IMG/VR virus record: IMGVR_UViG_3300047476_001812
Span: 15,925-79,924 of that record
Length of the DNA stretch: 64,000 nucleotides
Strand: one strand, 5' to 3'
Origin: a virus
Shown here: positions 1 to 64,000 of the stretch, piece by piece
How positions within the stretch are numbered: position 1 is the first letter of the stretch
How the letters are laid out: every line of letters begins with the position of its first letter
The notes under the pieces: model-generated
What the model was told of the DNA's origin: nothing
What the model saw: only the letters and a program-made list of their open reading frames with translations
Databases searched by the model: none
Translations under genes and position numbers: made by a program

Positions 1-1
1 C

Positions 2-244
2 GCTAGAGCGTTGAAGGAAATAGATAATCTTCCTTCATGGGTCAAAACCTCTTGGGCTTGGGTAAAAACTCAATACAAAGAATATTTGGAATGTAAATGC
101 GACTTATCTAAGTTCCATTACACCAAATCTCAAGCTGAGATAGACGTGTGGGAATTATGGATTAGTAAAACATTCCCTGACAATTTCCCCAATATGCTTG
201 CAGACAAAAACAAGATATTGAGTAATTTAAGGAATGTGGCATAA
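2..244 (+). CDS. hypothetical protein, probably 5'-truncated by the window edge
   Basis: Frame is open from base 2 to the stop at 244; no recognisable motif. Confidence 0.5.
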   Translation, partial: ARALKEIDNLPSWVKTSWAWVKTQYKEYLECKCDLSKFHYTKSQAEIDVWELWISKTFPDNFPNMLADKNKILSNLRNVA

Positions 245-333
245 TCTCACCGCCCCCAAAGCGTTAGCTTCCTTAATACCTTTGCCCTGTGCTATCTTTA
301 GATTAATGTAACAATTAGTCTGAAGATATCTTT

Positions 334-564
334 ATGGGATATAACTCAGGTCGTGGTGGTAAAAGAAATGGTGCTGGTAGACCTGCTACTGGTGTTGGGA
401 AAGTAATGAGAATAGCTACTAACTTATCCCGTGAGCAGTTAGAAGCTGCTCTTAATTTACTTGATGAGTATGAGGAGATATCTGAAAAGAGTTCTCCTAC
501 ATCCCCAAGGTTTGAACGGTTGAGAGAAATGTTGAATAAATATAAGGCGATTAAAAATGGATAA
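334..564 (+). CDS. small basic DNA-binding protein (RGGKRxGAGRP motif)
   Basis: N-terminal GRGGKRNGAGRP, common in small phage/plasmid DNA-binding proteins. Confidence 0.55.
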   Translation: MGYNSGRGGKRNGAGRPATGVGKVMRIATNLSREQLEAALNLLDEYEEISEKSSPTSPRFERLREMLNKYKAIKNG

Positions 565-904
565 CGATGTTAAAGGGCTTTATAAATTGTGTAGTGAAAT
601 TCTTTTAAAAGAAGGATTTTTCTTCTCACACTGCTACTGGAATCTTGATGGAAATAAACACCCTGTTGCTAAATCTGCTGATTGTGATTGCCCGGGAATC
701 CAAGTTTACCTTCCTGAAGAAAATGGGAATATTGGTATTCAGTCAGTTGTTGAAACAGATTATTTTTCCACTGATGCTATCACCATAGAGAATGAATCTC
801 AACTTAGGGCTGTGTTATCAGCGTTGATTTTGTTAATAAAGAATTGGCATGAGCGTTTAATTAGATTAGAAGAAATTTACAAAGACCAATTAATGTCTGA
901 ATAG
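557..904 (+). CDS. hypothetical protein
   Basis: 115-aa ORF overlapping the previous stop; followed by a stem-loop at ~914-942. Confidence 0.6.
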   Translation: MDNDVKGLYKLCSEILLKEGFFFSHCYWNLDGNKHPVAKSADCDCPGIQVYLPEENGNIGIQSVVETDYFSTDAITIENESQLRAVLSALILLIKNWHERLIRLEEIYKDQLMSE

Positions 905-991
905 TATTTATAGTAGCCTATGGTGTTTAATTCATAGGCTATTGCCTTATTTGTAGTGAAGATTAATAGCAAAATAAACAGGTTAACAGTT

Positions 992-2341
992 ATGTTAGAA
1001 CTAAACTTTAGTGGTAATCCGTCTTTACCCCCACAAAACATGGAAGCAGAAGAAGCGATTCTAGGTGGTATTTTATTAGACCCAGATGCAATTTCTAGGG
1101 TAATAGATAAACTACGTCCTGAAATGTTTTACCTTAGTGACCACGGCATTATTTACGATGCTGCTGTAGTTTTACATTCTCAAGGTAAACCAACGGATTT
1201 ATTATCAATAACAAGTTGGTTAACTGACCACGATAAATTAATGAGAGTTGGTGGTAGGAACAAACTGGCAACATTGACAGACAGAGTAGTTTGTGCCGTT
1301 AATATTGATGCCTTGGCAGAATTAGTAATAGAAAAATATGATAGACGGCAAATAATTAAAACTGGAAATGAGTTAGTTCAATTAGGGCATCAAACCAATT
1401 TATCTATTGATGAGGTAAAAAATATAGCAGAACAGAAGGTTTATGCTGTTACTCAATCAGGTAGAAAAGCCATTTTTACCAATGCTAACACCATTGCTGC
1501 GGTGAATTTTAACCACACAATTAATGTTGCTAATGGTTTAATTCCTCCTGGTATTCCCTGTGGTTTCTATGATTTAGATGCCATGACTGCGGGATTCCAA
1601 AGAAGTGATTTAATCATAGTTGCTGGTAGACCAAGTATGGGAAAAACAGCAATTGCGGTAAACATTTCTAAGTATATTGCCACCCAACACAATTTACCTG
1701 TTGCTATCTTTTCTCTGGAAATGAGTAAAGAACAATTAGTAAATAGAATGCAAAGTGCTGATGCAAAAGTTCCATCTATTGCATTGAAGACGGGAAAATT
1801 AACTAAAGAACAATGGGATAATTTACAACTTGCTACCAGGAATATAAGTCCCAACATTCACATCTGTGATACTGGTAATGTTAGTGTTGGAGTTATTAAC
1901 AGCCAATGCCGTAGTTTAGCCAGTGAACAAGGGCAACTTGGTTTGGTAATGATAGATTACCTACAACTAATGTCTGACCCTAGATTTGATGGGAAAGACA
2001 ACAGAGTAGCTGAATTATCATACATCACTAGAATGTTAAAACAAATGGCTAGAGAACTCCATTGTCCTGTGATAGCTCTATCTCAATTAAGTCGTGCTGT
2101 AGAAGCAAGAACAAATAAACGTCCTATGCTAAGTGACTTACGTGAAAGCGGAAGTATTGAGCAAGAAGCAGATATAGCAATGTTTTTGTATAGGGATGAG
2201 TATTACAATTCCGAAACCATGGACAAGGGTTTAGCAGAAATCATAATTGCTAAACACAGAAATGGACCAACGGGAACTGTGAAGTTGTTGTTCGATGCTG
2301 AATATACTCAGTTTAAAAATATGGTTCAGCAGACCTGGTAA
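992..2341 (+). CDS. dnaB: replicative DNA helicase DnaB (no intein)
   Basis: LPPQNMEAEEAILGGILLDP N-terminus of cyanobacterial type, Walker A AGRPSMGKT, FSLEMS, IDYLQL, LSQLSR, DLRESGSIEQEAD, KHRNGPTG; ATG 992 preferred over GTG 956. Confidence 0.97.
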   Translation: MLELNFSGNPSLPPQNMEAEEAILGGILLDPDAISRVIDKLRPEMFYLSDHGIIYDAAVVLHSQGKPTDLLSITSWLTDHDKLMRVGGRNKLATLTDRVVCAVNIDALAELVIEKYDRRQIIKTGNELVQLGHQTNLSIDEVKNIAEQKVYAVTQSGRKAIFTNANTIAAVNFNHTINVANGLIPPGIPCGFYDLDAMTAGFQRSDLIIVAGRPSMGKTAIAVNISKYIATQHNLPVAIFSLEMSKEQLVNRMQSADAKVPSIALKTGKLTKEQWDNLQLATRNISPNIHICDTGNVSVGVINSQCRSLASEQGQLGLVMIDYLQLMSDPRFDGKDNRVAELSYITRMLKQMARELHCPVIALSQLSRAVEARTNKRPMLSDLRESGSIEQEADIAMFLYRDEYYNSETMDKGLAEIIIAKHRNGPTGTVKLLFDAEYTQFKNMVQQTW

Positions 2342-2369
2342 TGTAATTTCTCGCCTGTTTGCAGCAAAA

Positions 2370-2413
2370 TTTCCTGAGCAGCATCATAGATGCTTTTGTA
2401 ATTGCTCAGGAAA
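2370..2413. terminator. bidirectional intrinsic terminator-like hairpin between convergent genes
   Basis: TTTCCTGAGCA...TGCTCAGGAAA inverted repeat. Confidence 0.7.
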
Positions 2414-2428
2414 GGACTTAAGAGAGGG

Positions 2429-2989
2429 TCATTCAATCCACCAACCAGTCTCGTTCTCAAAGTAGGTTATGTTCACTTCTGCTTGCGACATCAGCTTTTC
2501 GCAAGCAGGTATAAATTCTTTTAAAATCCAATCATCCATACTTTCACCGTCCTCATCTTTGTAGGTAAAGCCATAAACGGGAACATTCTTATCCCATCTT
2601 CGGCTGTTAACTGCCCTCAAATCGCAGTTTTCTCCGTCACGGTTGTTCCATTCGTGACTTTGCGTTGTCACCATAGCTCCGTAGCTTTTGACGACCTTTT
2701 CTTTTTTTAAACCTATTCCCTCCAAGATATGATCCATCCATTTTAGTGGATCTTCGAGGAAACAATGCTTAAAGACGAAGCTAAAACGCTTCGTCTGACA
2801 GGATAAGCTCCTATCTTTTTCGACAACGAACCTACCGTCACCCAGCTCTAAAATATCGCCAGGGCAAACGGACGCGTAAATGGCGTCTTTCACCAACTCA
2901 TCCGAGTCGGCCAACCTAAAACCTTCGTTGGTGAAAGACATCCCTTCCATCGCGTGCCAAATTTTGATAGCTTCTGTAATATTTGTCAT
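2429..2989 (-). CDS. hypothetical protein, probably recently acquired
   Basis: 186-aa ORF, visibly more GC-rich, contains two of the few GATC sites seen; hairpin motif upstream at 3027-3048. Confidence 0.7.
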   Translation of the reverse strand: MTNITEAIKIWHAMEGMSFTNEGFRLADSDELVKDAIYASVCPGDILELGDGRFVVEKDRSLSCQTKRFSFVFKHCFLEDPLKWMDHILEGIGLKKEKVVKSYGAMVTTQSHEWNNRDGENCDLRAVNSRRWDKNVPVYGFTYKDEDGESMDDWILKEFIPACEKLMSQAEVNITYFENETGWWIE

Positions 2990-3043
2990 TTCCCTAACTC
3001 CTTTATTGAGATTTTCACCTTTTTTTTCACAAACATTCAGGCG

Positions 3044-3187
3044 TTAGCCTTGTTCTATTGCTTTCATTAGTCCTGAAATATTGGGATTTTCACCCCATAA
3101 ACAGCCAAACTCTAGGGAGAGCTTTTCGAGTTCGGCTTTGTAATCCGGGGAGACAGAGAGCATAACGCTCTCTGACTTTCTAGACAT
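3044..3187 (-). CDS. 47-aa ribbon-helix-helix-like protein resembling the N-terminus of cyanobacterial WYL regulators
   Basis: Manual translation MSRKSESVMLSVSPDYKAELEKLSLEFGCLWGENPNISGLMKAIEQG; start overlaps the stop of 3187..3492. Confidence 0.65.
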   Translation of the reverse strand: MSRKSESVMLSVSPDYKAELEKLSLEFGCLWGENPNISGLMKAIEQG

Positions 3188-3492
3188 TATGCCAATAAAT
3201 GACTTATGGTGTTGCTGTAGCCTACTGTTTTTTCTTGTGCAATTCTGGCTGCATCAGCAGAAAATCTTGTTGCCTCTTCTTTATTGGGGGTTTTTGTCCA
3301 TTCAATTTCCTGTCTTTTCCCACCAACTGAATCAGTCTCTACCTTAGTCCCTAGTATTCGAATATATTTTTTATCCTTGTTATCAAATAGGACTGTAGTT
3401 GCATTTTTCATGGCATCATCCTCGATGATTTCTATTGCTGGCAGTTCTTTCTGCAAAGAGCCATTGAATTTATAGTCAAATGAGTTAGACAT
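3187..3492 (-). CDS. hypothetical protein
   Basis: 101-aa ORF with AAGGAG RBS. Confidence 0.65.
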   Translation of the reverse strand: MSNSFDYKFNGSLQKELPAIEIIEDDAMKNATTVLFDNKDKKYIRILGTKVETDSVGGKRQEIEWTKTPNKEEATRFSADAARIAQEKTVGYSNTISHLLA

Positions 3493-3581
3493 GATAATGC
3501 TCCTTGATACTTTGCTTGGGTTGTTGATATGTCATAGACTTGGTAATTAGTTAGGGGGTGTTGAATCCCCCAATTAATTAC

Positions 3582-3950
3582 TTATTCAATTTCTTCTATG
3601 ATTTGCCTAGCAGCTTCCTTGCAAGTGCAAACACAATCGCTCAGGGAGATGCTACTATTACCGTTAGCTTCTTTCATCGCTTTAGTAAATTCAGAGAAAT
3701 CATGGGGTATGAAAGGCTTAGTTTTCCAACTCTTACCTATAGAACTATCATTAAAAGTTCCACCCATAATCATTCTATCCCACTTGTGTAAAGGCAGAGT
3801 ATTAAAACTCTCGTCATTTTGAAAAGCATGAACTAATTTCTCCTTGGAAAACACCCTTAACACCGCTTGTTTAATCTCATCAGACACAAATTGACCATAA
3901 TACTCGCGGTGAGTACATTCATTTGTCATGTATTGTTTTCTTGTAAACAT
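3582..3950 (-). CDS. hypothetical phage protein
   Basis: ATG 3950 follows an AGGAG RBS; hairpin motif at 4022-4043. Confidence 0.7.
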   Translation of the reverse strand: MFTRKQYMTNECTHREYYGQFVSDEIKQAVLRVFSKEKLVHAFQNDESFNTLPLHKWDRMIMGGTFNDSSIGKSWKTKPFIPHDFSEFTKAMKEANGNSSISLSDCVCTCKEAARQIIEEIE

Positions 3951-4058
3951 TTTCTCAACTACTCCTAATTTATTTAGTACCGATTCAAACCATTTTCTCG
4001 ACATCAAGAAAATGGTTATCTCCAAAACTACTAAGGCGTTAGCCGTTGTTTCCTAAGA

Positions 4059-4352
4059 CTACTCAAAAGATACAGCAAACAATGTACCGTCTTCACTGTT
4101 TTCAATAATTACTGCATTAGGAGGTAATTCGTAAACTTCTCCAGGAACAACATTTTGAGCCAACTCATAATTTGAAAAATCCCAATCCTGTATGTCTTGG
4201 TAGTCCTCAAATACTTTTTGTTCTGAATCCGCAACAAGATTGGTGCAAAGGTTGTCCACATAGTTGACACCCCCGCGCACCCGCGCCCAATGCGTAACCT
4301 TATTTGCCTTGTTGGTGATTTCCTTTAATGTTTTTGATTTTGTAAAATCCAT
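4059..4352 (-). CDS. hypothetical protein
   Basis: ATG 4352 follows an AGGAG RBS. Confidence 0.6.
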   Translation of the reverse strand: MDFTKSKTLKEITNKANKVTHWARVRGGVNYVDNLCTNLVADSEQKVFEDYQDIQDWDFSNYELAQNVVPGEVYELPPNAVIIENSEDGTLFAVSFE

Positions 4353-4450
4353 AACTACTCCTATTCCCAAAGGAAAACTAGTTTAATGGGTGAACGCCTG
4401 CTTCGTTCAGTGTGAGTGAGTTATTTAATCGAACTCACTCTTAGCCTTAA

Positions 4451-4858
4451 CTATTTAAACCAAAATACCATCCTTACGTCCTCAATCTCTTGAGGATAGT
4501 CAGAGCGGTATTCATAAAACCTTTCGACTGAATTGTCAAACAGGTATCCTAACTCATTACCTTGCATAATATTGAATGAGTCTAATTGTGGAAATTTGCT
4601 AGAGACTATCTTTAACTCATCAGGAGTAACCCAAGAAGGATTAAATAAATTAGCAACGTCTCTATTGTAGGCAATACGAGTAACTACAGAAATGTCTTCA
4701 GGTAAGCCTTTAGCTTTAAACCGATTATTACCAGTTAATGAATTTTCCGCACCTAGAAAATCCATTAAGTCGTAATTCCTGAGAATTGACGGACAAGAGT
4801 AGTGATGCCATTGTTTGTCAATCTTAACCTCAATGTGAGCTTTAATATCAAATCCCAT
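4451..4858 (-). CDS. conserved-looking hypothetical phage protein
   Basis: MGFDIKAHIEVK...RNYDL...KGLPED...DVRMVFWF pattern typical of a small phage protein family; GAGG RBS. Confidence 0.75.
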   Translation of the reverse strand: MGFDIKAHIEVKIDKQWHHYSCPSILRNYDLMDFLGAENSLTGNNRFKAKGLPEDISVVTRIAYNRDVANLFNPSWVTPDELKIVSSKFPQLDSFNIMQGNELGYLFDNSVERFYEYRSDYPQEIEDVRMVFWFK

Positions 4859-4883
4859 TCCGTTTACCTCTAAAACTATATCA

Positions 4884-5225
4884 CTACCAGTTGGGCGTTA
4901 GCCCATTAACACTCACCTCAAACAGACTATTCCCTATTTGAAAGAACAAGGGAACACCTTTAACATCTACATTATCACCTAAACAAAACAGCAATGTCTG
5001 TAGAGTTTTAATCTCATACTTTCTATCACCTATTGCAAACTCGCAATAATATTGTGGAATATGTTTTGTACACAACTTAAAGGAAGCTGTGTACTCAGGA
5101 TGAAAGAATAAGTATTCAGGAGCTTGATGTGTAGCTATAAACTTATCTAAGTCAATGAGGTCATTCACCGTTTGTTGATATGAATTACCTTTGATTGTGC
5201 AGTCAATTACCAGTTTAGTTTTCAT
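4884..5225 (-). CDS. hypothetical protein
   Basis: 113-aa ORF; hairpin motif at 5271-5292. Confidence 0.65.
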   Translation of the reverse strand: MKTKLVIDCTIKGNSYQQTVNDLIDLDKFIATHQAPEYLFFHPEYTASFKLCTKHIPQYYCEFAIGDRKYEIKTLQTLLFCLGDNVDVKGVPLFFQIGNSLFEVSVNGLTPNW

Positions 5226-5300
5226 GGTTGATACAATATTTACCCTGAGTCATAATTACCTTTAGTTACTTCACCACCACTAAGGCGTTAGCCTTTTTGG

Positions 5301-5918
5301 TCATTTAAACCCACAAACATTTTTTAGCCTACGGGATTTAAACTTAACAGGGTCAGGATTGAGGTTGCCTCTACGGGTTTTCTTCATAGACTCAATAGCT
5401 TTGTCGTGAGAGTATCTGAGAATTGCTAACTCCCAACGAATGTGTTTAAGAATCTCATTTAACTCACTGAGATGTTTTTCATAACTTTGTTTTTCAAAGT
5501 CGTAAAAGATTTCCTTTTTTCGGAGCAAGGACATCATCTCTAATACTAACTTCTCCCTCTCTTTGGCAGGCATTTTAGTTCCTTTTTTGCCAGTAATCGT
5601 GAAAGAAATAGTAGGAATACTTTGTATTCCATAATCTTCAGTTCCATTCCTTCTAGTATACTTAATAACTCTACCAACAAACCCTACTTTCTCATTTAGT
5701 CTGGGAATTTTTTTAGGGTGAGTTTTCTTCAAGTCATCATAAACTTCCATTTCACGTTCAGTAAAGAAAGTATTAATGTGGTGTATTTCTCTAATTTCAG
5801 GATTAAGAGAATATTCCTTAACTTTGACGTTGATAATACAGTAGCTGTTTGATTCTATCTTATTAACAACTCCCAGGACTAATACTTTATGTCCTAACCA
5901 ATCTTTTAAGTTTCTCAT
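5301..5918 (-). CDS. hypothetical basic protein (possible OB-like fold)
   Basis: 205-aa ORF; KVGFVGRVIKYTRRNGTEDYGI. Confidence 0.7.
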   Translation of the reverse strand: MRNLKDWLGHKVLVLGVVNKIESNSYCIINVKVKEYSLNPEIREIHHINTFFTEREMEVYDDLKKTHPKKIPRLNEKVGFVGRVIKYTRRNGTEDYGIQSIPTISFTITGKKGTKMPAKEREKLVLEMMSLLRKKEIFYDFEKQSYEKHLSELNEILKHIRWELAILRYSHDKAIESMKKTRRGNLNPDPVKFKSRRLKNVCGFK

Positions 5919-6025
5919 AACTATTGATTCTGTTTATCTTGCTAGTAAACATTGTACATCAAAATCAAAGGGGCGATTGCCCCAATAATTATGAAAGGTG
6001 TTAACAAATTAACTTATATTCTTTG

Positions 6026-7657
6026 CTAACTATCTAATTCCTCTTCTTTAGACTTCTGGCAATCTTTTGGACAATCATCAGTCTTCTTGGATTGAGTTTT
6101 TTTAACTCCACCACTACAAGCTAAAATCAAAGTGCGTTTACTTCTAGTGAGAGCCACATACTGAAGATTCTTTTCTTGCTGTAAACTTTCTTTGTTTTGC
6201 CCCTTAAATGTATGAGGACATAATTCAGGATGCAAGAATACAACACGCTCTGCTTCTAATCCTTTGGCAGTGTGGATGGTAGAAAGGGTAACACTATCTT
6301 GCCTTTCGAGAAATAGATTGCTAAGTGATTTTTTCAATGACTTGATGTTAACCAGATTATCAAATCCCTCAAAGCAAGCTAACAAAGCATCACACCTATC
6401 ACGCAGATTTGCAATTATTTTAAATGCGCCTTGCTCAATTAGCCTGGACTGTCTGCTCTGAAATAAGATTTCTACAAACTCTGGGAATCTTTCAAATCTA
6501 AATCCAGATACCTTAGAAATGTCGTCTATAAGACTTGATAGAGACTGTTCAAGGTTAGAGTCACCAGCTATGATTCTTGCAGGAATACGGGCAATTATGA
6601 GTTTAATGCAAAGACTAATTAACGGTGCGGTTTTTCTACAAACAATTAACTCACCACCTGTTAAATGTGGGAGTAATTCTTCATAGTCGTAATGCCCTGC
6701 CATGTTAGCTTTTAAATCAACATCAATTATTACACCCTCAATGGCAGTAGGTGAAGCTTCTATTGATGGTACTAATTTCTGTGCTAATTTCAAGTGAGAC
6801 TTAGGGCATCTATAGCAGATTGACAATGGCAAAGATATTGCATTGGTGCGATACTTCAACCTATCCAAAGCATCTGTATTTGCACCAGCAAAGCCCATAA
6901 TAGACTGCCATCTGTCCCCTACTCCAAGAATACGAGTATTTTCATCAGTAAACTTCAGGAAAAGTTCTAGTGCAGCACTAGAAACGTCCTGCATTTCATC
7001 ACCAAATACCCAAGCGTACTTATAGGTAGAGTTTAGCTTCCATAGGTAGGGAAGAAATAGTTGGTCTTCAAACGAGAGAAAGCCTTCTTTAGCTAACCTA
7101 TCCCCTTCTCTGACCACGTACCCTAACCAATTTCCTACAGTATTAAGATGACAGATATCCAGGTTGTAATCCTGAATCATCTTTTCTAAAGCTTCTCTGG
7201 ATTTAGTGCCAGTTAAGGTCTTCATTGAGAATGTAGTTAGAACCCACAACTCATTAGACAACTTTTCATTTACTTCCCAGTCTGTAGTTCCATTCTGGTC
7301 TTTAACTACTTTTCTGGCTATTTGAAGGTACTTTTTCCTATCAACATCTAAATCTCTATAATTTAGGGCTTTACGGACTAATCCATGCCCAAGGGAGTTA
7401 AGAGTTTGAACTTGAGCTATATTCCCAATCTTTAACTCAAGCTCTTTCTGAATACGTTTACCAAACGCAATAGCTAAAGGTTTAACACCCTGCTTGTTAT
7501 AGATAATTTCACAACTTCTTTTAATTAGAGTTGTTTTCCCACTTCCAGCTAGAGCCTCAACGATGATGTTGTGACTACCGTATTCTATGGCATTATAAAC
7601 CGCTTTCTGGTAGTCGGAGTCTATTAAAGTATTTATTGTTTGAACCATTGTTTTCAC
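6026..7657 (-). CDS. UvrD/Rep-like superfamily 1 helicase
   Basis: VEALAGSGKTT, DEMQD, GVGDRWQSIMGFAGA, LSICYRCP, STIHTAKGLEA, YVALTRSK. Confidence 0.93.
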   Translation of the reverse strand: MKTMVQTINTLIDSDYQKAVYNAIEYGSHNIIVEALAGSGKTTLIKRSCEIIYNKQGVKPLAIAFGKRIQKELELKIGNIAQVQTLNSLGHGLVRKALNYRDLDVDRKKYLQIARKVVKDQNGTTDWEVNEKLSNELWVLTTFSMKTLTGTKSREALEKMIQDYNLDICHLNTVGNWLGYVVREGDRLAKEGFLSFEDQLFLPYLWKLNSTYKYAWVFGDEMQDVSSAALELFLKFTDENTRILGVGDRWQSIMGFAGANTDALDRLKYRTNAISLPLSICYRCPKSHLKLAQKLVPSIEASPTAIEGVIIDVDLKANMAGHYDYEELLPHLTGGELIVCRKTAPLISLCIKLIIARIPARIIAGDSNLEQSLSSLIDDISKVSGFRFERFPEFVEILFQSRQSRLIEQGAFKIIANLRDRCDALLACFEGFDNLVNIKSLKKSLSNLFLERQDSVTLSTIHTAKGLEAERVVFLHPELCPHTFKGQNKESLQQEKNLQYVALTRSKRTLILACSGGVKKTQSKKTDDCPKDCQKSKEEELDS

Positions 7658-7742
7658 TCGTTTATTTTGCTAGTTAAAAGTCCTGTTATAATTTAATTAT
7701 AACAGGACTTATTTTGTTCATCACAGTTAGTAAAGCGTTAGC

Positions 7743-8402
7743 TTAGAACTCATCATCTTTAGCGTCTTTGCTTCCCATTAAGATTACTTTGTTGGCATTA
7801 ATCTTGATACCATTTCTGGGTTCACCAGTGGTCTTGTCTGCCCAAGTTTCAAAGACTAAAGTGCCTTCAATCCCAAGGTTCTCGCCTTTACGGCAATACC
7901 TTTCTATGGCTTCACCCTGCTTATTCCAAGCAGTAATGTTATAGAAATACCCCTTCCTTCTTTCACTAATTAAAAGCGAAGTCTGAATAAAAGATTTGCC
8001 ACTTTCATAGATTCTCTTTTCAGGCATTTTCATCATCTTACCTGCAAGATAAATGGTATTGTAATTGACTTCTGCTTTGACTGGACAGACTGAGTGAGCC
8101 AGGATGTAGGGCTGTTCAATAACTTGTTTAGTTTCTTTATCTTTTTGCTCAGTAAACAATTGACCTGTAACAAGCATTTTCATTCCTGGCTTAAATAAAC
8201 TTAACCTGTCGGAGGTAATGCCAGAAAAGGTTTTGTCGTAGGAGTTATTAAATCCTTTGACGGATATTAAATGCTCTACAGGATTACCGTCTTTGTCAGC
8301 TTGAAGATAACTACACTGGGCAATGGAAAATGGTTGTTGCCCAGGAATGTCAGCAAAGGTTTCTACAAAGTTAACTGTGAGCGTAATGTTGATAATGTTC
8401 AT
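7743..8402 (-). CDS. ssb: single-stranded DNA-binding protein, tandem OB folds
   Basis: C-terminal NTIYLAG...YNITAWNKQGEAIERYCRKG...IEGTL...W and acidic tail DDEF; ATG 8402 lies downstream of hairpin motif 8447-8468. Confidence 0.8.
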   Translation of the reverse strand: MNIINITLTVNFVETFADIPGQQPFSIAQCSYLQADKDGNPVEHLISVKGFNNSYDKTFSGITSDRLSLFKPGMKMLVTGQLFTEQKDKETKQVIEQPYILAHSVCPVKAEVNYNTIYLAGKMMKMPEKRIYESGKSFIQTSLLISERRKGYFYNITAWNKQGEAIERYCRKGENLGIEGTLVFETWADKTTGEPRNGIKINANKVILMGSKDAKDDEF

Positions 8403-8516
8403 GGATTTAATTGGTAAGTGAGTAAAGAGGAAATGCAATAATTTCCTCACAAACATTTAGGCGTTAGCCTGTTGAAATTGTTTTTCAATTTCTTGAATAA
8501 TTGAACTATCAGGAGT

Positions 8517-9029
8517 CTATAAGCCTTGCTTCCCTTTAATAGGAATAGGTTTAGGTAATGTCATGACATCACCTAACTCCCATGCGTATCTACCTGCTTG
8601 CCATTCACCACAAAGAAGCTCTAATTCTGACACTTCTGTGAGTTTATCATTAAGATAAAAACTATCTTTATCATTACGGAAAACATTAGTTCCTATCTTT
8701 AAGCAGTCAACTAAATCAACTACGCAAAGAACCTTACCTAATGGCAGGTCATTAGAGCATTGAAGCCTTTTTTTGATAAAAGGTTTTATTCCTGCTAAAT
8801 CACAAATTTTTTCCGTTCTATCTAAATACGTTTCCAGTCTAGTTACGTCGTATTCATTGAAAATAAATACAGAAGAAATTTGCTTTTGAGGTTTGTATTC
8901 CTTCTTTGCAGAACAAATTAAAAGCTTTCCTCTAAACTTTGTACTCCAACTTCTAGTCTCATACCTCTTAATTCCCAAGGCAACAAGAGAAGCCCAGGGT
9001 TGATGTAATGATATTGCTCTGTATTCCAC
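8517..9029 (-). CDS. ASCH-domain protein
   Basis: AISLHQPWASLVALGIKRYETRSW...RGKLLI, GRYAWEL, PIPIKGKQGL. Confidence 0.9.
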   Translation of the reverse strand: MEYRAISLHQPWASLVALGIKRYETRSWSTKFRGKLLICSAKKEYKPQKQISSVFIFNEYDVTRLETYLDRTEKICDLAGIKPFIKKRLQCSNDLPLGKVLCVVDLVDCLKIGTNVFRNDKDSFYLNDKLTEVSELELLCGEWQAGRYAWELGDVMTLPKPIPIKGKQGL

Positions 9030-9041
9030 CTATCCTACTCC

Positions 9042-9758
9042 TTAAAATGCTATTTCAACCTTGTCATTTTCTAAAACCACAAAACCAAGCTTCTCTATAG
9101 TTTTAACAACATGAGTTCTCATTTGTCCTACAGTACCATTTAGTTGCGCTTCAAGTTGTGCAACTTTCTCCTCATAAGTTTTTTCAGAGAATGGCTTAGT
9201 CTCTTCTTTGTACTTTGCTTCTCGGTTTCGTAACTCTTTGGAAACTATTAAATCAAAGATTCTATTACTAATACCCCATACTTTTACCTCAAACTCAAAT
9301 CCAAATTTAGACAATCTATTGGACTTTCTGATAGCTGCTAAACGACAATGCCCATTTTTCAACAGCCATTGTCTAAACCTTTCTGCATTTTGTTCAGCAT
9401 TTCCTTCTGAGGACTTACTAAAACCGAAGTAGGTAATCCAATGGTCACAGCCGGGCGCGCCACTACAATAATTAAATTCATAAATCCGGTCACAAACAGC
9501 AACTAACTCTGAATCGTACATTGCAGTTTGATTTTGACAAGTTTTAACACTCCAAATAGCATGAATAATCTCGGCTTTTGTCATGTTAGACATGACTTTC
9601 CCAAACTTGGCTTTGACAATTACTTGTCCTAGCTGCTTATTGATTTTAGAGGCTAACGCCTTTAATTGTCTGATGTTTAAAACTTGTAAATGTTCAATTC
9701 TTTTGATGTCACTAAATAGAATAACAGCCTTTTCTCTTGCAGATAATTTTGTTTTCAT
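9042..9758 (-). CDS. hypothetical protein with Rho-N/HeH-like motif
   Basis: LNIRQLKALAS...SNMTKAEIIHAI. Confidence 0.6.
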   Translation of the reverse strand: MKTKLSAREKAVILFSDIKRIEHLQVLNIRQLKALASKINKQLGQVIVKAKFGKVMSNMTKAEIIHAIWSVKTCQNQTAMYDSELVAVCDRIYEFNYCSGAPGCDHWITYFGFSKSSEGNAEQNAERFRQWLLKNGHCRLAAIRKSNRLSKFGFEFEVKVWGISNRIFDLIVSKELRNREAKYKEETKPFSEKTYEEKVAQLEAQLNGTVGQMRTHVVKTIEKLGFVVLENDKVEIAF

Positions 9759-9841
9759 GATATAATCTCCTACGATTACCAAACATCAAGAACCCCTCCT
9801 AGGAGATTCCTGAGAGGGGCTTTACTTTTACTTCATAACTA

Positions 9842-10153
9842 TTAATGCGTTAGCATTGCATTCTCTTTGTCTTCTAAGCTTTGAACTTTCCAAGACCGTT
9901 GTTCTAGAAAGCCCCGTGGTTCTTTAATAAACTCTTCCCTATCTTTAGTTATTTCAGCAGCTAATGGAATTAGGTGTTGATAATGTTCAAGAGTTGCATA
10001 CCTATTGTCATGAATCCTGGTAGTTAAATTCTGATGAAAAAAGTGAATTGTTAAAACAACATTTTTGTCCATCAATGAAAATTCTATTACAACATTTTCA
10101 TCTTCACCATGTTTTTTAAGTGTAAGCTGAGTGTTCTCTTTTCTTATTAACAT
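9842..10153 (-). CDS. hypothetical protein
   Basis: 103-aa ORF; hairpin motif at 10172-10193. Confidence 0.65.
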   Translation of the reverse strand: MLIRKENTQLTLKKHGEDENVVIEFSLMDKNVVLTIHFFHQNLTTRIHDNRYATLEHYQHLIPLAAEITKDREEFIKEPRGFLEQRSWKVQSLEDKENAMLTH

Positions 10154-10204
10154 TGTTACTTTTAAGATGCCTCACCACTAAAGGGGCGTTAGCCCCATGT
10201 ATTC

Positions 10205-13200
10205 TTAGTATTTGTTTACCACGCCTTGCTGCTGCCTCCTGTCTTCATCCTGTTGTCTACGGGCGTTAGCAGCTAACCCTAACCACACAGCACCCAGTGT
10301 AGCAGGAATAGCCCATTTAGGAATCTTCATACCACCTGTTATTTTAACTTCAGGGTCTATGGGATTATTGAAAGATTGAGTTCCAGGGGTTCTAGGGGTT
10401 CTAACTTGTTGAGGTTCTGACTGAACCCCTTGCTGTACGTTGGTTTTAGCTTGAGGGGGTATGTAATCCCCAGGAATAGAACCACCATCAAATCCCATAC
10501 CTCCTGAGTCATTAGTAATAGGCATATCCCATATTCCATAGTCAGCATTGCCACCACTTCCGTATTGATAGTTCTCGGAACTGCTGGGAACTATATTAAT
10601 TACCTGATTGCCTGCGGGTACAAATTGTTGAATCACTTTTGACGGATTTGGAATATAATCCCCAGGAATAGAACCACCATCAAACCCCATGCCTCCCAAC
10701 ATACTTTCAGGGTTTCCCATGTAGTCTTCAACAAACTTTACTCTACCTAATTTAGCAACATTAGAAGTGGGAACTGTAGGTAGTTCAACTTTTTGTCGTG
10801 TGCGGTAAGCAGGTAGTAGTCTAGCATTTTGCATAGACCTAATTTGCCGTTCACTAAAATCACCACTTTCTATGGCATCCTGAATATCTTGTGGATGATA
10901 AAGCCTGGATTCATTTAACTCCTGTGCTTGTTCATAGGGTAAATATGTATTAGGTAAACTACCAGTAACGGAAGCAGTTAACTTTTCATCAGGATTATTT
11001 TTATACCTAAAAGAATCGTCTTCAGTCTGCATTCCCAAAGTATTTGCGGCAGAAATAAATGCGTTTAATTGTTGTGGATTCCCTTGTCTTTTGATTACAA
11101 CTTCAGGGGAGTCTTCAATGTTAACTATTGCGTTATGTGCTGCACTAGCACGGTTAATTTCTTCTGCTAAATAGTCAGAGTATTCTTGTAAATCTCTAGG
11201 ACGAGTAGACTGAACAGGAGCTATATCTTTTGTGTTCAATAAAACATCAGAAGCGTTAGGCTGATAATTTCTTATAAACTCAACCCTTTTCGCATCAGAT
11301 AGTGGCAAGATTTCTGGGTTAATACTAAAAGACCTGTCTTGACCAAGGGTTGTATAGTTCCCATCAATAAATGAACTTATTTTTCCATCTAGATTATTAG
11401 CAACTCTCTGTTGTGGAGAGTCTATCAATAAATCTATTTGTGCTTTTTGCTGTAAAGCCCTAAGCCTGTCAATATCAGTCCTTGCCTCTTGTGCTTCTTT
11501 ACCTAGTACATAGGACTTGTATTTTAGAACTTCAATATCACTTTGAGGTTTAGCTACTTGACGTTGTTTTCTGTTACTGATTACTGCATCAATCTGATTT
11601 TTCTTCTGTTGAGTTCTATTAATAGCTCCAAGGATGTCTGTTGGCTCTTCATAACCAGCATTGTAAACTTCTTTCTGATTTAAAATTGCCTTATCATCAG
11701 GACTAATGTAATCATCAGGATTAAAGCTTAGATTGCCACTGATAGCTTGTTCTACTATCCATTCAGGAGTAGGTTCAGATATTCTTGCACCTGCTTTAAA
11801 TGGTAAGTCTATCCTTGCTGCTCTACCTTGACTCCTAGTCTCAGCCATTGCATAATTCCCACCAGCAACAGGATTAAATTCGGCTACAGTAGCTTGTGGG
11901 GTTACATCATAATATTTCCCATCAATTAATATTTTGGCGTTAGCCAAAGCATTATCTCTAGCAAGATTAGGGTTAACATTTGCCCAAGCTTGTATAGCGT
12001 CATCGCTAAAACCTTTTAATTCTAATTCCTCACGTTTGCTTTTAGGTAAATAATTAGTAGTGGCATTATCTAAGTTAAGTGGAACGTAAGCGAATGTGTT
12101 AGCATCCTTCCCTTGAACCTTTCTACCAGATTCTGTAGTGTAGATTTTATCGTCTTTCAGAAAGCCTTGTTCTCCTCCAGCCAATATAGTTCTAGGGGTA
12201 ATAGTTACCGGAAGGTAAGCCCCATCAATTACACCTTGGGGAATTACGCCAGGAATATTTTCTTTCCAGAATGTTAAGTCAGGGCTATCATCATAAGTTG
12301 CTAAGTCTAAATATTGAGTATATTGTGGACTCTCAACACCTGCTGTTCTACTAGGAGTAATAGTGTACTTTCTATCAAATGCAGGTTTAGATTCTCCCTT
12401 CTTTGCTATCTTAATTAAGGCATCAACCTCATCACCACCAAGAACTGCTAATGGTTGTGCAAATAATTCATCAACTTTAGCCCTCTTTTCTTCGGGTGTA
12501 AAAGAACTATCTGCAAGTATAGACTGTCTTTGTTGAACCAAGAAAGGGATTTGCCGCCTCGCCACTTGTGCGGCAATTGCCGCTTGAGTTCTGGGGTTAG
12601 ACTCATCAAGAACCCTAGCTAAACCCACACCTTTGGGTAAAGGGATTTGGTAACTGCTATTTAACCCCACTGTTCTGCTATTAAAGATGGGATTTAATAA
12701 TCCTTTCCTGTCTGCCTCCTCATAACTCATACCATCGGGAATAGGCTGATAGTCAGGAGTTGTACCTTTAAAGTCCCGTACCATTAAGCGAGGTCGAGAT
12801 ACAGATGACTCTATAAATAAAGGGTCGTCATTCTCGTCTAAAACAAGAAATGGATGTGCTTCTCCTCCCCGCATATAGCCTAGTTCATTTATATCTCTTT
12901 CTCGCTGAAAGTTTGCTATTTGTGCTGACCTTGGGAGGGTTAATGGGTTTCCGTATAACGGCGTTAACACTTCTTGAGGAAATCCATACTCATTGGGAAT
13001 TGGTGTTCCGTACTCATTTACCTTATAAGCACCCAAAGGAGTTTCAGGATTGGTTTTAAATCTGTAGAATTTAGTGTTGGTAAAATCTCCAAGGTAGTTA
13101 GCATTGACACCAAATACATCTACAGTTCCAGGCTCATAACCTTCAATTGTTTGTTGCCGTGAAACTTGTAAATTTGCAGGAGTATAAACTGTAGGAGGAT

Positions 13201-16060
13201 TGGGGTTACCAGACTCAGGAACATCAGCTACACTTCTTGACCTTTGATTTAATGATAGGTTTTGCTTTTCCCCATAAATAGGTCTGTTTACTTGGTAAGT
13301 TCCGGTTTTCTGATACCTATCTTCTTTATAAGGAACTACTGCAAAGTTACCATTATCAAGTCCTGTGTTACCCGTTCTAATGTAAACAGTTCTGTTAGGG
13401 TCATAGATAACTTTTCCAGTTCGTGTATCCCTAACAGTTTGTGGGGAATTAGAATAAAACTCACTTGCTGGAGTAAAGTTATTTATACCTTTTGCGGCTG
13501 GAGCATTGCTAGGAACATCAACAACAATTCCATCAGTATTAAAAGCTAATCTGCCACCAAGATAATCTGTTTCTTGAAGTGATGGATATGCAGATGTGGC
13601 ATTGGTATCTTGATATCCTGTAGGTGCAGAAACTGTTATAGAATTCCCAGAATTAAATATTGTAGTTTCTCCTCTTTCTGGAACAAAATTTCTTCTGAGT
13701 TGCAAGTTTCCAGCAGCATCATAATCCAGATAAGGTGAAATATTCATATTAGCAGGTGCTTTTCTAACTTCAGCAGTTCTTCTGCCACCTCTAGCTAAAT
13801 CAAGAGCATCCATTGATTGTCCACTACTTTCGGCATTAGCGTTAAAGTAGTTGAATAAATCTTGTGGGTTATTATCGTCTACCCACTTTCTAGCAACAGG
13901 CTTAAAAGCATTCCTGCTTGCTTCCCCAAGCAATTGAACATTAGGAGGTTTGGGAGTTCCCATTCTTTTATCCCAAATCTCAATAAAATTGTCAGTAGGA
14001 ATTGGATTTCCTTCTTTGTCTAAAACAGCGTATTGACTGTAATCAACCCTAGGTTCAATAGCTTCAGGTTGTAAAGTTTCTGGATTAACTAAATTCCCGG
14101 TGTGAACATATTTATTAATTGTCTCACCTGTAATTGGATTAATAGCAGGAACAGGTCTAGTAAATGCTTCTAACCCTGGATTAGTAGGGTCTTCCCTGAT
14201 AATGTCAACTAAGTTATCTCTACCACCTTCTCTCATCGCTCGGTTAATGTCAGTTATTTCCTGAGCAAGATTAGTAGTTTGTTTTCTAATAGGTAGCCCA
14301 CCAGACTCCTCACTTACTGCGGGTCTTACTAAATAAAACCCACCATTTTGAGTAACATTAAAAACCTCTTTTGTTAGAGGATTCATGTAAGTAGCACGGT
14401 AGTTTTTTCCTTGATTATCTGTAGTCTCATAGAGTTTTATATTATCTCTATTAAAACTATCCATGTTACTAGCAGGAATGAACTTAGTTTGAGCAGCTTG
14501 ATTAATATAATTATTGTATTGCTCAGGACTAATTAGTTGACGTTTAACTGCATCCTCAAAGGTAACTAATTCATTACCAAGACCATCAACTCTAGGAATA
14601 GAAATACTTGGGATTGCATTGCCTTCTTTGTCACCTGTATAAACAATAGTAGTTGGAGTTCCCCTGCCTTTACTAAACACCCTCTGATTAGTTTCTTTAT
14701 CTATCCAAGTATTAGGTAGTTTAATAGAACCAGCATTATTTAAGAACCCACCTTGTCCTATCCTGGACATTACTTCTGGAGAGTATTCTTGTCCTACCCC
14801 TGCTATTGTTGGTGCTATGCCAATAGTTCTAGGATAGGGAACTGAATTGTCTCTATTAGCAATGTAACTAGCAGTACCAAAAAACCTACCTTCACCATCA
14901 GTTATTTGATTACCTACTTCTTGCTGTTGTTGAATATAGGCTCTTTCTTTGTCTCTATTCCATTGTCTATCAATTAAATATTGTCTAGCTTGTGGAGAGA
15001 GATTAGTGTACTCAGCTAAAGTGGAATTATTTTTAATAGCTAAAGGTGCGTGCCATTTATATTGGCTATTATTATTGCTCGACAATGGTGTTGATTGGTA
15101 AGACACTCCTGGAGTAGTAGGAGTAAATTGATTACCTTGTTGAATAAAAAAGTTGCTATCACCTGCAAATTCAGGGTTTTGATTGACTTCAAATCCTATA
15201 CTTGATTGTATTGATGGTACAGGAATAAAATTACTTTGTTCACCTTGAATTAAATTAGGAATTTCTAATTTAGTAGGAATAGTTCTACCACCGCTAATCA
15301 ACTTTTGAGTAACGCCAGTGGCAGGGTTAAAAACTAACCCTCTGTTATAGTCATAAACTAAACCAGTTAGCAAATCTGTTTTAATACCAACTGGTTTAGG
15401 TATAGGAATATTCGGAATATTTGCAGTTCTATTTTCTCTATCTTCTAATACATTGAACTGATATTTCTCACCTTGTGCTTTAGGCGTTTGAATCCCAGCA
15501 GTTCTATTAGTATTTACAGGAACAACGGTAGGATTAACACCTGAATCCTCACCCCTTATAAACGCTAACGCCCATCTCTCATAATCATTTCTTGGTTGCC
15601 AATTAGAGTCTTGTGCAATAGCATTCTGGACACCTGCTATATCTAACGGTGCTTGTGAAGCTCCAGTGCTTTTTTGACTAACCGCTGATGGGATATAAGC
15701 TGAATCATCTAATAAATCGTAATTAAAATCGTCATAACTTCCAGGAGCAGCATCGTAGATTCCATCATCAAAGTTAGTATAGTTGCCAACGTTAGCTGTT
15801 CTGGGTTCTTGAGATTGTTGAACTTCTGGACTAACGTACCTACCTAAACTACTAAGTACGGCTTCTTGAGTAGCATTCATAGCAGGGCTAGTTACAGCTT
15901 TGGCTAATCTATCTGCTACAATTCTTTTTTTATCTTGTTCAGTTTGCCCCTGTCTAAACATAAAGTTTCCACCAACTAAATCAGGGAATGATTGGTTGAT
16001 GAAAGCATTTAATTGTCCAGGAGTCATCTGAGATACTAAATACTCAATTTCATTATTCAT
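10205..16060 (-). CDS. 1951-aa protein, probable internal virion/ejection protein with C-terminal hydrophobic segment
   Basis: Long uninterrupted N/Q/P-rich ORF; C-terminal WAIPATLGAVWLGLAA; duplicated GGMGFDGGSIPGDYIP; function inferred only. Confidence 0.6.
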   Translation of the reverse strand: MNNEIEYLVSQMTPGQLNAFINQSFPDLVGGNFMFRQGQTEQDKKRIVADRLAKAVTSPAMNATQEAVLSSLGRYVSPEVQQSQEPRTANVGNYTNFDDGIYDAAPGSYDDFNYDLLDDSAYIPSAVSQKSTGASQAPLDIAGVQNAIAQDSNWQPRNDYERWALAFIRGEDSGVNPTVVPVNTNRTAGIQTPKAQGEKYQFNVLEDRENRTANIPNIPIPKPVGIKTDLLTGLVYDYNRGLVFNPATGVTQKLISGGRTIPTKLEIPNLIQGEQSNFIPVPSIQSSIGFEVNQNPEFAGDSNFFIQQGNQFTPTTPGVSYQSTPLSSNNNSQYKWHAPLAIKNNSTLAEYTNLSPQARQYLIDRQWNRDKERAYIQQQQEVGNQITDGEGRFFGTASYIANRDNSVPYPRTIGIAPTIAGVGQEYSPEVMSRIGQGGFLNNAGSIKLPNTWIDKETNQRVFSKGRGTPTTIVYTGDKEGNAIPSISIPRVDGLGNELVTFEDAVKRQLISPEQYNNYINQAAQTKFIPASNMDSFNRDNIKLYETTDNQGKNYRATYMNPLTKEVFNVTQNGGFYLVRPAVSEESGGLPIRKQTTNLAQEITDINRAMREGGRDNLVDIIREDPTNPGLEAFTRPVPAINPITGETINKYVHTGNLVNPETLQPEAIEPRVDYSQYAVLDKEGNPIPTDNFIEIWDKRMGTPKPPNVQLLGEASRNAFKPVARKWVDDNNPQDLFNYFNANAESSGQSMDALDLARGGRRTAEVRKAPANMNISPYLDYDAAGNLQLRRNFVPERGETTIFNSGNSITVSAPTGYQDTNATSAYPSLQETDYLGGRLAFNTDGIVVDVPSNAPAAKGINNFTPASEFYSNSPQTVRDTRTGKVIYDPNRTVYIRTGNTGLDNGNFAVVPYKEDRYQKTGTYQVNRPIYGEKQNLSLNQRSRSVADVPESGNPNPPTVYTPANLQVSRQQTIEGYEPGTVDVFGVNANYLGDFTNTKFYRFKTNPETPLGAYKVNEYGTPIPNEYGFPQEVLTPLYGNPLTLPRSAQIANFQRERDINELGYMRGGEAHPFLVLDENDDPLFIESSVSRPRLMVRDFKGTTPDYQPIPDGMSYEEADRKGLLNPIFNSRTVGLNSSYQIPLPKGVGLARVLDESNPRTQAAIAAQVARRQIPFLVQQRQSILADSSFTPEEKRAKVDELFAQPLAVLGGDEVDALIKIAKKGESKPAFDRKYTITPSRTAGVESPQYTQYLDLATYDDSPDLTFWKENIPGVIPQGVIDGAYLPVTITPRTILAGGEQGFLKDDKIYTTESGRKVQGKDANTFAYVPLNLDNATTNYLPKSKREELELKGFSDDAIQAWANVNPNLARDNALANAKILIDGKYYDVTPQATVAEFNPVAGGNYAMAETRSQGRAARIDLPFKAGARISEPTPEWIVEQAISGNLSFNPDDYISPDDKAILNQKEVYNAGYEEPTDILGAINRTQQKKNQIDAVISNRKQRQVAKPQSDIEVLKYKSYVLGKEAQEARTDIDRLRALQQKAQIDLLIDSPQQRVANNLDGKISSFIDGNYTTLGQDRSFSINPEILPLSDAKRVEFIRNYQPNASDVLLNTKDIAPVQSTRPRDLQEYSDYLAEEINRASAAHNAIVNIEDSPEVVIKRQGNPQQLNAFISAANTLGMQTEDDSFRYKNNPDEKLTASVTGSLPNTYLPYEQAQELNESRLYHPQDIQDAIESGDFSERQIRSMQNARLLPAYRTRQKVELPTVPTSNVAKLGRVKFVEDYMGNPESMLGGMGFDGGSIPGDYIPNPSKVIQQFVPAGNQVINIVPSSSENYQYGSGGNADYGIWDMPITNDSGGMGFDGGSIPGDYIPPQAKTNVQQGVQSEPQQVRTPRTPGTQSFNNPIDPEVKITGGMKIPKWAIPATLGAVWLGLAANARRQQDEDRRQQQGVVNKY
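10464..10696. repeat. two ~41-bp imperfect direct repeats in the giant ORF (10464-10504, 10656-10696)
   Basis: TAATCCCCAGGAATAGAACCACCATCAAA.CCCAT.CCTCC twice. Confidence 0.85.
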
Positions 16061-16302
16061 AGAAACTCTAAATTAATTTGTTGCTAGAGTTCCTATGAAG
16101 TTCACTACATTTCAGATGGCAAAGGAATTACTTGACCATGTTCATAAAAACCTTGAGTTTCTTCATATAAAGTAATAGGATATTTGAGAGATAAGTAATA
16201 CTCAATCGGTTATTGGTTTGATTGTTGGTTCAGTTGTTGGTTCATGTTAAAAAAAAAATAAAGTAGGCATCCCCAGCAATTAAGCCAGGGAACAATCCTA
16301 TC

Positions 16303-18729
16303 CTACTTCACAACGTAAGCTTCGTTGTAACTTGGATGTCCTACGTTATTAAATCTTGTGTGAAGATGAACCGTAATTTCATCTCCTAATTTAATAGGTG
16401 GCGTGTCCTTAACTGGGACTACACCAATGCTATAGCCATTGGACTTAGCAATGAAGTAATGCTTGCCGTCATTACCAATGCCTGACTCAATCTTCATGAC
16501 AATAGCCTCACCTTTGAAGACTATTTCACGAAAATCTGAATATAGCCGTCCTACTATATTCAGTTTGTCAATTTTGAGAGTCTTAAGTTGTTCACATATC
16601 TGTTCTATACCTAATAGAAAACAGATATTAGTTGAGATGCCTACCCTGTCCTCATGCTCCTTTGCTTGAGGATTGGGAATCCCCGTTTTGTTGTTCCGGT
16701 GTTTGACATCCCAAAAGGCAGCCACAGCCATCATCCTCTGTGTAGGGGGTAAATGATTAAGTATTCCCTCATAGTATCTGCAGATATCTTTTTGAGAAGA
16801 TAACCTACGCTCTTTAATAATTCTGGGAACTCTCTTACCTGGATTATCTTCTTCCCACTTGCGCTGCTCTAATCCAGCAGCATACATGGCAGATGAGTAT
16901 TCGGAAGACACGACTTCTGCCCTCTCAATCCATTTCTTACTAGGATTGAGATGTGAGAAAAGAATGTTAAAAGGTCTGAGATTGGTAGCCTTAAGTTCTG
17001 GGTAAACCCAAAACTTATTTATTTCAGCTACAAGCAGTCCTACGGTATCATTAGGACGTGATGACATCTGGGATGACATATAGCAGTCGTCATTTTTGAC
17101 CTGCTTCAACCAATCAACTCTTTCAGACTTGAGAGCATTACCGATATCATCTAGCAACTTCCTGTTAGGTGGTGTAGCACCTTTGAGGGAGTCTACTGCC
17201 GCTTGCAGCTGCGGCACTAACTGAAATACAAAGTCCTCACGTTTACAAGCCCAGGATTTGGCTATGTAGTATGTGATAAGACCAGTCAAGTTTTCCATTG
17301 ACTTAACCAGGATTTGCCCTAGAGTCCCTTCAATGGGAATCTTCTTAGGTTTTAACCCTGCTTGGTCTAAGTCAGGTTCACCGAAGTTCTTGACTGCCTG
17401 AGCTACGTTAGGTAGAGTTGATGCAGGTAGCCACATAAGGAAATCCCCATCTGTGTCACGCCCCAGTTTCATTAAGGTATTGCAGTTACCTACAATAATC
17501 CCCTCCATCTGCTCCCATTTAGGCAAGACTTTATTTGTCCATACCTTAATATCATATTTCCATCTACAAGGATAGGGGAATACGATTACCTCTTCACCGT
17601 CAGGAAGTCCTGGGATATAACAGCAGTCATCTGGCAACTCCTCGTCTGGCATTACCATAGAGGAGTTAAATTTCATCCCACCAGATGTAGCTATCTCGCG
17701 CCACCGTCGGGATAGCATTCCCATAGTTGCCTTGATAACCCAAGGGTGGGTAGACAACTGACCGTGTACGTCAGACTTTAAAATCTGACTTAACCGAGAT
17801 TCACTAACCTCACTAAACTCCTCGCTTTCATCCCCTTTCCGCAGGAGATACGCTAACAATTTCTGAGGATTGTTGACTAAGATATTTAACTCCTGTGCTC
17901 TCATTTGCGCTACGGGAACTATATCTTTCTGTACACAATCCCAAGGAAGGAACTGTACTACTGAGTATGAAAGATTGGACTTACGGAAGTCCCACCCCAT
18001 TGCATACCGTTCAATAATCTCGGTATCAGTCTCTTCGACCTCAATAAGTCTGGACTTTCTAGACGGAGATTTAAACACCACACCAAAAGCCAATTTAGGA
18101 AGTGTATACTCCCCAGGTTTAACTTTATTGCCTTTGAAACAGGACGTAGGTAAAACAAGGTCATACTTACCTTTCTTAAACCCCACTGCAATTGTACCCT
18201 TTGCACACCAATCAGGGTACATATTGAAAGCCCTAAACTGGAATGGATTGAATATGGAATCCACAAACTCCATAGCAAACTTCTCAGAGCATTTCCCGTG
18301 GCAATCCCCAGTCCTATATTTCTTGGACTTGGCATCACCGTCATTAACAACTAAGAGTTTGATGGCAATATCCTTAATCAACTTACATTCAGTAGTCAGG
18401 TTAGAACCGTAGTTGGCAGCATTCATATTGCTACCAAAGAATCGAGTAAAGCAATTAAGTTCTGAGGTAGAATAGATTGCTTTACCTTCTTTCCTAGAGC
18501 CTGAACCACCAACTAATACATAGTCTTCAAAGCCTTTGTCAAGAACTTCAGAGATGTATTCTAAGTCAGGATTTTCATCAGCTAATAAACTACCCACATC
18601 ACCGATAGCAAACTTAACGTCAGGGAATAGATGCCCCAACATCGTATTGTGATATGTGCTTTGGCAATGCTCTGGTAGCCACTGTTGACTAACTAGGTCG
18701 TATTGCCTTAGAATAAGCTTAGATGGCAT
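16303..18729 (-). CDS. single-subunit two-barrel RNA polymerase, YonO / cellular RdRP (QDE-1)-like
   Basis: Ordered motifs GDCHGKCS, PFQFR...AKGT, LVLPTSCFKG, VIVFPYPC, catalytic GRDTDGDF, LTGLIT, QAAVDSLKG parallel the cellular RdRP motifs DGxGxIS, FQIR..KG, RNP, DxDGD, AVDxxKxG. Confidence 0.85.
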   Translation of the reverse strand: MPSKLILRQYDLVSQQWLPEHCQSTYHNTMLGHLFPDVKFAIGDVGSLLADENPDLEYISEVLDKGFEDYVLVGGSGSRKEGKAIYSTSELNCFTRFFGSNMNAANYGSNLTTECKLIKDIAIKLLVVNDGDAKSKKYRTGDCHGKCSEKFAMEFVDSIFNPFQFRAFNMYPDWCAKGTIAVGFKKGKYDLVLPTSCFKGNKVKPGEYTLPKLAFGVVFKSPSRKSRLIEVEETDTEIIERYAMGWDFRKSNLSYSVVQFLPWDCVQKDIVPVAQMRAQELNILVNNPQKLLAYLLRKGDESEEFSEVSESRLSQILKSDVHGQLSTHPWVIKATMGMLSRRWREIATSGGMKFNSSMVMPDEELPDDCCYIPGLPDGEEVIVFPYPCRWKYDIKVWTNKVLPKWEQMEGIIVGNCNTLMKLGRDTDGDFLMWLPASTLPNVAQAVKNFGEPDLDQAGLKPKKIPIEGTLGQILVKSMENLTGLITYYIAKSWACKREDFVFQLVPQLQAAVDSLKGATPPNRKLLDDIGNALKSERVDWLKQVKNDDCYMSSQMSSRPNDTVGLLVAEINKFWVYPELKATNLRPFNILFSHLNPSKKWIERAEVVSSEYSSAMYAAGLEQRKWEEDNPGKRVPRIIKERRLSSQKDICRYYEGILNHLPPTQRMMAVAAFWDVKHRNNKTGIPNPQAKEHEDRVGISTNICFLLGIEQICEQLKTLKIDKLNIVGRLYSDFREIVFKGEAIVMKIESGIGNDGKHYFIAKSNGYSIGVVPVKDTPPIKLGDEITVHLHTRFNNVGHPSYNEAYVVK

Positions 18730-18756
18730 TGAGTAGACTCCAATGTTATTGAATAG

Positions 18757-18874
18757 AAAACCCCCTAGTAGACAGCGACCAAACTAACTACTAAGGGGTT
18801 TTTGTTTAAATCTGCACGAAGTGAACATAAAAATAACTCACTTCAATTCAACCTAAGTCAAATCAAAGTGAGTT
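18757..18874 (-). promoter_or_regulatory. two stem-loops in the leader of the RNA polymerase gene
   Basis: AAAACCCCCTAGTAG...CTACTAAGGGGTTTT (~18757-18803) and AACTCACTT...AAGTGAGTT (~18835-18874). Confidence 0.55.
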
Positions 18875-18913
18875 AGTTCAATCCTATTTAGGCGTTAGCC
18901 TATTGATTCTGCA

Positions 18914-19096
18914 TCATCTGCATAAATAATAATCTATTCCCAGTGATAAACTCACAGCATTCCAAAATTCGCCCCATGCAAGAGCCTCACTGTGATGGAA
19001 ATTTGTTAGTCGGAACTTCCCTTCCCTCGTTCCTCTCCAATACACGGCAATACCTTCTTCTGTTTTTTCGACAAAAGGTTTTTGTTCTGCTTTCAT
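18914..19096 (-). CDS. hypothetical protein
   Basis: 60-aa ORF directly downstream of hairpin motif 19115-19136. Confidence 0.6.
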   Translation of the reverse strand: MKAEQKPFVEKTEEGIAVYWRGTREGKFRLTNFHHSEALAWGEFWNAVSLSLGIDYYLCR

Positions 19097-19131
19097 AACT
19101 TAACTCAAATTAACTCAAAACTGATTAGGCG

Positions 19132-19305
19132 TTAGCCTTGTTCAGTTTGAGGGCGCAAGGTGCATTGAAATTTCAATGCAAAAGCCCTTGCAGCCTTATA
19201 ATTTTTACATTCTGCTACCCTGCCATCAGGGTAGACAATATGCCATTCTGTCGCATTTAAGATAACATCCGGAGGAATGTTATCTTGTGGACTATAATAA
19301 ATCAT
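19132..19305 (-). CDS. 57-aa hypothetical protein
   Basis: Manual translation MIYYSPQDNIPPDVILNATEWHIVYPDGRVAECKNYKAARAFALKFQCTLRPQTEQG; GGGAG RBS; stop codon lies in the hairpin loop. Confidence 0.55.
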   Translation of the reverse strand: MIYYSPQDNIPPDVILNATEWHIVYPDGRVAECKNYKAARAFALKFQCTLRPQTEQG

Positions 19306-19607
19306 TAACAAGAAACTCCCTTTCTGTGTACAAAAAGCTTCTCATTAATTTTAAACTACAGTCGTTTAAATGGAAACATTTCGCGAGATATTTTCTGTCA
19401 ATTCCCTCGTCGCTATCATTAACTACAAGTACAAAAATAGGTGCGTAGCACCCCATAAAAAAACTCTTCACTCCTAATCCCAAAAGAATACTAACTCCGA
19501 AGGAACTAAAACTACGACTAGGGAGCGTAGCGACCCATAAAAACTTTCTTTAGTTTAAACCTGAGTTATGTTATTATTTAAAGCAAGCAAAATAAACTAA
19601 GTTTACC

Positions 19608-20096
19608 ATGACAGTATTAGTTGACCATCAAATCAAATCTTTTTGTGAGAAAGGACTTGTTAAGCCCTATGATGAATCCTTGGTTAATCCATCTTCCTTA
19701 GATATTAGGTTAGGAAATAATCTAATTATTGACAATGAGATTGCAAATATTTCTCATCACACAAAAGAAAATCCCTACATCTTAGATGCTAATGAATTTG
19801 TGCTGGCAGAAACTCTAGAATATTTAACAGTTCCAAGTAATGTTGCTATAGAGTTAAAGTTAAAATCTTCTAGGGCTAGAGAAGGATTGTCTCACGCATT
19901 AGCAGGTTGGGTAGATAACGGATTTCATGGAGTATTGACTTTGGAATTAAAGAATTACTCTACAAAAAAACCAGTGTTTATCTACCCAGGATTGAGAATA
20001 GGTCAGCTAATTATTCACTCTACAGAAAAACCCACTACTCCCTATCAAGGAAAATATAGCGGGTTCACTACTGTTATGAGTAGTTTGGATAAATAA
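19608..20096 (+). CDS. dcd: dCTP deaminase
   Basis: VNPSSLDIRLG, FVLAETLE, KSSRAREGL, AGWVDNGFHGVLTLELKN, GLRIGQL, YQGKY. Confidence 0.93.
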   Translation: MTVLVDHQIKSFCEKGLVKPYDESLVNPSSLDIRLGNNLIIDNEIANISHHTKENPYILDANEFVLAETLEYLTVPSNVAIELKLKSSRAREGLSHALAGWVDNGFHGVLTLELKNYSTKKPVFIYPGLRIGQLIIHSTEKPTTPYQGKYSGFTTVMSSLDK

Positions 20097-20097
20097 A

Positions 20098-20448
20098 CTA
20101 AGCCTTGAGATAATCAAGATTAAAAGCCTCTCTACTTCTAATGGTGTCGGCTATTATATTTAACCACTCTTCAGTTATCATTTTATTTGATAACTGAAAT
20201 GTGACATAACCATAGTAAAGGCAAAGGTTATTTTTTATATAATCTCTTTCTATCCCACCTCCGCTACTATGCCCACCTTTACCCCAAGTACCACCATTGA
20301 TTTCTATGAGAACCTTAGATTTAATATGAGCATAGTCTGCCCTAAATCTGCGTTTAGGAACAGGCTTAAACTCATTTATTAAATCAATGCTAGGATAAAG
20401 AGTAAGCCATAGTTCTTCAAACTTTAATTCAAGAGTTGACTTTGGCAT
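20098..20448 (-). CDS. PD-(D/E)XK endonuclease (Vsr/DUF559-like)
   Basis: STLELKF...EFKP..RRFRADYA...VLIEINGGTW..GGH...IERDYIKNN. Confidence 0.8.
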   Translation of the reverse strand: MPKSTLELKFEELWLTLYPSIDLINEFKPVPKRRFRADYAHIKSKVLIEINGGTWGKGGHSSGGGIERDYIKNNLCLYYGYVTFQLSNKMITEEWLNIIADTIRSREAFNLDYLKA

Positions 20449-20754
20449 CTTCTTTTGCTAAATACCCTAAGTTTATTTTTCTCAATCATAATTACTTCAC
20501 AAATTACTTCACTATTAATGGGGCAATCGCCCCTATACTTTTGATGGTTTAACTACCGAATCCAAGCAACGCATTTACTGGAAAATCTATTTTCTTTTTT
20601 ATATTGTTGTTATTAGCTTGTGTGTCTAATCTAATTGCACTAGGGGCAACTAAATATCTATTATCAAGTTGTTGTTTTTTCATAACTCACCTGTTTATTT
20701 TGCCGAATATATTATACCATAGAGCAAGCAAAATAAACAGTGGTTGGTTAAATA

Positions 20755-21744
20755 ATGGAACTAAATAAATCTACGGAACTGAGCAACAGCTTGGGAATAG
20801 CTATTGTTAATAGGAATACAGACTTAGCTAAATCAGTTATAACGGAACTGTCAGATTTGGAAGAAACTCATTTAGCTAAGATAACTTCTAGGGTTAGAGA
20901 GAATATATCTAATGAAGAATGGTCTTGGTTTCAATCACTTCTTAATGATGGGAACGAGAGTAAACCTGTAGCTCCGTTGGCTGATGAAGATAAGGAATTA
21001 AAACAAAAATTAGAAACAAGAATTATAGAGAACACAAAAAGGTTTTTTATAGACACAGGCAGGGATTTATATATTCTCAAGCAGAGAAAACTTTATCGTG
21101 AACAATACAATAGTTGGCAGTCTTATTGTCAACTAAGTTTAGGCATTAATCCTACTACCGCAAGTAGAGCTATTAAGGCATATCAAGATTGTGAAAGTAT
21201 TCGCATTTACTTTAATGATGATACCTTGCTTCCTAAAACAGATTATGTTCTTAGATTATTAGGACAAATAAAAGATGTAGAGTTAAGAGCTAATGTGTGG
21301 CGTAAAGCTTTAGAAGATTGTGGTAATTCACCCACTACCTCAGACATTAGAAGGGTATATGCTGAGATAATTAACCCTGAAGTTAAACCACCTAAGCCTA
21401 ATAACTTAGAATTTAAAGTTGGTGATTTTGTATCTATAAAAGAATCCTGCATTAAGTGGGGTAAAGTAATTGAGATTACATCAGGATTAAGATACAAAAT
21501 TAAGTCAGGAGATATCACTTCAACATACCAGACTTATCAAGTAACTGAATTAGAAATACCTCTGTTTATTGCTGAGGCAGTAGAACAACTTTATCAATCT
21601 CATTCACCTAAATTAAATACAAATACTCTACTGAGTGACAATCACCCTCATACAAAATCTATTGCCACTACATTTTATGGGTATAACGAATTTGCTGATT
21701 GGCAAATATCTTTGTTAGGGAGTCTAAGAAGCTTATGTCAATAG
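20755..21744 (+). CDS. DUF3102-like DNA-binding protein with C-terminal KOW-like motif
   Basis: FIDTGRDLYILKQRKLYREQYNSWQSYC...ASRAIKA; FKVGDFVSI. Confidence 0.6.
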   Translation: MELNKSTELSNSLGIAIVNRNTDLAKSVITELSDLEETHLAKITSRVRENISNEEWSWFQSLLNDGNESKPVAPLADEDKELKQKLETRIIENTKRFFIDTGRDLYILKQRKLYREQYNSWQSYCQLSLGINPTTASRAIKAYQDCESIRIYFNDDTLLPKTDYVLRLLGQIKDVELRANVWRKALEDCGNSPTTSDIRRVYAEIINPEVKPPKPNNLEFKVGDFVSIKESCIKWGKVIEITSGLRYKIKSGDITSTYQTYQVTELEIPLFIAEAVEQLYQSHSPKLNTNTLLSDNHPHTKSIATTFYGYNEFADWQISLLGSLRSLCQ

Positions 21745-22361
21745 AACTCTTCAGGAAGTATCAACAAACAAAGTCTATTGCTATTAGAAATAAATTGGTA
21801 ATGCTCAATGAAGGATTAGCTTATAAAGCTGCACATACAGCTAAGTTATACTGCAATGAAAGTTTTGATGACTTATCACAAGAAGCGTTTATAGGATTGA
21901 TTAGAGCGGTGGAAGACTATGACCCCTATAAAGGAACTATGTTTTCTTCCTACGCAGTCCCTAGAATATCAGGAAAGATATTGCAATATCTTAGAGATAG
22001 GTCTAAGTTAATTAGGCTTAGTCAGTCAATGCAAAAGTTAATAGCAGACATTAAAAGGATAAGCAAACAATCAATTACTGTAGAGGAAATATGTAGACAA
22101 TTAAATATTACTCAGGAAGAATATCAACTAGCTATTGGTGCTTATGCTGCATCTACTCATCTTCATTCTATTGATGATGATAGTGATGATAGAAAACCAC
22201 TAGAGTTACCATCACATGATAATCAAATAGAGGAAAGTAAAGTATTCAAAGTTGATTACAGCAATGCTACTAATGAGGAACTGAAATCTCTTACTAGTGG
22301 TGATTTAAATGTTAGAAGTATTTGGTTAATGGCAAGTAATTGGATTAAAGAAGAAGGATAA
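21735..22361 (+). CDS. phage RNA polymerase sigma factor, group 3 (SigF/SigB-like), apparently without region 4
   Basis: IRNKLVMLNEGL, DDLSQEAFIGLIRAVEDYDPYKGTMFSSYAVPRISGKILQYLRD (region 2), ITVEEICRQLNI (region 3). Confidence 0.88.
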   Translation: MSIELFRKYQQTKSIAIRNKLVMLNEGLAYKAAHTAKLYCNESFDDLSQEAFIGLIRAVEDYDPYKGTMFSSYAVPRISGKILQYLRDRSKLIRLSQSMQKLIADIKRISKQSITVEEICRQLNITQEEYQLAIGAYAASTHLHSIDDDSDDRKPLELPSHDNQIEESKVFKVDYSNATNEELKSLTSGDLNVRSIWLMASNWIKEEG

Positions 22362-22362
22362 T

Positions 22363-24324
22363 ATGACATTTAGGATACCAACACTTACATCTGCTGATGA
22401 CGTTGCTGTATGGTTGAGTGGGGCAAAACAACAGCTTGATGATTACTTTGTTCAGCTACCCGCTTCTCATTATGATGAGTTTTTCTCGCATCTTCCTGCC
22501 GCTGAACAATTAGTAGAAGCACAGGCAATGAGAAATGCAGAACAAAAAAACTATTTGCTAGAAATAGAAAGACAAGCTAAAAGATTTGGGTACAAACCAG
22601 AAAGAAGAAGAGTTGAAGAAGCAGTATCAGGTGGTGACATAGATACGGAATTTGTTCCTGAAAATGCTCCAGTTAATTCTCAAGCACGTTCTGCTAAAGC
22701 TCCTCAAGGTGCAATCCGAATTGAAGGTGATATTTTTATGCCTTTAGAAGAAGAGCAAGCAATGAGAGAGCAGTTCAGAGGAAAAGGAAATGCTTTCTTT
22801 GATGAATTAAAAAAGAGAGGGTTAATTCAAGTATTAACTCCTGAAGGAAATAGGGTAGTTCCAAAGAAGTATGCAATTTTTGATGAAACACTAGGAGAAA
22901 GAGGTAGGTATACTCTCAAGCCTGAAGTCCAATCGTATTTAGAATCCAGGAAAGTCAATACTCCTCAAGGTGTAGTAAGTCAACCCATTGCTGAAACCCC
23001 TCTTGTACAATCGTCTCCTCTTCCCAATAATGCTGAATCCGAAGCAACCTTAAATGATTTAGATAATCTCTTTTTAAACTCACAAACTCAACCTACCCCC
23101 CAAGAAGTTCCGGGAACTGTAACAACTATCTCTACAGATAATGGGGCAATTGCCCCAGACGTTGTGAGCGTATTATCAACACAGCCGGGGTTTAGTGTAG
23201 TTCCAGAACCCGTATCTTATAGCCCACTACCCATACCAGAAGGAACTCCTGAGAGTGGTATTAATCGTAGTGTTTACCCTGGAAGTAAAGCTGTATCTAC
23301 TTCTTCCGGTATTCCTATGAGTGGAGGTGGTGGGAGTATTCCCCCTAAACCCCCCACAGGTGGTGGTAACTATGACTTTGATGGGGAAGAGTTTAACCGT
23401 CAGAATAACTACACTCCTTACGGTGGCACACCCAACCATCCAGAAATACCAGGATTAAATGACCCTGTAGATGCTGACGCAAATCTTAAATGGTTATGGG
23501 AAAGAAATCAACGAGAAACGCAAGCCCGTCAACAATATCTAAACGACAAGGCAAGACAAGTGGCTGATACTGGTAGTTGGTGGGGGAATGTATGGGATGG
23601 AGTTGGTAGAGGTTTTAATTATTCTGTTGAAGCTGGCAGAATGCCTGGTAGAACGGCATCTGTAATATGGAATCGCGCACCTAAAAAAGAATATGAACAT
23701 CTTACTCCTGAAGGTAAAGCAGCTTTTTTTGGTGGCAGGGTTGCTGGAGAAATAGGTAATGGAACTAAACAAGTATTATGGGAACTACATCCTGATGACT
23801 TTACCGCTACCCATTCTGTAAGAGCAGTTAGAGAGTCCGGTGGTAATCGTATAGCTCAAGTTTTGATACCTTATATGACAACAACCGCATTGCAGCTAGG
23901 GTCACAAACCTATAACCCATTTAACCTGGGTGAAGGCGGTAGGGTTGCAGGATATCAAGCTATTAATCCTGATGAGGATGACCCACGTATTTCTACATCA
24001 CCAGTGAGTGAGTTATTAATTGACAGAGGATTGTTAGGTAGAAGAGGTAAGCTACTTCCTTGGGAGCAATTTAGACAAGAAAGAACTGATATCCCCTATG
24101 AACAGTATCAGAAGTATCAAGACTATTTACGTAATAAAGATGATAACTTCCTAAGAGATGCTACCGGGGGACTAATTAAGGGGACTATGGATGGAATTAA
24201 TGGACCAGAGTTGTCAGTGATGGGTTATTCTGTCACACCTACTGGGGCGTTAGCCGCCGGGGCTGCACTGTTAGCGGGTAGGGAATTAGTTAGAACAGGA
24301 AGAATAGCAGGGTTAAGGAAGTAA
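22363..24324 (+). CDS. probable virion (internal) protein
   Basis: 653 aa, Pro/Gly-rich linker, C-terminal hydrophobic helix; first of a coupled gene run. Confidence 0.55.
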   Translation: MTFRIPTLTSADDVAVWLSGAKQQLDDYFVQLPASHYDEFFSHLPAAEQLVEAQAMRNAEQKNYLLEIERQAKRFGYKPERRRVEEAVSGGDIDTEFVPENAPVNSQARSAKAPQGAIRIEGDIFMPLEEEQAMREQFRGKGNAFFDELKKRGLIQVLTPEGNRVVPKKYAIFDETLGERGRYTLKPEVQSYLESRKVNTPQGVVSQPIAETPLVQSSPLPNNAESEATLNDLDNLFLNSQTQPTPQEVPGTVTTISTDNGAIAPDVVSVLSTQPGFSVVPEPVSYSPLPIPEGTPESGINRSVYPGSKAVSTSSGIPMSGGGGSIPPKPPTGGGNYDFDGEEFNRQNNYTPYGGTPNHPEIPGLNDPVDADANLKWLWERNQRETQARQQYLNDKARQVADTGSWWGNVWDGVGRGFNYSVEAGRMPGRTASVIWNRAPKKEYEHLTPEGKAAFFGGRVAGEIGNGTKQVLWELHPDDFTATHSVRAVRESGGNRIAQVLIPYMTTTALQLGSQTYNPFNLGEGGRVAGYQAINPDEDDPRISTSPVSELLIDRGLLGRRGKLLPWEQFRQERTDIPYEQYQKYQDYLRNKDDNFLRDATGGLIKGTMDGINGPELSVMGYSVTPTGALAAGAALLAGRELVRTGRIAGLRK

Positions 24325-24329
24325 TAATC

Positions 24330-24950
24330 ATGCAAATATTTGGTAGAGAAATAAACCCACAAGTTGCTTTTAAAAGGTATGGAAATGCCATTAGAGACGG
24401 AAGAATGTATGCTACCCGTCCTCACATCCCTCAAGAGTATTATGGTAATGCTGACAAAGCATCTTTTTGGTTAGGGCAACAACCTGGTATTGGTAATGCC
24501 TTAGAGTTTGCCGTTGATAATCCCTATGGTGCTGCTGCTGCATTGGCTGGCGGTACTGTAGTAAATAATTTAATTGGTAATCCAGTAGGAGGGGCTATTG
24601 ATTTCCTCTCAATGGGATTAACTAATTTAAAACCTGATGAGTATGAACCGACAGACAAACAAAGAGTTATGTTTGTTGACTTACCAAGTCAGGAAATTGT
24701 TTACACAAATAGATATGGAGTTTCTGCCAAAATTCCATCTTCCAATGCTGCCTCTGTGGTGGCTGCTGATACTTTAGCTACACAACCTGGAATGCAGCAG
24801 CCCAACCAAGTTCAAATACCAGAACTTAATGAGGAAGAGCGGGATAAATTTATGAAGTACACTACTAACCGCACTGCTCAACAGATATTAACTTATCAGG
24901 CGTTGCAAGACTTTCTTAATCAACAACCTGGAATGGAGGGCTATCAATGA
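24330..24950 (+). CDS. probable virion protein
   Basis: Gly/Ala hydrophobic segment, Gln-rich tail. Confidence 0.5.
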   Translation: MQIFGREINPQVAFKRYGNAIRDGRMYATRPHIPQEYYGNADKASFWLGQQPGIGNALEFAVDNPYGAAAALAGGTVVNNLIGNPVGGAIDFLSMGLTNLKPDEYEPTDKQRVMFVDLPSQEIVYTNRYGVSAKIPSSNAASVVAADTLATQPGMQQPNQVQIPELNEEERDKFMKYTTNRTAQQILTYQALQDFLNQQPGMEGYQ

Positions 24951-25354
24951 ACTGGGGAAGTGTAGGAAGAGGATTTGCTTCTGTAGCTGATGACATTGCC
25001 CGTAGTCAAATGGGTAGAAGAATTGGTGAGGAGTATGTTGACAATGCTGCCAAAGCAGTTGCTAGAGAATTGAATGTTAATGATTTATTCACTGCTGATG
25101 ACGCTGCTAAATATATGGCAGAAGCACAAGAAGATGCTGCTAAATGGTACGCAACTTTTGTTGCGCCTAATGGTCAAATACCTGTGGATGAAAATGAAAT
25201 CCTTTATCGGATAGGCAGGGGTGCAGCACAAACAGGGCAATTTGCTAGGAACAATGTTGGTAATGCTTTAAATGTAGGAGTAAATGCCATGTTTTTAGCA
25301 CCAATGGCTATGCAAATGTTACCACGCTCTGAAGAGGAACAATATTATGGGTAA
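24947..25354 (+). CDS. probable virion protein
   Basis: Ala-rich, overlaps both neighbours. Confidence 0.5.
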   Translation: MNWGSVGRGFASVADDIARSQMGRRIGEEYVDNAAKAVARELNVNDLFTADDAAKYMAEAQEDAAKWYATFVAPNGQIPVDENEILYRIGRGAAQTGQFARNNVGNALNVGVNAMFLAPMAMQMLPRSEEEQYYG

Positions 25355-26519
25355 CTTTGGCAGGATAGCAGGTAGAGCATTCAATTATGGTATGCCTGTA
25401 GTTGGTGGTTTTGTAGACTACCAAAGCGGGAAAGAAGAGGGAGAAGATGACATTCGGGCTGGTGTTGGTGCTGTAGGTTCTACCCTTGGTGGTTTAGCCG
25501 CCACTGGTGCTGCCACTGCTGCTGGTGCTAAGGTTGGGGCTGCCCTTGGTACTGCCTTAGCACCAGGAGTAGGAACACTTGCTGGTGGTGCTATTGGTGG
25601 ACTTGCAGGATTGGGTACTTCATTAGCAACACAAGGTTTAGGTAGCTTTGCCGGGGGATGGACTGCTGACAGATTAGATGAAGCTGTTAGGGGTAAAAAT
25701 ACAGGAGTTAAAAATAAGATGTCTCAATATGTACAAGACCAAAGAACAGGCGATATTGCAGAGGTTGATGATAACGGGAATATAGTTGGTTGGATTGTTA
25801 AAGGTGGTGTGGTTGTTGCTGGTGGTAACACCATGCTTAATATTGGCAATGAATTAAAAGACATTCCTTACGATTACGCTAGGAATAAGGCTATATTTCA
25901 AGCTGACCCATTATTAAATGCAACACCTGAAGAGGCTGCTCGCTGGGCTGCAAGAGAAGTTCCAAGTGACATAGGAAGAGCCATAGGTAGAGGCTTTCGT
26001 ACCACCGGAAATAATATTGGTAGGGTCTGGAATGCTATTCCTGGCAATAATGTAGTAAAAGCTGGTGCTGCATTAGCTTTTGTTGGCGACCAGCTAACTG
26101 GTGCTAACTTCTCAAAGGGTGTTGGTAGAGTTCTTGCTGGTGGTGCTGACGCTGTTGCTAACACTGTAGGTTTTAACACAGATTTTGATGGACGAAACAG
26201 GATGAGTCAACAACAAATAAAGCAAAACAATGAGACTGCTAGGGTTGAAGATAATCTAAAAATCTACAACCCTTATGATGAAGCAATCTATCAGAAAGGC
26301 TTTCGTAGTCGGCAGGAAATGGAAAACTACGAAAACAGAATATGGCAGCGCAACGAAGACAAAGCTGCTGAGGTCTTCAAAAAGCGTGATGACATTGCTC
26401 GTCGTAACTTTATGACTGAGTTTACAGCACAGCAAGCATCTGATTTGTTATCAAGGTATGCTGAGATGCCTCAATCTGTAGCTAATAGCATTGCACAAAT
26501 CTATCAAGCAGCAAGGTAA
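25347..26519 (+). CDS. glycine-zipper protein, probable ejection/internal virion protein
   Basis: Long GxxxG-type run AGVGAVGSTLGGLAATGAATAAGAKVGAALG... Confidence 0.6.
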   Translation: MGNFGRIAGRAFNYGMPVVGGFVDYQSGKEEGEDDIRAGVGAVGSTLGGLAATGAATAAGAKVGAALGTALAPGVGTLAGGAIGGLAGLGTSLATQGLGSFAGGWTADRLDEAVRGKNTGVKNKMSQYVQDQRTGDIAEVDDNGNIVGWIVKGGVVVAGGNTMLNIGNELKDIPYDYARNKAIFQADPLLNATPEEAARWAAREVPSDIGRAIGRGFRTTGNNIGRVWNAIPGNNVVKAGAALAFVGDQLTGANFSKGVGRVLAGGADAVANTVGFNTDFDGRNRMSQQQIKQNNETARVEDNLKIYNPYDEAIYQKGFRSRQEMENYENRIWQRNEDKAAEVFKKRDDIARRNFMTEFTAQQASDLLSRYAEMPQSVANSIAQIYQAAR

Positions 26520-26522
26520 GAG

Positions 26523-26678
26523 ATGGAAATCAAAGAGCAAGCTTTAAACAAATCTAAAATGTGGCAAGCCAAAAAAGCTAAATCTTCTTCTTATGATGCG
26601 CCAACTAGCACAGGTTTAGACACAAGTTATTCTACTCAGAAAAGTGTAGATAGAATAGGGGGAGTAAAATATGAATAA
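26523..26678 (+). CDS. 51-aa protein whose N-terminus resembles that of the next gene
   Basis: Manual translation MEIKEQALNKSKMWQAKKAKSSSYDAPTSTGLDTSYSTQKSVDRIGGVKYE; fills the gap between coupled genes. Confidence 0.55.
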   Translation: MEIKEQALNKSKMWQAKKAKSSSYDAPTSTGLDTSYSTQKSVDRIGGVKYE

Positions 26679-27519
26679 ACAACTGCAAGCTTTAGAGAAA
26701 GCTACGTTGTGGAAAGAAAGAAGAACTTCGGACGGTAATTACATAGAAAGGCTTGACAAAAACGGTAACGTTTATGAAAGAGTTTATTCTCCTATTCCAA
26801 AACAAACCACAATTAAAAAACCTACTCAAGCTAGACCTCAACCACCCAAAGTAAAACCACCGTCTAAGACAAGATACACACCAACTCCAGAGCAAGAATA
26901 CATAAGACAGCAAGGGGATCTAGCATTAGAGAAACAACTACGAAATCAAAAATATTGGTTTAACCTATTCAATGAAAATGCTAAGGAGGCTCAACAAAGT
27001 AATCAGAAGTATGGTCGTGAATTGCAAGACTCAATAAACAATACCAATTTACGGATGCAAGAAAAAAGAACATGGGGTGATGTAGAAGAAGCAAAGATTA
27101 CTAGTGGGAGTAATCAGAATATTGCAAAAACACAAGCTGAAAGTGCTGGCAATGTTGCAAACATTAATGCCACAAGTGCTGAAACTGTTGCAAACATTAA
27201 TGCCACAAGTGCTTTCAAAGTAACTGAGCTTGAAACTAAGTCTAAAAATTATGGTTATGATAAACAATATGAGTGGACTAAGTATCAAGCTGACAGAGAT
27301 GCTGAAGCAAGGAATAGACAAACCGATGCAAACTACTTTGTAGAAAGAGAGAAAAATGCAAACCAGAAAGAAAAGAACAAACAGGATTTTTATCTTAACG
27401 CTGGTCTAGGTATATTAGACTCAATGAACAAACAAAGAGCTTCTAGTAGTCAAGCAGCAGCACAAATATACAGTTCTTTTTTGTCAAGTAATCCGTATAA
27501 CTTTAAGTATTGGAATTAA
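26671..27519 (+). CDS. coiled-coil Gln/Asn-rich protein, DNA pilot/ejection-like
   Basis: VANINATSA duplicated; Q/N/A-rich helical composition. Confidence 0.5.
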   Translation: MNKQLQALEKATLWKERRTSDGNYIERLDKNGNVYERVYSPIPKQTTIKKPTQARPQPPKVKPPSKTRYTPTPEQEYIRQQGDLALEKQLRNQKYWFNLFNENAKEAQQSNQKYGRELQDSINNTNLRMQEKRTWGDVEEAKITSGSNQNIAKTQAESAGNVANINATSAETVANINATSAFKVTELETKSKNYGYDKQYEWTKYQADRDAEARNRQTDANYFVEREKNANQKEKNKQDFYLNAGLGILDSMNKQRASSSQAAAQIYSSFLSSNPYNFKYWN

Positions 27520-27533
27520 AGAAAGGGTAGAGT

Positions 27534-28052
27534 ATGATTGGTTTTTTTGGAGCTTTATTAGGTGGGCTTGCAAGCGGTGTTGTTGGTGGATTATTTGGAA
27601 ACAGTCAACAAAAAAGGCAACACCAGCAAGCAAAGGATTTAGCACAGCAACAATTGGAAAATAGTATGAGACTAGGTCAACAGGCATTTGACTTTAGAAG
27701 GCAAGAAGCTGACCAAGATTTTGGCTTTAGAAAGACCTTAGCTGATGATGGCTATGCGTTTCAAATTAGAAAAGCTAATGTTGATGATGAAATAACCCGT
27801 CGTCAGAATCAACAGCGATTTGGTTTTGAAAAACAATTAGCTGATGATAACTACGCTTTTCGTAACAAAGATAGGGCAGAAAGAGAGCGTGCTGCTGACG
27901 AGACCACGGAAAGAGATTACCAAATGAGAAATGAAACTACTAATGCTGCTAGACAAGCTGCTAATAGTGCTTTCTTTGGTGGTGGTGGTAATAGATTTAA
28001 TAGGTTTAACAGTGGCAGTAATAGATTTAATAGGTTTAACGCTAGAAGTTAA
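27534..28052 (+). CDS. DNA pilot/ejection-like protein
   Basis: N-terminal GFFGALLGGLASGVVGGLFG followed by a Q/R/E-rich coiled coil; NRFNRFN duplicated. Confidence 0.55.
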   Translation: MIGFFGALLGGLASGVVGGLFGNSQQKRQHQQAKDLAQQQLENSMRLGQQAFDFRRQEADQDFGFRKTLADDGYAFQIRKANVDDEITRRQNQQRFGFEKQLADDNYAFRNKDRAERERAADETTERDYQMRNETTNAARQAANSAFFGGGGNRFNRFNSGSNRFNRFNARS

Positions 28053-28087
28053 TGTAAAAGGGAGGTAATAACCTCCCTCAATTAAAT

Positions 28088-28414
28088 CTAGTAATCTTGA
28101 AAATCTATTAACTCCCTCATTTCTTCATTTTTGATTATTGAATCGGCATTATTAATCGCCTTATTCCAGTATTCCCAATTTCTAACAATCCAACCTTTAG
28201 GTGAAAATGGATATTTTGTTTCAGCTACAACTATCCAGTCGCCTGAAGGTTGAAAATATATCAACAGTCCGCCACTGTAAACAAATTTACTTGATACATC
28301 AATGGTAAGAAGTTCTGTGGCTAGAGGGTCATTATTGTTTTGCTCCCTAGCCTGCAACCAGGGGAAAGGGTATACTGTTTGGGTTTTGTTGAGTGGGATT
28401 TCTCTTAACAACAC
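28088..28414 (-). CDS. hypothetical protein (antisense cassette)
   Basis: AAGGA RBS; hairpin motif at 28437-28458. Confidence 0.6.
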   Translation of the reverse strand: MLLREIPLNKTQTVYPFPWLQAREQNNNDPLATELLTIDVSSKFVYSGGLLIYFQPSGDWIVVAETKYPFSPKGWIVRNWEYWNKAINNADSIIKNEEMRELIDFQDY

Positions 28415-28496
28415 AATTTCTAATTCCTTGATTACATCACCATCATTAAGGCGTTAGCCTTACAAATATAATACTTTATAAAACTAAAACTAAACT

Positions 28497-29090
28497 ATGA
28501 CAAATCAAAAAGTAGAATCAGTACAAGAATATGTGGACAATCTCCCTAATGAAATCTTTTCAATGATAATGGAGATTGTGTATTCCCCTACTCCCAGCGA
28601 GAAAGAAATTTACCAAACTTTAATTGATTGGGGAAAGGAAAACGACACTCCTTTTGTGTTTGGTTTTACCTATGTAAAAACCTGGGTAAGGTCTAAACAA
28701 AAAGTAGGAACGTTAGCACAAGATTACAATAAAGACCTAGAGAAATATCAAGGTGCTGACTTGTCTCTAGGTTTAGCTCGCAAGGTAGGAGCTACTATGG
28801 GCAAACTTCTGGATAAAGGAGTAGCGCAATTAGAGGAAACTGATTGGTCTAAAATTCCCCCATCTGAAATCTTAAAGTTTATACCTGCTGCTGCCAGAGA
28901 ACAAAATAACACTTTAAAAATTGTTTCTGAGTTTCAACAAATTAAAGATAAAAAAGACCTAGTATTTGCAGGTGCATACAGGATGCAACAGGAAATACTA
29001 GAAACTTTTAAAGATAATCCATTAATTTATGAAGCAGTTCAGGAGGCAGCAAGGGCTGCTATGTTAGTTATTGAAGAGGCAGAATATTGA
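28497..29090 (+). CDS. hypothetical helical protein, candidate terminase small subunit
   Basis: Size, helical character and position upstream of terL; function by context only. Confidence 0.4.
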   Translation: MTNQKVESVQEYVDNLPNEIFSMIMEIVYSPTPSEKEIYQTLIDWGKENDTPFVFGFTYVKTWVRSKQKVGTLAQDYNKDLEKYQGADLSLGLARKVGATMGKLLDKGVAQLEETDWSKIPPSEILKFIPAAAREQNNTLKIVSEFQQIKDKKDLVFAGAYRMQQEILETFKDNPLIYEAVQEAARAAMLVIEEAEY

Positions 29091-29679
29091 CCATACTTAT
29101 CGCCTCTTCAATCCAGTAGAACTGAATCTCAACATTTTCCGCCGCTTGTTTATCTTCTTCTCTGTCACCAATCATGATTACTTTTTCTAGTTTGTTTTTG
29201 TCCACCGAGTTTCTCGAGTAATACCATATTGCTTGTTCTAACATCCCAGAGCAAGGCTTTCTGAATTTACCTTTTGTCCCTAATTTCTGAGCAGATGAAG
29301 TATTGGATAAATCCCAAGGCTTCCCACCAATCCATGACTGACTATGAGTTGAATATCCGGATATTTCTCCAACATAGCAGGTATTTCCTTGAAAATCTGG
29401 ACAAAAGTAAATTCTTTCAAATACAGGCATATCTAATTCTTTAACAAAAAGATTATTGCAATACATCATTTCATCAAACACTGTATCCAAAGATTTAAAA
29501 CGTTTTTCTACACCACCTTGATTAGAGACAATTGCTAAAGTAAAATCTTGTGACAGCAATCTTTTTACTAAATCCAAAGAACCAGGTTTAATGATTTGTT
29601 GTTCTGGCTTGTTAATAAAACCATTTTCTTCTGTTGAAATGACAAGAGTTCCGTCTTTATCCAATAAAGCTAACTTCAT
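29068..29679 (-). CDS. HAD-IIIA phosphatase (polynucleotide 3'-phosphatase/GmhB-like)
   Basis: LLDKDGTL, IVSNQGG, FRKPCSGML, MIGDREED. Confidence 0.9.
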   Translation of the reverse strand: MKLALLDKDGTLVISTEENGFINKPEQQIIKPGSLDLVKRLLSQDFTLAIVSNQGGVEKRFKSLDTVFDEMMYCNNLFVKELDMPVFERIYFCPDFQGNTCYVGEISGYSTHSQSWIGGKPWDLSNTSSAQKLGTKGKFRKPCSGMLEQAIWYYSRNSVDKNKLEKVIMIGDREEDKQAAENVEIQFYWIEEAISMVNILPLQ

Positions 29680-29745
29680 TTTAACCTTTTAACTACATCA
29701 CTGCTCCTGGGGTGTTAACCCCTTTATTTATGATACTACTAACCA

Positions 29746-31257
29746 ATGGCCAATCAACTACTAAGAACACAACGGGATGCTGCTAGAGAACGAGCCAAAG
29801 ATAAAGCTCGTGAGGCTATGATTACAGCACCATCAGAAGAGATGGTAAAAGCACAGAATGAATTTCCATTCTTCTGTGAATATGTTACCCGTAACTCTGA
29901 GCGTCCTATTGTTCTAGCCAAACATCATTTGGGGTGGGTAAAACATTGGATTACAGGAAAAGATAGTGAGAATCTTGTAGGTATAGCAGGTGTGGACATA
30001 GATTTACTCGCCCCACGCGGAAGTGCTAAGTCTACAGTATTGGGTTTATTTCTTGCGTGGTCTATAGGTAAACACGCATTAGCTAAAAGAGTATTACAAA
30101 TACTATATGTAAGTAACAGTATTGAATTAGCCCGTGCTAAATCTGCTGCTATAAAAGATATTATAAGTAGTCCAGAATACCAAGAAGTATTTCCTACAGT
30201 TATCCCAGCAAAACACAGATGGGCTGACAGTTATTGGGCTATAGATTTTAGTTACGCTGGTATTAAATCTAGTGGTACTGAGAGATTTACCATGATTGCT
30301 GCTGGCGTAAAGGGTGGTATTGTCAGTAAACGCTTTAACTTGGTTATTTTTGATGACTTAATTAAATCTGTAGATGAAATGGCTACAGGAGAAGCCAGGG
30401 TTAAGCTAGAAAAGTTGGTATCATCTTCTATTAACCCTACGTTACTACCAGGAGGGCGTAAACTTTCTTTGGGTACTAGATTCCGTCCTGATGACATTCA
30501 CTGCACTGCTTTTACCCCTGACAAGGGATGGTATCAAATTCAGGAAAGCGCAATACTCATAGATGAAGAAGGAAATGAGTATAGCTTTTGGGAAGAATGG
30601 TTAAAGCTAGAAGATTTGCAAAGACGTAGACAAGAAGACCCCTTGGCGTTTGCCTACCAATACCAGAATACAATTGTTCCCCTGGAAGATATTGGTTTAG
30701 AACCAGGATGGATTTACTTTGAAAACATTCCCACTGAATTTGATAATTATGTTGTCGGTGTAGACTTAGCTGCTAGTTTAAAGCAGAAAGCAGACTACAC
30801 AGTGATGATGTTGCTAGGAGTATTGGACGGTAAGTTTTATTTCCTTGATTACCGTAGGGGTAAATGGCAAGGTAACTTACAGATACTAGATGCCTTATTG
30901 GAAATGTATGAAGAATGGTATGAAGATGGTGTACCATTCAACATTTACGTTGAGTCAGTAGCTTATCAGTCATCTTTGCAGGGAGACTTTCAACGTTATG
31001 TTGTCAACGAAAAAGGTTTATACGACATCAACTGTTACCCCTACAGACTGAAAGGAGATAAGTTAGCCCATCTCCTGTCAATCAGTGGGGCTTACGCCTC
31101 TGGGGTGGTGAGGTATAATAAATATAAGTTCAAGCTCAAAGATGAAGTTATAGATGAGCTTGTAAACTTTGGAAGTAAATCGCATGATGACTGCTTAGAT
31201 GCCTCTGCAATAGCGTTACAAGCTGCTGGGGTCAGAAAGAGGATAGAGGCAAGGTAA
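29746..31257 (+). CDS. terL: terminase large subunit
   Basis: LAPRGSAKST (Walker A), LVIFDDLIK (Walker B), LGTRFRPDD, VGVDLA nuclease motif, SHDDCLDA. Confidence 0.92.
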   Translation: MANQLLRTQRDAARERAKDKAREAMITAPSEEMVKAQNEFPFFCEYVTRNSERPIVLAKHHLGWVKHWITGKDSENLVGIAGVDIDLLAPRGSAKSTVLGLFLAWSIGKHALAKRVLQILYVSNSIELARAKSAAIKDIISSPEYQEVFPTVIPAKHRWADSYWAIDFSYAGIKSSGTERFTMIAAGVKGGIVSKRFNLVIFDDLIKSVDEMATGEARVKLEKLVSSSINPTLLPGGRKLSLGTRFRPDDIHCTAFTPDKGWYQIQESAILIDEEGNEYSFWEEWLKLEDLQRRRQEDPLAFAYQYQNTIVPLEDIGLEPGWIYFENIPTEFDNYVVGVDLAASLKQKADYTVMMLLGVLDGKFYFLDYRRGKWQGNLQILDALLEMYEEWYEDGVPFNIYVESVAYQSSLQGDFQRYVVNEKGLYDINCYPYRLKGDKLAHLLSISGAYASGVVRYNKYKFKLKDEVIDELVNFGSKSHDDCLDASAIALQAAGVRKRIEAR

Positions 31258-32382
31258 ACGGAAACGGTAAGTTTTAACTCCATTTAGTTCAGATATTTCA
31301 CACTTCCATTCTTTTAAAAGCCTCCGAACATATCTTCTAGTCCCACCACTACCAGATTTGCAGCCAACAACAGAATAACACTGGTCTAATGTTACCGCAT
31401 TACCTTCTTCCATAAATCTTCTTAATATATTTTCTGTTGAGTCGTAAGTTACAAATTCAAATTGTTCAAGTAGATGTTCATTATTGATTGGCACAATAAC
31501 CAAAGCGGCATTGTGTCTTCTACCCTTCGCGCATTTAACTAACCCTAATTCTATGAGTTCATGAACCGCCCTTAAAGATGTACTTTTATCCGCCCTTAAT
31601 ACATTAGTTAAATCTTTTATATAAGTAACTCCATTATTTGAATTAATAAAATCTAAGGCTTTTTTTCTGTTTCCACCTAAAACATCTATCTTTTTATATT
31701 GGTTAAAATCATCAAGTAAATGTTTTCTATCAATGTCAATATAAATTTTTTTAACTCTATTGAGCTTGAGAAAAACAACTTTTTCAGTTTTGACTAATTT
31801 AACTAGTGCAGTATAAACGGACTTTTTGACCCAAGTTTTCTCCTCATTAATCTGAGATGCAGTAGATGGACGTGATAAACTTTTTAATCTTTTTAAGATT
31901 TCATCGGGTAAAGTTGTCTTTTTCTTTGGTTTAAGACTTTCTATATAATCATCAAGTAAATCTTTTCTATCAGCATCTATGTAATAGGTTCTAGCTGTAG
32001 ACCTCATACTTACTATTTCACCACTTGCCAGTAAGACTTTCAACCATCTTTCCAGGGTAACTTTACTTGATACTCTATCTGCATACATCTCTCTGACAGA
32101 CAAAGGTTTATCAGTGTTTTTTAGGTGGTTTAATACTGTCTGTTTGTAGTTGGTTATTTCTCTTTTAGGCTTATCTTCTTTAACTTTTTTGCCTGTTTTA
32201 GTTGTATCTACTTCAACCTTCTCAACTCGTTTAACTACTTCATCTATTAACTTTTGGTTTTTGAGCATTTTAAAGCAGTCAATACAAACTACTCTACTTT
32301 CTACTTGCCACTCCATGTTATTACGAAATTTATGGCACGACTCACACCGCCCAACCTTGGTTTCTATTTGAATAGCTATCAT
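31216..32382 (-). CDS. multi winged-helix DNA-binding protein with N-terminal Cys4 finger
   Basis: CESC...CIDC; repeated wHTH-like units (LERWLKVLLASGEI, VYTALVKLVKTEKV, TSLRAVHELIELGLV). Confidence 0.7.
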   Translation of the reverse strand: MIAIQIETKVGRCESCHKFRNNMEWQVESRVVCIDCFKMLKNQKLIDEVVKRVEKVEVDTTKTGKKVKEDKPKREITNYKQTVLNHLKNTDKPLSVREMYADRVSSKVTLERWLKVLLASGEIVSMRSTARTYYIDADRKDLLDDYIESLKPKKKTTLPDEILKRLKSLSRPSTASQINEEKTWVKKSVYTALVKLVKTEKVVFLKLNRVKKIYIDIDRKHLLDDFNQYKKIDVLGGNRKKALDFINSNNGVTYIKDLTNVLRADKSTSLRAVHELIELGLVKCAKGRRHNAALVIVPINNEHLLEQFEFVTYDSTENILRRFMEEGNAVTLDQCYSVVGCKSGSGGTRRYVRRLLKEWKCEISELNGVKTYRFRLPCLYPLSDPSSL

Positions 32383-32745
32383 AACTTTAACTTCTGTTTA
32401 TTTTGCTATTGGTTATTATAACCTGCAAGGTAACAAAAGAAAAGGGGCATGGTAGCCCCTAAATTTTATTTAATACACTTAAACTACATCAAACTAAATA
32501 GGGGCGTAGCCCCCATGTTTCAAACTTCACAAATAATTAGGCGTTAGCCTTGCCCCCTATTCTTAGTATAAAAACACTAGGAATAGGGGGCTTCCAGTCA
32601 ATTACCTGCCTGAACCGCGTTCCATAAGAAACTCCATTTATTGCTAATACTTCAATTCTAATGGGGCAATCGCCCCTGTACCACTGGGAAAAGTGGGGAG
32701 GATAATCCCCAGTGGTAGTCATCAGGTCAGGCTAGGGAACACCAC

Positions 32746-33636
32746 CTAACTTGCTGCAATGATATCACGTAATTGTGATACTGACAACCCTGCAAGTAGA
32801 ATATTTTCAATTACTTGCTGCATTATTTTTTCAGCATTGCGCTTGTCAGTCGCCTTGACAATTACTTGAAAATCAGGGATGGATTTACCAACACCAATAA
32901 TCCACTGTTTGCAGCGTCTAGCATTGGATTTATAGCCATCAGCCATCATTTGTCTAACTTGAGAGTCCGTAGCTGGGATATGTTCAATGAGTTCTGGCGG
33001 CTGCTCAAGCTCAACTAAGGGAGGAGCAACGTCGTCCAAGGTTAAGCCATATTGGGGAACAGGAACGGCTAACTGAGGCGTTAGCCGTTCACAAGTTGCC
33101 AAATAATTGTCAATAAACTTCTGAGTACGTTGAGACTCAGGGCAACGGTCGAATAAATACTTGGCTTGGTCAATAGTTTCACACTTAGCAAAAGACTGGG
33201 GTTGGCGTGGGTCAAATCTGCGGAAAACAGATTTAGCTACTTTGGAAACGGTTTCTTTAGCTTGAGTTACTGCTGCTTTAATGGGCTTGACAAATTCGTA
33301 AGCAGTTTTAGCAAAGCCACGAAACTTCATCAAGGCATAGGCCGTTTGATTCTGAAACCACTTGGCTTTGATGCCACTGGCAGGATTACAGTTAGCAACT
33401 AAATACTCAAGACTAGAGAGTGACGTGATAGCAAATTCACACACCCGATGGTATGTGTTCTTGGTATCCTTAAGCAAATACACCCCATCTAACTTTCGGT
33501 CAGAAGGAACATACTTAGAGTAATCCGCCCAATATAATCGAGCAATGAAAGTGCCGATAGGGCATTCGGCAAACTGGTAACGACGTGATTCTTTGAGGCA
33601 GGTTAATGTTAATTCGGGCTTAATAGATACTGACAT
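32746..33636 (-). CDS. hypothetical protein
   Basis: 296-aa ORF, GAGG RBS, motif C at 33650. Confidence 0.7.
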   Translation of the reverse strand: MSVSIKPELTLTCLKESRRYQFAECPIGTFIARLYWADYSKYVPSDRKLDGVYLLKDTKNTYHRVCEFAITSLSSLEYLVANCNPASGIKAKWFQNQTAYALMKFRGFAKTAYEFVKPIKAAVTQAKETVSKVAKSVFRRFDPRQPQSFAKCETIDQAKYLFDRCPESQRTQKFIDNYLATCERLTPQLAVPVPQYGLTLDDVAPPLVELEQPPELIEHIPATDSQVRQMMADGYKSNARRCKQWIIGVGKSIPDFQVIVKATDKRNAEKIMQQVIENILLAGLSVSQLRDIIAAS

Positions 33637-33820
33637 GAGATTTTCCTCTGTTTATTTTGCTAATAAATTGAACTGAACATTGAACTGAACACGGTCGTTG
33701 TAGGGGCTATCTAGAATTACCTAAAGTGCGTCCACTTAAACTACAACTACAAAAAAAATAGAACGCGTAGCGCACATAAAAAATACCCAATGGATTAAAC
33801 CAATGGGTAAAAATTGAGCA

Positions 33821-34294
33821 TTAAGCTGCTGCTAAAAGATTACGACGACGAACTCCAATTCCTTCACATTCAATGTAATCAAGGGGAACGATATAACAAA
33901 CTTCACCGCGCCGGACAAAGAAGTTAAAATCGTCGGAGTTTGTTCGGTTTTTCAAAAGGTTGTTTAGACCTGCCAGGGGAATGAGTACGCTATCGAAAGT
34001 TTTTATGTCAATCCACAAGATATGGGTTACTTCCTTGTGGAATGGCATTTCGAGATATAATCCACGAGTGGATTTATACTTTTGAAAGTACAAATTCTCA
34101 ATGCCTTTAGTGGAAGCCTTAATCAAAATCGTTACACTTTTAATCTCACTATTTTTCCAGAAAACCCATCGGAAGACATTAGCTTCAAGCTGGGTTAGGT
34201 TCAGGGTATCAACAGACTTAAAAGCCCATTGAGAAAAGATATTGCAAGCTAATTTGCTGATTTCAACTGTTGTGTAAGCCATGATAAGCTCCAA
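33821..34294 (-). CDS. hypothetical protein (class A cassette)
   Basis: ORF between a class A motif and a terminator hairpin; ATG at 34282 may be the true start. Confidence 0.65.
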   Translation of the reverse strand: MELIMAYTTVEISKLACNIFSQWAFKSVDTLNLTQLEANVFRWVFWKNSEIKSVTILIKASTKGIENLYFQKYKSTRGLYLEMPFHKEVTHILWIDIKTFDSVLIPLAGLNNLLKNRTNSDDFNFFVRRGEVCYIVPLDYIECEGIGVRRRNLLAAA

Positions 34295-34360
34295 TCAAAT
34301 AAAACTACAAACAAAAAAAAGGGAGCGTAGCTCCCCATAAAAACCTTCTTTCGATTAAGC

Positions 34361-34645
34361 CTAGATAAAGAAATTCCCTTCACGCTTTAATTTTTCTATC
34401 AAGTTTTCATCTTTTAAAGGATGAACTTCAATTTCAAAGCCCAAAGCCGAGGATATTTTCTCATATTCTAATTTTCCATTTACGGAAAATTTTTTTGTCT
34501 TAAACCTACCAAAACACGGATTACCGGAATGGAAATCCGTAAAGTAATAAGTCATTTCTTCTGGTAACGACTCTTCATTCAGTAAATTCATTACATTCCG
34601 GTAAACTTCGGATGTTTGAAGCAAGTCTTTATTTAAGTTGGTCAT
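34361..34645 (-). CDS. hypothetical protein
   Basis: 94-aa ORF; hairpin motif at 34675-34696. Confidence 0.65.
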   Translation of the reverse strand: MTNLNKDLLQTSEVYRNVMNLLNEESLPEEMTYYFTDFHSGNPCFGRFKTKKFSVNGKLEYEKISSALGFEIEVHPLKDENLIEKLKREGNFFI

Positions 34646-34720
34646 TTTCTTTTTCTCCGATTAGTTAATTTCCACCAAAAGTAATTAGGCGTTAGCCTTG
34701 TACTTGCTAACGCCAACCAA

Positions 34721-35440
34721 TTAAACCTTGCTTTCTGCAATAAGCCAATTAATGGCTTTTACAATGCTGTTTCCGTGACAGTCTAAGGGTTCACAGAAAC
34801 AGATTAATCTGACATTGACACCTGACTTAACAAGCAAAGCAATACGTTTTAACTCATTCCAAACTGAGTTTTGGGCGTCAGGTTCACGCCATGCAATTTG
34901 CATCTGCTTCCAAAGCCATCTGTGATACAAGTCACAAACAGTTTTTCTGGTATGTTCACCACCCATAGGGTATGGATTCCCTAAAACACTAGGTCTACCA
35001 ATGTAAATATCGGTATAACCAAGCTCAGGAGAAAGTGTTTTCTTATTGACAACTTTGATGTTGCCAACCTTGAAAGTTTGAATCACTTTTGTTTTGGGAA
35101 CACGCTTGATATTTTCAGCAGTCCCTTTGCTAAATCCGTCCCAAATAGCTAAACCAAAGTCAGCTTGAGAACACATAAACTTATCTCTGTCAGTATAACT
35201 GCCATCAACTTTAACTGTACAAAAGCCAGCATTATTTCTTGGCTTTTGATAAGCATGAAAAACAGTTACCGCTTTATAATCTTTGGACTTCAGATATTGC
35301 TGAACTAAGAGGTCAATTCCGGGAGCATCTCCAACAAGAATCTCAAATCTTTGCTCCATGATTTTATCTAAAGACTTAATAACGTCTTTAGGTAAAACAG
35401 GTATTGAACGGCTGCCAGAAATTACTACTTTCATAGCCAA
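34721..35440 (-). CDS. SLOG/YspA-like domain fused to DUF4326
   Basis: KVVISGSRSI...LVGDAPGID...AIWDGFSKGT; IYIGRPSVLGNPY...LICFCEPLDCHG. Confidence 0.8.
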   Translation of the reverse strand: MAMKVVISGSRSIPVLPKDVIKSLDKIMEQRFEILVGDAPGIDLLVQQYLKSKDYKAVTVFHAYQKPRNNAGFCTVKVDGSYTDRDKFMCSQADFGLAIWDGFSKGTAENIKRVPKTKVIQTFKVGNIKVVNKKTLSPELGYTDIYIGRPSVLGNPYPMGGEHTRKTVCDLYHRWLWKQMQIAWREPDAQNSVWNELKRIALLVKSGVNVRLICFCEPLDCHGNSIVKAINWLIAESKV

Positions 35441-35515
35441 GTAAATAAACTACAACTAAATAATTTAGGAGCGTAGCGACCATAAAAAAAGGTGGCTTTT
35501 ACACCACCTAATAAT

Positions 35516-35710
35516 TTATAAATCGTCTATCGTTTCTGCCATTACAGGCTCGTTTAAGCCTGCGGGTTCGTCAAAACGAGGTTCATTTTCCCACTCCTCG
35601 TCTATGGACTTTACTGATAGTCTATACTCCAAGAATATAGACAGTAAATCTTGAGAATCCTTGAGGAATTTCTCTTCAAGAAATTCGTTAAAATTAAAGT
35701 TAAGGTTCAT
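35516..35710 (-). CDS. small acidic protein
   Basis: Cassette between class A motifs. Confidence 0.55.
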   Translation of the reverse strand: MNLNFNFNEFLEEKFLKDSQDLLSIFLEYRLSVKSIDEEWENEPRFDEPAGLNEPVMAETIDDL

Positions 35711-35796
35711 AATAGACCCCAAATTAAACTACAACTAACTAATAGGAGCGTAGCGACCATAAAAAAACCGTCAGCATTTAAGCCAACGGATAAACT

Positions 35797-36228
35797 CTAA
35801 ATTTGAACTATTACTGCATTTGGGCAGTGAGTTCGTATCAAGTTGCCGACTACATTCCAACCCCCACCAGCTAAACCACATCCCATTTTATAGGGAAGAT
35901 ATGGGGTTAACCCTAACTCAATGGATTTAGTGTGAAGTTTATTGAGGCAAACCGTCAAAGCATCATAATCAGTTTGACGTTTACCAATCCCATAGCCATT
36001 TTGACCTGCCATGTTGCAAATATATAAACCAGGATTGACCTTTACAAACTGCACCATTCCAAGGAGGAATTTACCCTCCTTGCAATACTTGGAATAGGAG
36101 GTAAAGCAAACTGGGTATTTTTCTCGCAGGGATTTAGCTAACCCCGCACCCATCACGCCCTTGCAATTAACTTGATGGCAAATAATGCCAGATTCAATTG
36201 TTAACAAATTACCTTTGATTAATTCCAT
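35797..36228 (-). CDS. macro domain protein (ADP-ribose binding/hydrolase)
   Basis: IKGNLL, ICHQVNCKGVMGAGLA, PYKMGCGLAGGGW. Confidence 0.92.
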   Translation of the reverse strand: MELIKGNLLTIESGIICHQVNCKGVMGAGLAKSLREKYPVCFTSYSKYCKEGKFLLGMVQFVKVNPGLYICNMAGQNGYGIGKRQTDYDALTVCLNKLHTKSIELGLTPYLPYKMGCGLAGGGWNVVGNLIRTHCPNAVIVQI

Positions 36229-36288
36229 GCCAATAAACCACCATAAACTACACCTATTTTGCAGGAGCGTAGCGACTCATAAAAATCT

Positions 36289-36510
36289 TTATTGTTTTAA
36301 ATTTTTGTTCAAAGCTTCTGCCAATTTAATGGCTTTGGCTTTAGTTAAACCAACTTTAATGTTAGTTAATTTACCATTAAGTTTCCAGATAACAGACCAG
36401 TATGTGTCATTGTTTATCAGCATTTGGACAGCATGAAAACTGTTTTCAGATAACAATTTTCTAGCGTTGTTAAATTCAACTACAGCAGCCTGAGTTATTT
36501 CTTTAGACAT
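36289..36510 (-). CDS. hypothetical protein
   Basis: 73-aa ORF; hairpin motif at 36523-36544. Confidence 0.6.
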   Translation of the reverse strand: MSKEITQAAVVEFNNARKLLSENSFHAVQMLINNDTYWSVIWKLNGKLTNIKVGLTKAKAIKLAEALNKNLKQ

Positions 36511-36560
36511 ATACTTAACACTTCACTACTTATAAGGCGTTAGCCCTGTACTTTGTATGC

Positions 36561-36803
36561 TTACCAATCAGGATAATCTGTGTTGTCAAGATTAATCCGT
36601 TCTTCTTCTAATTTTTGCTTGAGATAATTAGCCAAGTCTAACACTTCTTCATAAGCGTCTTGTAAAGCACTTCTGTTGTTGAAAGGTTGTAGTGGAGTAC
36701 CGTATTTTTGAATGCCTATCTGTTTCCGGTACAAGATGTCTGCGGCAACCAGATTGGCTATGTGGGGAAGGTTGTTAGGGACTGGATTAGGCAATGGTTG
36801 CAT
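36561..36803 (-). CDS. small all-alpha NTP pyrophosphatase-like (MazG-like) phage protein
   Basis: RKQIGIQKYGTPL...ALQDAYEEVLDLANYL. Confidence 0.6.
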   Translation of the reverse strand: MQPLPNPVPNNLPHIANLVAADILYRKQIGIQKYGTPLQPFNNRSALQDAYEEVLDLANYLKQKLEEERINLDNTDYPDW

Positions 36804-37827
36804 AAAATTTTGTAGTGGTTTTAGATTATCCCTTTAATTTTCCTTGTTAAAGCCTCTTGGATTTGGATTAATAACCAAATACCCCAGAAAGATATTAAAG
36901 GCATTTAAAACACAAAAATAGAGGCAAATCAGAGGACGTGCGGCGGAAAGCTTATCCCCAGGAAAAGGCAAAGGCGTAGACCAAAGAAGGAAATTCTGTG
37001 GTGGGAAAGCAAGGGTAAACCCAGTACAGAAGGTTTTCTAGCATTGTGTACCCTCTAGCCCTCTAACCTCTGGTTTTCTAACAGCCTGTTTTTCTAATAG
37101 CTTACATACCCTAACAGCCTGTTTTAACAAAGCTAATTTAAACTTTCTTGCTGGTTTAAAATTCTTTTGGTTTTTAGGTGAAAGCTTTCCGTGCGCGCAC
37201 CAGGCGATAGCCTGTCCATATTCGGAGGTGTGTTGTAAATAGGACACCTGTTCAAATAAAGTAGTCTTCTTATATCGTGTGTAATTTAATTAATATAATA
37301 TATTAACTAATATATATATAATATAAGAGCAGCGTTTATTTGCTTGATGGTAGCAATAGAGACGTTGGGTAAAAAGGTATTTTGATAGGGTTGAAATAGG
37401 CATTTAAAAGTTATTTTGTATTAATTGAAAGCATTGTTGTTAAAGGGTTTTGGTTTATTTTAATTGTTAACAAATAGTAGGAAATAAGTATATCTTTGTA
37501 CGGATTACTGAGAAGGTATGTAGAATGACTGAGTTCACTATGATATTGTACGATTGAGCATATACTATAAGTGGTTAATGTGATTATAGTATTGAGTGAT
37601 AACCGTACTACTGATGACTAAAGCTTGATTATTGCGCCATTTGCTATAAGTGACAGAGTATCCGCTGAGTCTGTACGTTTGAGCATATACGGACTAGCCT
37701 TTCAAAGAGCTTATTGTCTGTAGTTTGTGGTATAATTGAATAGTCAATAAAAAAAAATCCCCTCGCAAACCTGGTACTGGTAATACCGAAGATTTCAGGG
37801 GAAGTAACCTATAGGGCAGGTCACAAT

Positions 37828-38202
37828 ATGATTATTCTAAATGGTTTTAACCACCGCGTCTATCCTGAGCGGAAATGTATTCCTGGACTTATTTATTTAG
37901 TCAAATGCCATGAATACTACAAAATTGGACAAACAGGTGGACATATCAACGCAAGAATTTCGCAAATACAAACTGGAAACCCATACGCTGTAGAGCTTAT
38001 TGACCAGTTCTCTTCATACAAGCCAAGAAAAGATGAGGACTTTCTGCACCGTTTATTTGATAACGTCAGGGTAAGGGGTGAGTGGTTTGAAATTCCTTCT
38101 ATTTATATTGAAAGCAGAGAAATTTGGTTTAAACCATTTGAAAATATGTCGGTTAAGCAGATTCAAGATGAGATAGAATCCAAGATTCTAGCTGGCAAGT
38201 AA
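37828..38202 (+). CDS. T5orf172/GIY-YIG family protein
   Basis: GLIYLVK...YYKIGQT...RISQIQTGNP...LHRLF..RVRGEWF; TGGTATAAT extended -10 at ~37728-37736. Confidence 0.88.
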   Translation: MIILNGFNHRVYPERKCIPGLIYLVKCHEYYKIGQTGGHINARISQIQTGNPYAVELIDQFSSYKPRKDEDFLHRLFDNVRVRGEWFEIPSIYIESREIWFKPFENMSVKQIQDEIESKILAGK

Positions 38203-38482
38203 TCCTGTCTACGTAAAACACAAACCAATTACCCACTAGCTAATCACCTTGGTTTAGAGTTAGTGGATATTACCTTATCTAAAGCTCTCTTATAGATTAC
38301 ACTGTCGTATTACTCCGTACAAATTGAAGTATCCAGCAATTAGTCTATTGTAATTCCCCTTAATTTAATGTCATCTGAAAGACTAAGTGTATTAATATTG
38401 CAAACGTAGTTGTAGTCTTGGTTTCAGGGGTTTTGCAAAGCTAACAAAAGAAAAGGAGGGACAATGCCCTCCGAGTGAAAAT

Positions 38483-38644
38483 TTATTTTGAGATAACTAT
38501 TGAAACAGTCAAACTTGCCTGCGATATCGCAAGCAGATTTACCCCACTTAGCTTGTTGAACTCCCTTGTCACCAAGGAACTCAAGAATCTTGCTTTGCCG
38601 TTGCTGTAAACAACAGCTTTAGTCCTGACTTTTCTGAGTTTCAT
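38483..38644 (-). CDS. small basic protein
   Basis: ATG 38644 just downstream of a class A motif; terminator hairpin at ~38455-38472. Confidence 0.55.
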   Translation of the reverse strand: MKLRKVRTKAVVYSNGKARFLSSLVTREFNKLSGVNLLAISQASLTVSIVISK

Positions 38645-38724
38645 GATAAAATCCCATTGATTACGCCACAAACAGGAAGCGTAGCGACCATAAAAAAAGG
38701 AGGGACTAAGCCCTCCCAAAATAG

Positions 38725-38916
38725 TTAATATTCAATAAAGTCGTCCTCAATGGGCTCATCGAATGAGGACTTTACCTCCTCAAGGGCTTCTCTCAACATT
38801 TCCATATTCATATCTTCGTACCCCTCCACATCATAAAATTCAGCAAGAAGGAGTAACCCCTCCTTACCAGAGGAGTGGATTCTGTCCAGAGCGGACAGTC
38901 TAAATGTGATTCTCAT
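38725..38916 (-). CDS. small acidic protein
   Basis: ATG 38916 just downstream of the class A motif at 38932. Confidence 0.6.
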   Translation of the reverse strand: MRITFRLSALDRIHSSGKEGLLLLAEFYDVEGYEDMNMEMLREALEEVKSSFDEPIEDDFIEY

Positions 38917-39000
38917 AACCAAACCTGAATTAACTACAACTATATATAGGGAGCGTAGCGACCATAAAAACAACTCTGCCAGAGCAGCAAGCTGCAAGAC

Positions 39001-39030
39001 TTGTCACTTAACCACAAAGTCTGCTATATT
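39001..39030 (+). promoter_or_regulatory. sigma70-type promoter for the putative ncRNA
   Basis: TTGTCA (39001-39006), 18-nt spacer, TGC-TATATT (39025-39030). Confidence 0.65.
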
Positions 39031-39036
39031 GTATTT

Positions 39037-39480
39037 ACTTGGTTGAACTAACTACGAGTGAGTAGACGCAAACCACCACGATGTAAGGCTCTTGAGGCTT
39101 TGAAGTGTAGAGCTAGTGAGGAACTGAGCTTGGTTAGCAGACGAAATGCCGGATAGAGTTCAGACTTGGTAAAACAGTCCTCTAAGCAATCGTGAGGACA
39201 CCGGGCTAAAGTTCTGCCTTACCTGGGAAACCGGGACTTGGTTGAGAGACCCTCAATTAAAGTAAAGAATTAGTTGGCAACTCTAAAGTTGTGATTGCAA
39301 GTTGGTTGTAAAACCTGATTACCTGTAATGTAAATCCCACCTGACTGTAAAACCAAATAATCCCCATTGTTAAAGGATTCTATCTTTTAACCAAGTCTTC
39401 TCTAATCCTGTTTGGTTTACTGCGTAGAGCCAAAGCTAAAGAGGTTAAGAAAACTTACTTGGTTTATAAAAGATGGAAGT
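39037..39480 (+). ncRNA. unidentified structured non-coding RNA (~440 nt)
   Basis: No ORF of 60 aa or more; many stems (GTAAGGC/GCCTTAC, GTCCTC/GAGGAC, CCTGG-GAAA-CCGGG, long 39378-39478 hairpin); upstream promoter. Confidence 0.6.
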
Positions 39481-39548
39481 TTTGTCGTGTTTACCTATAA
39501 CCCGAAGGCAATAAAAGAAAAAGAGAGCCGAAGCCCTCCTAATCAAAA

Positions 39549-39794
39549 TTAGTAACTGTAAGTACCTACGCACTCACCGTCCAGGTAGACATCTACTACA
39601 TAGCTTTTGTCCCCTATGCGGGTTTTTCTAGTTTTGATATCAATGTTGGCGTTGTCAGGTATTTCCCCAACAATACCTTTAATCTTGTCTATCTGCTCCC
39701 AATTCTGGGAATACCCCTGTAGCTGTTTCGCCCACATGGGACGATTGTCCTGACGACCTTCGCTTTCAAACACACCGTTATCTAAATCAAACAT
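39549..39794 (-). CDS. hypothetical protein (class A cassette)
   Basis: GAGG RBS; followed by the GGAGGGC-TTCG-GCTCTC-T-run terminator (~39512-39539). Confidence 0.65.
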   Translation of the reverse strand: MFDLDNGVFESEGRQDNRPMWAKQLQGYSQNWEQIDKIKGIVGEIPDNANIDIKTRKTRIGDKSYVVDVYLDGECVGTYSY

Positions 39795-39943
39795 AACCAA
39801 ATCCTCAATACGTTAACTACAACAAAACTAAAGGGGCGTAGCCCCCATAAAAAACCAACATTAGACAAAGCTAACATCAAAACCTATCAGGCGTTAGCCT
39901 TGTCCATGCGAAGGACAAACGGGGGAATTTAACCCCCAGGAAG

Positions 39944-40366
39944 CTATAACTGCAAGGCTGCAATCAGCTCAGACTTTCGCATACTACCGTATTTGGGTAT
40001 AGCCCTTTCCTTGGCTATAATTTTGAGTTCTTTGACAGTTAAAGAGTTGTAATCTAAGTCCTTGCACTTAGATTGCTCAAATTGAGCATCTAAGGTCTCC
40101 CAAAGCTTGTCACCAGGGTTTGGAAGCTTAGGAGTCATTTGTTCTTTAGCCAATTCAATTACATTTATTTCAGGTTCAGACTCTTGGGAGTCTAAAGTAA
40201 CTTGAACCCAAGAAATGTCGGCAACTTTTAAAGTCTGTTGCTGAGTTCCAATTAATTGGTGTCCAGCGTTATTCCAGATTGTTTCCATATCCAAAATAAA
40301 GTCTGCGGTCATGCAAGCAAACAATGCAACTATTAAAACCAAGCAGAAAAAGACTGAGTAATCCAT
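39944..40366 (-). CDS. membrane-anchored protein with C-terminal Rho-N (HeH) domain
   Basis: N-terminal hydrophobic helix; LTVKELKIIAKERAIPKYGSMRKSELIAAL. Confidence 0.75.
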   Translation of the reverse strand: MDYSVFFCLVLIVALFACMTADFILDMETIWNNAGHQLIGTQQQTLKVADISWVQVTLDSQESEPEINVIELAKEQMTPKLPNPGDKLWETLDAQFEQSKCKDLDYNSLTVKELKIIAKERAIPKYGSMRKSELIAALQL

Positions 40367-40405
40367 ATCTTTTATAAACCGTTATTTTGCTAACTACAAT
40401 TACTA

Positions 40406-41567
40406 TAGGAATCCTAGTTGATTTTTGAAAAAGATTCAGAGAAAATACGTATGAGAATATAAGTGTAAAAGTAGACAATGATAAACCAGCATCTATCAAA
40501 TGTATCATACCCACCAAAAGTGGCAACTGCAATTGCCGAACTACAAGACTTCATAGCAGGTTGTCGTGATGCTCGTGAAGCCAGAAAAGCCTTGGCGGTG
40601 AAATTGGTTTACCAAGATTACTTATACGAAGAGATCCAGACAATTTTAGATGTGTCTTTAGGTTCGATAACTGGTTGGAAGCAAGCTTACGAGCAAAACG
40701 GACTTAATGGCTTAAAGTTAAACCATAAAGGGCGAAAAAGCTATTTGAGTAGCGAACAACGAGAACAAGTGTTAAGTTGGTTGCAAACCAAGAACTGCTG
40801 GGAACTGGGGGAATTGGAGTACAAATTAGCCTTTGAATATGATGTGGTTTATGAGTCAAAGCAAAGTTACTATGATTTATTCGATGCTGCTGACATAGCT
40901 TGGAAGAAGACCACAAAGTTAAATCCCAAAGCCAACCCAGAGGCTGTGGCAGAAAAAAAAAAGAGATTGAAACACTACTGGCAAGCAAGCGTTCCGAAAT
41001 AGAAACCGGAAAATTGAGGGTATTATTAATTGATGAGTGTCATTTAATGTGGGGAGACTTAAGTGGCTATGTCTGGGGGAGAACTGATACAGAAATCACA
41101 GTTCCAGTGGTGAATGAGCGCAATAAACAAACATATTATGGGGCAGTTGATTATCTTGAAGGAAAATTGCTGCTTAGAGCTTACGATAAGGGGAACTCAG
41201 AAAATACAATTGATTATCTGCGATATTTACTAAATGAGTCTGGCGAGCAACAATTGTTACTTTTTTGGGATGGTGCGACCTATCATCGTTCCAAAGAAAT
41301 TCAAGAGTTTTTGGATGAAGTTAATCAAGGTTTGACAATTGACCAATGGAAAATACGCTGCGTCCGTTTTGCACCCAATTGTCCAGAACAAAATCCTATT
41401 GAGGATATTTGGTTACAAGCCAAAACATGGGTGCGGCGTTTTTGTGCCTTAATTCCAACATTCTCACATTTGAAATGGATGTTTGAATGGTTTATTCGAC
41501 ACACTACCTTTGATTTTGCCACTCTTCAGATGTACGGATTTTTTTCAAAAATCAAATAGGAGTCCTA
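40406..41567 (+). mobile_element. IS630-family insertion sequence
   Basis: Terminal inverted repeats TAGGA.TCCTA.TTGATTTTTGAAAAA; TA duplication at 40404-40405 and 41568-41569 (CTAG target). Confidence 0.93.
40478..41559 (+). CDS. IS630 transposase, two ORFs joined by a -1 frameshift at the A10 run (40953-40962)
   Basis: HTH ORF 40478..41002; DDE ORF with LIDECH, WDGATYH, PEQNPIEDIW. Confidence 0.9.
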
Positions 41568-41614
41568 TAGACAGGGCGTAGCCCACATAAAAAAAGGGGC
41601 AATTGCCCCTGTAC

Positions 41615-42178
41615 TTATGACTTAGAAAGTCTCATAGCCTCCTCGTTAGGAGAATACTTGAAACCGCAAGATTCAAGTAACTCACGTAGGTTCAGATTAA
41701 TGCGAGTGTCGTAATAGAAGGCGATATTGCCTTCTATAGAGTTGATTGCCATTTCAATGAAGGTCTTTAGCTTGAGGTCTAAGTTATCTTGAGCTAACCA
41801 CCATTTATGGTCATTGAGGTCGTCCCCACTAGCAGGGACTTCCTGTCCATTCACTTTAATAGAGAGCAGTTGCTCTCCTGTTAGTGGGCAAACCTCAAGA
41901 TGGACTTTGATGGATTCACCCAGATTAACCTTGCCTTGGTTGGCAAGGGTTCTTTCGCAAATTGCATCCAAGACCTTTGGAGGAATTTCCTCCACAAAGA
42001 ATTCACATCTATTTAGCCGATTGATACTCCAGCGCTGCTGGAATTTGCAGCGGTGGTGTTGTAAATAGGCACACAATTTGTCCCCTAAATAGCTGGGGAC
42101 GCATACCATGTAAGCAGGTATGCGAGATGAACATTTCCACTCAGGGATATACAAAACCTCAAATCTTGGGTCAGACAT
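41615..42178 (-). CDS. hypothetical protein (class A cassette)
   Basis: 187-aa ORF flanked by a class A motif and a GGGGCAATTGCCCC-T-run terminator. Confidence 0.7.
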   Translation of the reverse strand: MSDPRFEVLYIPEWKCSSRIPAYMVCVPSYLGDKLCAYLQHHRCKFQQRWSINRLNRCEFFVEEIPPKVLDAICERTLANQGKVNLGESIKVHLEVCPLTGEQLLSIKVNGQEVPASGDDLNDHKWWLAQDNLDLKLKTFIEMAINSIEGNIAFYYDTRINLNLRELLESCGFKYSPNEEAMRLSKS

Positions 42179-42262
42179 AACAAAACCTGGTTAACTACGC
42201 CAATTGGTTGGGAGCGTAGCGAACATAAAAAAAAGGGAATGGATAAACCACTCCCTAATAAG

Positions 42263-42541
42263 TTAGAACCCAACCAATGGGTCATACGACCCAATCATAA
42301 GTTCATTCCATAAGTCGTACTCAGCCTGAGTTAGTTTGAACGTCCTGCGAAGTTCAAGATATTGAAGAATATCTTGAAGAGTTACCCATCTACTCTCAAG
42401 AATCTCTGAACATTGTTGAATGGAAAAAGGAACGTGATATTCAGGATGTTCTTGGTCTGGAAGAATATCCAGGTCAACGAGTGACTGCATAACGGCGGCT
42501 AAGTCACTTTCTGATAGTGTAGAAAGAAATTCCGTAAACAT
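42263..42541 (-). CDS. small acidic protein (class A cassette)
   Basis: ATG 42541 follows AAGGTG; class A motif at 42557. Confidence 0.6.
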   Translation of the reverse strand: MFTEFLSTLSESDLAAVMQSLVDLDILPDQEHPEYHVPFSIQQCSEILESRWVTLQDILQYLELRRTFKLTQAEYDLWNELMIGSYDPLVGF

Positions 42542-42671
42542 ATTAAGCACCTTGTCAACTACACCAATTGGTTGGGAGCGTAGCGACCCATAAAAACATT
42601 TATTGGTTAAAAATTGAGGGCATCACCCCCTTTTTTCTTTTGGTTAAAATAATATATATAGATTAGGTTTG

Positions 42672-42754
42672 CCCCCTCAAATATATATAAATAATATAGT
42701 GACGTTATTGAAACTTCCCCCTCAAATATATATAAATAATATAGTGACGTTATT
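42672..42754. repeat. two perfect 38-bp AT-rich direct repeats (period 45) at the strand-switch point
   Basis: CCCCCTCAAATATATATAAATAATATAGTGACGTTATT at 42672-42709 and 42717-42754. Confidence 0.9.
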
Positions 42755-42872
42755 CAAATTTATAAGGTCAAAAAAATATATATAAAACTGTACACATACG
42801 CAAAAGAAAATATCCACCCTAACTCGCATAGGATGGATAAAGTGAAGTAGTTAAAGTGTATTCTTATAGTTC

Positions 42873-43016
42873 CTAAAAACCATAATGTAAATAACGGTTT
42901 TCAACTGAGTTGAGATATTCGTTTTCATAGTATTCGTCTTCTTCTATTTCCAGTTGTAGGGACGTAATAACATCAGCAAATAGATTGAGAGTTTTGTCAA
43001 GAAGTAGCGTAGTCAT
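42873..43016 (-). CDS. 47-aa acidic protein
   Basis: Manual translation MTTLLLDKTLNLFADVITSLQLEIEEDEYYENEYLNSVENRYLHYGF; hairpin motif 43036-43057 directly upstream. Confidence 0.55.
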   Translation of the reverse strand: MTTLLLDKTLNLFADVITSLQLEIEEDEYYENEYLNSVENRYLHYGF

Positions 43017-43105
43017 AAATCACAAATTACAAACATCACCACTTCTAAGGCGTTAGCCTTTGTAATAGGAAAACTACTGCAAGCAAAACAAATACAGGAT
43101 TTAAA

Positions 43106-43669
43106 ATGGAATCAATAATCGAAAAACAAGAAGAGATAATTACTCAATTGCAATTAGCAATAGAGCATTATTTAGAAAAAGGTGACTTAGAGACAGCACT
43201 TGTTTATTCTGAGTTATTTAAACTTAATTGCGAAGCTTATAAGTCTTTAGTTTGTAATAAAGAGGCTAAAGAAGAAAAGCCTGTATTTAGATTTGGGAAA
43301 GGAAATCCTCAAGCTATTTCTCAAAAACAGACACCAGTAATAACAAGTGAAAAAGCTAGACAGAATTATGAAGCTAAAATGCTCAACGAATATTTACAAC
43401 AACTACCTCAAGTTGCTGTTGTAAACAAGGTTCAATCTTATCAAGAACCAAAGACTATAGTTTCACAATACAGCTACGGTGATGGACAGGACAACCCCAA
43501 GATTAGAGCTAATGATATTAATGGTAATTGGGGTAAAAATGGAGAACCTAATCAAATTATTACACCACCACAACAGTTAATTAACAATCCCAGGATTGCC
43601 AACACAGAAATGAGTGAAGAAGACAATTTATGGGGAGAAGACCCACGTAGAAGTTTAAATAAGAGATAA
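43106..43669 (+). CDS. hypothetical protein
   Basis: 187-aa ORF opening the head-gene block. Confidence 0.7.
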   Translation: MESIIEKQEEIITQLQLAIEHYLEKGDLETALVYSELFKLNCEAYKSLVCNKEAKEEKPVFRFGKGNPQAISQKQTPVITSEKARQNYEAKMLNEYLQQLPQVAVVNKVQSYQEPKTIVSQYSYGDGQDNPKIRANDINGNWGKNGEPNQIITPPQQLINNPRIANTEMSEEDNLWGEDPRRSLNKR

Positions 43670-43677
43670 AGGAAGAA

Positions 43678-43923
43678 ATGCAAATAAAAGATATTGAGTT
43701 AAATATGGAAACCATAGGCATTATTTGTTCAGTAATTGGTTTTATCTATCAGATTGCTAGAATGGAAGCAAAAATAGAAGATTCAATTGAAGCTGTAAAT
43801 AAAAAGTTAGAACTTCACATTGAAGAGGTAGCTGGAGACAGAAAAATGATTGAGTACAAAATGACTACAATTACAGAACAAGTAAAAGAAATTGTAAGTT
43901 GTCTTCACAGTGGAGATAAATAA
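43678..43923 (+). CDS. small membrane + coiled-coil protein (holin-like?)
   Basis: Single hydrophobic helix IGIICSVIGFIYQI followed by a coiled coil. Confidence 0.45.
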   Translation: MQIKDIELNMETIGIICSVIGFIYQIARMEAKIEDSIEAVNKKLELHIEEVAGDRKMIEYKMTTITEQVKEIVSCLHSGDK

Positions 43924-43949
43924 AACGTAAAACTATTACAATTTAAATT

Positions 43950-46130
43950 ATGGCAACAATTAATCAAATATTAGAAGCTGTATACGCCAGAGAATACAAA
44001 CAGAATGTAGGTGGTTCTACTCTTGTTATTCACAACCACCTAGCTCAAATGATAATGTTTGGGGTTAGACAAGGAATAGAAATATACCCAGACCAAGATG
44101 ATGATTTTGATAGTAGAAAAAAGTTTTTAGATAACATCTGGAAGCAAAATAAGGTTGGCATTTACCTAGATGAAATTTGGAAAAGACATCTAGGTAAAGG
44201 TCAAGTTCTTTTCTATCTTAGACCAACCAAAGAAGGTAGTTATAAATTCTATTTCTTTGATAAAGATGAGTTTAGAGACTACTACAATCTTGATGGTGAA
44301 TTGAATGAAGTTGTAATCCGTTATTCTTATAAAGAGCGTGGAAATTATCAGAATCAAACTAAGTGGATTAAGTTAACAATTAATTCTGAAACAATCACAC
44401 AGACTTATTCTGAATCTCCTCCTAACTTTGAACAAGACCAGCAGGCAATTTTTTCAACTAATGTTAAAACCACAAAAAACACTTTAGGCTTCATCCCTTG
44501 TGTTGTTGCTAAAAATAATCCGTCTAAACCAGGAGAACCCGGAGTAGGTGAGTTTGTTCAACTAGCATCTCAAATAGAAAAACATGATAGGCAACATCTA
44601 GCTATTGATGAAAACCTAGACTTTTTTGGTAATCCGAGTTTAGTTACTACACGGTCTATTAAGGAAGTTGTTACAGAGGCCTATGAAGACAGACGTAAAT
44701 CCAGAACAATGTCCAGTGCCTCTGGTTTTTATGGCTCTACTCCTAGTACAGTAAATCAAGACCCCACAAGCTATGGAAAGAGTGTAAACGGCAAAGTTAA
44801 AAAAGTCATTGGTAATGTTCAGGGAGATGAAAGATTTGGATATATAGCACCCGACCCTATATCTCCTGACCATGTGCGCCATGTACAAGATAATAGAGAA
44901 GCAATTCATTACGCTCTAGGAGGAATAGATGAAAGAGGAATTAGTTCTAACGCCACAGCTTACGCAAATAAATCGGTTTACGGTAGAGTTAATGCAACAG
45001 CATCCAAAAAATGCGAAGCTATATACACCTACGGCATCTGCAAATTGTTCGAGATGGCAATTGCAGCAGAAGAGGACTTATTTAGACTCTCACTTGCAGC
45101 AGCTTTAAATAAGTTTGATAAAGAAACTGGACAACCAGATATTTCACAAATAACTAATGAATTTATTGCAGGATTGCTTGATAAGAATAAAATCCCACCT
45201 AATGTATTTGGCTTATCTCCAGTAGGAAGAGTAAAAGGACAGTTACAACCTATTGGGAGTAGAGAAATTAAATGGCGACATAAAGGGGAAGTATTTGAAC
45301 CCGACGCAAATGACATTCAACGAGCTACTATTGCAGCTAGAAACTATCAGGAGTTAGGAGTAAGGAGTCTTGAAGCTTTAAGAACTGTGTTCCCTAATAA
45401 AACTGAAAAAGAATTAGAAGCAATGTTGCAAGGTGGATACCCATTTAGATATATGAGTGCAGTTGCATCTTCTACAGGGCAAATGCTTCAGCTTTACGGA
45501 CAAATGGGACAACTACCTAACAGTCAAAATAATGCTCCTTTAGCATCTGAAATACCTCTCATCCCATTAATCAATAGGTCAATTCAAACCCTTTACCAGG
45601 AATTAGATTACAACCCTGAATTAACTCCAGTACAACCTGGAGACATCCCTAACTATTCAACAGGATATTCAAATTATGACCAATACAGCAATCAACTTCC
45701 CATCTCAGGGGTCAGCAGCAATGCAACCGGAGTACCAACCTCAACAAAGTCCAGGTCAAGTAGTTCAATTTCCCCAACAGTCCCAACCTACCCAACCCCC
45801 TTACAGTCATCAGGAGTCCTACCCCTCAACGGAATCAATCAACAGAGCCAACAACCCGGACTCATGGAAGGACAACTTAATCAACAACTTGCTATCCCGC
45901 CTGAGTACACCGTTGGGATTCCCTCAGCAGGGGCAACAGTCACGGATGCTACCAGGAACTCACAACCCCAACAATCCTTACTCGGTAGTCAACCAGGTTA
46001 CGGAAGCACGCCAGCAGGCATACCCCCAGACCTCGCAGTATCAGCAAGCGAACCCGGTAGTATCTGGCAACAGTTATTCCCAACATTCTCAAAAGCTTTC
46101 ACCAAACGTAAACCCAGGCCAAAGAACTGA
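43950..46130 (+). CDS. portal protein with low-complexity C-terminal extension
   Basis: Position before scaffold and capsid; NTLGFIPCV...N...PGVGEF motif typical of portals. Confidence 0.75.
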   Translation: MATINQILEAVYAREYKQNVGGSTLVIHNHLAQMIMFGVRQGIEIYPDQDDDFDSRKKFLDNIWKQNKVGIYLDEIWKRHLGKGQVLFYLRPTKEGSYKFYFFDKDEFRDYYNLDGELNEVVIRYSYKERGNYQNQTKWIKLTINSETITQTYSESPPNFEQDQQAIFSTNVKTTKNTLGFIPCVVAKNNPSKPGEPGVGEFVQLASQIEKHDRQHLAIDENLDFFGNPSLVTTRSIKEVVTEAYEDRRKSRTMSSASGFYGSTPSTVNQDPTSYGKSVNGKVKKVIGNVQGDERFGYIAPDPISPDHVRHVQDNREAIHYALGGIDERGISSNATAYANKSVYGRVNATASKKCEAIYTYGICKLFEMAIAAEEDLFRLSLAAALNKFDKETGQPDISQITNEFIAGLLDKNKIPPNVFGLSPVGRVKGQLQPIGSREIKWRHKGEVFEPDANDIQRATIAARNYQELGVRSLEALRTVFPNKTEKELEAMLQGGYPFRYMSAVASSTGQMLQLYGQMGQLPNSQNNAPLASEIPLIPLINRSIQTLYQELDYNPELTPVQPGDIPNYSTGYSNYDQYSNQLPISGVSSNATGVPTSTKSRSSSSISPTVPTYPTPLQSSGVLPLNGINQQSQQPGLMEGQLNQQLAIPPEYTVGIPSAGATVTDATRNSQPQQSLLGSQPGYGSTPAGIPPDLAVSASEPGSIWQQLFPTFSKAFTKRKPRPKN

Positions 46131-46596
46131 TAACTTTCCCGGTAGAAGAAATTACTCTAACAGTTCAACTGAAGAACTAATTCAGCAATTTGGACCACGT
46201 GCTGCGGAAATTCTAAACGAGTACGCTTGTCAGCTTGAAGATAAGATGGAAGCACTGACTCAAGCCTATCAAGAGTCAATGGCTTATAACGTCCGCTCTT
46301 TCGAGACTATTCAGGCGTTAGCCCCACACATTCAACGCTATCAAGCGATGGAAAACCTGATGACTAACCCTGATAGTTTAGCTGCTTACACAGTAGATTT
46401 CTTTACTTACGTTCAACCATTACCAGAACGTCCCAACGCAGCACCACTAGTTAGACCTGACTTCCCAGCGGTTCTTAGCAGTCCTCAACCTGGAGTTCCT
46501 GACTTATCTCAAATCCACCCTTCAGAGCGATGGAAAGTAGCTGATGTTATGGAACGTCAAGGTATGTGGGAAGGTAAGGTCTTGATTCAGATATAG
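45676..46596 (+). CDS. capsid scaffolding protein (probable)
   Basis: Q/P-rich N-terminus, coiled-coil core, position between portal and capsid. Confidence 0.6.
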   Translation: MTNTAINFPSQGSAAMQPEYQPQQSPGQVVQFPQQSQPTQPPYSHQESYPSTESINRANNPDSWKDNLINNLLSRLSTPLGFPQQGQQSRMLPGTHNPNNPYSVVNQVTEARQQAYPQTSQYQQANPVVSGNSYSQHSQKLSPNVNPGQRTDNFPGRRNYSNSSTEELIQQFGPRAAEILNEYACQLEDKMEALTQAYQESMAYNVRSFETIQALAPHIQRYQAMENLMTNPDSLAAYTVDFFTYVQPLPERPNAAPLVRPDFPAVLSSPQPGVPDLSQIHPSERWKVADVMERQGMWEGKVLIQI

Positions 46597-46647
46597 ATTT
46601 TTTGGGAGTTCAAATACTCCCTAATTAAATTATTCAGAGAAAAAAAT

Positions 46648-47079
46648 ATGGCAACTGCAATAGAATTAGCCGCAATGGGTTTAATACCCGCAGGAGTTTA
46701 TGGGGCTAACGCCTTAGCTAGTAATGGGGATGAAAGATGGGATAGAACCGCAGTTAACACAGTTGGTAACTTAGCTGGTGGTTTATCTGGATATAGGGCT
46801 TTTGGAGGTGGTATTCCTGGAGTTCTTGCCGGAACTATTGGTGCATTAGGTGGTGGCTACATTTCTGACCGACTAGCAGATTTAATTGACCCTACTAACG
46901 GTAAAGTTTCCGCTACAGCTTTACTAAATTCCCACCTCGAGAATGACCCCATGGCTCAAGAAGCTATGTACCAAGAAAAAATTCGGCAAGTAAGATTGAT
47001 GCAACAAGAACAAGAACGTCAAAAGATTTTAAATTACAAAGCTCAAATGGCTCAAATGGCTCAACAAGAAGGAGCGTAA
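46648..47079 (+). CDS. glycine-zipper virion protein (probable)
   Basis: GGGIPGVLAGTIGALGGG; Q-rich tail. Confidence 0.5.
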   Translation: MATAIELAAMGLIPAGVYGANALASNGDERWDRTAVNTVGNLAGGLSGYRAFGGGIPGVLAGTIGALGGGYISDRLADLIDPTNGKVSATALLNSHLENDPMAQEAMYQEKIRQVRLMQQEQERQKILNYKAQMAQMAQQEGA

Positions 47080-47082
47080 GCA

Positions 47083-47994
47083 ATGCAAGCTAATGATGCA
47101 ATGAGAATACTTGGTAGTGCAGCCGCCATGGGATTACTTGGAAGTGGTAGTGCATTAGCCTATAATGCTATCTCTAAACCAACACTAGATGAATATGGCA
47201 ATACAATTGAGTCTAATGATATCAACCCTTTTGTTGCTGCTTTGGGTGGTGCAGCAATAGGGGCGGCAAGTAATTATGGGTTTAACAAATGGGTAAAGAA
47301 TAGAGTTCACAATAATTTGGATGCTTACGGAATAAAAGCAGACGTATCACCACAATCCCGGCAGTCGCCGGATATTGATATTGATGTTGATGTTGATGAA
47401 ACCGTAAAACCTCCGTACCCTGATTTTCGCAACATGAACGATGACCAGTTTAAAGAGTTCTATACCACCAGGCATGATTACAGTGGGTCAACAAACGACA
47501 GAAAAGCAATTCATACTAGAATGGCAGACATTGTAGACAAGGAAGTAGAAAAATATGAACAAACAGCACAAGCAGGGCAAAAGTTAGAGCAGCAACCTCA
47601 ATTGGTTGTTCAAGTAGTCCCAGCAAGTCCAATGGAACTACAAAACCCAATGTCTCCACCTGGAATGAAAACTGTGGTAACAAAACAACCACCTAAAGAA
47701 CCAGGACAGGAAGTGATGGAAGAAGCTTTGAGGTTACGGGAGTTAGCTGAACAGCAAAGACATCAAAGACAACAAGCCGCAACGCGCGATATGCGAGCTA
47801 TGGGTTGGAATAATACTACGGCTAGTTATAATACTCAATATCCAGAAGACAATGTTTACAATATTGCTGGCTGGGACTTGGTATCCCAGCCAGGTAAAAC
47901 TCGCAAAGCATTAAATCAAGCATCTGATGAAGAAAAATATCAAGATTGGTTGCTTTCAAGGGCTACACAAGAGGCTCAAAAAAAAAGAGGCTAG
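47083..47994 (+). CDS. probable virion protein, possibly extended by -1 frameshift to 48317
   Basis: Two N-terminal Gly/Ala helices; A9 run at 47978-47986 just before the stop. Confidence 0.55.
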   Translation: MQANDAMRILGSAAAMGLLGSGSALAYNAISKPTLDEYGNTIESNDINPFVAALGGAAIGAASNYGFNKWVKNRVHNNLDAYGIKADVSPQSRQSPDIDIDVDVDETVKPPYPDFRNMNDDQFKEFYTTRHDYSGSTNDRKAIHTRMADIVDKEVEKYEQTAQAGQKLEQQPQLVVQVVPASPMELQNPMSPPGMKTVVTKQPPKEPGQEVMEEALRLRELAEQQRHQRQQAATRDMRAMGWNNTTASYNTQYPEDNVYNIAGWDLVSQPGKTRKALNQASDEEKYQDWLLSRATQEAQKKRG

Positions 47995-48332
47995 AGCAAA
48001 TAGCTAACTTTGTTCCTTTAACTCCACAACAGCAATCTGCAATGGGGTGGGGTTCAGTGCAAGGTAGCTACAGTAGAAGTAAATCTAACAAAGCTAACTG
48101 GGAATCCTACATTCTAGACAAAGAGATTATTAACTCAAGAAATTACGATTCCCGATTTGGTGATGATGTCCAAGAATACGGCATTACTCCTACTGTAGAT
48201 TATGATAGTCTTTTACAAATCATAGAAGAAACAGGAGGATTGGGTAATTTAAGTCGAGCTAGGAGTGACGCTAGAGACAAAATGGATATTATTCACAATC
48301 GTGTCCACAGAAGATAAATAAACAAAAATAAA

Positions 48333-48361
48333 TCCCTTAATCGCAAGGAACGATTAAGGGA
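48333..48361. terminator. stem-loop upstream of the capsid gene
   Basis: TCCCTTAATCG-CAAGGAA-CGATTAAGGGA. Confidence 0.55.
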
Positions 48362-48420
48362 CTAAGCCTGTAAACAACTATATCTAAATCTTATATTTCC
48401 TATGAGGTTATTAAAAACAA

Positions 48421-51400
48421 ATGGCTTTTATTGATGCAGATTTTCCCATTCTTTTAGGACAAGAACTGTATCGCCCTGATGCTAAATACATTATGAAATA
48501 CATTACTCGACCACGGGTAAAACATGATTTCATGAAGCAGCCGGGTGAATAGTCGCCCCGTAGAGTTGTGAAACTCTAATGAAAATTCCGTGAACTGCTG
48601 GAAACCTCTCACTCTTTTTTATCTGTCAAAAGAGAAGGCTTAAAACACTACAACGCAACTGGTAACAGTAATCGTGATAGTTTGAAAAGTTTTAAGTATC
48701 GGGCAATCAGCATCCAAGGGACTCCGGAAGGAGTTCAAGGTTCAACGACTAGGGTACGGAGTCTAGAACAGACGGTAAAACCCCAAGAGCGCGGAACTAC
48801 TGAACCTTGAAAACTAAATACTAAGCAATTAAGTGGAAGCTAAAAGTTTTCTGACTGTATATCTAGCGAGTTTTCTTTGCAAAACAATTGAAGGGTTACA
48901 ACCGTACATCCAGTCAAGACCTTTGATGCCATGAAAAGAAAGCCTGTAAATGCTTTTGTTAGGACGGACTGAACCGGTGGTTATACCATTTCTGTGTAGA
49001 CAATCAGCAACACTTTCCAGTAATTCTTTATTCCCTGAAAGCGTACTGCTGGTGTCATTCTTGGAAATAGTGCCGTCACCATCCCACATCCCCCTAAGCA
49101 GATGACATTCTAATTCAGAATCTATTTTTGGTAGAGAGACAATATTGATTTTAGGTGTTGACAATCCTAAATTTAAAAGGTCTTGGCAGAGAACAGTGGA
49201 GTTTAGATTTAAGTTAACGACATCATGCACTTGACAGCTGTTTTCTTGGGGTTTACTGATTAGCAATTCACCCTCAAAATCCATAGCTTCTGCTATTTCT
49301 CGAAGTATGTAAGAATCAGATTCAGTTAAGCTTATTCTTGCTCTGTGCAACTCTTTGGTAATGTGTCCATCTGTAATCATCAAACCAAGAGCATAGGCTT
49401 TAACCTCTGAATCTATGTTTTGAAAAAACCTTTCATTGAAAAAGATTTTACGGTTGCTGACATTAGGAACACCTTTTACCCCAACGGTTATTCCATGTTT
49501 TTCCGCAAAACTTTTAACACCCAGCTTTCTGCGATAATAACCGGCGTTGTTTTTACCAATTCCAAATTGTTCCCCTATTTGTAAATCGGTAAATTCATTT
49601 GTAAGGTTGTCAAAATCGGCAAAAGAAAGTTCTGTGATTTCCATGCTTAGTATTTGTGATTATTCAGTAGAAGATATAGTCTGTAAGTGCCAATGACAAA
49701 GGCATCACCGCTATCCAGGCGTTAGCCGTAATCTAATTATAAACCTAATTGGATTATATAGCAACCTATAGGACAACATTCAGTTAGACAGATACGCATT
49801 CTGGCAAACCCCTGAAGCTGGCTTCAATAAAGCTGCACGTCAACGGGGTGCTACTCAGGTAATTGGTGTAAACAACTCTCGGAATATCACCAAAGATAAA
49901 GTGATATTAACTCTCGAAGAGTATACTGGACCAGCCGACCCAACCAATCCTGAAAGTCCATCTACTTTCCAGATTCCTATCAAAGACATCATGACTGCCC
50001 AGCGCCAACTATGGCAATACGGGCAACGTGCGTTTCACGATAGTATTGGTAGTTCTAACCTTCTCCAGGACTTCCGTAAATGGGAAGACCGTCTATATAC
50101 CAACGAGTTATTGAAGACAACTTTTATTTACAATCCACGGGGTATTGCCGATGGTGCAACGGTCAACCTAACTCAAGCTGACTTTGGATTTAACGGACAG
50201 CCACCTCAATTTAATGTCAATGACTTAGAGACCGTAGTAGCAGATTTGTTTACCCGTAACTGCCCACAGTTTGAAGATGGTAACTATGTTTGCGCTTGTT
50301 CTGCTATCTTTATCAAACACTTGAGAAGTGATAGCAAGTTCCTAGAGATTACCCGATACTACGCTAGTAACCCCAGCTTAGTTCCGGCATCTGCCATGAC
50401 TAACGGTGCTGCTGGTAGTTTTGCTCCTCCCCAAATAAACTTCAATGCCGCTCCTTGGCAATCTGGTTTAACTGGTGGACAAGCAAACGATGTAATGGGT
50501 CAAGTAATGATGCCTAAAAATAATGTAGTTAGACTCACAAGAATTTCTTGCAAATCTAACTAAGCCTAGTGGGCATCTAAAACGGGATGAATTGCTGGAA
50601 ACCCGCCAAGCCAAGGGCAATCAGCAGCCAAGCCAAGAGAAATCCGTAGAAGTATCTTGGAAGGTTCAACGACTAATGGGTGAACAGGATAAGTAATAAG
50701 CCCAACACGAGCGTCCCGGCATCAGAACCTTGACAACCAAATACTTGCTTCATTTAACTTCCTGGGAATTGCTATTGTGCAGTTGGAGTAAAGCCACTCA
50801 ATTACGGGTTTAGCTTTATCAACGCCGTAACACCCAAAAGTGTAGAGAGGTTTTCCGTTATTGACCGACTCTTTTACTTTTGACGGATAGCCTAGACGAG
50901 ACTCCACAAGTTCTGCAAAACCATAGATTAAATCTTTAGTCGCTGACTGCAAGATAAAACGGTTTTTATCAAAACTTATATGCCCGTCTCCATCAAAAAA
51001 TCCTCTCAAGTAATGTCGGGTTAATTCAGTAGACAAGTTACGAACAAGTAAACGCTCTGATTTTCTCCCAAAACCCAAAGCCACCATTTGTTCAATTAAA
51101 TCTCTGCTGTATATTTCAAGTCTTTCAGTTGGAGATTTGCCTTCCCTGTGGATTTGTTTTATGTAACGGTCACATTCTGAAGCACCAGCAACAGACTTAC
51201 AGATTGTGTGCAAAACAATTGAGTCTGGGTGTTTTAGTTCAATCGTAAACTTTCTATGTTTTATGGTGTTACATATAGAACCATCTGCCGTCAAAAGTCC
51301 TAATGCGTAAGCCTTAATCTCGGAGTCAATACTTTGAAAATAAGTTCTATCAATCTGAAGCTTATCAAAGTATTCACCTTCACCTTGATTAAGAACCCTG

Positions 51401-51984
51401 CCAGATTTACGAGATATGCGCTTGCCAGTCTTTTCACTAAAAGACTTAATGCCAAGCTCTTTACGGGCTATGTGGACAGTAGAAACGGCACAGCCATACT
51501 GCTTGGCAATAGCAATATCCGACAACTCAGAAGTTAAATTATCGAGTGTTTGTTGGTCAAATAAAACGGTTCTTTGGAACTGCATAGGTTTTGATGTGTG
51601 ATATAGTCTGACCTCAATCAATGGAAAAGATTGAGAACTAGAAGGTAAACTACTTCTAGGATAACATAAGTGATGGGTTTTGTTTTTGACGGCGTAAGGT
51701 TCTTTGCCTCTAACAACTTACCTAAAGCACAGGTTACACTTAATTACACCAACTCTGTTAACACTACTAATGCACCTAATGGTAATGCAGTTAGAACTGG
51801 AGAACTGGGAATCTTCTATGGGGCTGAAGCTATTGGGGTTGGATTAGGTGGTAATGGACCAGAAATTCTACTTAATAACAACGACGATTTTCAACGTTTT
51901 GTGATAGCGATTTGGAGATTATATGGAAGCTGGGAATTACTAGACGCTAGATTTGTAACTACTTGCCGTTCTTTCACAAACTAA
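48421..51984 (+). CDS. major capsid protein, spliced: 48421-48546 + 49772-50515 + 51673-51984 (393 aa)
   Basis: Exons join in frame as ...HDFMKQPG|DNIQLDRY... and ...GQVMMP|MGFVFDGVRF...; HK97-fold-like motifs (YVCACS..FIKHLRSD, DGVRFF, DDFQR); follows portal and scaffold. Confidence 0.85.
48547..49771 (+). ncRNA. group I intron 1 in the capsid gene
   Basis: 5' splice after U with P1 GGGU/GCCC; P GAACTGCTGGAAA, Q AATCAGCA, R GTTCAACGACTA, S AAGATATAGTC; P3 TTCCGTG/CGCGGAA; P8 CTACTGAA/TTCAGTAG; terminal G at 49771. Confidence 0.92.
48829..49644 (-). CDS. LAGLIDADG homing endonuclease, antisense in the P8 loop of intron 1
   Basis: KAYALGLMITDGHI and HLLRGMWDGDGTI. Confidence 0.9.
   Translation of the reverse strand: MEITELSFADFDNLTNEFTDLQIGEQFGIGKNNAGYYRRKLGVKSFAEKHGITVGVKGVPNVSNRKIFFNERFFQNIDSEVKAYALGLMITDGHITKELHRARISLTESDSYILREIAEAMDFEGELLISKPQENSCQVHDVVNLNLNSTVLCQDLLNLGLSTPKINIVSLPKIDSELECHLLRGMWDGDGTISKNDTSSTLSGNKELLESVADCLHRNGITTGSVRPNKSIYRLSFHGIKGLDWMYGCNPSIVLQRKLARYTVRKLLAST
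50516..51672 (+). ncRNA. group I intron 2 in the capsid gene
   Basis: P1 AUGCCU/GGGCAU; P AATTGCTGGAAA, Q AATCAGCAG, R GTTCAACGACTA, S TGATATAGTC; P3 CGGGATG/CGTCCCG; terminal G at 51672. Confidence 0.92.
50722..51585 (-). CDS. LAGLIDADG homing endonuclease, antisense in the P8 loop of intron 2
   Basis: KAYALGLLTADGSI and HYLRGFFDGDGHI; ATG 51585 preferred over TTG 51621; related to the intron 1 enzyme. Confidence 0.9.
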   Translation of the reverse strand: MQFQRTVLFDQQTLDNLTSELSDIAIAKQYGCAVSTVHIARKELGIKSFSEKTGKRISRKSGRVLNQGEGEYFDKLQIDRTYFQSIDSEIKAYALGLLTADGSICNTIKHRKFTIELKHPDSIVLHTICKSVAGASECDRYIKQIHREGKSPTERLEIYSRDLIEQMVALGFGRKSERLLVRNLSTELTRHYLRGFFDGDGHISFDKNRFILQSATKDLIYGFAELVESRLGYPSKVKESVNNGKPLYTFGCYGVDKAKPVIEWLYSNCTIAIPRKLNEASIWLSRF

Positions 51985-52119
51985 TTTGGTAGGGGGATTG
52001 TCTTCCCCCATTAAATTGTTAAATATGACTCCAGACTTTTCCGTTTCTAATCAATATGATTAATTGATTAGAAACCCCAAAACCTTTCGGCTGGTGGTTT
52101 ACTGCTTTTAACCATTGAT

Positions 52120-52548
52120 TTATTCCTCAATAATTTCTTCTACAACAGGTGCTATGCCAAGGTTTAAATCTTCTTGTTCTGACTGAATATGAGACCCTGC
52201 CATAACAGTTACTCCCTCTACATGGCCAAAGACTTCCTCAAATGAGCAAATCCTACCTTTAGGAGCATTGGATAATTTAAGAACTTCACTTTCCTTTCTT
52301 CTAACAGGTCTACCTTTTTGACCCTTTTTAACTACTAACAATTCCCTATAACGGGGCTTTTTAGTAGAAGGTAATGTAATTGGCATATACCCTTTACATA
52401 AGCTGTGTTCTTTTTCGGGATTAAAAACTTCGTAACCACCCACAAAATAAGTTTTACCATCTCGGTTCATTAGAAGAATTACAGCTTCCCCAGGTTTCCA
52501 CCTTGGAGGAATGTAGTCTAAATCCAGTTCAGATTTTTTCTTAACCAT
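52120..52548 (-). CDS. hypothetical protein (antisense cassette)
   Basis: Motif C at 52577 and hairpin motif 52651-52672 upstream. Confidence 0.65.
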   Translation of the reverse strand: MVKKKSELDLDYIPPRWKPGEAVILLMNRDGKTYFVGGYEVFNPEKEHSLCKGYMPITLPSTKKPRYRELLVVKKGQKGRPVRRKESEVLKLSNAPKGRICSFEEVFGHVEGVTVMAGSHIQSEQEDLNLGIAPVVEEIIEE

Positions 52549-52696
52549 ATTTTGCAGACGCTTTGCTTACTGCTCCGTTTATTTTGCTAGGAAAACTAAG
52601 TTCCAACTATTAGTTTACCAGAGCAGTTTTGCTGTTATAGCTTTTAGCTTTCACCAACACCGGGGCAATCGCCCCTTTATTTGAGAGGATAGTTGA

Positions 52697-53281
52697 ATGG
52701 CTTTAAATATAATCAACACTTGTGACCGACAAAGTTCAGAGTCTTCTTTTACCGAAACTGTAGTAAGTAGAGGGATGTATTCTTATGGTTTCTGGAGAGG
52801 TTTTGCAACTCTTAAAGCTGGTGTAAGTTATGCCAGTGTTGATATTGTCCGCCCTTCCCAGCACCGTGGAACTCCCAATAACAACTCAATGTTGGTTTAT
52901 GCTAACTCTCGGATTACCGGAGTTCGTTTAATCAATCGTGGTGCTATTACTTTAGGTGCTGCTACCGGAAAAATTAAGTGCGCTCCTACCTTAACTAATG
53001 CAACTGCGGCATTGTATGTAGAATCTGCTGCTGCGGCTTCTAATATTCTTGCTGTACCTGCTGGTGCTGTAGAACAATTAAACTTTGATGCTGCTACAAC
53101 TGTTGGTTCTAGTAACGTTACTTATCGCCTATTTGCTACAGATGGTGGTGCTGGTGCTGCTGCTGCTGCATCTACAATGACAGTTTCTACAGACACCATT
53201 ATTGATGTAGAAATTGGTTTTATGATTGTCAACCCATTTGGTAGTCGTGAAGATTTTGGTTTCTTAGCACCTACAAACTAA
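52697..53281 (+). CDS. capsid decoration/minor structural protein (probable)
   Basis: Ala/Thr/Gly-rich beta-type protein right after the capsid gene; GAGG RBS; terminator at ~53290-53306. Confidence 0.6.
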   Translation: MALNIINTCDRQSSESSFTETVVSRGMYSYGFWRGFATLKAGVSYASVDIVRPSQHRGTPNNNSMLVYANSRITGVRLINRGAITLGAATGKIKCAPTLTNATAALYVESAAAASNILAVPAGAVEQLNFDAATTVGSSNVTYRLFATDGGAGAAAAASTMTVSTDTIIDVEIGFMIVNPFGSREDFGFLAPTN

Positions 53282-53438
53282 AAGTAAATGCCCCTATTAT
53301 TGGGGCTTAAATAAATTGGATTACGAGAAAAAGAAAATAGCGGAAGAGAGTATACAAGAAATAGTTAATAATATGAAGGTTTGATATGAAATATATCTAC
53401 AAAGGACAAGGTTAAATTATTTATCCACAAAATACTAT

Positions 53439-54035
53439 ATGCAAGCTATTGAATTATTGAATCAACATTTAGATGAAATCATCACTCTTGGGGGTAAGCA
53501 GTTTCCTAAAGAGAAAGTTGTGAGGGTGTGGAATAAACTTCATCCGCCAATTCCTGAAGGATACTTTTATGAAGGGCAAAGAGTAAAAGGCAAAATTTCG
53601 CCTTACGGAGAGGTTGATTTTCAGGTGTACTATCCCGAAGCCGGGTGGACTTTTGACTCTCCACCTGAACTCAGAATAAGTTCATCTTCTCCTCCGCCCA
53701 TACAAGAACTAATAAAAATGCAAAAAAGCTTTAAAAACTTGCTGGATAGTCCAGAAGGAAGGGTTGTTTATACAAACAATCCTACATCTTCTCACAGAGC
53801 CAGAGCTTACGAAAAAATAGGCTTTAGCCCTGTTCCTTACTCTTCAGAAGAAGAAGCTATGGAAATGGCAGAAAGGGGATTTTCAACCGCACAAATACTC
53901 GACAATAGAAGATTCCAGAATTTTCCTATTGTTAAAGAGATGTACGAAGTTATTCACCCTGCTGACGCTCATTTTAAACATCCTAGTTTGTTGTTTGGGG
54001 ATACTCAAATGATAGATGATGAGCCGCTTTGGTAG
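53439..54035 (+). CDS. hypothetical protein with GNAT-like C-terminal motif
   Basis: HRARAYEKIGF resembles GNAT motif B; weak. Confidence 0.45.
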   Translation: MQAIELLNQHLDEIITLGGKQFPKEKVVRVWNKLHPPIPEGYFYEGQRVKGKISPYGEVDFQVYYPEAGWTFDSPPELRISSSSPPPIQELIKMQKSFKNLLDSPEGRVVYTNNPTSSHRARAYEKIGFSPVPYSSEEEAMEMAERGFSTAQILDNRRFQNFPIVKEMYEVIHPADAHFKHPSLLFGDTQMIDDEPLW

Positions 54036-54297
54036 TGCTTATATTAAGGGTTTCTTTGTTACTTAGCTTGTTTTCATTTATCAGCTTACTTCCAGTAACA
54101 TCTAAATCTAAATAGTAAAGCTGATATTCCCAGCCATTTCCATCAAAACTTAATCCAATAATAAAACATTCCTCTCCCTGTTCAGTCCATACGGTTTGAC
54201 CTATGTTGAATAAAGGAATAGGAAATATAAAATCTAAGTCTGGTCTTTGTTGAATAGCTACGCAGTCGCTACAAACTCTCTTTATAGAATCTTTCAT
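53983..54297 (-). CDS. hypothetical SH3/KOW-like protein
   Basis: PLFNIGQTVW...IIGL...WEY; AGGAG RBS. Confidence 0.55.
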   Translation of the reverse strand: MKDSIKRVCSDCVAIQQRPDLDFIFPIPLFNIGQTVWTEQGEECFIIGLSFDGNGWEYQLYYLDLDVTGSKLINENKLSNKETLNISTTKAAHHLSFEYPQTTN

Positions 54298-54308
54298 GAA
54301 AAACTCCT

Positions 54309-54731
54309 ATGGCTAAATATATCTACAAAGGACAAGAAGTGCAATTAGTTCCTGGGCAACAATTCTCCCATGGTTGGTACATTTATTATAACCAACCCAC
54401 AGAAGATGGTGGCAATAAAAAAGTCCAGGTGTTAGCCACTCCACCGGGAGAACCGGGAGCTAACTTACGGATAGTTGATGACGATACTGTAATCACTTCA
54501 CTAGAAGGAGGTAAAAAAGATGAGGAAATACCTAACCCTGAAAGTGTGAATATCAACCAGGTTTCTTTTACGGAAATGCACAAGTCACTACCTGGGATTG
54601 GTAGAGCGGGAGCTAAGAAGATACTAGCTAACAAACCTTCATCTGGTTATCAAGACATAGAAGAACTTAAAGAACTAAACAGTGATTTGGCTATTAACTG
54701 GGATGAATTGAAAGAGGTGTTGGTATTTTAA
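54309..54731 (+). CDS. helix-hairpin-helix DNA-binding protein (ComEA-like)
   Basis: VNINQVS..EM..LPGIGRAGAKKIL..KP..GYQDIEEL. Confidence 0.85.
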   Translation: MAKYIYKGQEVQLVPGQQFSHGWYIYYNQPTEDGGNKKVQVLATPPGEPGANLRIVDDDTVITSLEGGKKDEEIPNPESVNINQVSFTEMHKSLPGIGRAGAKKILANKPSSGYQDIEELKELNSDLAINWDELKEVLVF

Positions 54732-54733
54732 TT

Positions 54734-55279
54734 ATGGAACAATCAGCTAATTACAAAACCAGTCCTCAAGTAGTCTTACCACAACCTCAAGAGGTAGATA
54801 AAGTTAGTATTACAATTCAAATCTATCACCAACTAATTGCTGACTCTACATTCCTTCAAGGTTGTTTTCTTTTGGCTCATTTAAATAATAGAGGAAGTGT
54901 TTTTTATCAAGACCACTTACTATTTGAAAGATGTGGCAATGCACTAGCAGAAATACTTTCAGTTGATGCTATAGCAGAATCAATAGGTGGTTTAGATTGT
55001 GATTGTCCTATTCAGGTTGGTTGCGTGTTTGCTGCCAACAACAGCCAATTCTCAAAGAAATATAAGCCATTCCCATTAGCATCTATGGAGGGTGCTGAGT
55101 TTGCTACTTGGTTATTGGAAGCTACCTTGGTGTTAAAAGATTACTGCTGTAAAGCTGGTAACTACTTATCTGAAATTGGTTGTGCTTGTGATGCTAATCA
55201 ACTACAAGAATATGAGAAACAGCTTAGAGATAAAATAATTTATTTATTGTCTAGCACTTTGCATAAGATGGGGATGTAA
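54734..55279 (+). CDS. Dps/ferritin-like protein (divergent)
   Basis: AHLNNRGSVFYQDHLLFE resembles Dps HWNxxGxxFxxxHxxFE. Confidence 0.55.
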   Translation: MEQSANYKTSPQVVLPQPQEVDKVSITIQIYHQLIADSTFLQGCFLLAHLNNRGSVFYQDHLLFERCGNALAEILSVDAIAESIGGLDCDCPIQVGCVFAANNSQFSKKYKPFPLASMEGAEFATWLLEATLVLKDYCCKAGNYLSEIGCACDANQLQEYEKQLRDKIIYLLSSTLHKMGM

Positions 55280-55282
55280 TAT

Positions 55283-55828
55283 ATGGTAGGTAGAGCAGCT
55301 AGAGTTATGATGCAAGACCCTGAAGGGTACGCAAGAAAGAATGTAGAGTTTTTTAACAAATTGCAAGATGCTGAATGGCAGGTTAAAAATCCTTTTCAAT
55401 ATAGAATGATTCAAGGGTCAGTCCCTTTAACAATTGGTTCTTTTGGACTGTCCACAGCAGCGCAATTTATGCCTGAAAATGAAACAATCCAAAATTTAAA
55501 TAATCTAAATACTTGGGTTGTTAATCCTATAATTGACTCAGGGGTTGAATACATTGTTAATAGAAATATATCTGGTATGAGTCCTATCAAAGCAGGTGCT
55601 TTAGCTGTAGGAAGCGGTGCTGGTATGTTGACGGGGCAATTAATTGGCAGTCAGCTATTCAAAGACGAAGAAGGCAATTCTAATCCTTTAGTCACTAGCA
55701 TTAGTGGGATGATTGGTGATGTAGCAGGAGATTTTGTTTCAGAAAAATTGTGGGAAAATAAAGCTTCAAGAGATTTTATTAAAAGAGCATCTATTAATTT
55801 AGCAAGGCATTTGGGGAGAATAATGTAG
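55283..55828 (+). CDS. glycine-rich probable virion protein
   Basis: GALAVGSGAGMLTG, GMIGDVAGD segments. Confidence 0.5.
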   Translation: MVGRAARVMMQDPEGYARKNVEFFNKLQDAEWQVKNPFQYRMIQGSVPLTIGSFGLSTAAQFMPENETIQNLNNLNTWVVNPIIDSGVEYIVNRNISGMSPIKAGALAVGSGAGMLTGQLIGSQLFKDEEGNSNPLVTSISGMIGDVAGDFVSEKLWENKASRDFIKRASINLARHLGRIM

Positions 55829-55831
55829 GTT

Positions 55832-56320
55832 ATGGTAGCTTTATCTTTTAATGACAAAGAAAGAGTCTATTTTCACCTTGGTATGGGTGCAAGAGTTGGT
55901 ATTGACGCAGGTGACTTAGCACAGGTAGAAGAAGCCTGTAATACTATTTTCTCCGAGTATATGAAAACAGAGGTGTTGTATCAGTTAGATATCTGTGATG
56001 ATGCCTATGATGCTATGAAAGCAACAAAGACTACGACAGTTAGATTTGGTACTAAAGAGTTCTATGCAGGAGACGTTAATAGAACAATTCTTAGAGAACA
56101 GATTAAAGACTTGAGATTATGGAAAGAGAACTACAGGGAAGAAACTAGAAATTTAGCTCAGATGCTTCACGTTCCTAACTACAACGAAGAAGGTTGGCAA
56201 CAACAAATGTTTAGCAGAACTGGAAGTGTTTACATTAATGCGTTGCCAGGTGTGGCTGACACTTCGGTGGCTAGTAGAAAAGTTGAATTTACTCAGTTAG
56301 CTGGTAGCTTTGGGTTTTAA
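55832..56320 (+). CDS. head-tail connector/adaptor-like protein (probable)
   Basis: Helical protein beginning ALSFNDKERVYFHLG, in the structural block. Confidence 0.5.
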   Translation: MVALSFNDKERVYFHLGMGARVGIDAGDLAQVEEACNTIFSEYMKTEVLYQLDICDDAYDAMKATKTTTVRFGTKEFYAGDVNRTILREQIKDLRLWKENYREETRNLAQMLHVPNYNEEGWQQQMFSRTGSVYINALPGVADTSVASRKVEFTQLAGSFGF

Positions 56321-56401
56321 TTCCAATCTAAACCACCATCACTAAGACGTTAGCCCTTCCTAGGAATTGTATCTACTAAGAACTTAAATAAAATAATATT
56401 T

Positions 56402-56833
56402 ATGGCCAACCCCAATGTACAGCCTATTTATCCAAAGAGCATTATTTACTGGAAAGCCAGACTATTAGCACAAGTAACTCCTAGAGCTATTACCACAGAA
56501 ACACCCGTCCTTTTAGGAACTGTAGGAGACAATGGATGTCTTATTCATGCAATTGATGTAAGACATCAAGGAGATAATGTAGCTACAGTAGCTAGGCTTT
56601 ACAGTAAGTTTGCAGATAATACCCAGTATTACCTTGAGAATGAACTTAGCCTGAGTGCTACAAGTAGTTCCAATAACACTACAGCAATTGCACCAGCTTC
56701 ATTTACTTTACCTGCAATTCTTCCTTCAGGCAATACAGGTATGCACTTAGAAGGTGGGGTAAGTTTGTATTGTAGTTTGGGAACAGCCGTAACTAGTGGA
56801 ATTATATTAACAGTGCGTGGAGGGGACTATTAA
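56402..56833 (+). CDS. structural beta-sandwich protein (tail-associated, probable)
   Basis: NPNVQPIYP...G.NG..I..I...GGDY pattern of small tail proteins. Confidence 0.55.
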   Translation: MANPNVQPIYPKSIIYWKARLLAQVTPRAITTETPVLLGTVGDNGCLIHAIDVRHQGDNVATVARLYSKFADNTQYYLENELSLSATSSSNNTTAIAPASFTLPAILPSGNTGMHLEGGVSLYCSLGTAVTSGIILTVRGGDY

Positions 56834-57633
56834 TGCCACCATCCATAAAAGCTTTGAGGTTAATCTCTCAACACATTGATGATATGTGGCGAGTAGCTAA
56901 AAACGTAGATGAAATAGCTTCATTTGCACCTTATGTTGTTGCTGCCGATAATGTTGTGCCATCAATATTGAAAGAGGGATTTAAACCAAAACTAGGGAAT
57001 AATACTCCAAATATTTGGATAAGAAATCGTAATGAGAAACTTGTAACTCCAGAATGGTCAAATACAAATACTCCTGTTTATGGTGCAGTTCTACCAGAAG
57101 AAAACCCAATGGCTTATGCCAGTAGCAATCTTTTGTTTTATGGTAAGAACTCCCGTTCTAAGTGGGGTGAAAACTCAAGCAATCCCGTATTGCTAAAACT
57201 TTATGATAGTGCGCTAGAAAGGTCTACTATATTTCCTGGGGATTTAATGGCTCACTATAGAACCCCAAATGAAAGAATAAGAGGATTTTCTTATGACGAC
57301 GTTTTGCCAGCAACACCAGAAAATATAAGACAACAATTCTCTAGGGTTTATCCATACCAGAAAGATGCAACCAACGTCAACAATCTCAAGCCTTACCTGG
57401 AAATGCAATACTGGGGGGACAAAGCACCAGATATTATTAAAGAAGTTCAATGGACTCAAGGTGGTAAACCGCCAGAGCAATTAATGGAAGCTGCCACAAA
57501 TAATTACAAGCCTTTGTCATGGCAAGAGTTAGACACTGAAAGATATAACAGAACAGGAGAAAGGTATTTTTATGAACAAAACAATTCTCAAGATATAAGC
57601 AATTTGGCAAGAAAACAATTTAGGAACTATTGA
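56833..57633 (+). CDS. DUF3626-like / ADP-ribosyltransferase-fold protein (tentative)
   Basis: SILKEGFK, PVYGAV, YG, RSTIFPGD, YLEMQYWG in the order recalled for DUF3626 (PxYGAL, RxT...DS, YIEAQxHG). Confidence 0.5.
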   Translation: MPPSIKALRLISQHIDDMWRVAKNVDEIASFAPYVVAADNVVPSILKEGFKPKLGNNTPNIWIRNRNEKLVTPEWSNTNTPVYGAVLPEENPMAYASSNLLFYGKNSRSKWGENSSNPVLLKLYDSALERSTIFPGDLMAHYRTPNERIRGFSYDDVLPATPENIRQQFSRVYPYQKDATNVNNLKPYLEMQYWGDKAPDIIKEVQWTQGGKPPEQLMEAATNNYKPLSWQELDTERYNRTGERYFYEQNNSQDISNLARKQFRNY

Positions 57634-57688
57634 TTATTACAAAACAAAATCATATAGACAACAAACAATTATTTGGAGGATTTTAATT

Positions 57689-58216
57689 ATGATACCACTT
57701 TGGGCTATTGGCACAGGACTAGCATCGGTTGCCGCAGGGTTGGGGTATGGACTTTCTGAAGGTAAAAAAAATACTGCCAGCAATCCATATAATGTGCCTA
57801 ATAACGTGCCTAACAATCCTCAACCTAAAATTGCTCCAATGGATTTGCTTGATGGACACATTCAGCGTGAGCAAGAGAGGATTAAAGCAGATATATCAAA
57901 GGGTTTAACACCTCCACAAACTGAATGGGTTGATAGAGTTGCTAAAAACAGGGCTGATGATAAATACCAACAATGGCTTGAGAACTCCAGAGAGTTTCAG
58001 CTTGGTGGTGCTAAATATGCGTGGTTGACTGAAGATGAGCTACGTTCGCTCGATAATGGATGGAAATTTGAAGGACTAAGTAATGATGATATTGCCAAAC
58101 GCTATGCAAGAGAAAATCATAGAGATGGTGGGCAATACCAAGGTTCTTATAGAAACCTAATGAATGACAAATATAGACTGACAGGTAAACGTTATGTTCC
58201 TGTAAGAATTGGTTAA
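57689..58216 (+). CDS. hypothetical protein with N-terminal hydrophobic helix
   Basis: MIPLWAIGTGLASVAAGLGYG; GGAGG RBS. Confidence 0.6.
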   Translation: MIPLWAIGTGLASVAAGLGYGLSEGKKNTASNPYNVPNNVPNNPQPKIAPMDLLDGHIQREQERIKADISKGLTPPQTEWVDRVAKNRADDKYQQWLENSREFQLGGAKYAWLTEDELRSLDNGWKFEGLSNDDIAKRYARENHRDGGQYQGSYRNLMNDKYRLTGKRYVPVRIG

Positions 58217-58611
58217 CCTCTTATCATAGGGGCTTCTTCTCCTGGGGTTTTATCATCTCTTTGAAAGATAGCTCCTAATTGATATCCTAATCCCACAGTA
58301 TTGATTGTCCAATTAAGAACGTTTGCTTTTATTGCCCGTTCTTTATCAGAAACACTATCAGCTTTTAGGTAGGCAATAGCTTCCTGTAAAGCCTTAGAAT
58401 CTCCTTTAATGATGGAGTCAAAGATTTCATCAGGCATACCTAATTCACGCCACACAGAAAACATAGCGGTTGCCATAGAGTTCATCATCTTCTGAAGATA
58501 AGCCTCACTTATAAGCCCTTCCTCTAGGCATCTGGCAAATAACTCCTGGGGTGTTATCCGGTCTTGAAGATAATCTAATTTTAATTCATTTGAAATTATT
58601 AATTTAGGCAT
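58213..58611 (-). CDS. hypothetical protein (antisense cassette)
   Basis: AAGGA RBS; hairpin motif at 58641-58662. Confidence 0.65.
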   Translation of the reverse strand: MPKLIISNELKLDYLQDRITPQELFARCLEEGLISEAYLQKMMNSMATAMFSVWRELGMPDEIFDSIIKGDSKALQEAIAYLKADSVSDKERAIKANVLNWTINTVGLGYQLGAIFQRDDKTPGEEAPMIRG

Positions 58612-58707
58612 TGTTTATTTCCTTTCGGTAATCAATTACATCACCATTAATGGGGCAATTGCCCCTATTTCTTTGAAGAATTATATCACAAACCAATAAC
58701 TAAAATC

Positions 58708-59988
58708 ATGGCATCAAGATGGAATGGTAAAATAAACAAGTTAAAACCCTGGGCTGCCAAAGGGCAGTCTAACAAGACCTCGTTTATTGCTCCTAAGTCT
58801 ACAGAGCCTAATCCTGATGCCTTTGATTTTGAAGAAGGTAGAAGTGAAAACCCAAATATAGATAATATTATTACTGGGCGGAAGAGGGAATTTAACCCTC
58901 AAGAAGAGTATAACTTCAAGTCTGCCTATAAAAGATATTTAAAAGCGTTAGAATTACAACCTTCTAAGATTAAAGAAGAACCGAATAAAACCACTTATTT
59001 TTATTATAGCTCCAGTTCTAATACCGGGTTTTGGGAGGTAACTGTAGCTGAGGACGATAGTGGTACATTTATTAACTTGTTGATTCCATCATTTGTTATT
59101 GTGTGTCCACCTGCTACTGGATTCAAGCTAACTGGAGCTATAGAAAGTGATGGTAAAAATTTTAAGTGGGAACAAAGAGCAGGAAATAAAACCGTATTAT
59201 TTGATAATGACTCTATAGCAGAACCAACTATATTTATTCAATCAACTTGTTACACTTCTGGATGCGATAGCGGGACTGGACTACCAATCATTCTTAGGGT
59301 AAAACTAGAAAATAACCCAGTTATTTTCCAAGATTTAGTTGTTTACAACACCCCAACTTCTACGCATTATGGAATTTCGGTAAGCAAAGGGATTGTTTCT
59401 GATAGAGAATGCCAAAAAGTATCTATAACCCCTTACATTTCCCCTCCAGGTTATTTACAAAAAGCTTATTGTGAAGATATAAACAACATTTTCGTCACCT
59501 GGAATCCCCCTAGCTGTGAGAGTCAATTCATTATTGGTTATAGTCTAACTGTTAACACAAATGGGAGTTATGTAGTAATTGATTATGCCGCTGTTAATGA
59601 AGAAAGATTATTTCAATTAGAGCTAAATAAACATTATAGAATTGTCTCTCACTTTAACTTCTATGGAAAGCTAGTTGATACTCCATCAAACATATTTTAT
59701 TTTACTTCTGGAGATATTACTCATCAGGTTTATGCCGATGATTCTTATAATGGAATATCTTTTAGCAAACAGAGCCAAAACATTGTAACTGTAGATTTAA
59801 AAGTTAGTAGTTATCAGTATGAAGATATTCATTCTGGGGTATCATCTAGTAAGCAAAACCAGTCAATAACTCAAATAGAATTAAGAACTTCCAGTTATAC
59901 TTATGTTGATGAATACCTTGGTATAGGAGCTAGTAAAATGACCAGCAGCTATACCAAAGTAGATTTAGGTGGGGTTGTTATTGGATAG
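58708..59988 (+). CDS. structural protein with PKD/Fn3-like domains
   Basis: FKWEQRAG, VTWNPP...IIGYSL; C-terminal Y.D.Y.G.S.SK repeats. Confidence 0.6.
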   Translation: MASRWNGKINKLKPWAAKGQSNKTSFIAPKSTEPNPDAFDFEEGRSENPNIDNIITGRKREFNPQEEYNFKSAYKRYLKALELQPSKIKEEPNKTTYFYYSSSSNTGFWEVTVAEDDSGTFINLLIPSFVIVCPPATGFKLTGAIESDGKNFKWEQRAGNKTVLFDNDSIAEPTIFIQSTCYTSGCDSGTGLPIILRVKLENNPVIFQDLVVYNTPTSTHYGISVSKGIVSDRECQKVSITPYISPPGYLQKAYCEDINNIFVTWNPPSCESQFIIGYSLTVNTNGSYVVIDYAAVNEERLFQLELNKHYRIVSHFNFYGKLVDTPSNIFYFTSGDITHQVYADDSYNGISFSKQSQNIVTVDLKVSSYQYEDIHSGVSSSKQNQSITQIELRTSSYTYVDEYLGIGASKMTSSYTKVDLGGVVIG

Positions 59989-60261
59989 ACTCATACCGCA
60001 ATTAACAAACAAACAAGTTTTTAAACAAGTCTGATATTCTTCTTCAGACTCAAATTCATAAAGATGAATTTCGTAGCCGCAAGAGGTCGTTTCTTTGTAA
60101 AACTTTCCGTTAGTTGCTTTGTAAAAGATAGAAATCCAATCATCTTTGTCAATTCGTAAAGTAGCATGGTTGCTATCTTTTTGTATCTTATTCCTGTCAA
60201 TAAATTGATGCAAGCTTTCTGCATCGTCTCCGTGACCTTCTTTGTTAAATATTGTTTTCAT
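59965..60261 (-). CDS. hypothetical protein flanked by 25-bp direct repeats
   Basis: GGAG RBS; repeats at 59979-60003 and 60277-60301. Confidence 0.6.
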   Translation of the reverse strand: MKTIFNKEGHGDDAESLHQFIDRNKIQKDSNHATLRIDKDDWISIFYKATNGKFYKETTSCGYEIHLYEFESEEEYQTCLKTCLFVNCGMSLSNNNPT

Positions 60262-60310
60262 AAACTACTCCACTAATATTGGATATACTCATACCGCAAT
60301 TGCCCCTTAA

Positions 60311-60886
60311 CTAAAATTCAAGTTTTGCCTTTTCGCGCTTTTCTTTTGGCAAAAGCGCAATCAACTCTTGATGCAAAACAAGCAGCTTGCCTTCTGGTAG
60401 GTTGGCTGTTTTTTCTACGACTAGCTTGGCATATTCTGCTTGTTTCATAGATGCTGCTGGAAGAAATCTTCCGGCTCTGTTTGCTGTCCAAGTAATACCG
60501 TCTTGGATTTTAATGAAGCGTTTTGCAACGCCGTAATACCCCCCGGTATGAGGGTTTTCTATTTCCCAGTGGTGTGGTGTTAGCAATGCAGCTTTGATTG
60601 CTGCTATTTTTTCTGCTTCTGACACCACATATTTTTCATCGCAAACCCAGCCATGAGCAGCACAACTGTAGTTTGTCCAAATATGTTCCCACTTAGAGGT
60701 GAAGGACTGATTTGTCGGGTGAGGGAAATTAGGATGAATGATATCATCCTTGTTCACAAATGGATTATACCTGATTTCCCAGGCATCCCCTATTGTTTGT
60801 CCTCCACGTATGGGAACATGATCCATGCTCAATATCTTTTCAATGGTTTTTCTTTCAGCTTTTCTCAATAAGTTCAAAGATTCCAT
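60311..60886 (-). CDS. hypothetical protein (antisense cassette)
   Basis: 191-aa ORF; hairpin motif at 60916-60937. Confidence 0.7.
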   Translation of the reverse strand: MESLNLLRKAERKTIEKILSMDHVPIRGGQTIGDAWEIRYNPFVNKDDIIHPNFPHPTNQSFTSKWEHIWTNYSCAAHGWVCDEKYVVSEAEKIAAIKAALLTPHHWEIENPHTGGYYGVAKRFIKIQDGITWTANRAGRFLPAASMKQAEYAKLVVEKTANLPEGKLLVLHQELIALLPKEKREKAKLEF

Positions 60887-61061
60887 GTCAAACCCCTTAA
60901 GTTCTTAACTTAACTTCACCACTCTTGCGGCGTTAGCCGTGCTATTTACTGGGAAATCATGCTGTTCTATTTTCCCCGAATTCCCATGAGCATAACTTCA
61001 CTACTCCTGCGGCGTTAGCCGTTGTAGGAATTATACCACCAAACTAATTATTTAAAGTGGT

Positions 61062-63617
61062 ATGAAAATTGAAGGTGTTGTAGAGATTAGAAAAGTTGAT
61101 AGTGTTACTGGAGAAATAGTAGAGGTAATCACACAAAAGAATTTAATACCTGCTAATAGCTTATTGGGGGTGTTAGGTCAGTGGGCGGTAAGGGGTTATT
61201 TTGGGGATAAACGTATTTCTATTTCTACCTCTACAACAACACCAACAATACTAAACTCTACGTTAACTAATATTATTGCAACTGGTTATATTCCTTCAAA
61301 TGCTACTTCACCTACTTGGAATCCTGGTATTGACCCCCCTTATGGGCAAATACATAATAGAATAGATTTTACTGGGACAAGTAGAGTGTTTAATTCTGTT
61401 GGTTTGACAGCATTAGGTAGTGGTAATAACCAAGGTAATTTATCTACTACAACTTACGCTTACTTGAAATTAGATACCCCTTGTACTCAAGGTGCAACAG
61501 AATTTTTAGATATTTTTTATAGAATACAATTCACAAATAGCGGTGGTGGGCAAGGTTTTCTGGGTGATTCAGCCCGTTATCAATTTGGTAAAGCCGTCAC
61601 AATTCCATGGAATGGAATTTCCATTTTTAGAATTGGAATGTTGTTTGTTAGCTTTACAAATATCAACAACTTAGATTCCTACAAAAATCTTTATGTTGGC
61701 AACTCTCCAAATCTTGCAAATTCAGAGGGTTCTAATCCAGGTTGGTTAAGTAGTGGTACATTAGTCTCTTCTCATTACAAATGGAGATATAATTTATCAT
61801 GGGATAGAGATAGATATACTGGATATATTTGCAACTTAATGCCTCAAGGGGTTGGCGAACCCTTGAGTGGAGACAATGCTTTCTTTATATCTAAAATAAA
61901 TTATGCTAAAGAGCCGTTCCAAACAGGATTTTGGCATTCATCTACAGCACCTACTCCTTTCTTTGACCCTCTTTTTGCTGGTAGCTCTAATGGTATTCCT
62001 ACACTTGCAGGAACTTGGACTGGTAAGTTGCCTGAATTATTTAAACTTACTATCACTACCACAGGTGCAGTAGGGGTAGCGACTTATAAATTATCTATTA
62101 GAAAACATCTTGGTTTTAATGGAAGTAACTATACAGATTTAACTATAGGAAGCCCCTACAGGAATCCCAATATAGCAGCGCATCCCAGGCATCACGGATG
62201 GAGAAAACAAGACAATGATTTATTGCGCTGGTCAAACACTCAAATAGTCCAATACGATGATACTGGAGTAACTTTACTTGATATCTTTGACGGAACTTTT
62301 ACCACATGGGATAGCTTATCAACTCCGGTTCTAAGTGCAACTCAAATAAGACAAGTAGCTGTAGACCCTGCAAATAATCTAATTCATGTTGCCTGTAGGA
62401 ATACAGGGCTTTACATAATTAATGTCAACACAAACTCAATTACCTTACAGTTAAACAGCCCTTGTTACGGAGTTGATGTAGGAAGAAATGGTAGAACTTT
62501 TGCACTTGTTGATGGTGGTCTTTATAGCTCTAATAATTGGGCAGTTACTGAAACTTTTACGTTTACTGGAATCAGCGATGGAAATTGGTCAAGAGTCTAT
62601 TTTTTAAAAGCAGACCCCGAAAATACCAATGACAGAATAGCTATTATTGCAGAAAATGCAAGTGGCACTAATAGAAGAATGGTTTGGTGGCAAGTGGGTA
62701 CACCAGCAGCAGTGTTAGGATATGAAGGAAGTGAAATAAAAAGATATCCTGCAAGTTTAGATGTTAGTAATACAGGGAGTTTTTGGGCTGCACAAGCATC
62801 TAGATTTACCTATGGAACTACTACAAGAACTGCATTGACTTTTACTATCAACGGTGGTACTGTTGCTGTGAGTATTCCATCAGAAACCTTTACTCATACA
62901 GTATGGGGAAGTGATGCTTACTATAAGGTAGATTTTTATAATGGTAATTTAATTACTAATGATAGATTGCTTAGTTCTAATAACACATCAGTGGTTGTAT
63001 ACACAGCATTAGGAACTACACCAACACTTTTACATTTAGATAGCGGAATAACTCTCTACGCATCTATGAGGCAATTGTTTACTGATAATACCTATTGCTG
63101 GACTGACTATGGTTGGAATGGAAGTAGTTGGGTCGCTGGTAATCCTAACTCTAAGACTACTCATACTGGTGCAGAAACATTGATTAATGGGATTACAGTT
63201 GCATTTGCTAATGGTACTAATGCACCGCATTTTACATCTACCAACTATTTTACTCAGGGAATATGTTACGGATTCTGGAAAGATAATGCTAGTTCGCTAG
63301 ATTACTCCTCAGCTTGGTATTCAATCCCGGTAATTTTTAACCAACCCGTAAGTCTTACAATACCTGCTACTGCACCTTATACATTAACTTTAACTGATGC
63401 AACTACTTACCCTTCATTTATTAGGATAGAAACCGATACCCCACAATTGCATAAGTTTACAATCAACGGAACACCAGTAACTCAGATTTATGTAAATGGG
63501 GAAGCCCCAGCCCCAGGAGAAATTAGTATGCAATCTTCTGGGAATGGGGTGTTAACATTTAATGCGGCTGATGCAGGTAAAACGTTAGGTGGTACTTATA
63601 CGTGGTTGAGATTTTAA
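61062..63617 (+). CDS. tail/baseplate or receptor-binding protein with a beta-propeller-like region
   Basis: N-terminal G.V.I...D..TGEIV....KNLI typical of tail proteins; T/G/S/N-rich; IRQVAVDP...GLYIIN. Confidence 0.7.
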   Translation: MKIEGVVEIRKVDSVTGEIVEVITQKNLIPANSLLGVLGQWAVRGYFGDKRISISTSTTTPTILNSTLTNIIATGYIPSNATSPTWNPGIDPPYGQIHNRIDFTGTSRVFNSVGLTALGSGNNQGNLSTTTYAYLKLDTPCTQGATEFLDIFYRIQFTNSGGGQGFLGDSARYQFGKAVTIPWNGISIFRIGMLFVSFTNINNLDSYKNLYVGNSPNLANSEGSNPGWLSSGTLVSSHYKWRYNLSWDRDRYTGYICNLMPQGVGEPLSGDNAFFISKINYAKEPFQTGFWHSSTAPTPFFDPLFAGSSNGIPTLAGTWTGKLPELFKLTITTTGAVGVATYKLSIRKHLGFNGSNYTDLTIGSPYRNPNIAAHPRHHGWRKQDNDLLRWSNTQIVQYDDTGVTLLDIFDGTFTTWDSLSTPVLSATQIRQVAVDPANNLIHVACRNTGLYIINVNTNSITLQLNSPCYGVDVGRNGRTFALVDGGLYSSNNWAVTETFTFTGISDGNWSRVYFLKADPENTNDRIAIIAENASGTNRRMVWWQVGTPAAVLGYEGSEIKRYPASLDVSNTGSFWAAQASRFTYGTTTRTALTFTINGGTVAVSIPSETFTHTVWGSDAYYKVDFYNGNLITNDRLLSSNNTSVVVYTALGTTPTLLHLDSGITLYASMRQLFTDNTYCWTDYGWNGSSWVAGNPNSKTTHTGAETLINGITVAFANGTNAPHFTSTNYFTQGICYGFWKDNASSLDYSSAWYSIPVIFNQPVSLTIPATAPYTLTLTDATTYPSFIRIETDTPQLHKFTINGTPVTQIYVNGEAPAPGEISMQSSGNGVLTFNAADAGKTLGGTYTWLRF

Positions 63618-63934
63618 TTGATTTTAACTGAACCACCAGCATTGATTGATTTCCCGATGTGACCACTTGCTTCTAAGCTACCGCCGCAATTAACTGAGCC
63701 TTCAACGTTATTACATTGGACAGAGCCGCCAGCCTCCAAATTGCCTTGAATGTTTTTGCATTCAACACTTGCATCAGTTCTAAGTGAGGCTAAATCACCA
63801 TCCCATTGAATCTTTATATTACCAGAAAGTCCACTAATTACTGTATTGCCATTGACGGTAATAACGCCGTTGACAATACTAACATTGCCGCCGGAGACTT
63901 CAAAGGTTTGTCCGTTCACTTTTATTTTGTTCAC
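63614..63934 (-). CDS. small beta-helix-like protein (antisense cassette)
   Basis: Repeated G(N/S)V/GGSV units; GGAG RBS; hairpin motif at 63961-63982. Confidence 0.7.
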   Translation of the reverse strand: MNKIKVNGQTFEVSGGNVSIVNGVITVNGNTVISGLSGNIKIQWDGDLASLRTDASVECKNIQGNLEAGGSVQCNNVEGSVNCGGSLEASGHIGKSINAGGSVKIN

Positions 63935-64000
63935 TTGAATACTCCACTAATTTATTTACATCATCACTACTAGTGCGTTAGCCCTTACTAGGAATATTAT

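Follow-up and report, generated by a model that had tools for sequence, protein, structure and literature searches.

Putative template-strand hairpin promoters in a probable cyanophage that encodes a YonO-like RNA polymerase

A promoter in the form of a small hairpin is known from phage N4, whose early promoters are read by the virion RNA polymerase (PMC4496689) and contain the hairpin GCGGAGC (PMC13037366). This hairpin is covered by the definition of mini-hairpin DNA (PMC13037366, PMC4496689), that is, the extraordinarily stable sequences GCGNAGC or GCGNNAGC (Kimoto & Hirao 2026, PMC13037366). Among the two-barrel polymerases, YonO of the Bacillus prophage SPbeta is DNA-dependent and transcribes a defined set of SPbeta genes, its promoter having been left undetermined (PMC5467207); Thermus phage P23-45 encodes two two-barrel polymerases, which have AT-rich and GC-rich promoter motifs of their own (bioRxiv 10.1101/2022.12.01.518664); and, in Bacillus phage 0305phi8-36, sequences of 21 bp have been put forward as promoter candidates for the RdRP-like gp99 (PMC2147016).

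Here we describe an approximately 80-kb genome, probably that of a cyanophage, which combines a repeated hairpin motif, denoted class B, with a gene for a YonO-like polymerase. The best reading of the sequence evidence, to which we assign about an even chance, is that the copies are phage-specific hairpin promoters read by this polymerase; that they would serve leftward early or middle genes, namely those for replication proteins, many small genes and the polymerase gene itself, is a proposition that we hold with the same, evenly balanced confidence. The initial annotation presented the pairing of such a motif with a two-barrel polymerase as not known to be described, and we found no paper describing it.

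Distribution and pairing of the class B motif

A single contig, 79,924 bp long and overlapping by 191 bp at its ends, makes up the genome; its bases 15925-79924 form the window, the whole stretch of 64,000 nucleotides (Table 1). The RNA libraries found to contain this phage are all low-depth metatranscriptome contigs without ends. Searching the window with the strict pattern YCAH-N10-GCGTTAGC gave 22 matches, each on the + strand, the first at 247-268 and the last at 63961-63982, compared with none in 100 shuffles, and TCAC-N10-GCGTTAGC also matches 22 times (22/22 on the + strand; expected, 0). The core GCGTTAGC by itself occurs 26 times on the + strand and four times on the - strand, against 0.64 expected. 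With six further, weaker + copies recovered by a weight-matrix scan, the window total comes to about 28-29, and the 10-nt spacer is invariant across all strict copies. The whole genome contains 36 distinct + copies and four weak - copies, and GCGTTAGC is the + (template) strand reading in 35 of the 36. About 31 of these 36 copies, which are intergenic or overlap just a doubtful predicted start, precede a minus-strand start codon by 12-155 nt (mostly 18-63). The + strand, which bears the G..A loop, is the template for the minus-strand genes. The initial annotation, which had listed some 29 copies in one orientation with a constant spacer, most of them about 10-150 nt before minus-strand starts and with the GNNA loop on the template strand, is borne out on all these points. 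Isolated leftward genes among the rightward structural genes each have a class B copy of their own, and orientation tracks the gene rather than the replicon because a reversed copy precedes the rightward DnaB-like gene. Most phage copies are located between co-oriented genes without terminators.

In the sense of the genes, the consensus is (A)AGGC-TAAC-GCCT(T), 11 nt, TGAnG(nAA), and the conserved TGAnG/TGATG box 10-11 nt after the hairpin marks a candidate start region. The stem is paired in 87.2% of cells, compared with 75.1% in shuffles, and both sides are changed in 24 cells, compared with 5.9; the covariation score of 0.332 (0.109 in shuffles) was reached by none of 500 shuffles, and all slid registers scored lower. 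The co-variation of the stem claimed at the outset thus stands; it concerns three pairs beyond the GC core. The core itself, d(GC-GTTA-GC) on the template strand, is the GCGNNAGC mini-hairpin extended by two or three co-varying pairs. Nearest-neighbour folding, which does not model the mini-hairpin stability effect, puts both strands at -4 to -6 kcal/mol, with no advantage for the template.

The inclusion of AATC, AATT and GATT among the loop variants fared less well. The GGGGC-AATY-GCCCC hairpins are mostly near-palindromic and terminator-like, as exemplified by the one at 5983-5970, which directly follows the helicase stop and is followed by a T-run, and for the most part constitute a separate class; just two functional-looking variants, with loops lacking G..A (AATC at 20509 and AATT at 58641), have the class B downstream box at the correct spacing. 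The phage also contains a second class of hairpins, with a three-base loop (GTA).

Table 1. Class B copies and associated genes in the window (motif letters on the + strand; copies listed as - would fire leftward)
Feature	Position	Strand	Form or basis	Context
Class B copy	247..268	-	strict match; stem AAGC/GCTT	no minus-strand gene nearby
Weak reversed copy	938..959	+	AGGC-TATT-GCCT ... GTGA	would fire rightward into DnaB-like helicase gene 956-2341
Class B promoter candidate	3027..3048	-	strict match	37 nt 5' of gene 2429-2989 start
Class B promoter candidate	4022..4043	-	strict match	at doubtful TTG start, gene 3582-4025
Class B promoter candidate	4881..4902	-	strict match	22 nt 5' of gene 4451-4858
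Class B promoter candidate	5271..5292	-	top matrix score, 46 bits	45 nt 5' of gene 4884-5225
Class B promoter candidate	7721..7742	-	strict match	63 nt 5' of UvrD-like helicase gene 6026-7657
SSB, 130-residue N-terminal extension	7743..8456	-		
Class B promoter candidate	8447..8468	-	strict match	at predicted SSB gene start, 7743-8456
Class B promoter candidate	9833..9854	-	stem AATGC/GCATT	50 nt 5' of gene 9042-9782
Class B promoter candidate	10172..10193	-	stem GGGGC/GCCCC	18 nt 5' of gene 9842-10153
808-aa single-chain two-barrel RNA polymerase (QDE-1/RDR2/YonO kind), proposed reader	16303..18729	-	DxDGD, AF2, Foldseek	
Class B promoter candidate	18878..18899	-		148 nt 5' of polymerase gene; leader with two terminator-like hairpins
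Class B promoter candidate	19115..19136	-	strict match	18 nt 5' of small gene 18914-19096
Variant	20509..20530	-	GGGGC-AATC-GCCCC + class B downstream box; weight matrix	60 nt 5' of gene 20098-20448
220-aa SigF-like sigma factor, regions 2-3 only, rival reader	21699..22361	+	NCBIfam profile match	
Class B copy	24233..24254	-	strict match	within 3' end of + gene 22363-24324; no leftward gene
Class B promoter candidate	28437..28458	-	6-bp stem	22 nt 5' of gene 28088-28414
Variant	29698..29719	-	GGGGT-GTTA-ACCCC; weight matrix	18 nt 5' of gene 29068-29679
Class B promoter candidate	32527..32548	-		144 nt 5' of gene 31216-32382; class A element in between
Class B promoter candidate	34675..34696	-	strict match	29 nt 5' of gene 34361-34645
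Class B promoter candidate	36523..36544	-	strict match	12 nt 5' of gene 36289-36510
Class B promoter candidate	39877..39898	-	strict match	76 nt 5' of gene 39549-39800
Class B promoter candidate	43036..43057	-	strict match	19 nt 5' of small gene 42873-43016
Weak copy	46301..46322	-	TCGA replacing TCAC; weight matrix	no leftward gene
Class B promoter candidate	49705..49726	-	strict match	60 nt 5' of minus-strand gene 48829-49644
Weak copy	51291..51312	-	loop GTAA; weight matrix	within gene 50722-51621
Weak copy	56333..56354	-	GACGTTAGCC; weight matrix	+ strand intergenic gap; no leftward gene
Variant	58641..58662	-	GGGGC-AATT-GCCCC + class B downstream box; weight matrix	29 nt 5' of gene 58213-58611
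Class B promoter candidate	60916..60937	-	stem CGGC/GCCG	29 nt 5' of gene 60311-60886
Second class B copy	60998..61019	-	strict match	111 nt 5' of gene 60311-60886
Class B promoter candidate	63961..63982	-		26 nt 5' of gene 63614-63934; in 191-bp genome end overlap

The polymerase and its relatives

The only polymerase-like gene found in the genome encodes the 808-aa protein, and its early identification as a two-barrel polymerase is corroborated by several lines of evidence. The DxDGD motif occupies residues 425-429, with D425, D427, G428 and D429 invariant across 18 homologues down to 26% identity; one homologue carries Pfam PF05183. The AF2 model (pLDDT 84.7, pTM 0.80) retrieved with Foldseek RDR2 (E 6e-15) and QDE-1 (E 2e-13 with TM 0.50-0.56), as well as P74 gp62, P32 gp64, P23-45 gp96 and crAss-like gp66, so that, by its predicted structure, this protein is a two-barrel polymerase with a fold like that of QDE-1 and RDR2. 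A tblastn search of SPbeta and other GenBank phages with the polymerase produced no match at E 1e-5.

Relatives with 81-88% and 47% polymerase identity keep GCTAACGC, with 7-10 copies per 22 kb, always on the strand of the polymerase gene, and motif-first scans of 2.9 million viral contigs detected at least two matches only on five polymerase-encoding relative contigs. Distant relatives of the polymerase (25-29% identity), which reside in integrated elements of filamentous cyanobacteria, show the same hairpin-plus-box design with other loops (TATC, TACC, TAGC, TTC, TAC), in the arrangement GC-T(N)C-GC or GC-TANC-GC, 10 nt, TGATG(T)n, about 12 nt, ATG; the TG(A/G)TG box follows the hairpin by 10 nt and the ATG by 29-36 nt, and strong terminators often immediately precede the hairpin. 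On the template strand, related elements read GCGATAGC, GCGGTAGC, GCGCTAGC, GCGAAGC and GCGTAGC, and all loop variants fit GCGNAGC or GCGNNAGC. Beyond the two GC pairs, the stem is weak in several distant elements: only 51% of 88 pooled copies have a Watson-Crick first flanking pair.

In ten whole host genomes (5-8 Mb), nearly all strict matches fall on the polymerase contig, and 401 other cyanobacterial genomes have 0-2 scattered matches each. In the Anabaena element, the polymerase operon has no hairpin and a divergent gene array has 15 copies, an arrangement that fits a relay from the host polymerase to that of the element; the arrays of the Anabaena and Spirulina elements are oriented along their own genes. 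The motif is absent in a sister lineage (L011/L057, 37% identity) and in a clade of 1100-1370-aa homologues. The distant elements have just two genes in common with the phage, which encode the polymerase and a SLOG-like protein; neither the 1951-aa protein nor, within 10 kb, a sigma gene was found in these elements. The hairpin-plus-box design travels with this family of polymerases, in phages and in integrated elements that have neither the sigma gene nor the 1951-aa gene in common. The co-distribution is partly phylogenetic because the loci were found via the polymerase search and many Microcoleus loci are orthologous copies. The design recurs only beside relatives of the YonO/QDE-1-type polymerase and is therefore probably the long-sought promoter of that enzyme class.

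Alternative readers and functions

Orientation, position before genes and conservation in relatives support promoter-like behaviour of the motif and, together with the covariation of the stem, sustain part of the original hairpin-promoter proposal. The main rival reader is the host core polymerase with the sigma of the phage, because the motif also reads AAGGC-N15-GGTGA, similar to the SigF promoter TAGGC-N15-GGTAA (PMC2532724), and this sigma is SigF-like. Under this rather unlikely scenario, host core polymerase with the phage sigma, or host SigF, would use AAGGC as the -32 and (G/T)GTGA as the -12 element, with the palindrome either incidental or serving another factor as its operator. The Synechocystis SigF promoter has TAGGC at -32 and GGTAA at -12 (PMC2532724), positions from which we derived the 15-nt gap, and the gene-sense consensus AAGGC, TAACGCCTnAnTAGT (15 nt), nGTGA has four of five matches in each element at this exact spacing; the top NCBIfam match of the phage sigma is cyanobacterial SigF (E 1.4e-37, below the cut-off). 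The alternative of host core plus phage sigma, which the initial annotation had mentioned, is thus stronger than expected. Unlike in SigF promoters, however, the bases between the elements AAGGC and (G/T)GTGA are invariant and paired: the most invariant ones (loop TAAC, right arm GCC) would fall in the spacer, unread by sigma factors, and the two outer bases of the would-be -32 element co-vary with bases 3' of the loop. Furthermore, region 4, with which sigma factors read -35/-32 elements, could not be detected in the phage sigma. The sigma gene lies with tail genes in a rightward operon that is preceded by another motif, GCAAGCAAAA(T/C)AAA, as is the portal operon. The distant elements keep the hairpin and TGATG without TAGGC or a nearby sigma gene, and the composite motif is missing from the rest of the host genomes, where host SigF promoters must exist.

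Covariation is compatible with pairing in RNA as well as in DNA, so transcripts that start further upstream might carry the hairpin (GGC-UAAC-GCC) in their 5' leader, as a stem-loop that a phage regulator binds or a nuclease cuts. Read-through RNA would indeed include the hairpins at most phage copies, and a translational operator would also be compatible with the fixed spacing between hairpin and ATG in the distant elements. We nevertheless consider this improbable: the strong intrinsic terminators directly upstream of many distant-element copies demand a new start for the downstream gene, the stem is only 2-5 bp long and is followed by a second conserved box at a fixed distance, and the complements of the RNA-sense loops UNC and UANC match the DNA mini-hairpin rule exactly (PMC13037366), whereas no known class of stable RNA loops includes UNC or UANC themselves. 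Even less probable, in our view, is a role of the mini-hairpins as signals for single-strand initiation or priming, or as some other strand-specific mark of replication or recombination. Natural mini-hairpins do include primase sites (PMC13037366) and act as such signals at the phage G4 origin and RSF1010 ssiA, nearly all copies are on one genome strand, and three motif sites (276, 3047 and 4045) are the exact points at which contigs of relatives diverge. However, orientation follows the genes, both in the reversed copy and in the Anabaena and Spirulina arrays, and neither the constant 29-36 nt to start codons nor a copy before nearly every leftward gene would be expected of priming sites.

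Proposed mechanism and comparison with known systems

Returning to hairpin promoters read by the YonO-like polymerase, we propose the following scheme, in which the activity as a promoter, the reader, the extrusion of the hairpin and the position of the start are all inferred. Negative supercoiling would extrude a small cruciform, the stable template-strand hairpin would be recognised by the 808-aa polymerase, which would have no sigma to melt the DNA, and RNA synthesis would begin at or close to the TGAnG box, which lies downstream at a fixed distance, as with the unrelated virion polymerase of N4 at GCGGAGC hairpins. By analogy with N4, the phage SSB could help to hold the extruded hairpin (PMC4496689). 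Since the polymerase gene itself is preceded by the motif, a first source of enzyme is needed. In this same evenly balanced reading, class B is a member of a wider family, composed of a mini-hairpin (template GCGNAGC or GCGNTAGC), 10-11 nt and TGATG, that accompanies QDE-1/YonO-like single-chain polymerases in cyanophages and in integrated elements of filamentous cyanobacteria. Somewhat more tentatively, the whole YonO/QDE-1-like family of cyanophages and integrated elements may find its genes via template-strand Hirao-type mini-hairpins (GCGNAGC or GCGNTAGC) and a TGATG start box, the free loop base and the loop length varying between lineages. If true, hairpin promoters like those known from N4 would have arisen independently a second time, and a promoter rule would be available for this class of polymerases for the first time; how a two-barrel enzyme opens DNA without a sigma would then be explained as well.

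Compared with SPbeta, the phage similarly has a single-chain two-barrel polymerase with a DxDGD loop; the gene after that of the polymerase is HU-like in both SPbeta (yonO-yonN) and the cyanobacterial elements, whereas no HU gene was found in the phage genome. P23-45 and 0305phi8-36 resemble this phage in combining single-chain two-barrel polymerases with phage-specific motifs upstream of genes, and the 808-aa model structurally matches relatives of the P23-45 non-virion polymerase (P74 gp62, P32 gp64); the word 'hairpin' does not appear in the P23-45 text and the gp99 promoter motif is not called a hairpin, whereas class B pairing co-varies and fits the mini-hairpin rule. With respect to N4, the differences are that its enzyme is T7-like, a kind of reader not found in this phage, whose candidate reader has the unrelated QDE-1/YonO-type fold; that N4 has three promoters at one genome end, compared with about 36 copies genome-wide; and that the phage loop has four bases (GTTA), with the TGAnG box 11 nt after the hairpin. 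The likenesses are a phage-specific, small, GC-rich template-strand hairpin with a G..A loop closed by C:G and inverted repeats whose sequence is free as long as pairing is kept, as in the three co-varying pairs of class B; the N4 hairpin sits a fixed short distance upstream of the start, and the model of supercoil-driven extrusion is the same as that proposed here. Class B may thus work in an N4-like manner, yet outside the N4 system, because the only polymerase-like gene found is of the two-barrel type.

A plus-strand mini-hairpin upstream of leftward genes

The pattern YCAH-N10-GCGTTAGC, the class B motif considered here as a candidate promoter of minus-strand (leftward) genes, has 22 strict matches in the window, all on the plus strand, and none in 100 shuffles; the octamer GCGTTAGC occurs in the window 26 times on the plus strand and four times on the minus strand, against 0.64 expected. 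The single contig comprises 79,924 bp, of which the window covers bases 15925-79924; because the first and last 191 bases of the contig are identical save for one mismatch, it probably represents the complete genome. A weight matrix made from the 28 strict copies in the genome extends the conserved stretch beyond the motif initially described, to TT.C.TCAC.AC(T/C)A.T.AG-GCGTTAGC-C on the plus strand, and a genome-wide scan with this matrix yielded 36 distinct plus-strand copies and four weak minus-strand copies. The scan adds six plus-strand copies in the window, so that the total of 28 comes close to the 29 copies of the initial annotation, and the single orientation claimed there is borne out by the strict matches; however, most of the hairpins with AAT(C/T) loops that had been taken for variants belong to a separate, terminator-like class.

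Most of these GGGGC-AAT(C/T)-GCCCC hairpins are near-palindromes that are detected from both strands and look like short two-way terminators; one directly follows the stop codon of the helicase gene and is itself followed by a T-run. Two of them (20509 and 58641) may be true class B variants because the downstream box GTGA.GTAA lies at the right distance and leftward genes follow. The terminator reading fits the separate hairpins; for the GTTA copies it was rejected, their stems being 4-5 bp long, with no T-run after them in the gene sense. A host sigma-70 promoter reading was likewise rejected, consensus matches being no commoner than in shuffles. The GGGGC-AAT(C/T)-GCCCC hairpins are one base off the cyanobacterial HIP1 palindrome, and short palindromes are strongly avoided throughout the genome (in 79.7 kb, no GCGATCGC (HIP1), no CGATCG, five GATC and seven GGCC), which fits a phage of restriction-rich cyanobacteria.

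A simple prediction by codon usage gave 116 genes. Relative to these, about 31 of the 36 copies fall between genes or touch no more than a doubtful predicted start, with 12-155 nt (for the most part 18-63 nt) separating them from the minus-strand start codon downstream, the placement that had been proposed from the sequence at the outset. The rightward structural genes (terminase, portal, tail) are without the motif, each isolated leftward gene among them has its own copy, and a weak reversed copy precedes the rightward gene for a DnaB-like helicase; the orientation of the motif therefore tracks the gene and not the replicon. Where copies face rightward genes, the plus-strand hairpin is followed at several places by GCGTTAGCC-(3-5 nt)-TAGGAAT-(2-3 nt)-TAT(A/C), perhaps a promoter for rightward transcription that overlaps the hairpin. 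A search of sequencing runs for the phage gave two metatranscriptomes, a doubtful RNA run and a fourth run of unspecified type, all in the form of contigs at a depth of about 1-10; compared over positions 1-20000 of the window, these contigs showed neither strand nor the ends of reads, and so carry no information on start sites. Some related-phage contigs in public runs track the window up to a hairpin and then diverge, at 4045 into a continuation that resembles the sequence after another motif copy of this genome; breaks in module shuffling seem to fall at the motif.

Pairing in the stem was assessed in an ungapped alignment of the 36 copies with a 5-pair stem. In this alignment, 87.2% of the cells are paired (75.1% in shuffles), and 24 are changed on both sides (5.9 in shuffles), counts that are not all independent events because some copies are probably duplicates (60916 and 60998). 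The covariation score of 0.332, compared with 0.109, was reached by none of 500 shuffles, and all slid registers scored lower. The third pair occurs as GC, AU and UA, the fourth as AU, GC, CG and UA, and the fifth as AU, GC, UA and CG, in agreement with the co-varying stem seen initially; the sixth pair gave no covariation signal.

Coordinates and strands of the motif copies, hairpins and genes discussed in the text, with strand counts for arrays in distant loci
Feature	Position	Strand	Remark
Class B motif, first strict match in window	247-268	+	
Class B motif, last strict match in window	63961-63982	+	
Class B copies at isolated leftward genes (examples)	28437, 29698, 49705, 58641, 60916, 63961	+	
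Class B copies added by matrix (examples)	20509, 58641, 29698	+	AATC; AATT; GGGGT/ACCCC stem
Second motif class, range	19449-42584	-	14 copies
Second motif class, example copies	19531, 19449, 32510, 34331, 35477, 42584	-	
GGGGC-AAT(C/T)-GCCCC hairpins	5970-5983; 20520-20533; 32652 region; 52651 region; 58652 region		helicase stop codon before 5983-5970
GCAAGCAAAA(T/C)AAA	19583, 20724, 43079	+	
Hairpins followed by GCGTTAGCC-TAGGAAT-TAT(A/C)	56340-56375; 61005-61040; 63968-64000; genome 160-200	+	
Hairpins at which related contigs diverge	276, 3047, 4045		
808-aa polymerase gene	16303-18729	-	
Hairpins in polymerase leader	18875-18834; about 18790-18745	-	
1951-aa protein gene	10205-16060	-	
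220-aa sigma gene	21699-22361	+	
239-aa protein gene (SLOG-like, DUF4326)	34721-35440	-	
HU-like gene, Anabaena	L069:12616-13134		
HU-like gene, Spirulina	L060:12871-13530		
HU-like gene, SPbeta	L122, yonO-yonN		
GCTATCGC array, Spirulina locus L060			13 / 0 copies (one strand / other)
GCTATCGC array, Anabaena locus L069			15 / 0 copies
GCTACCGC array, Cylindrospermum locus L079			10 / 0 copies
GCTAGCGC array, Aerosakkonema locus L073			6 / 1 copies

The two-barrel polymerase and its relatives

The 808-aa protein proposed to read the motif has no match in Pfam or NCBIfam, and its sole PHROG match is one of unknown function. A large protein collection contains 54 homologues, one with the Pfam RdRP domain PF05183, and D425-x-D427-G428-D429 is invariant in an alignment of 18 homologues, down to 26% identity. 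Along its full length, an AlphaFold model (pLDDT 84.7, pTM 0.80) resembles RDR2 of maize and Arabidopsis and QDE-1 of Neurospora (E 1e-13 to 6e-15, TM 0.50-0.56); weaker matches are the Thermus-phage polymerases P74 gp62 and P32 gp64, P23-45 gp96, and gp66 of a crAss-like phage. All these came from the fold search, a PDB sequence search with the family profile having given no match. Phages in GenBank, SPbeta included, had no match to the protein at E 1e-5, and the polymerase region matched none of them in DNA or protein. This is the sole two-barrel polymerase gene found in the genome. The 1951-aa protein encoded directly downstream, rich in N, Q, P and G and confined to five phage relatives, was considered as a second (virion) polymerase and rejected, having no Pfam, PHROG or NCBIfam match, no DxDxD and a distribution limited to close phage relatives. 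The leader between a class B copy and the start of the polymerase gene contains two terminator-like hairpins, a 19-bp stem plus T-run that is kept in close relatives and AAAACCCCTTAGTAG...CTACTAGGGGGTTTTC; together they may act as an attenuator that limits expression of the polymerase itself.

In four IMG/VR contigs with a polymerase 81-88% identical and in one at 47%, GCTAACGC occurs 7-10 times per 22 kb, always on the strand of the polymerase gene, with the downstream box one base closer in the 47% relative. A scan of 2.9 million viral contigs that started from the motif found, among the matches listed, at least two strict matches only on these same five contigs, and always on the polymerase strand.

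A profile search for more distant relatives of the polymerase gave 48 metagenome loci and 65 genome loci, most of the latter in filamentous cyanobacteria (Microcoleus, Nostoc, Anabaena, Planktothrix, Lyngbya, Spirulina and others); cultured carriers of integrated versions include Anabaena sp. UHCC 0187, Spirulina sp. CS-785/01, Lyngbya sp. PCC 8106, Planktothrix PCC 9631 and many Microcoleus strains. Many loci contain strand-specific arrays of a similar octamer with the third loop base changed (Table), and those of Microcoleus, Phormidium and Floridaenema have instead the heptamer GCTTCGC, sometimes mixed with GCTACGC; GCTTCGC with the downstream box was found in 69 instances, compared with 11 for the next commonest heptamer. 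In the distant elements, TG(A/G)TG with a T-run comes 10 nt past the hairpin, and the first ATG stands 29-36 nt past it; the GTGA.G of the phage, read with a shift of one base, is this same box, as TGAnG, at 11 nt from the hairpin (10 nt in the 47% relative). Strong intrinsic terminators directly precede several copies in the Spirulina element, so the downstream gene needs a new transcription start. In two 22-kb loci, from Floridaenema (L075) and Phormidium (L083), one strand has 20 and 28 copies, respectively, of the hairpin core CCTGATGG.

Within host genomes, the motif is confined largely to the contig with the polymerase. Five host genomes (5-8.6 Mb) had 17 matches to the tetraloop pattern in four of them, always on the contig with the polymerase locus, and none in the fifth, and the reversed control pattern matched once over all five; in five further genomes, 11 of the 13 triloop-pattern matches were on the polymerase contig, with no control matches. 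Among 401 cyanobacterial genomes sampled, a cluster (five matches) was present in the Anabaena genome only, the others having 0-2 scattered matches each.

A tblastn comparison of 116 phage proteins with all loci showed that the distant elements share only two of them, the polymerase and a SLOG-like domain (GSRS...GDAPGVD...GKPRN...WDG.S.GT), which forms the first ~120 residues of a 239-aa protein with DUF4326 in its C-terminal part. This domain is 45-60% identical to ~125-aa proteins of the elements, far above the conservation of the polymerase, and is present in 29 of 45 motif-bearing loci versus 2 of 43 others. An HU-like gene lies 3' of the polymerase gene in the Anabaena and Spirulina loci and in SPbeta (Table), and no HU gene was found in the phage genome; HU prefers cruciform and bent DNA and could assist hairpin promoters. 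A FastTree phylogeny of 81 polymerases unites the phage clade, with loop TAAC, in a single branch (99% support); a Microcoleus clade has almost exclusively TTC, a third clade mixes TATC, TACC, TAGC and TTC, and no such motif was seen in a clade of 1100-1370-aa homologues. The loop labels require 23 changes on this tree, compared with 38 when shuffled, which indicates clustering and not co-evolution because relatives share labels anyway.

Template-strand form and possible readers

On the template strand, every variant takes the form GC-G(N)A-GC or GC-GNTA-GC (GCGTTAGC, GCGATAGC, GCGGTAGC, GCGCTAGC, GCGAAGC and GCGTAGC); the G..A loop is carried by the plus strand, the template of the leftward genes, as the first reading of the sequence had it. 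A second motif class in the phage, with TTTTTATGGnn-GCTACGC-nCC, about 14 nt, TGTAGTT and a small leftward gene, likewise gives the triloop form GCGTAGC on the template strand; the core GCTA(A)CGC is common to both classes, and spacing and box differ. To our knowledge, the RNA-sense loops UNC and UANC belong to no stable RNA loop class. The loop rule fits DNA and not the RNA sense, which is our best argument for inferring that it is the template DNA strand that functions. By nearest-neighbour energies neither strand is favoured, and several distant elements pair weakly outside the two GC pairs: among 88 pooled copies the next two pairs form in 51% and 40%, compared with 23% and 27% after shuffling. 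Extraordinarily stable "mini-hairpin DNA" has been defined as GCGNAGC or GCGNNAGC, with natural uses in the phage G4 origin, in RSF1010 ssiA and, as GCGGAGC, in the N4 early promoter (2026 review, PMC13037366).

It is rather improbable, in our judgement, that the motif is read instead by the host core enzyme with the 220-aa SigF-like sigma factor of the phage, be it entirely or in a mixed model with sigma at the -12 box and something else at the hairpin. The likeness is, nevertheless, too good to dismiss: the protein contains Sigma70 region 2 and has cyanobacterial SigF as its best NCBIfam match, and the gene-sense motif AAGGC-15 nt-(G/T)GTGA resembles the only characterised cyanobacterial SigF promoter, with TAGGC at -32 and GGTAA at -12 (PMC2532724), positions from which a gap of 15 nt is derived. 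However, such a reading assigns the invariant loop and the right arm to the spacer, covariation links the outer bases of the "-32 element" to bases past the loop, and region 4, without which a -32 element should not be read, was not detected in the protein. Moreover, the sigma gene, which like the 1951-aa gene is limited to the phage clade, sits in a rightward operon with tail genes; the distant elements, with no sigma-like gene detectable within 10 kb, retain the hairpin and TGATG without TAGGC. The operon with the sigma gene stands behind a third motif, GCAAGCAAAA(T/C)AAA, which precedes three rightward operons (the others being that of the gene at 19608 and the portal operon) at 15-25 nt from their start codons and may be a leader or promoter of rightward (late) genes.

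The copies are unlikely to act at the RNA level, as leader elements, given the terminator-motif-gene cassettes and the asymmetry of the loop; nor are they likely to be priming sites, because the link to gene direction is strict and the distance to start codons fixed. Thus, comparative evidence favours the hairpin promoter with a two-barrel reader suggested in the initial annotation, whereas the start site, the identity of the reader enzyme and hairpin extrusion are what we infer; the full polymerase-hairpin model would have about an even chance of being right.

Comparison with known promoter systems

YonO-like polymerases, which are sigma-less, are distantly related both to cellular RNA polymerases and to the RNAi polymerases of eukaryotes. 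The YonO promoter was left open in the 2017 YonO paper (PMC5467207), and start-site choice by these enzymes has been open since; the candidate rule is a mini-hairpin, a spacer of 10-11 nt and a TGATG box, of which dozens of natural variants exist. Upstream of yonK in SPbeta no GCGNAGC-type hairpin was seen, the published start (2225998 in the B. subtilis 168 genome) not having been placed on the phage record. Thermus phage P23-45 has mapped promoter motifs for its two-barrel polymerases (bioRxiv 10.1101/2022.12.01.518664), and a 2007 paper proposed promoter motifs for gp99 of Bacillus phage 0305phi8-36 (PMC2147016), in neither case called hairpins; literature searches on the motif strings, YonO promoters and later YonO work found nothing relevant. 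If the model is right, GCGNNAGC mini-hairpins have a natural role, and small orthogonal promoter-polymerase pairs would be at hand for cyanobacterial engineering; should the sigma factor prove to be the reader, this would be the first promoter for a phage-borne SigF-like sigma, which is still useful.

The closest parallel is the hairpin promoter of coliphage N4, in which extrusion needs a 5' G and a 3' A in the loop and a closing C:G pair, the stem sequence is free to vary if paired, gyrase and SSB are required, and a GC-rich heptamer is centred at -11 (PMC4496689). The proposed working is similar but the fold of the polymerase differs, so class B is not a member of the N4 system; conceivably, two unrelated polymerase folds have converged on the use of extruded DNA hairpins as promoters.

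Follow-up and report, generated by a model that had tools for sequence, protein, structure and literature searches.

A minus-strand gene in the 64,000-nucleotide window analysed here encodes an 808-residue protein, P0001, which the original prediction read as a single-chain polymerase of the cellular RdRP and YonO kind in a cyanophage. The record from which the window is taken is probably a complete freshwater phage genome of about 79.7 kb, belonging to the S-EIV1 cyanophage lineage. It carries dsDNA tailed-phage genes (terminase, portal, DnaB, SSB and UvrD), and the chromosomal relatives found are all cyanobacterial (75/75). The polymerase gene lies within a minus-strand DNA-metabolism block containing the genes for SSB (7743–8456), a UvrD-like helicase and DnaB; the structural module is distant and on the opposite strand. 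The genes considered are as follows.

16303–18729, minus strand: polymerase gene (P0001), a single 808-codon open reading frame with its translation; stop codon at 16303–16305
10205–16060, minus strand: 1951-aa ORF directly downstream of the polymerase gene, with a C-terminal membrane-like segment and without DxDxD
21699–22361, plus strand: phage sigma-70-family factor gene, second gene of a divergent plus-strand unit (Pfam Sigma70_r2, E = 1.3e-14; PHROG 351, E = 2e-30)

Homologues of P0001 fall into 54 close and 270 distant clusters. The start codon at ATG 18729 is backed by residues 1–29, which are conserved in homologues of 40–50% identity; some gene calls take M30 as the start. Split homologues also occur, some of which begin or stop at residues 428/429; an Rfam search of L045 and L079 revealed no intron family. 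The 1951-aa ORF is probably co-transcribed with the polymerase gene, and the adjacency of the two is held in relatives down to 47% identity (L006); a 1521-aa ORF is next after the polymerase in L008. The 1951-aa ORF has no match in Pfam, PHROG or the ESM Atlas, and a homologue search found unnamed proteins confined to this phage group. As had been proposed, the polymerase coexists with a phage sigma factor: the two genes occur together in L002–L006 and L008, and the pairing is kept in relatives down to 25% identity.

Sequence kinship and predicted fold

Three regions of P0001 are distinguished by motif conservation and by the structural model described below.

18070–18312, minus strand: predicted first double-psi barrel, DPBB-B, beta-like (residues ~140–220), with GDCHG, QFR, AKGT and SCFKG; K177 and K199 invariant
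17425–17673, minus strand: predicted second double-psi barrel, DPBB-A, beta'-like (residues ~353–435), with the metal-binding loop DTDGD at its end
16306–16572, minus strand: C-terminal beta-domain of ~90 residues (residues ~720–808)

The DTDGD sequence occupies residues 425–429 (nt 17443–17457) inside GRDTDGDFLMW. In 69 homologues D427 never varies, and conservation at D425, G428 and D429 is 90% or higher; in the first barrel, K177, G178, S196 and K199 do not vary either. The motifs run in the order GDCHG, QFR, AKGT and SxFKG, then PYPCRWxxDI and GRDxDGD, then a C-terminal AAFWxxxH block, and profile alignment shows this series to be colinear with Arabidopsis and maize RDR2. The DPBB-B block aligns with the Q-I-R/KG block of RDR2, with invariant columns in both the 33- and the 69-sequence alignments, and the DTDGD loop is aligned to GGDLDGD in RDR2 and GGDYDGD in QDE-1. 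The loop and the ordered cellular-RdRP motif series first noticed in the 808-aa protein are thus borne out by the reading frame, by conservation and by colinearity with RDR2. The two-barrel superfamily is described as having two conserved basic residues in the active site of the beta-like barrel (PMC7824862), and by that description, as opposed to coordinates, K177 and K199 would be this pair. When all ORFs of the 79.9-kb record, the 1951-aa ORF included, were scanned for DxD[GAS]D, P0001 alone had such a loop in a setting like that of a polymerase, and no second two-barrel enzyme was found. The DDDSD of the sigma factor is an acidic linker.

Single-sequence searches were blank; the kinship of P0001 is visible only by profiles and structure. 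Alone, P0001 had no Pfam match with the cutoff relaxed to E <= 10 and did not reach the gathering score of RdRP (PF05183); it gave noise only against PDB sequences, no tblastn match in INPHARED (50,697 phage records), and no similarity to YonO by BLASTP. The A2 family profile (69 sequences), searched against PDB sequences, matched maize RDR2 (7w82, E = 1e-7), Arabidopsis RDR2 (7roz, E = 2.5e-5) and QDE-1 (2j7n, E = 9e-3), each in three ordered, colinear blocks, and P23-45 gp96 at E = 0.01; gp64/gp62 had no match at E <= 1 in the same search. PF05183 itself was matched by 9 of 33 homologues at E < 1 (best 1.2e-5), and a precomputed match exists for the homologue P0028. Automated annotation names homologues 'RNA dependent RNA polymerase domain-containing protein'. 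We know of no other solved phage enzyme that is as near in sequence to the RdRPs of plants and fungi as the P0001 branch. An hhalign comparison of YonO with A2 gave a probability of 28% (E = 6e-4) over 387 columns with matching motif order; the link to YonO is probably real but remote.

The AlphaFold (AF2) model of P0001 (pLDDT 89.8, pTM 0.87) can be aligned over residues 1–720 with gp62/gp64, maize RDR2 and QDE-1. In VIA-align, gp62 (8f5m; Z 23.7, rmsd 5.2, 513 aligned) and gp64 (8f72; Z 23.5, rmsd 5.5, 520 aligned) head the list, level with maize RDR2 (Z 23.2) and followed by QDE-1 (Z ~19) and gp96 (Z 13). Superposition on RDR2 and QDE-1 aligns 595–609 residues of the model, to RDR2 371–1111 and QDE-1 ~488–1338, and residues ~335–571 superpose on the largest (beta'-type) subunits of multisubunit RNAPs at Z ~11. 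Foldseek returned RDR2 and QDE-1 at E 1e-13 to 1e-15 and gp66 (6vr4) at E = 2.7e-5 with a TM of 0.27. From the superpositions on gp62/gp64, RDR2 and QDE-1 we predict a two-barrel fold, in which two double-psi beta-barrels in a single 808-residue chain form the active site within a crab-claw architecture like that of gp64/gp62. The double-psi beta-barrel on which the polymerase assignment hinges is therefore predicted with good model confidence, and the whole core superposes at Z 19–24. The C-terminal beta-domain falls outside every structural match of the full model. Modelled alone (pLDDT 70.9), it gave only S1/OB/HIRAN-like matches in a structure search, all under noise level (Z <= 5.5), so that no fold is assignable; it is kept in L002–L005 and L010 and is specific to this phage subgroup.

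P0001 is a member of the clade that holds QDE-1, RDR1/2/6 and the phage enzymes YonO, crAss-like gp66 and Thermus phage gp64/gp96. The sequence profile, the Pfam matches of homologues, the modelled fold and the structure search agree on a single-chain polymerase of the cellular-RdRP and YonO kind in a cyanophage. As to the two relatives first put forward, QDE-1 stands by both profile and fold, YonO is a remote relation only, and the nearest structures are gp64/gp62 and RDR2/QDE-1. The enzyme class is already known, and P0001 adds a cyanophage branch to it. Single-chain two-barrel RNAPs are thought to be like the ancestor of all cellular RNAPs and the source of eukaryotic RNAi polymerases. To our knowledge studies are limited to a few of them (YonO, gp66, gp64/gp96 and QDE-1/RDRs), and we know of no earlier study of the template or promoters of a cyanophage branch.

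Class A and class B elements and the polymerase leader

The region upstream of the polymerase gene contains copies of two repeated elements, here called class A and class B, and a structured leader.

18878–18899, minus strand: class B element with a GC-TAAC-GC mini-hairpin, N10 spacer and TTGA box, 148 nt upstream of the polymerase ATG
18757–18875, minus strand: structured leader with a 19-bp hairpin and T-run (18834–18875), a 14-codon mini-ORF, and a long hairpin and T-run (18757–18802)
19115–19136, minus strand: second class B element, 18 nt before a 60-codon ORF (18914–19096) in the same leader region
19421–19547 (approximate), minus strand: two class A elements, with a T-run, GCTACGC triloop hairpin and GTAGTT box, at the head of a ~900-nt region leading into the polymerase gene

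Class B occurs in 36 copies in the record, all on the minus strand and with covarying stem extensions, and its box has the consensus DTGR; the copies at 5271–5292 and 10172–10193 are examples. Copies lie at a median of 34 nt ahead of minus-strand start codons, stand 10–60 nt before those of about 30 genes, all in sense orientation, and precede most minus-strand DNA-metabolism genes. The copy upstream of the polymerase is conserved in L002–L005. A relative of 47% identity has 20 copies, 11 of them with a 9-nt spacer. In a pattern scan of IMG/VR, the contigs carrying class B in multi-copy arrays all belonged to this phage group, which bears the polymerase. No repeated motif is abundant in G004, a distant relative with a complete genome, and in S-EIV1, a cultured relative, the polymerase, the sigma factor, class A and class B are all absent. 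In class A, a reading of the listed copies places the GTAGTT box mostly ~16–18 nt past the GCTACGC core, which is sigma-like; one class A copy lies around 35754. A plus-strand motif, GCAAGCAAAAYAAA, is a further candidate signal beside the two classes.

The 10-nt spacer of class B leaves too little room for the -35/-10 geometry of a sigma-type promoter, and on this ground among others we tentatively assign class B to P0001. Phyletic patterns cannot assign the readers of class A and class B, since polymerase and sigma factor co-occur in the informative genomes and S-EIV1 has neither. The polymerase gene lies behind both classes, so that either another enzyme reads at least one of them or the polymerase is injected.

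Both hairpin and T-run structures of the leader are strong and terminator-like in a scan for such elements, and the second stops 28 nt before the polymerase ATG. The leader RNA folds at -61.7 kcal/mol (z -6.95 against shuffles) and is conserved; in L004, A:U takes the place of G:U at some pairs. The class B copy at 18878, noted in the original prediction, is present with exact geometry; the positive autoregulation proposed from it is unproven, because the copy lies 148 nt from the ATG, compared with the median of 34 nt, and the two terminator-like hairpins stand between. Two freshwater metatranscriptome runs contained fragments of the region, in low-depth contigs only, from which starts and strand are not readable and in which DNA carry-over is possible.

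A proposed role and its relation to known systems

We consider it likely that P0001 is a phage single-chain two-barrel RNAP that is DNA-dependent and non-virion and, tentatively, the reader of class B. The template, the non-virion status and the promoter class are inferred. A DNA template is suggested because the characterised phage members are all DNA-dependent, namely YonO (PMC5467207), gp64 and gp96 (PMC10770324) and gp66 (bioRxiv 10.1101/2020.03.07.982082), and because the genome that encodes P0001 is that of a dsDNA tailed phage; location of the gene in the DNA-metabolism block, not the structural block, points to a non-virion enzyme. The second barrel would provide the Mg-binding DTDGD loop and the first barrel the two invariant lysines. 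Made early in infection, P0001 would transcribe part of the phage genome without the host polymerase, and the phage sigma factor would steer the host core polymerase to another gene set. The compact class B, with its mini-hairpin, 10-nt spacer and DTGR box, may be what P0001 reads, possibly on locally unwound DNA with the aid of phage SSB and the UvrD-like helicase.

A more specific proposal, which we regard as possible but doubtful, is that an RdRP-clade polymerase uses fixed-geometry DNA mini-hairpins of class B as promoters on locally single-stranded DNA, together with SSB and helicase. Three tiers, P0001, the phage sigma factor and the host polymerase, would then make up the transcription programme. 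QDE-1-type enzymes transcribe ssDNA far better than RNA according to work cited in bioRxiv 10.1101/2020.03.07.982082; the early transcripts made by gp66 share no common upstream motif (same source), so that sequence-specific promoters are not universal in the clade.

P0001 might instead be a replication-priming polymerase that makes RNA primers or opens the origin by transcription. The phage has its own DnaB-type helicase and SSB, whose genes share a block with those of P0001 and the UvrD-like helicase; an SSB homologue lies immediately upstream of the polymerase gene in L009; ssDNA is preferred by enzymes of this clade (bioRxiv 10.1101/2020.03.07.982082); and a scan of ~46 larger ORFs, a subset of those in the genome, recognised neither a primase nor a DNA polymerase domain, although a primase could hide among the unannotated ORFs. 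We think this role rather unlikely, since class B, in sense orientation only and just before some 30 start codons, follows the pattern of gene expression and not of origins, and the characterised phage homologues are all transcriptases. A DNA polymerase like archaeal PolD, considered in view of a genome with no recognisable DNA polymerase, was rejected because the close structural and sequence relatives are all RNAPs.

Delivery in the virion, with the enzyme injected alongside the DNA like crAss gp66, P23-45 gp96 or N4 vRNAP, would solve the bootstrapping of a gene whose only upstream signals, class A and class B, are phage-specific, and the membrane-like C-terminal segment of the conserved downstream 1951-aa ORF recalls ejection or tape-measure proteins. 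That ORF has no DxDxD, however, and no homology to such proteins detectable in Pfam or PHROG; the polymerase gene and the structural module lie far apart on opposite strands, the 808-aa polymerase has no extra domains, unlike fused virion enzymes, and the best structural matches include the non-virion gp64/gp62, all of which makes delivery in the virion improbable in our judgement. Very improbable is a true RNA-dependent RNA polymerase producing antisense or dsRNA from phage or host transcripts, for example in regulation or counter-defence: we know of no RNA-dependent enzyme among the prokaryotic and phage members of the clade, even QDE-1-type enzymes are reportedly far more active with ssDNA, and no Dicer- or Argonaute-type partner genes were seen among the ORFs scanned. 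Such an activity would fit the position of eukaryotic RDR2 and QDE-1 as the nearest solved relatives by sequence profile and the automated names of homologues; it would also fit a weak S1/OB-like RNA-binding character of the C-terminal barrel, but that match is under noise. We therefore retain the DNA-dependent, non-virion transcriptase as the most likely reading.

P0001 is among the closest prokaryotic sequence relatives of eukaryotic RNAi polymerases, and a widespread freshwater lineage related to S-EIV1 carries its own transcription machinery. A small, probably complete genome combines the enzyme with a sigma factor and two very regular candidate promoter families, and although the phage is uncultured, the pairing of polymerase with signal is open to in vitro work with a synthetic gene and short DNA. 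If the hairpin-promoter proposal is true, N4-like promoter logic arose independently in an unrelated polymerase superfamily, and the phage would offer a tractable bacterial-virus model for ssDNA engagement by QDE-1-type enzymes.

The N4 virion RNAP belongs to the T7-like single-subunit family, unrelated to the two-barrel enzymes, and we know of no two-barrel enzyme that uses hairpin promoters. The analogy with N4 is functional only: if class B is a promoter, a small DNA hairpin, a fixed distance and SSB would be shared logic, a likeness drawn from motif geometry alone. Within the clade, crAss-like phi14:2 gp66 (PDB 6vr4) has the same QDE-1-like core and is a phage transcriptase preferring single-stranded DNA, but it is a 2180-aa virion protein and a far weaker structural match. 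QDE-1 and RDR2 share with P0001 the colinear motif blocks and ~600 residues superposing over the catalytic core; P0001 lacks their N-terminal extensions, and the dsDNA phage that encodes it has no RNAi partner genes among the ORFs scanned. SPbeta YonO is, like P0001, a phage single-chain two-barrel RNAP of similar length (839 compared with 808 aa) that stands beside the host polymerase (PMC5467207). It transcribes one late structural and lysis operon, whereas the P0001 gene lies in a DNA-metabolism block and the candidate promoters of its phage precede many early/middle-type genes. The best structural match, gp64 of Thermus phage P23-45 and gp62 of P74-26 (PDB 8f72 and 8f5m; PMC10770324), is likewise a compact single-chain two-barrel phage RNAP. 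It differs in its size (~590 aa for gp64), its lack of the C-terminal beta-domain and its host phylum, and P23-45 has a second, virion RNAP fused to the tape measure, whereas no second two-barrel enzyme was seen in the P0001 phage. gp64 is encoded among early genes, has a phage-specific promoter motif and acts alongside the host RNAP (PMC10770324).

A predicted single-chain two-barrel RNA polymerase

Our ORF call and translation confirm a single ORF of 808 codons (16303-18729, minus strand), with its ATG at 18729 and a GGAG sequence 11 nt 5′ of it, and the predicted DTDGD catalytic loop lies at residues 425-429 of the product, inside GRDTDGDFLMW. The start is placed at M30 in some gene calls. 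We prefer the long, 808-aa form because homologues of 40-50% identity conserve residues 1-29, which are also modelled as confident strands.

As a single sequence, the polymerase (P0001) matches no Pfam family, itself falling below the Pfam RdRP threshold; it finds nothing real among PDB sequences, no match by tblastn in 50,697 phage records, and a sole PHROG match, the nameless PHROG 34895 (E = 1.7e-28). A word-indexed search returned 54 relatives, and an exhaustive search 270 cluster representatives at E <= 1e-3. In A2, an alignment of 69 homologues, K177, G178, S196, K199 and D427 are invariant, and conservation reaches 90% or more at D142, Q164, F165, R166, D425, G428, D429, Q509, D513 and K516. 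The A2 profile matches maize RDR2 (E = 1e-7), Arabidopsis RDR2 (2.5e-5), QDE-1 (9e-3) and the polymerase part of P23-45 gp96 (0.01), in each target as three ordered blocks: the first barrel, the second barrel with the DxDGD loop, and a C-terminal helical block. Pfam RdRP PF05183 is matched by 9 of 33 homologues (best E = 1.2e-5). In the ESM Atlas the polymerase lies beside two clusters. One, of 517 mostly cyanobacterial members, bears the automatic name 'RNA dependent RNA polymerase domain-containing protein'; the other is viral, with PF05183 on 46% of its members.

The double-psi barrel fold expected from the original prediction is found in an AlphaFold2 model built with A2 (mean pLDDT 89.8, pTM 0.87), as judged from its matches to two-barrel polymerases in three comparisons. 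Foldseek against the PDB ranks maize RDR2 (E = 4.6e-15), QDE-1 (7.8e-14, TM 0.56) and Arabidopsis RDR2 at the top, next Thermus phage P32 gp64 and P74 gp62 (~1e-9), P23-45 gp96 and the crAss-like gp66, and after these phage enzymes the largest subunits of multisubunit polymerases. VIA-align matches, which span model residues 1-720, give Z of 23.7 and 23.5 for gp62/gp64, 23.2 for maize RDR2, ~19 for QDE-1, 13 for gp96 and ~11 for beta′-type subunits, and BFVD returns P23-45 gp64 and phage proteins named RNA-dependent RNA polymerase. An extra beta-domain, residues ~720-808, is confined to the close phage subgroup; modelled in isolation (pLDDT 70.9), it has only S1/OB/HIRAN-like matches, all below noise. 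Profile and predicted fold together uphold the main interpretation and the RdRP half of the proposed kinship. The other half, with YonO (NC_001884), appears only remote: BLASTP finds nothing, and hhalign against A2 gives a probability of 28% and E = 6e-4, with the same motif order across 387 columns. The protein joins the known clade of single-chain two-barrel RNA polymerases as a new, so far uncharacterised member.

Genome, conserved neighbours and relatives

The record spans 79,924 bp and carries a label of linear and 57% complete. Its two termini (G000:C1 1-191 and 79735-79924, the latter being window 63811-64000) nevertheless share ~190 bp of sequence, interrupted by a single zone of mismatch, so the phage genome is probably complete at ~79.7 kb. 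Recognised genes encode a DnaB-type helicase, a UvrD-type helicase, an SSB and a dCTP deaminase, together with a PNK-phosphatase-like protein, a terminase, a portal-like protein and a sigma-70-family factor. The larger ORFs scanned in the record yielded no recognisable DNA polymerase or primase domain, and a 653-aa ORF (22363-24324) and an 851-aa ORF (61062-63617) have no family matches. The portal-like protein shares 37.6% identity with its counterpart in Synechococcus phage S-EIV1 (KJ410740.1, locus L087), an arctic-lake cyanophage of similar size (79,178 bp) and the only cultured phage that it matches.

Two further minus-strand genes recur near polymerases of this family:

10205-16060 (-): giant ORF, 1951 aa, directly after the polymerase gene, adjacency conserved
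34721-35440 (-): 239-aa protein, C-terminal half DUF4326

The giant ORF lies after the polymerase gene in five related viral contigs whose identity goes down to 47%. Its sequence is N/Q/P/G-rich, a GGMGFDGGSIPGDYIP segment is duplicated in it, and a membrane-like stretch lies in its C-terminal part; it lacks a DxDxD motif, and none of its relatives is named. Before the polymerase gene, these five contigs carry a divergent plus-strand unit whose products are the sigma factor and proteins of 329 and 653 aa; at 25% identity (L008) the sigma factor and 653-aa protein are kept and a 1521-aa ORF follows the polymerase. The predicted coexistence of a phage sigma factor with the polymerase thus holds here and in relatives to 25% identity. 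At locus L009 an SSB gene immediately precedes the polymerase gene; the record of this locus (G004) is a complete 67.5-kb phage genome encoding a distant polymerase relative, with a weak Sigma70_r2 match (22 bits) at G004:C1:48635-48814 within a 2942-aa open frame. The first 120 residues of the 239-aa protein recur at ~50% identity in 24 of 26 cyanobacterial loci, mostly ~4-8 kb from the polymerase gene, and the other two loci match only its DUF4326 half.

When one genome per prokaryotic species was scanned, polymerase relatives of 24-37% identity turned up at 75 loci, nearly all labelled cyanobacteria (among them Microcoleus, Lyngbya, Planktothrix, Scytonema, Tolypothrix and Crocosphaera), with a few 'uncultured bacterium' bins and no other named phylum. 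The cyanobacterial HIP1 octamer is abundant in related loci. One Microcoleus locus looks prophage-like because its neighbours encode a C5 methylase, RNase H, an HU-like protein, ATP-dependent ligases and a collagen-repeat protein. Cyanobacterial YonO-like proteins are already in the literature, as a passage of PMC5467207 citing earlier work indicates. Some homologues are half-proteins that break at residues 428/429, within the DxDG|D catalytic loop (N halves P0056 and P0057; C halves P0058, P0062, P0066, P0081, P0102, P0115 and P0144), so that some relatives may carry an intron or intein at the most highly conserved position. The gene of Microcoleus sp. SVA1_B3 is split near the AKGT motif, at residues ~153-179, by an insert of ~1.4 kb (L045:661-2071) that carries a 380-aa ORF and matches no intron family in Rfam.

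Signal elements and the polymerase leader

Two repeated minus-strand hairpin-plus-box elements, re-derived here, are candidate promoters. Class B consists of GC-TAAC-GC (other loops are rare), 10 nt and then DTGR, and occurs 36 times on the minus strand of the record, where ~0.7 occurrences of the core would be expected; its stem extensions covary (agGC/GCct, ggGC/GCcc, tgGC/GCca, atGC/GCat), and its box lies a median 34 nt upstream of a minus-strand start codon. Class A, with 13-14 minus-strand copies, combines a T-run, a GCTACGC triloop hairpin and a GTAGTT box; 12 copies lie in a small-gene array at 32.5-42.6 kb and two at 19449 and 19531. The box falls mostly ~16-18 nt past the GCTACGC core, as read from GTAGTT positions in printed copies (a script tally also included earlier TA matches), and TAGTTT/TAGTTA fits TAnnnT. 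A distance of ~16-18 nt is the usual -35/-10 spacing of sigma-70-type promoters. Among the products of two small minus-strand genes in the array (39944-40366 and 35797-36228) are a Rho_N/SAP-domain protein (E = 4e-8) and a weak match to a Macro domain (E = 1e-3). Three plus-strand units have their start codons 12-25 nt past a third motif, GCAAGCAAAAYAAA, present there as exact copies (plus strand; 19583-19596, 20724-20737 and 43079-43092): the dCTP deaminase gene, the sigma-factor operon and the head of a structural block. This motif may be a third promoter or leader class.

The polymerase gene ends a ~900-nt region of signals, small ORFs and hairpins:

two class A elements, then a 59-codon ORF
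19115-19136 (-): class B, then a 60-codon ORF
18878-18899 (-): class B, then a 19-bp hairpin and T-run
14-codon mini-ORF, then a second long hairpin and T-run ending 28 nt before the ATG

This leader folds far more stably than its shuffles (z = -6.95) and is conserved in four close relatives, where changes in L004 convert G:U pairs to A:U. The class B motif at 18878, from which positive autoregulation had been proposed, is real; such regulation is possible but unsupported, and the motif is a distance outlier, 148 nt from the polymerase ATG with two terminator-like structures intervening.

In G001, a complete 75.7-kb genome with a 47% identical polymerase, the [GT]TGA box stands 9 nt past the same GGCTAACGCC hairpin in 11 of 20 copies, as against 10 nt in 24 of 36 class B copies here, a one-base spacer shift between lineages that is concerted. 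Class A is absent from the whole G001 genome. At the Aerosakkonema locus (L017:4072-4942), two paralogues of the 239-aa protein each stand behind a class B-like GCTAACGC-N10-TTGA. Multiple class B copies occur in IMG/VR only on contigs of the polymerase-bearing group, and S-EIV1 has no polymerase-family member, no Sigma70_r2 match and neither element. It looks as though the polymerase, the sigma factor and the motifs are acquired or lost as a unit.

Polymerase function and signal recognition

In our judgement, the polymerase most likely transcribes part of the phage genome from a DNA template. A role in replication priming seems improbable. Delivery in the virion we rate slightly lower still. 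The polymerase gene itself stands behind phage-specific signals, so either the host enzyme reads one signal class or the polymerase enters with the DNA. True RNA-dependent synthesis we regard as very unlikely. Parts of the polymerase region appear in two freshwater metatranscriptome runs and one unlabelled run, solely as low-depth contigs that show neither starts nor strand and could reflect DNA carry-over.

For phage transcription we favour an assignment in which the phage polymerase would recognise class B, a sigma holoenzyme would use class A, and host core carrying the phage sigma factor would transcribe the plus-strand late units. It draws on the sigma-like spacing of class A, on the 10-nt hairpin-box gap of class B, which is too short for a bipartite sigma promoter, and on the template preference of the clade; it is unproven because polymerase and sigma factor always co-occur. 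The crAss-like gp66 prefers single-stranded DNA, as do enzymes of its clade (bioRxiv 10.1101/2020.03.07.982082), and QDE-1, in work cited in a passage of that preprint, works with RPA and helicase. Such a preference would suit a signal made of a hairpin or unwound DNA, and also agrees with the presence of SSB and helicase genes nearby. Class B itself resembles the compact promoters of single-chain phage polymerases. As for the enzyme, its predicted structure ties it between the Thermus phage proteins gp64/gp62 and eukaryotic RDR2/QDE-1, whereas by sequence it is nearest to the eukaryotic RDR2/QDE-1.

Follow-up and report, generated by a model that had tools for sequence, protein, structure and literature searches.

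A repeated heptamer-and-box motif as a candidate phage-specific promoter and a joint of gene shuffling in a freshwater cyanophage

About a dozen small genes of this freshwater cyanophage are preceded by a repeated motif, class A, which is probably a phage-specific promoter set within a terminator module and most likely read by the phage's own two-barrel RNA polymerase. As judged from sequence comparison, it is also through recombination between class A copies that related phages gained and lost genes. The phage record is a complete genome of about 79.7 kb (G000), of which we analysed a stretch of 64 kb, here called the window; its host group is probably the Nostocales cyanobacteria. Among 50,697 phage records, its portal-like protein alone matches a known phage (Synechococcus phage S-EIV1, 38%), and neither megablast with the array region nor tblastn with the polymerase gave a match. 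Scans of the 64-kb window found no Rfam family and no tRNA. Gene calls were crude ones made for this analysis, and the Pfam scan covered only about 40 phage proteins. The phage was compared with four close relatives (G001, G002, G003 and G005) and a distant one (G006, polymerase 47% identical). Six freshwater metatranscriptomes contained small shares of phage sequence, as sparse contigs; contigs of four of them gave patchy cover and no usable transcript 5' ends, and cover was best over an insertion sequence (40404-41569) that occurs at other loci too.

On the gene-sense (minus) strand, class A reads TTTTTATGG-nn-GCTACGC-N14-17-(T)GTAGTT. It has 14 copies where chance would give none, 12 of them at 32482-42596 and two at 19421-19543, upstream of the polymerase gene, exactly as counted in the earlier note. 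Written on the plus strand, AACTAC-N14-17-GCGTAGC has 11 exact matches, all on that strand, while 100 shuffles give 0.00. The heptamer GCGTAGC occurs 14 times on the plus strand of the entire 79.9-kb record, each time within the extended context, and twice on the opposite strand, both times without it; no copy among the 14, and none of the 42 aligned unique contexts, departs from this heptamer. The cores (first G of GCGTAGC) lie at 19443, 19525, 32504, 33765, 34325, 35471, 35748, 36267, 38679, 38953, 39836, 41576, 42214 and 42578. The box stands 13-25 nt from a start codon in 10 of the 14 copies, in keeping with the claim that the motif shortly precedes small minus-strand genes. In copy 38679 the box is the variant GATTAC, not AACTAC; the A-run is missing from copy 32504 and the adjoining box from copy 41576. 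Two other identities were rejected by inspection: an NtcA site (GTA-N8-TAC), whose N8 partner is missing, and a conserved leader peptide with the invariant ATG as its start codon, whose frame is broken by the variable spacing.

As had been noted, class A fronts small genes, here of ORFan type, and the polymerase gene too has copies upstream (all copies are on the minus strand). The copy at 19504-19543 has an imperfect stem and tandem GTAGTT/TTAGTT boxes; that at 19421-19463, the second of this tandem pair heading the leftward unit with the polymerase gene, has the well-paired stem GGGGTGC-TAC-GCACCT (sense strand). In the array, the copy at 32482-32520, with a perfect stem and no T-run, is followed by a terminator-like hairpin (32443-32460) and then by the TATAAT promoter, with AGCAAAATAAACAG leader, of a 388-aa gene. 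A double AACTAC box marks the recombinant copy at 33739-33783. The copy at 34303-34343, with its box 20 nt from the start codon, is terminator-like in that its stem of 6-7 bp is perfect and runs into T8. Others stand ahead of a 237-aa DUF4326 gene (35448-35490), a 64-aa ORFan absent in relatives (35727-35767), a 143-aa gene with a weak macro-domain match that is found in G000 and G002 only (36246-36285), a 63-aa gene (38932-38970), a 187-aa gene (42193-42234) and a 92-aa gene (42557-42596). The GATTAC copy occupies 38659-38698, and the copy at 39815-39854, with a perfect stem and a T-rich spacer, precedes an 81-aa gene not present in G001. Copy 41576 is without its downstream box because it was split by an IS630-family insertion sequence on the plus strand (40404-41569; HTH and DDE_3 ORFs, TA target duplication, 27-bp terminal inverted repeats at 40406-40432 and 41541-41567). 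Its upstream half, T-run plus hairpin, remains at 41570-41595, and the orphaned AACTAC box at 40392-40397, 25 nt from a Rho_N/SAP-domain gene (39944-40366). This split, like the association of stems with terminators described below, went beyond the earlier note.

The reading of the region as an array of terminator-promoter-gene cassettes is supported by the order in which terminators, motif and genes follow one another. Terminator-like sites number 30 against 8.4 expected. Directly upstream of five to six class A copies there is a strong separate terminator, and the proposal that the A-run doubles as a terminator U-tract holds for five minus-strand hairpins (35490-35509, 35768-35789, 38698-38717, 41595-41610 and 42234-42256). 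In the interval from such a terminator to the start codon that follows, class A is the sole conserved element, and the downstream gene therefore needs a promoter there.

We propose that class A and the terminator together form a regulatory module of about 40-70 bp, placed between small genes that are each expressed on their own. Read in gene sense, it starts with an optional GC-rich terminator hairpin, a T-run (invariant but for copy 32504), an invariant ATGG and the invariant GCTACGC, continues with a mostly A/T-rich spacer of 14-17 nt and one to three (T)GTAGTT boxes, and ends with 13-25 nt containing a G-rich ribosome site before the ATG. We infer that its reader is not the plain host sigma-70 holoenzyme but most likely the phage two-barrel polymerase, alone or with a specificity factor. 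Class A would turn on small accessory genes and contribute to polymerase expression. This polymerase is the 808-aa product of 16303-18729 (minus strand), with DxDGD at residues 425-429, and its predicted structure identifies it as a QDE-1/YonO-like single-subunit RNA polymerase with two barrels. The AF2 model (pLDDT 87.7) matches RDR2 and QDE-1 in Foldseek at E~1e-14 and the phage polymerases P74 gp62 and P32 gp64 at E~1e-9, with further matches to P23-45 gp96 and crAss phi14:2 gp66; DxDGD is invariant across 34 homologues. A second polymerase was not apparent in the phage, which has no further DxDGD and no credible DxDxD protein; a T7-like virion RNA polymerase (gp50 family) was not found either, leaving the two-barrel protein as the only polymerase-like one. 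Searches of Pfam, PHROG, PDB and Atlas gave no match for a 1951-aa protein, which looks low-complexity with a membrane segment at its C-terminus, and polymerase motifs were not found in it. Distant polymerase homologues (L119-L121, 25-27% identical) show no comparable repeated hairpin motif, their repeats being HIP1-like and collagen-like only. The polymerase gene itself has two class A copies (19443 and 19525) and two class B copies (18892 and 19129) upstream of it. Consequently, if the phage polymerase reads class A, it would have to be supplied from the virion or from another promoter.

Class B, GGCTAACGCC-N-TGA, is commoner than class A, and its conserved box is TGA at a fixed distance of 12-14 nt. 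The suggestion that A and B are subtypes of one promoter stands as far as general layout goes, since both have a GC-closed mini-hairpin with a G...A loop (template), a box 12-17 nt on and then a gene, but the TGA box of class B and the divergence of G006 speak against it. The TAC offset said to match that of class A proved weak, with GTA (= TAC) at the claimed position in only about 5 of 35 GCTAACGC class B copies. In the distant relative G006, class B is unchanged while the class A heptamer is altered from GCGTAGC to GCGAAGC, which argues for separate readers or specificity determinants. The cognate element in G006, AATATTTTTCTTTAAAC-GCTTCGC-N13-TGTAAT, has seven copies, three directly before the polymerase gene and four in the small-gene array, and GCGAAGC retains a G-N-A triloop on the template strand. 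In G000 the heptamer reads GC-GTA-GC on that strand, a G-N-A triloop closed by C:G, and its reader may recognise it in the form of an extruded mini-hairpin, the way phage N4 promoters are recognised. Class B would serve replication-type genes. It is tempting to go further and suppose that the two-barrel polymerase reads extruded template-strand G-N-A mini-hairpins in an A/B cascade, with accessory genes and polymerase under A and replication genes under B, yet we hold this only as a tentative possibility.

Host RNA polymerase could instead read class A, using TAGTT(T/A) as a -10-like element and the T-run as an UP element, with no initiation role for the hairpin; GCTACGC at -35 would then serve a factor of phage or host origin, in the manner of T4 MotA/AsiA or SPO1 sigma switching. 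The geometry is compatible with this, with 15-18 nt from the end of GCTACGC to TAGTT, a T-run near -45 and a spacing range of 4 nt like that of sigma-type promoters. Terminator duty would account for the well-paired stems, and the position of the polymerase gene behind class A in both G000 and G006 calls for a reader that is present earlier. We nevertheless think host reading unlikely. The final conserved T of the -10 hexamer is missing (T or A about equal), TG directly abuts TA instead of lying one base apart, and a sigma-70 consensus scan of the class A copies gave one overlap only, at 32492-32463. The genome already contains canonical TATAAT promoters, whose conserved leader is another one, 38.6 Mb of candidate-host sequence (five Nostocales genomes) lack the composite motif, and no sigma-like gene was found among the about 40 proteins scanned against Pfam. 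Moreover, box and heptamer differ between G000 and G006, and the sigma-70 specificity of hosts is highly conserved.

The stems bear on whether class A acts in RNA, as an intercistronic terminator, processing site or translational operator in a polycistronic transcript. Perfect triloop hairpins are present as described before (34325, 19443, 32504 and 39836), but the perfect ones turn out to be copies without a separate terminator and with T-rich spacers. Well-paired stems are enriched in that group (16/19 vs 9/30; Fisher p 3e-4, 8e-4 when grouped). Stem covariation scores 0.242 vs 0.158±0.020, a value reached in 0 of 500 shuffles, and the change from GGGAGC to GGGAGGC inserts one base pair and keeps the pairing perfect. 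Since well-paired stems cluster where a separate terminator is absent, the covariation is explicable by RNA terminator function and may reflect terminator duty, not promoter shape. Pairing compatible with G.U likewise favours the sense strand over the template (G.T wobbles in the stems), four copies in G000 are in themselves scored as intrinsic terminators, and a GC-rich hairpin directly followed by a U-run is seen in the well-paired copies 34325, 39836 and 32504. One metatranscriptome contig (depth 2.3) ends 8 nt past the hairpin of copy 39836. Against a role in RNA, the strong terminator upstream of five to six copies would leave little read-through RNA and the gene without a promoter, the T-run is 5' of the hairpin, on the wrong side for a terminator, and the invariant loop and conserved distal box are unaccounted for. 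The commonest variant (GGTC-GCTACGC-TCCY, about 40% of copies), in which no hairpin leads directly into a U-run, hardly folds as RNA: its sense strand has C.T and T.C mismatches, its perfect stem is only 2 bp long and its folding energy is 0 to -0.6 kcal/mol on either strand. Fewer than three pairs beyond the GC/GC core occur in 30 of the 49 unique copies. DNA folding energies gave no useful asymmetry between strands (-2.9 vs -3.1 kcal/mol); nearest-neighbour tables probably underrate G-N-A triloops and tandem G.A pairs. Taken together, we regard action in RNA as improbable, and a phage-read promoter remains our preferred explanation.

Class A has 4-17 copies in each of the close relatives, and the number of cassettes differs between them. 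In two cassette gains or losses the crossover fell within the motif, yielding chimeric promoters (alignments A3 and A4), which supports the earlier idea that the repeats drive gene shuffling. In the copy at 33739-33783, the left half matches the G001 promoter before cassette f25 and the right half the G001 promoter before f20. The 71-bp terminator and promoter that includes the copy at 35448-35490 is 98.6% identical in G001, with different flanking cassettes on both sides, and homology blocks between relatives end within 50 nt of class A cores. As the modules recur every 0.3-2.4 kb in a single orientation, homologous recombination between copies deletes, inserts and swaps cassettes. That the copies are integron attC-like sites of site-specific recombination, or mobile-element remnants, with regulation secondary, is very improbable: motif-bounded cassettes do vary between relatives and integron attC sites are hairpins recognised on one strand, but the two mapped crossovers lie at different positions (one between heptamer and box, the other in the T-run), a pattern typical of homologous exchange, no integrase was found among the about 40 proteins scanned, and the fixed distance to start codons would be unaccounted for.

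Among two-barrel phage polymerases, promoter motifs have been mapped only for P23-45 (PMC10770324), and the SPbeta YonO paper leaves the promoter undefined (PMC5467207). Like P23-45, the present phage encodes a two-barrel polymerase made of a single chain, and in both phages two different motifs recur upstream of genes. Those of P23-45 are AT-rich for gp96 and GC-rich for gp64, the first class also driving the second polymerase gene, and the word "hairpin" does not appear in the text of that paper (PMC10770324). Unlike in P23-45, only one such polymerase is detectable here, and QDE-1 and RDR2, which are eukaryotic RdRPs, resemble its fold more closely than gp64 or gp96 do. If the two-barrel polymerase does read extruded mini-hairpins, class A would be the first defined promoter of the YonO-like branch. 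Some 50 candidate promoters of two classes are available in this lineage, along with natural variants and a cognate pair that has diverged (GCGTAGC vs GCGAAGC), so that promoter finding by two-barrel polymerases is directly testable in vitro.

N4 promoters require exactly a template-strand 5'-G-N-A-3' loop closed by C:G, start 11 nt from the loop centre and depend on supercoiling and SSB (PMC4496689); an SSB gene is present in our phage. Class A resembles the N4 early promoters in its GC-rich heptamer with inverted-repeat flanks, in variable, putatively pairing-preserving stems, in the 3-nt template G-N-A loop closed by C:G (found in class A and in G006), in several copies fronting early-type small genes and in the A/T-rich stretch between hairpin and gene (PMC4496689). 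However, the N4 enzyme is T7-like and resides in a 3,500-aa virion protein, whereas only a QDE-1/YonO-like two-barrel polymerase is found here. N4 requires a purine (A/G) at the loop centre (-11), where G000-G003 and G005 have T and G006 has A. N4 has three promoters with nothing conserved outside -17..+1; class A has 14 copies, a T-run ahead of the hairpin and a second box 14-17 nt beyond it. N4 stems are 5-7 bp with free positions that need only pair, in contrast to the 2-bp perfect stem of about 40% of class A copies. Hairpin reading, if true, would mean that an unrelated polymerase fold had converged on the strategy of N4.

Finally, the modules are similar to the PeSL cassettes of the T4-type phages RB49 and phi1, in which promoter and terminator lie among small non-essential ORFans and the junctions of indels and replacements between close relatives fall in the modules, via recombination (PMC2839356). 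PeSL promoters are strong sigma-70-like ones of host type, which class A is not, and the PeSL stem-loop is a terminator only (PMC2839356). The class A array adds a second and independent case, this time beyond the T4-type phages and with a putative non-host promoter, in which regulatory modules act as joints for the recombination that shuffles accessory genes.

The class A array is genuine and non-random. The pattern described in the earlier note (box, spacer and heptamer) has 11 exact matches against 0 expected, and all 14 GCGTAGC heptamers on the plus strand lie in the full extended context; copies of this hairpin-cored repeat are named here by the first G of that heptamer. In gene sense (minus strand) the consensus is TTTTTATGG-nn-GCTACGC-ncc-N-(T)GTAGTT(T/A)A, with an invariant T4 run and heptamer, a heptamer-to-box spacing of 14-17 nt (mode 15) and, in half of the copies, a second or third TAGTT ~6 nt off. 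The start codon follows 13-25 nt past the end of the copy in 10 of the 14, with a G-rich ribosome site between. The earlier note had placed most copies about 8-25 nt before a gene, which holds for these ten; the exceptions are copies 32504 and 33765 (each separated from its gene by ~100 nt that include a TATAAT-type promoter), the tandem pair 19525/19443 and copy 41576. It had also stated that the A-run often doubles as the U-tract of the preceding terminator; its three examples are all correct, and in total five copies lie directly 3' of a GC-rich hairpin that uses the T-run of the motif as its U-tract. The box sequence GTAGTT is also the tail of a ribosome-binding site within GGAGTAGTT, which precedes the ATG of at least six genes by 0-6 nt (window 3950 and 4352; genome about 8098, 9414 and 9896, outside the window).

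Copy 41576 has no adjoining box because an insertion sequence (window 40404-41569) separates it from its heptamer, i.e. inside a phage promoter; the uninterrupted site is present in the close relative G001. Assignment of the element to the IS630 family follows from its 27-bp terminal inverted repeats (40406-40432 and 41541-41567), TA target duplication and HTH and DDE_3 ORFs, which occupy two separate frames. Its nearest copies (88-95% amino-acid identity) belong to Nostoc, Nodularia, Fischerella and other Nostocales, and their residence in Nostocales genomes suggests that the host is a filamentous cyanobacterium, for example Nostoc or Nodularia. The IS630 stretch is the best-covered region in four metatranscriptomes, where contigs extend into unrelated sequence at both ends. 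The metatranscriptome runs are contigs with patchy cover, and the top depths outside the element (26.5 and 17, in two runs from a single study) fall on an ORF-free island without Rfam match inside the cassette array (39063-39499). This minus-strand array contains a single plus-strand gene (37828-38202); it encodes a MUG113/T5orf172-type domain (E 1e-13) and is possibly mobile and nuclease-like. The 79,924-bp IMG/VR virus record, of which the window is bases 15925-79924, is a complete genome of ~79.7 kb, terminally redundant or a circular assembly, because its ends (genome 1-191 and 79734-79924, the latter being window 63810-64000) are identical over 191 bp except for one mismatch. These repeated ends contradict the CheckV estimate of 57% completeness; the record is classed as linear. 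GC content is 38%, and the sole named relative is Synechococcus phage S-EIV1, with a portal-like protein 37.6% identical.

Scanning IMG/VR for the exact pattern gave four close relatives: G001 (75 kb), G002, G003 and G005. Class A occupies the same two locations in each of them, with 4-17 copies per genome. The more distant G006 (75.7 kb, terminal repeats) has a polymerase 47% identical. There the counterpart of class A is AATATTTTTCTTTAAAC-GCTTCGC-N13-TGTAAT, in seven copies: three just upstream of the polymerase gene and four in an array of small genes (L122-L125 55509-57090 and 37637-38746). Its template-strand heptamer is GCGAAGC instead of GCGTAGC and its flanking consensus also differs, but it keeps the G-N-A triloop closed by C:G. 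On this comparison, the architecture of class A and the gene set it serves are conserved while the sequence has changed, as suits a private promoter and its reader. The commoner second repeat of the genome, class B, is unchanged in G006 (GGCGTTAGCC, 16-20 copies on one strand) while class A differs, which argues that the specificity determinants of the two are at least partly separate. The cyanobacterial HIP1 palindrome GCGATCGC is abundant in G006 (41 copies), unlike in the genome studied here.

Class B reads GGCTAACGCC-N-TGA, has 35 sense copies of the core with TGA fixed at 12-14 nt after it, and precedes genes for SSB (7743-8402, minus strand), a UvrD-like helicase, ASCH and PNK-phosphatase. 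The phage-encoded SSB is relevant because the hairpin promoters of phage N4 depend on SSB. The proposal that classes A and B are subtypes of one promoter survives in part: in both, the gene is preceded by a box and the box by a GC-closed mini-hairpin whose template-strand loop runs G...A, but TAC stands at the fixed offset in only ~5 of the 35 class B copies. For the host enzyme the phage keeps canonical TATAAT promoters, ~13 across both strands, followed by a conserved leader AGCAAAATAAACAG. About 13 start codons, distributed over both strands, are preceded at 8-15 nt by the leader (A)GCAAAATAAACAG(G) (window 969, 5942, 7670, 19587, 20703, 20728, 32406, 33660, 52587 and others). Often a canonical TATAAT stands 7-8 nt ahead of the leader, and in a few promoters the leader comes directly after the box of class A or the GTGA of class B. 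Transcripts made by the host polymerase probably have their 5' end at this leader.

A promoter is expected at class A because, in the five to six copies behind a strong terminator, nothing but the motif is conserved ahead of the start of the next gene. A candidate reader is encoded at 16303-18729 (minus strand), where an 808-aa protein with the motif GRDTDGD is identified as a two-barrel RNA polymerase. All of 34 homologues retain D425, D427, G428 and D429, one of these homologues carries Pfam RdRP PF05183, and a profile search of PDB sequences gave weak collinear matches to plant RDR2. The AlphaFold model (pLDDT 87.7) matches RDR2 and QDE-1 (E~1e-14, TM about 0.5), the phage polymerases P74 gp62 and P32 gp64 (E~1e-9), P23-45 gp96 and the virion polymerase of crAss-like phi14:2. 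A search across the genome for a second candidate polymerase found none. Directly downstream of the polymerase gene, a 1951-aa protein (10205-16060, minus strand), rich in N/Q/P/T/G, with a repeated GGMGFDGGSIPGDYIP unit near its end and a C-terminal hydrophobic segment, has no match in Pfam, PHROG, PDB sequences or Atlas.

The favoured reader is the phage polymerase, perhaps aided by a specificity factor: class A does not match the sigma-70 consensus except for one chance overlap, no copy of the composite motif occurs in five Nostocales genomes (38.6 Mb in total), and separate TATAAT promoters exist. Against this, the polymerase gene itself lies downstream of class A both here and in G006; should class A act first, whatever reads it would have to enter with the virion or else be the host's own polymerase.

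Covariation over 42 distinct class A contexts bears on whether the hairpin matters. At the stem position beside the GC/GC core the pairs are GC 11, CG 9, UA 4, AU 1 and UG 1, the score of 0.242 (against 0.158±0.020) was reached in 0 of 500 shuffles, and in one orthologous pair of copies one stem is longer by a full base pair and still perfect. Weighing against this, the commonest variant, GGTC-GCTACGC-TCCY, has C.T and T.C mismatches and hardly folds. On the template strand these would become tandem G.A pairs, a stable arrangement not captured by the folding scores. The stem may owe much of its covariation to selection on RNA termination. Wobble pairs favour the sense strand, T-rich spacers follow well-paired stems, and several well-paired copies themselves score as intrinsic terminators. 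There are two module designs, a separate terminator joined to a mini-hairpin promoter and a single extended hairpin with both functions, since well-paired stems are almost confined to copies lacking a separate terminator (16 of 19 well-paired copies against 9 of 30 poorly paired; Fisher p = 3e-4, or 8e-4 after grouping similar copies). For a possible recognition of the hairpin by the polymerase, the remaining argument is the invariant G-N-A heptamer, retained in G006.

Across the relatives, the cassettes form a conserved backbone with variable promoter-gene units. After gene family f19, cassettes f25 and f26 are both present in G001 and G003, whereas G002 carries just f25 and the genome studied here neither. 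The 64-aa and DUF4326 cassettes are found here alone, G002 is the one other genome with the macro cassette, and G001 has three additional units with near-identical promoters. Between-genome homology blocks repeatedly end within ~50 nt of class A cores, and one 71-bp terminator-promoter is 98.6% identical although the genes on both sides differ. Promoter 33765 is chimeric, its left part being the G001 promoter before f25 and its right part that before f20, with the crossover between heptamer and box. In G002, the end of f25 and its terminator are joined to the promoter before f20, the switch lying in the T-run. These two crossovers at different points within the repeat indicate homologous recombination between class A copies, and the same difference speaks against site-specific recombination. 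The suggestion that the repeats could drive gene shuffling is thereby supported, with variable cassettes bounded by the motif and crossovers inside it.

The best reading of class A is a terminator-promoter module private to the phage, doubling as a recombination joint, in a cyanophage with a two-barrel RNA polymerase; what the hairpin does, which enzyme reads the module and when class A acts are inferences. Among known systems, the promoter of YonO is still undefined (PMC5467207). P23-45 has solved the same problem of how its polymerase gene is first transcribed: a virion polymerase reads the gene for a second polymerase from another motif (PMC10770324). Only one polymerase was found in the present phage. 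N4 promoter hairpins have defined loop requirements (PMC4496689), which the G-N-A heptamer of class A matches. The PeSL cassettes of T4-type phages have been described with homologous exchange between copies (PMC2839356), as the crossovers here indicate for class A.

Follow-up and report, generated by a model that had tools for sequence, protein, structure and literature searches.

A probable gene for a large structured non-coding RNA in a freshwater cyanophage lineage

The + strand of the window, i.e. the whole stretch of 64,000 nucleotides of viral DNA analysed here, very probably contains a real and expressed gene for a structured non-coding RNA. The RNA is free of ORFs, has a length of about 460 nt and extends from 39037 to 39497, both ends being predicted. 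An earlier note on this DNA had proposed a new large ncRNA of a phage, and the proposal is supported by the presence of the stretch in RNA libraries, by covariation among homologues and by the lack of a match to any known family or mobile element. The window makes up the greater part of a 79.9-kb record from an uncultured virus, a near-identical relative of which (75 kb) is rated 99% complete; the gene belongs to a lineage of freshwater cyanophages whose genomes measure about 75-80 kb. The RNA forms an orphan family, although its general kind, that of large, ornate and phage-borne RNAs, is a known one. As the best explanation overall we tentatively propose a free-standing ncRNA gene whose product would act in trans as a scaffold or decoy.

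The RNA gene, its promoter and its neighbourhood

The extent of the gene follows from several observations. Transcription is predicted to start near A39037; at the other end, conservation falls beyond 39497 in the homologues L003 and L015, and a search for a + strand terminator of the canonical type found none. The resulting length of about 460 nt replaces the figure of about 440 nt given earlier. The description of an ORF-free island was correct: no + strand ORF in the stretch exceeds 46 aa, those present are located in segments deleted or altered in other copies, and no conserved ORF spans 39037-39497. The strand is indicated by folding, since the z score of the single-sequence fold is -2.34 for + and +0.38 for -, and the consensus fold reaches -93.4 kcal/mol on + versus -57.8 on -. 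Each phage genome possesses one copy of the gene.

A host-type promoter lies upstream on the + strand (39001-39030), composed of TTGTCA (39001-39006), an 18-nt spacer, TG (39022-23) and TATATT (39025-30). This sigma70-type promoter with an extended -10 box is the best among seven promoter-like sites in 38400-40000, with 10 out of 12 matches. In L015, the most divergent homologue, the -35 box and the TGCTAT sequence are intact, although 8 of the 15 spacer bases before TG have changed; retained boxes around a diverged spacer are the pattern expected of a working promoter. Across the copies the -10 box reads TATATT, TATACT or TATGGT. The TTGTCA-18-TATATT promoter proposed in the earlier note is thus confirmed as the top site of its region, with boxes conserved in L015.

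Small minus-strand gene cassettes surround the RNA, and nearly every other gene of the region is preceded by a different, phage-type promoter that consists of a T-run, a GC-TAC-GC hairpin and, 10-12 nt further on, GTAGTT. We counted about 14 copies of it on the - strand, in 19359-19515 and 32487-42562, most of them directly before small minus-strand genes; in the full layout ATGG stands between the T-run and the hairpin, and the T-run doubles as the U-tract of the preceding terminator. As the promoter of the RNA is of the host type, unlike the phage promoters found elsewhere, transcription of the RNA is expected to fall to the host RNA polymerase. The phage-type promoters are likely read by the predicted product of an ORF of 808 aa (16303-18729, - strand), which carries a DTDGD motif at residue 425. 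In the protein atlas it comes closest to clusters of RdRP-domain proteins (PF05183 in 46% of one), searches of PDB, Pfam and PHROG returned no sequence match, and it is probably a two-barrel RNA polymerase of the YonO or QDE-1 type.

The two genes that flank the RNA run opposite to it, and each has a promoter or terminator of its own. Three copies lack the downstream gene (39549-39800) but retain the RNA. Apart from one weak and uninformative PADLOC match each, the neighbouring proteins searched revealed no toxin or defence family; relatives of the flanking 83-aa gene, sought as an anchor, were not found. Two further neighbours carry recognizable domains. A 140-aa protein (39944-40366, - strand), which stays beside the RNA in every copy reaching that far, has at its end a Rho_N/SAP domain of the helix-extended-helix type, a motif that binds nucleic acids. 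Within the minus-strand cassette array, a plus-strand gene of 124 aa (37828-38202) encodes a MUG113 (T5orf172, GIY-YIG-like) domain and is possibly a free-standing homing endonuclease.

The relatives of two other genes indicate the type of phage. The sole cultured relative of the portal protein is that of Synechococcus phage S-EIVl (37.6% identity), and the closest relatives of an IS630 copy at about 40.4-41.6 kb, which are 71-96% identical, belong almost all to Nostocales and in a few cases to other cyanobacteria. These relationships suggest a freshwater cyanophage with a probably filamentous host; judged from such similarity, the host is probably a Nostocales cyanobacterium. At this site the relatives L009 and L010 lack the IS630 copy (about 40409-41567), and its two flanks are directly adjacent. 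An RNA library (run X4) yielded a contig of 1004 nt that contains the same IS, with 318 of 319 letters identical, between other flanks; hence a near-identical copy exists elsewhere in that lake sample, possibly in the host.

In line with the transcript supposed in the earlier note, the stretch is present in RNA libraries of several studies. Words of it occur in sixteen public runs, ten of which are recorded as RNA, and all of which are freshwater, lake or wastewater samples. Contigs from three RNA runs, belonging to three studies, measure 221, 308 and 358 nt and cover 39057-39277, 39077-39384 and 39150-39499, respectively. These contigs attest presence in libraries and not strand, ends or level, with DNA carry-over being possible; they do not extend over the flanking genes, and they give no evidence of higher abundance. 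The contig that stops at 39499 is a weak hint to the 3' end.

Helices and their conservation

Exact-word scans revealed nine further copies of the RNA, on four IMG/VR contigs and five metagenome contigs, all from uncultured relatives of the same phage. In those IMG/VR contigs that hold the portal gene, the portal proteins are 98-100% identical. Two other contigs, L014 and L017, shared chance 20-mers and were rejected as homologues. The RNA core (39036-39308, 273 nt) is 98-98.5% identical to the window, the capsid exons 96.8-98.4%, the portal region 90-92% and the genes flanking the RNA 77-89%. Because all ten copies belong to one narrow phage group, covariation rests on few events, mostly those of L015.

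Covariation among the homologues, which the earlier note had named as a check, was found. For eight local helices with 50 pairs, all 400 out of 400 cells are paired, and five pairs have changed on both sides; none of 500 shuffles reaches the values for helix pairing or double changes, and pairing falls to 27-46% when the partner strand is slid. In three more helices the only changes tolerated are those compatible with G.U pairing, or deletions of the loop. Since G.U pairs can form in the + strand RNA alone, changes that keep them are valid on this strand only. The resulting model is many-armed: besides the hairpin at the 5' end it comprises at least seven other local hairpins and, probably, a helix that closes the molecule.

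The 5' terminal hairpin (39036-39060, pairing 39036-41 with 39055-60) has a 13-nt loop that contains AACUAACUA; in L015 its changes either fall in the loop or turn a U.G into a C-G pair. It is followed by a CAC/GUG helix (39077-39107) around a hairpin formed by 39084-90 and 39096-102 with the loop CUUGA. In this region L015 shows three double-sided pair changes, one change from G.U to G-C and one from A-U to G.U. The same changes contradict the pairing of GTAAGGC (39083) with GCCTTAC (39216) that had been proposed earlier, as L015 alters the 5' word and 39216 is constant; inside the local hairpin the alterations are compensatory. The next hairpin (39110-39131) has the loop GAGGA, its 3' strand enters the second CUUGGU, and its pair 39114/39126 occurs as U-A, U.G and C-G.

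A long irregular arm occupies 39151-39218. Its inner hairpin GUCCUC/GAGGAC (39177-82/39194-99) is supported by a change from C-G to U.G in four of eight copies, and the remaining variation in the arm falls entirely in predicted loops or bulges. For the third CUUGGU (39165-70), the predicted outer pairing is with ACCGGG (39200-05) or, in the consensus, 39162-70 with 39389-97 (AACCAAG). The two pairings are incompatible and score similarly, and the central arm is largely invariant. An earlier remark that mutually exclusive pairings might be allowed fits these two competing models.

Beyond the arm follows the GAAA-capped stem already described from the sequence (39222-39235). This 5-bp hairpin is present and the same in all copies, so that variation neither supports nor contradicts its structure. 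The adjacent 11-bp hairpin (39236-39263, loop AGACC), whose 5' strand is the fourth CUUGGU, has an invariant stem; its sole change, G to A at 39248, lies in the loop. A 6-bp hairpin with the loop CUAA follows (39277-39292). Five copies have G-C at its pair 39278/39291 and three, the window included, have C-G; one RNA-library contig shows both compensatory changes together.

The helix UUGGUU/AACCAA (39302-07/39351-56; element 39302-39356) closes a variable loop: in L003 and L015 its 3' strand has become AACUGA, with both new pairs being G.U, in L019 the stem is kept despite a loop deletion, and in L002 the loop has a 24-nt insertion. The 3' hairpin (39382-39474) has the base stem AACCAAGU/ACUUGGUU (39389-96/39457-64) and a dispensable interior. 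L003 and L015 differ in the base stem by four changes in the 5' strand and one in the 3' strand, all to G.U. Of the long 3' hairpin described earlier (39378-39478), the base stem is kept, but 52 nt of the interior are absent in four of the nine homologues (L002, L003, L004 and L015) and 21 nt in L006. The conserved 3' tail (39479-39494), predicted to pair with 39140-47 and 39062-69, is kept in all copies, even where the downstream DNA differs. Two changes keep this pairing, and one, in L002, breaks a pair; the closing helix is otherwise largely invariant. We consider it probable, with moderate confidence in the model, that the tail closes the molecule with the 5' part.

The word shared by many of these helices, CTTGGT in DNA, occurs on the + strand at 39038, 39129, 39165, 39237 and 39458, and its complement once (39390-95), in agreement with the counts of the earlier note. 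Elsewhere on the + strand there are 27 copies in 63.5 kb, i.e. 0.2 expected per 462 nt, which corresponds to an approximately 25-fold enrichment; a Poisson estimate for at least five copies is about 2e-6. The first copy (39038) is lost in L015. Words of the form R-S-Y-K-G-G-Y stand at exact 36-nt steps (39128, 39164, 39200, 39236 and 39272), this degenerate motif having been defined after viewing the data. The RNA shows no autocorrelation at lag 36, Tandem Repeats Finder returned no rows for it at score 30, and no pair of its segments is more similar than shuffles, i.e. no internal duplication was found.

Comparison with known RNA families

According to Rfam 15, the RNA matches nothing at the gathering score (whole window) or at E up to 10 (38850-39650); the only matches near it are two weak ones, both at the minus-strand terminator 39511-39577. 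A search of this kind does recover the two group I introns in the capsid gene, which serve as a positive control. These insertions lie within 48549-49771 and 50517-51672, with model matches at 48541-48797 and 50583-50718 (E = 8e-6 and 6e-8, both below the gathering score); the three capsid exon pieces are contiguous in L009 and L010, hence both introns are absent there.

The earlier note had been unable to match the sequence to tRNA, tmRNA, RNase P or intron signatures, and Rfam, ARAGORN and a comparison with rnpB lead to the same result. ARAGORN predicts no tRNA or tmRNA gene in the whole window. The model of RNase P type A (RF00010) has no match in 38850-39650 to E = 10, but scores 245-261 bits on rnpB of three Nostocales genomes. 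Likeness to rnpB itself was rejected, as the best local alignment of 19-23 is within the shuffle range (maximum 25-27). A 14-nt word, AGCAATCGTGAGGA (39184-39197), agrees with the RNase P RNA of three Nostocales genomes at 13 of 14 positions; this resemblance is probably due to chance. For group I introns (RF00028) there is no match in the RNA to E = 10, and an intron inside a host gene was discarded, given the opposite strand of the flanking genes and their own promoter or terminator.

Nor did the sequence collections searched yield relatives outside the phage group. Like Rfam and ARAGORN, blastn against 50,697 phage records gave no match to the RNA, and an exact 24-mer of it is absent from 185,579 species genomes. 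With a model of the RNA (R1), four Nostocales genomes and phage S-EIVl gave no match, nor did another 151 genomes of that order (best E = 0.48); BLAST against four host genomes returned chance matches only. The pattern of spaced CTTGGT words occurs at more than 119 loci in viral contigs, none of which matches model R1. In the collections searched, the RNA is confined to one phage group, and portal relatives at 46-90% identity exist; of those at 46-56%, several are encoded on contigs of 60-78 kb.

GOLLD and ROOL, with lengths of about 580 and 800, are often borne by phages or prophages. The phage RNA resembles them (RF01998, RF03087) as a large ornate ncRNA with many helices and GNRA loops and as an orphan class that emerges from comparative analysis. 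It differs in being shorter and not located beside tRNA genes, and it has a host-type promoter to itself although the phage elsewhere relies on phage promoters; their models match neither at the gathering score nor to E = 10, and there is no sequence match. Viral RNA candidates reported previously number 10,006 and have lengths of 29-151 nt (PMC10690425).

Three further families were compared. The CsrB/RsmZ sponges reiterate a short word, which is presented in hairpin loops, and the phage RNA likewise contains one short word five to six times. Unlike in the sponges, CUUGGU is predicted in helix strands and not in hairpin loops; cyanobacteria are not known to have CsrA. 6S RNA is an abundant and stable decoy for polymerase that is made by the host polymerase and forms a rod with a central bubble. 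A polymerase decoy would suit a phage with a second, RdRP-like polymerase, but the phage RNA is many-armed: its consensus shows at least eight separate helices and several branch points instead of a rod with a central bubble, and Rfam detects no 6S match.

Type III antitoxin RNAs consist of units of 34-45 nt, and a 'pseudo-ToxI' decoy of phage is known. The phage RNA could in like manner neutralise a host nuclease, and the spacing of its words is 36 nt. In contrast to ToxI, it possesses no near-identical tandem units of 34-45 nt, no cognate toxin is located beside it or beside the host CTTGGT repeat array examined, and there is no related host array next to a toxin. As a separate observation, many cyanobacterial genomes contain tandem repeats of 35-36 nt with a C-run/G-run hairpin and the loop TTGGTAA, and the 14-nt filler varies by genome. 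One such array (L113:1489-1599) lies between genes for an epimerase and a CDP-alcohol phosphatidyltransferase. The idea that the RNA mimics an antitoxin of this kind was rejected, since the 36-nt host repeats with CCCTTGGTAAGGG hairpins are, at the one locus examined, intergenic and beside housekeeping genes.

Possible roles of the RNA

A stable scaffold or decoy that acts in trans is, in our estimation, a possible mechanism. According to this model, the host RNA polymerase would make the RNA from the sigma70-type promoter, and the RNA would be long-lived and act in trans. The word CUUGGU, paired with ACCAAG, ACCGGG or AACCAA, would build five or six helices and thereby may present several copies of one surface to a partner. 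The partner would most likely be an RNA-binding protein of host or phage, which is titrated or organised early in infection. CUUGGU is constant while its partner strands differ, which suggests selection on the word and not on pairing alone; this constancy, together with the reuse of the word in most helices, favours the scaffold or decoy. Against it stands the predicted location of CUUGGU in helices, unlike the loop words of classic sponge RNAs, and the neighbouring genes offer no clue to the partner protein.

Alternatively, exposed segments of the RNA might pair in trans with phage or host mRNAs and alter their stability or translation. Two segments are candidates. AACUAACUAC in the 5' loop is complementary to GUAGUU(A), which follows every phage-type promoter; GTAGTT stands behind about 14 hairpin promoters, and AACUAACUAC falls in a predicted loop and is kept in the otherwise divergent 5' part of L015. 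AAACCAAAU (39350-58) is complementary to the UUUGGUU that immediately precedes the start codon in each flanking gene, in agreement with TTTGGTTATG where the genes at 38916 and 39800 begin. Yet the complementarity amounts to just 6-9 nt. GTAGTT occurs about 0.6 times per kb outside promoters, so that chance would account for the single copy here, a TTGGT ahead of ATG is no general trait of the gene starts of this phage, and an ornate fold of 460 nt far exceeds the needs of seed pairing. A riboregulator of this type is in our view rather unlikely. We consider self-assembly improbable as well, in spite of the excess of CUUGGU over AACCAAGU (five versus one), which would let molecules pair with each other into RNA-only oligomers. 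Homo-oligomers without protein are formed by GOLLD, ROOL and OLE, with cryo-EM structures for GOLLD and ROOL (PMC12286853). The phage RNA is similarly large, ornate and phage-borne, five or six identical words compete in it for few partners, and the third CUUGGU has two incompatible pairings of similar score; but it is shorter (460 nt) than ROOL or GOLLD, matches neither of them in sequence or model, and has no tRNA genes nearby. That the RNA is an anti-defence decoy, i.e. a mimic of an RNA that is bound or cut by a host immune nuclease, such as a type III antitoxin, guide or bait RNA, likewise appears unlikely. With a host-type promoter such a decoy would be available from the start of infection, and the R-S-Y-K-G-G-Y words follow each other in exact 36-nt steps, a degenerate motif chosen post hoc. 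The decoy is opposed by the lack of a tandem repeat, an internal duplication or an Rfam antitoxin match, and by the lack of a related RNA in the host genomes searched; at the one locus examined, the neighbours of the host 36-nt repeats with CTTGGTAAG loops are housekeeping genes, not toxins.

Two further explanations are given very little weight. The RNA might be a ligand, a 6S-like regulator or a template of the phage's RdRP-like two-barrel polymerase, with short RNAs copied from AACUAC in the 5' loop. The ORF with the DTDGD motif that is nearest to RdRP-domain clusters (16303-18729, - strand) provides a candidate enzyme, AACUAC is the template sense of the GTAGTT promoter box, and QDE-1 of the same superfamily copies both DNA and RNA templates (PMC9508822). 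On the other hand, phage enzymes of the YonO type are DNA-dependent (PMC5467207), a single shared hexamer is within chance, and neither the GC-TAC-GC hairpin nor the 10-12-nt spacing is reproduced in the RNA, which makes this role highly improbable. Just as poor are the prospects of a DNA-level element (an origin, a packaging site or iterons bound by a protein) that is transcribed incidentally, or of the remnant of a decayed gene or mobile element. An ORF-free island with a 6-mer reiterated at regular steps would suit a DNA element, but the substitutions retain G.U pairs, which are those of the + strand RNA only, and the + strand is far superior to the - strand in the consensus fold. The RNA contains no tandem repeat, the cumulative GC skew has its minimum elsewhere, near 18-22 kb and away from the RNA locus, and searches of phage records, 155 cyanobacterial genomes and Rfam revealed nothing similar.

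Large structured ncRNAs without an assigned function are rarely met with, and new biology has repeatedly come from them. The RNA described here is a clean case of this kind, with a host-type promoter amid hairpin promoters, a core that evolves as slowly as the capsid gene, covariation and presence in lake RNA samples. If the RNA were instead a ligand of the RdRP-like polymerase, a phage would for the first time be seen to supply an RNA ligand to a polymerase of this class. Most of the helices are built from a single word pair, an unusual reuse that offers direct handles for mutagenesis.
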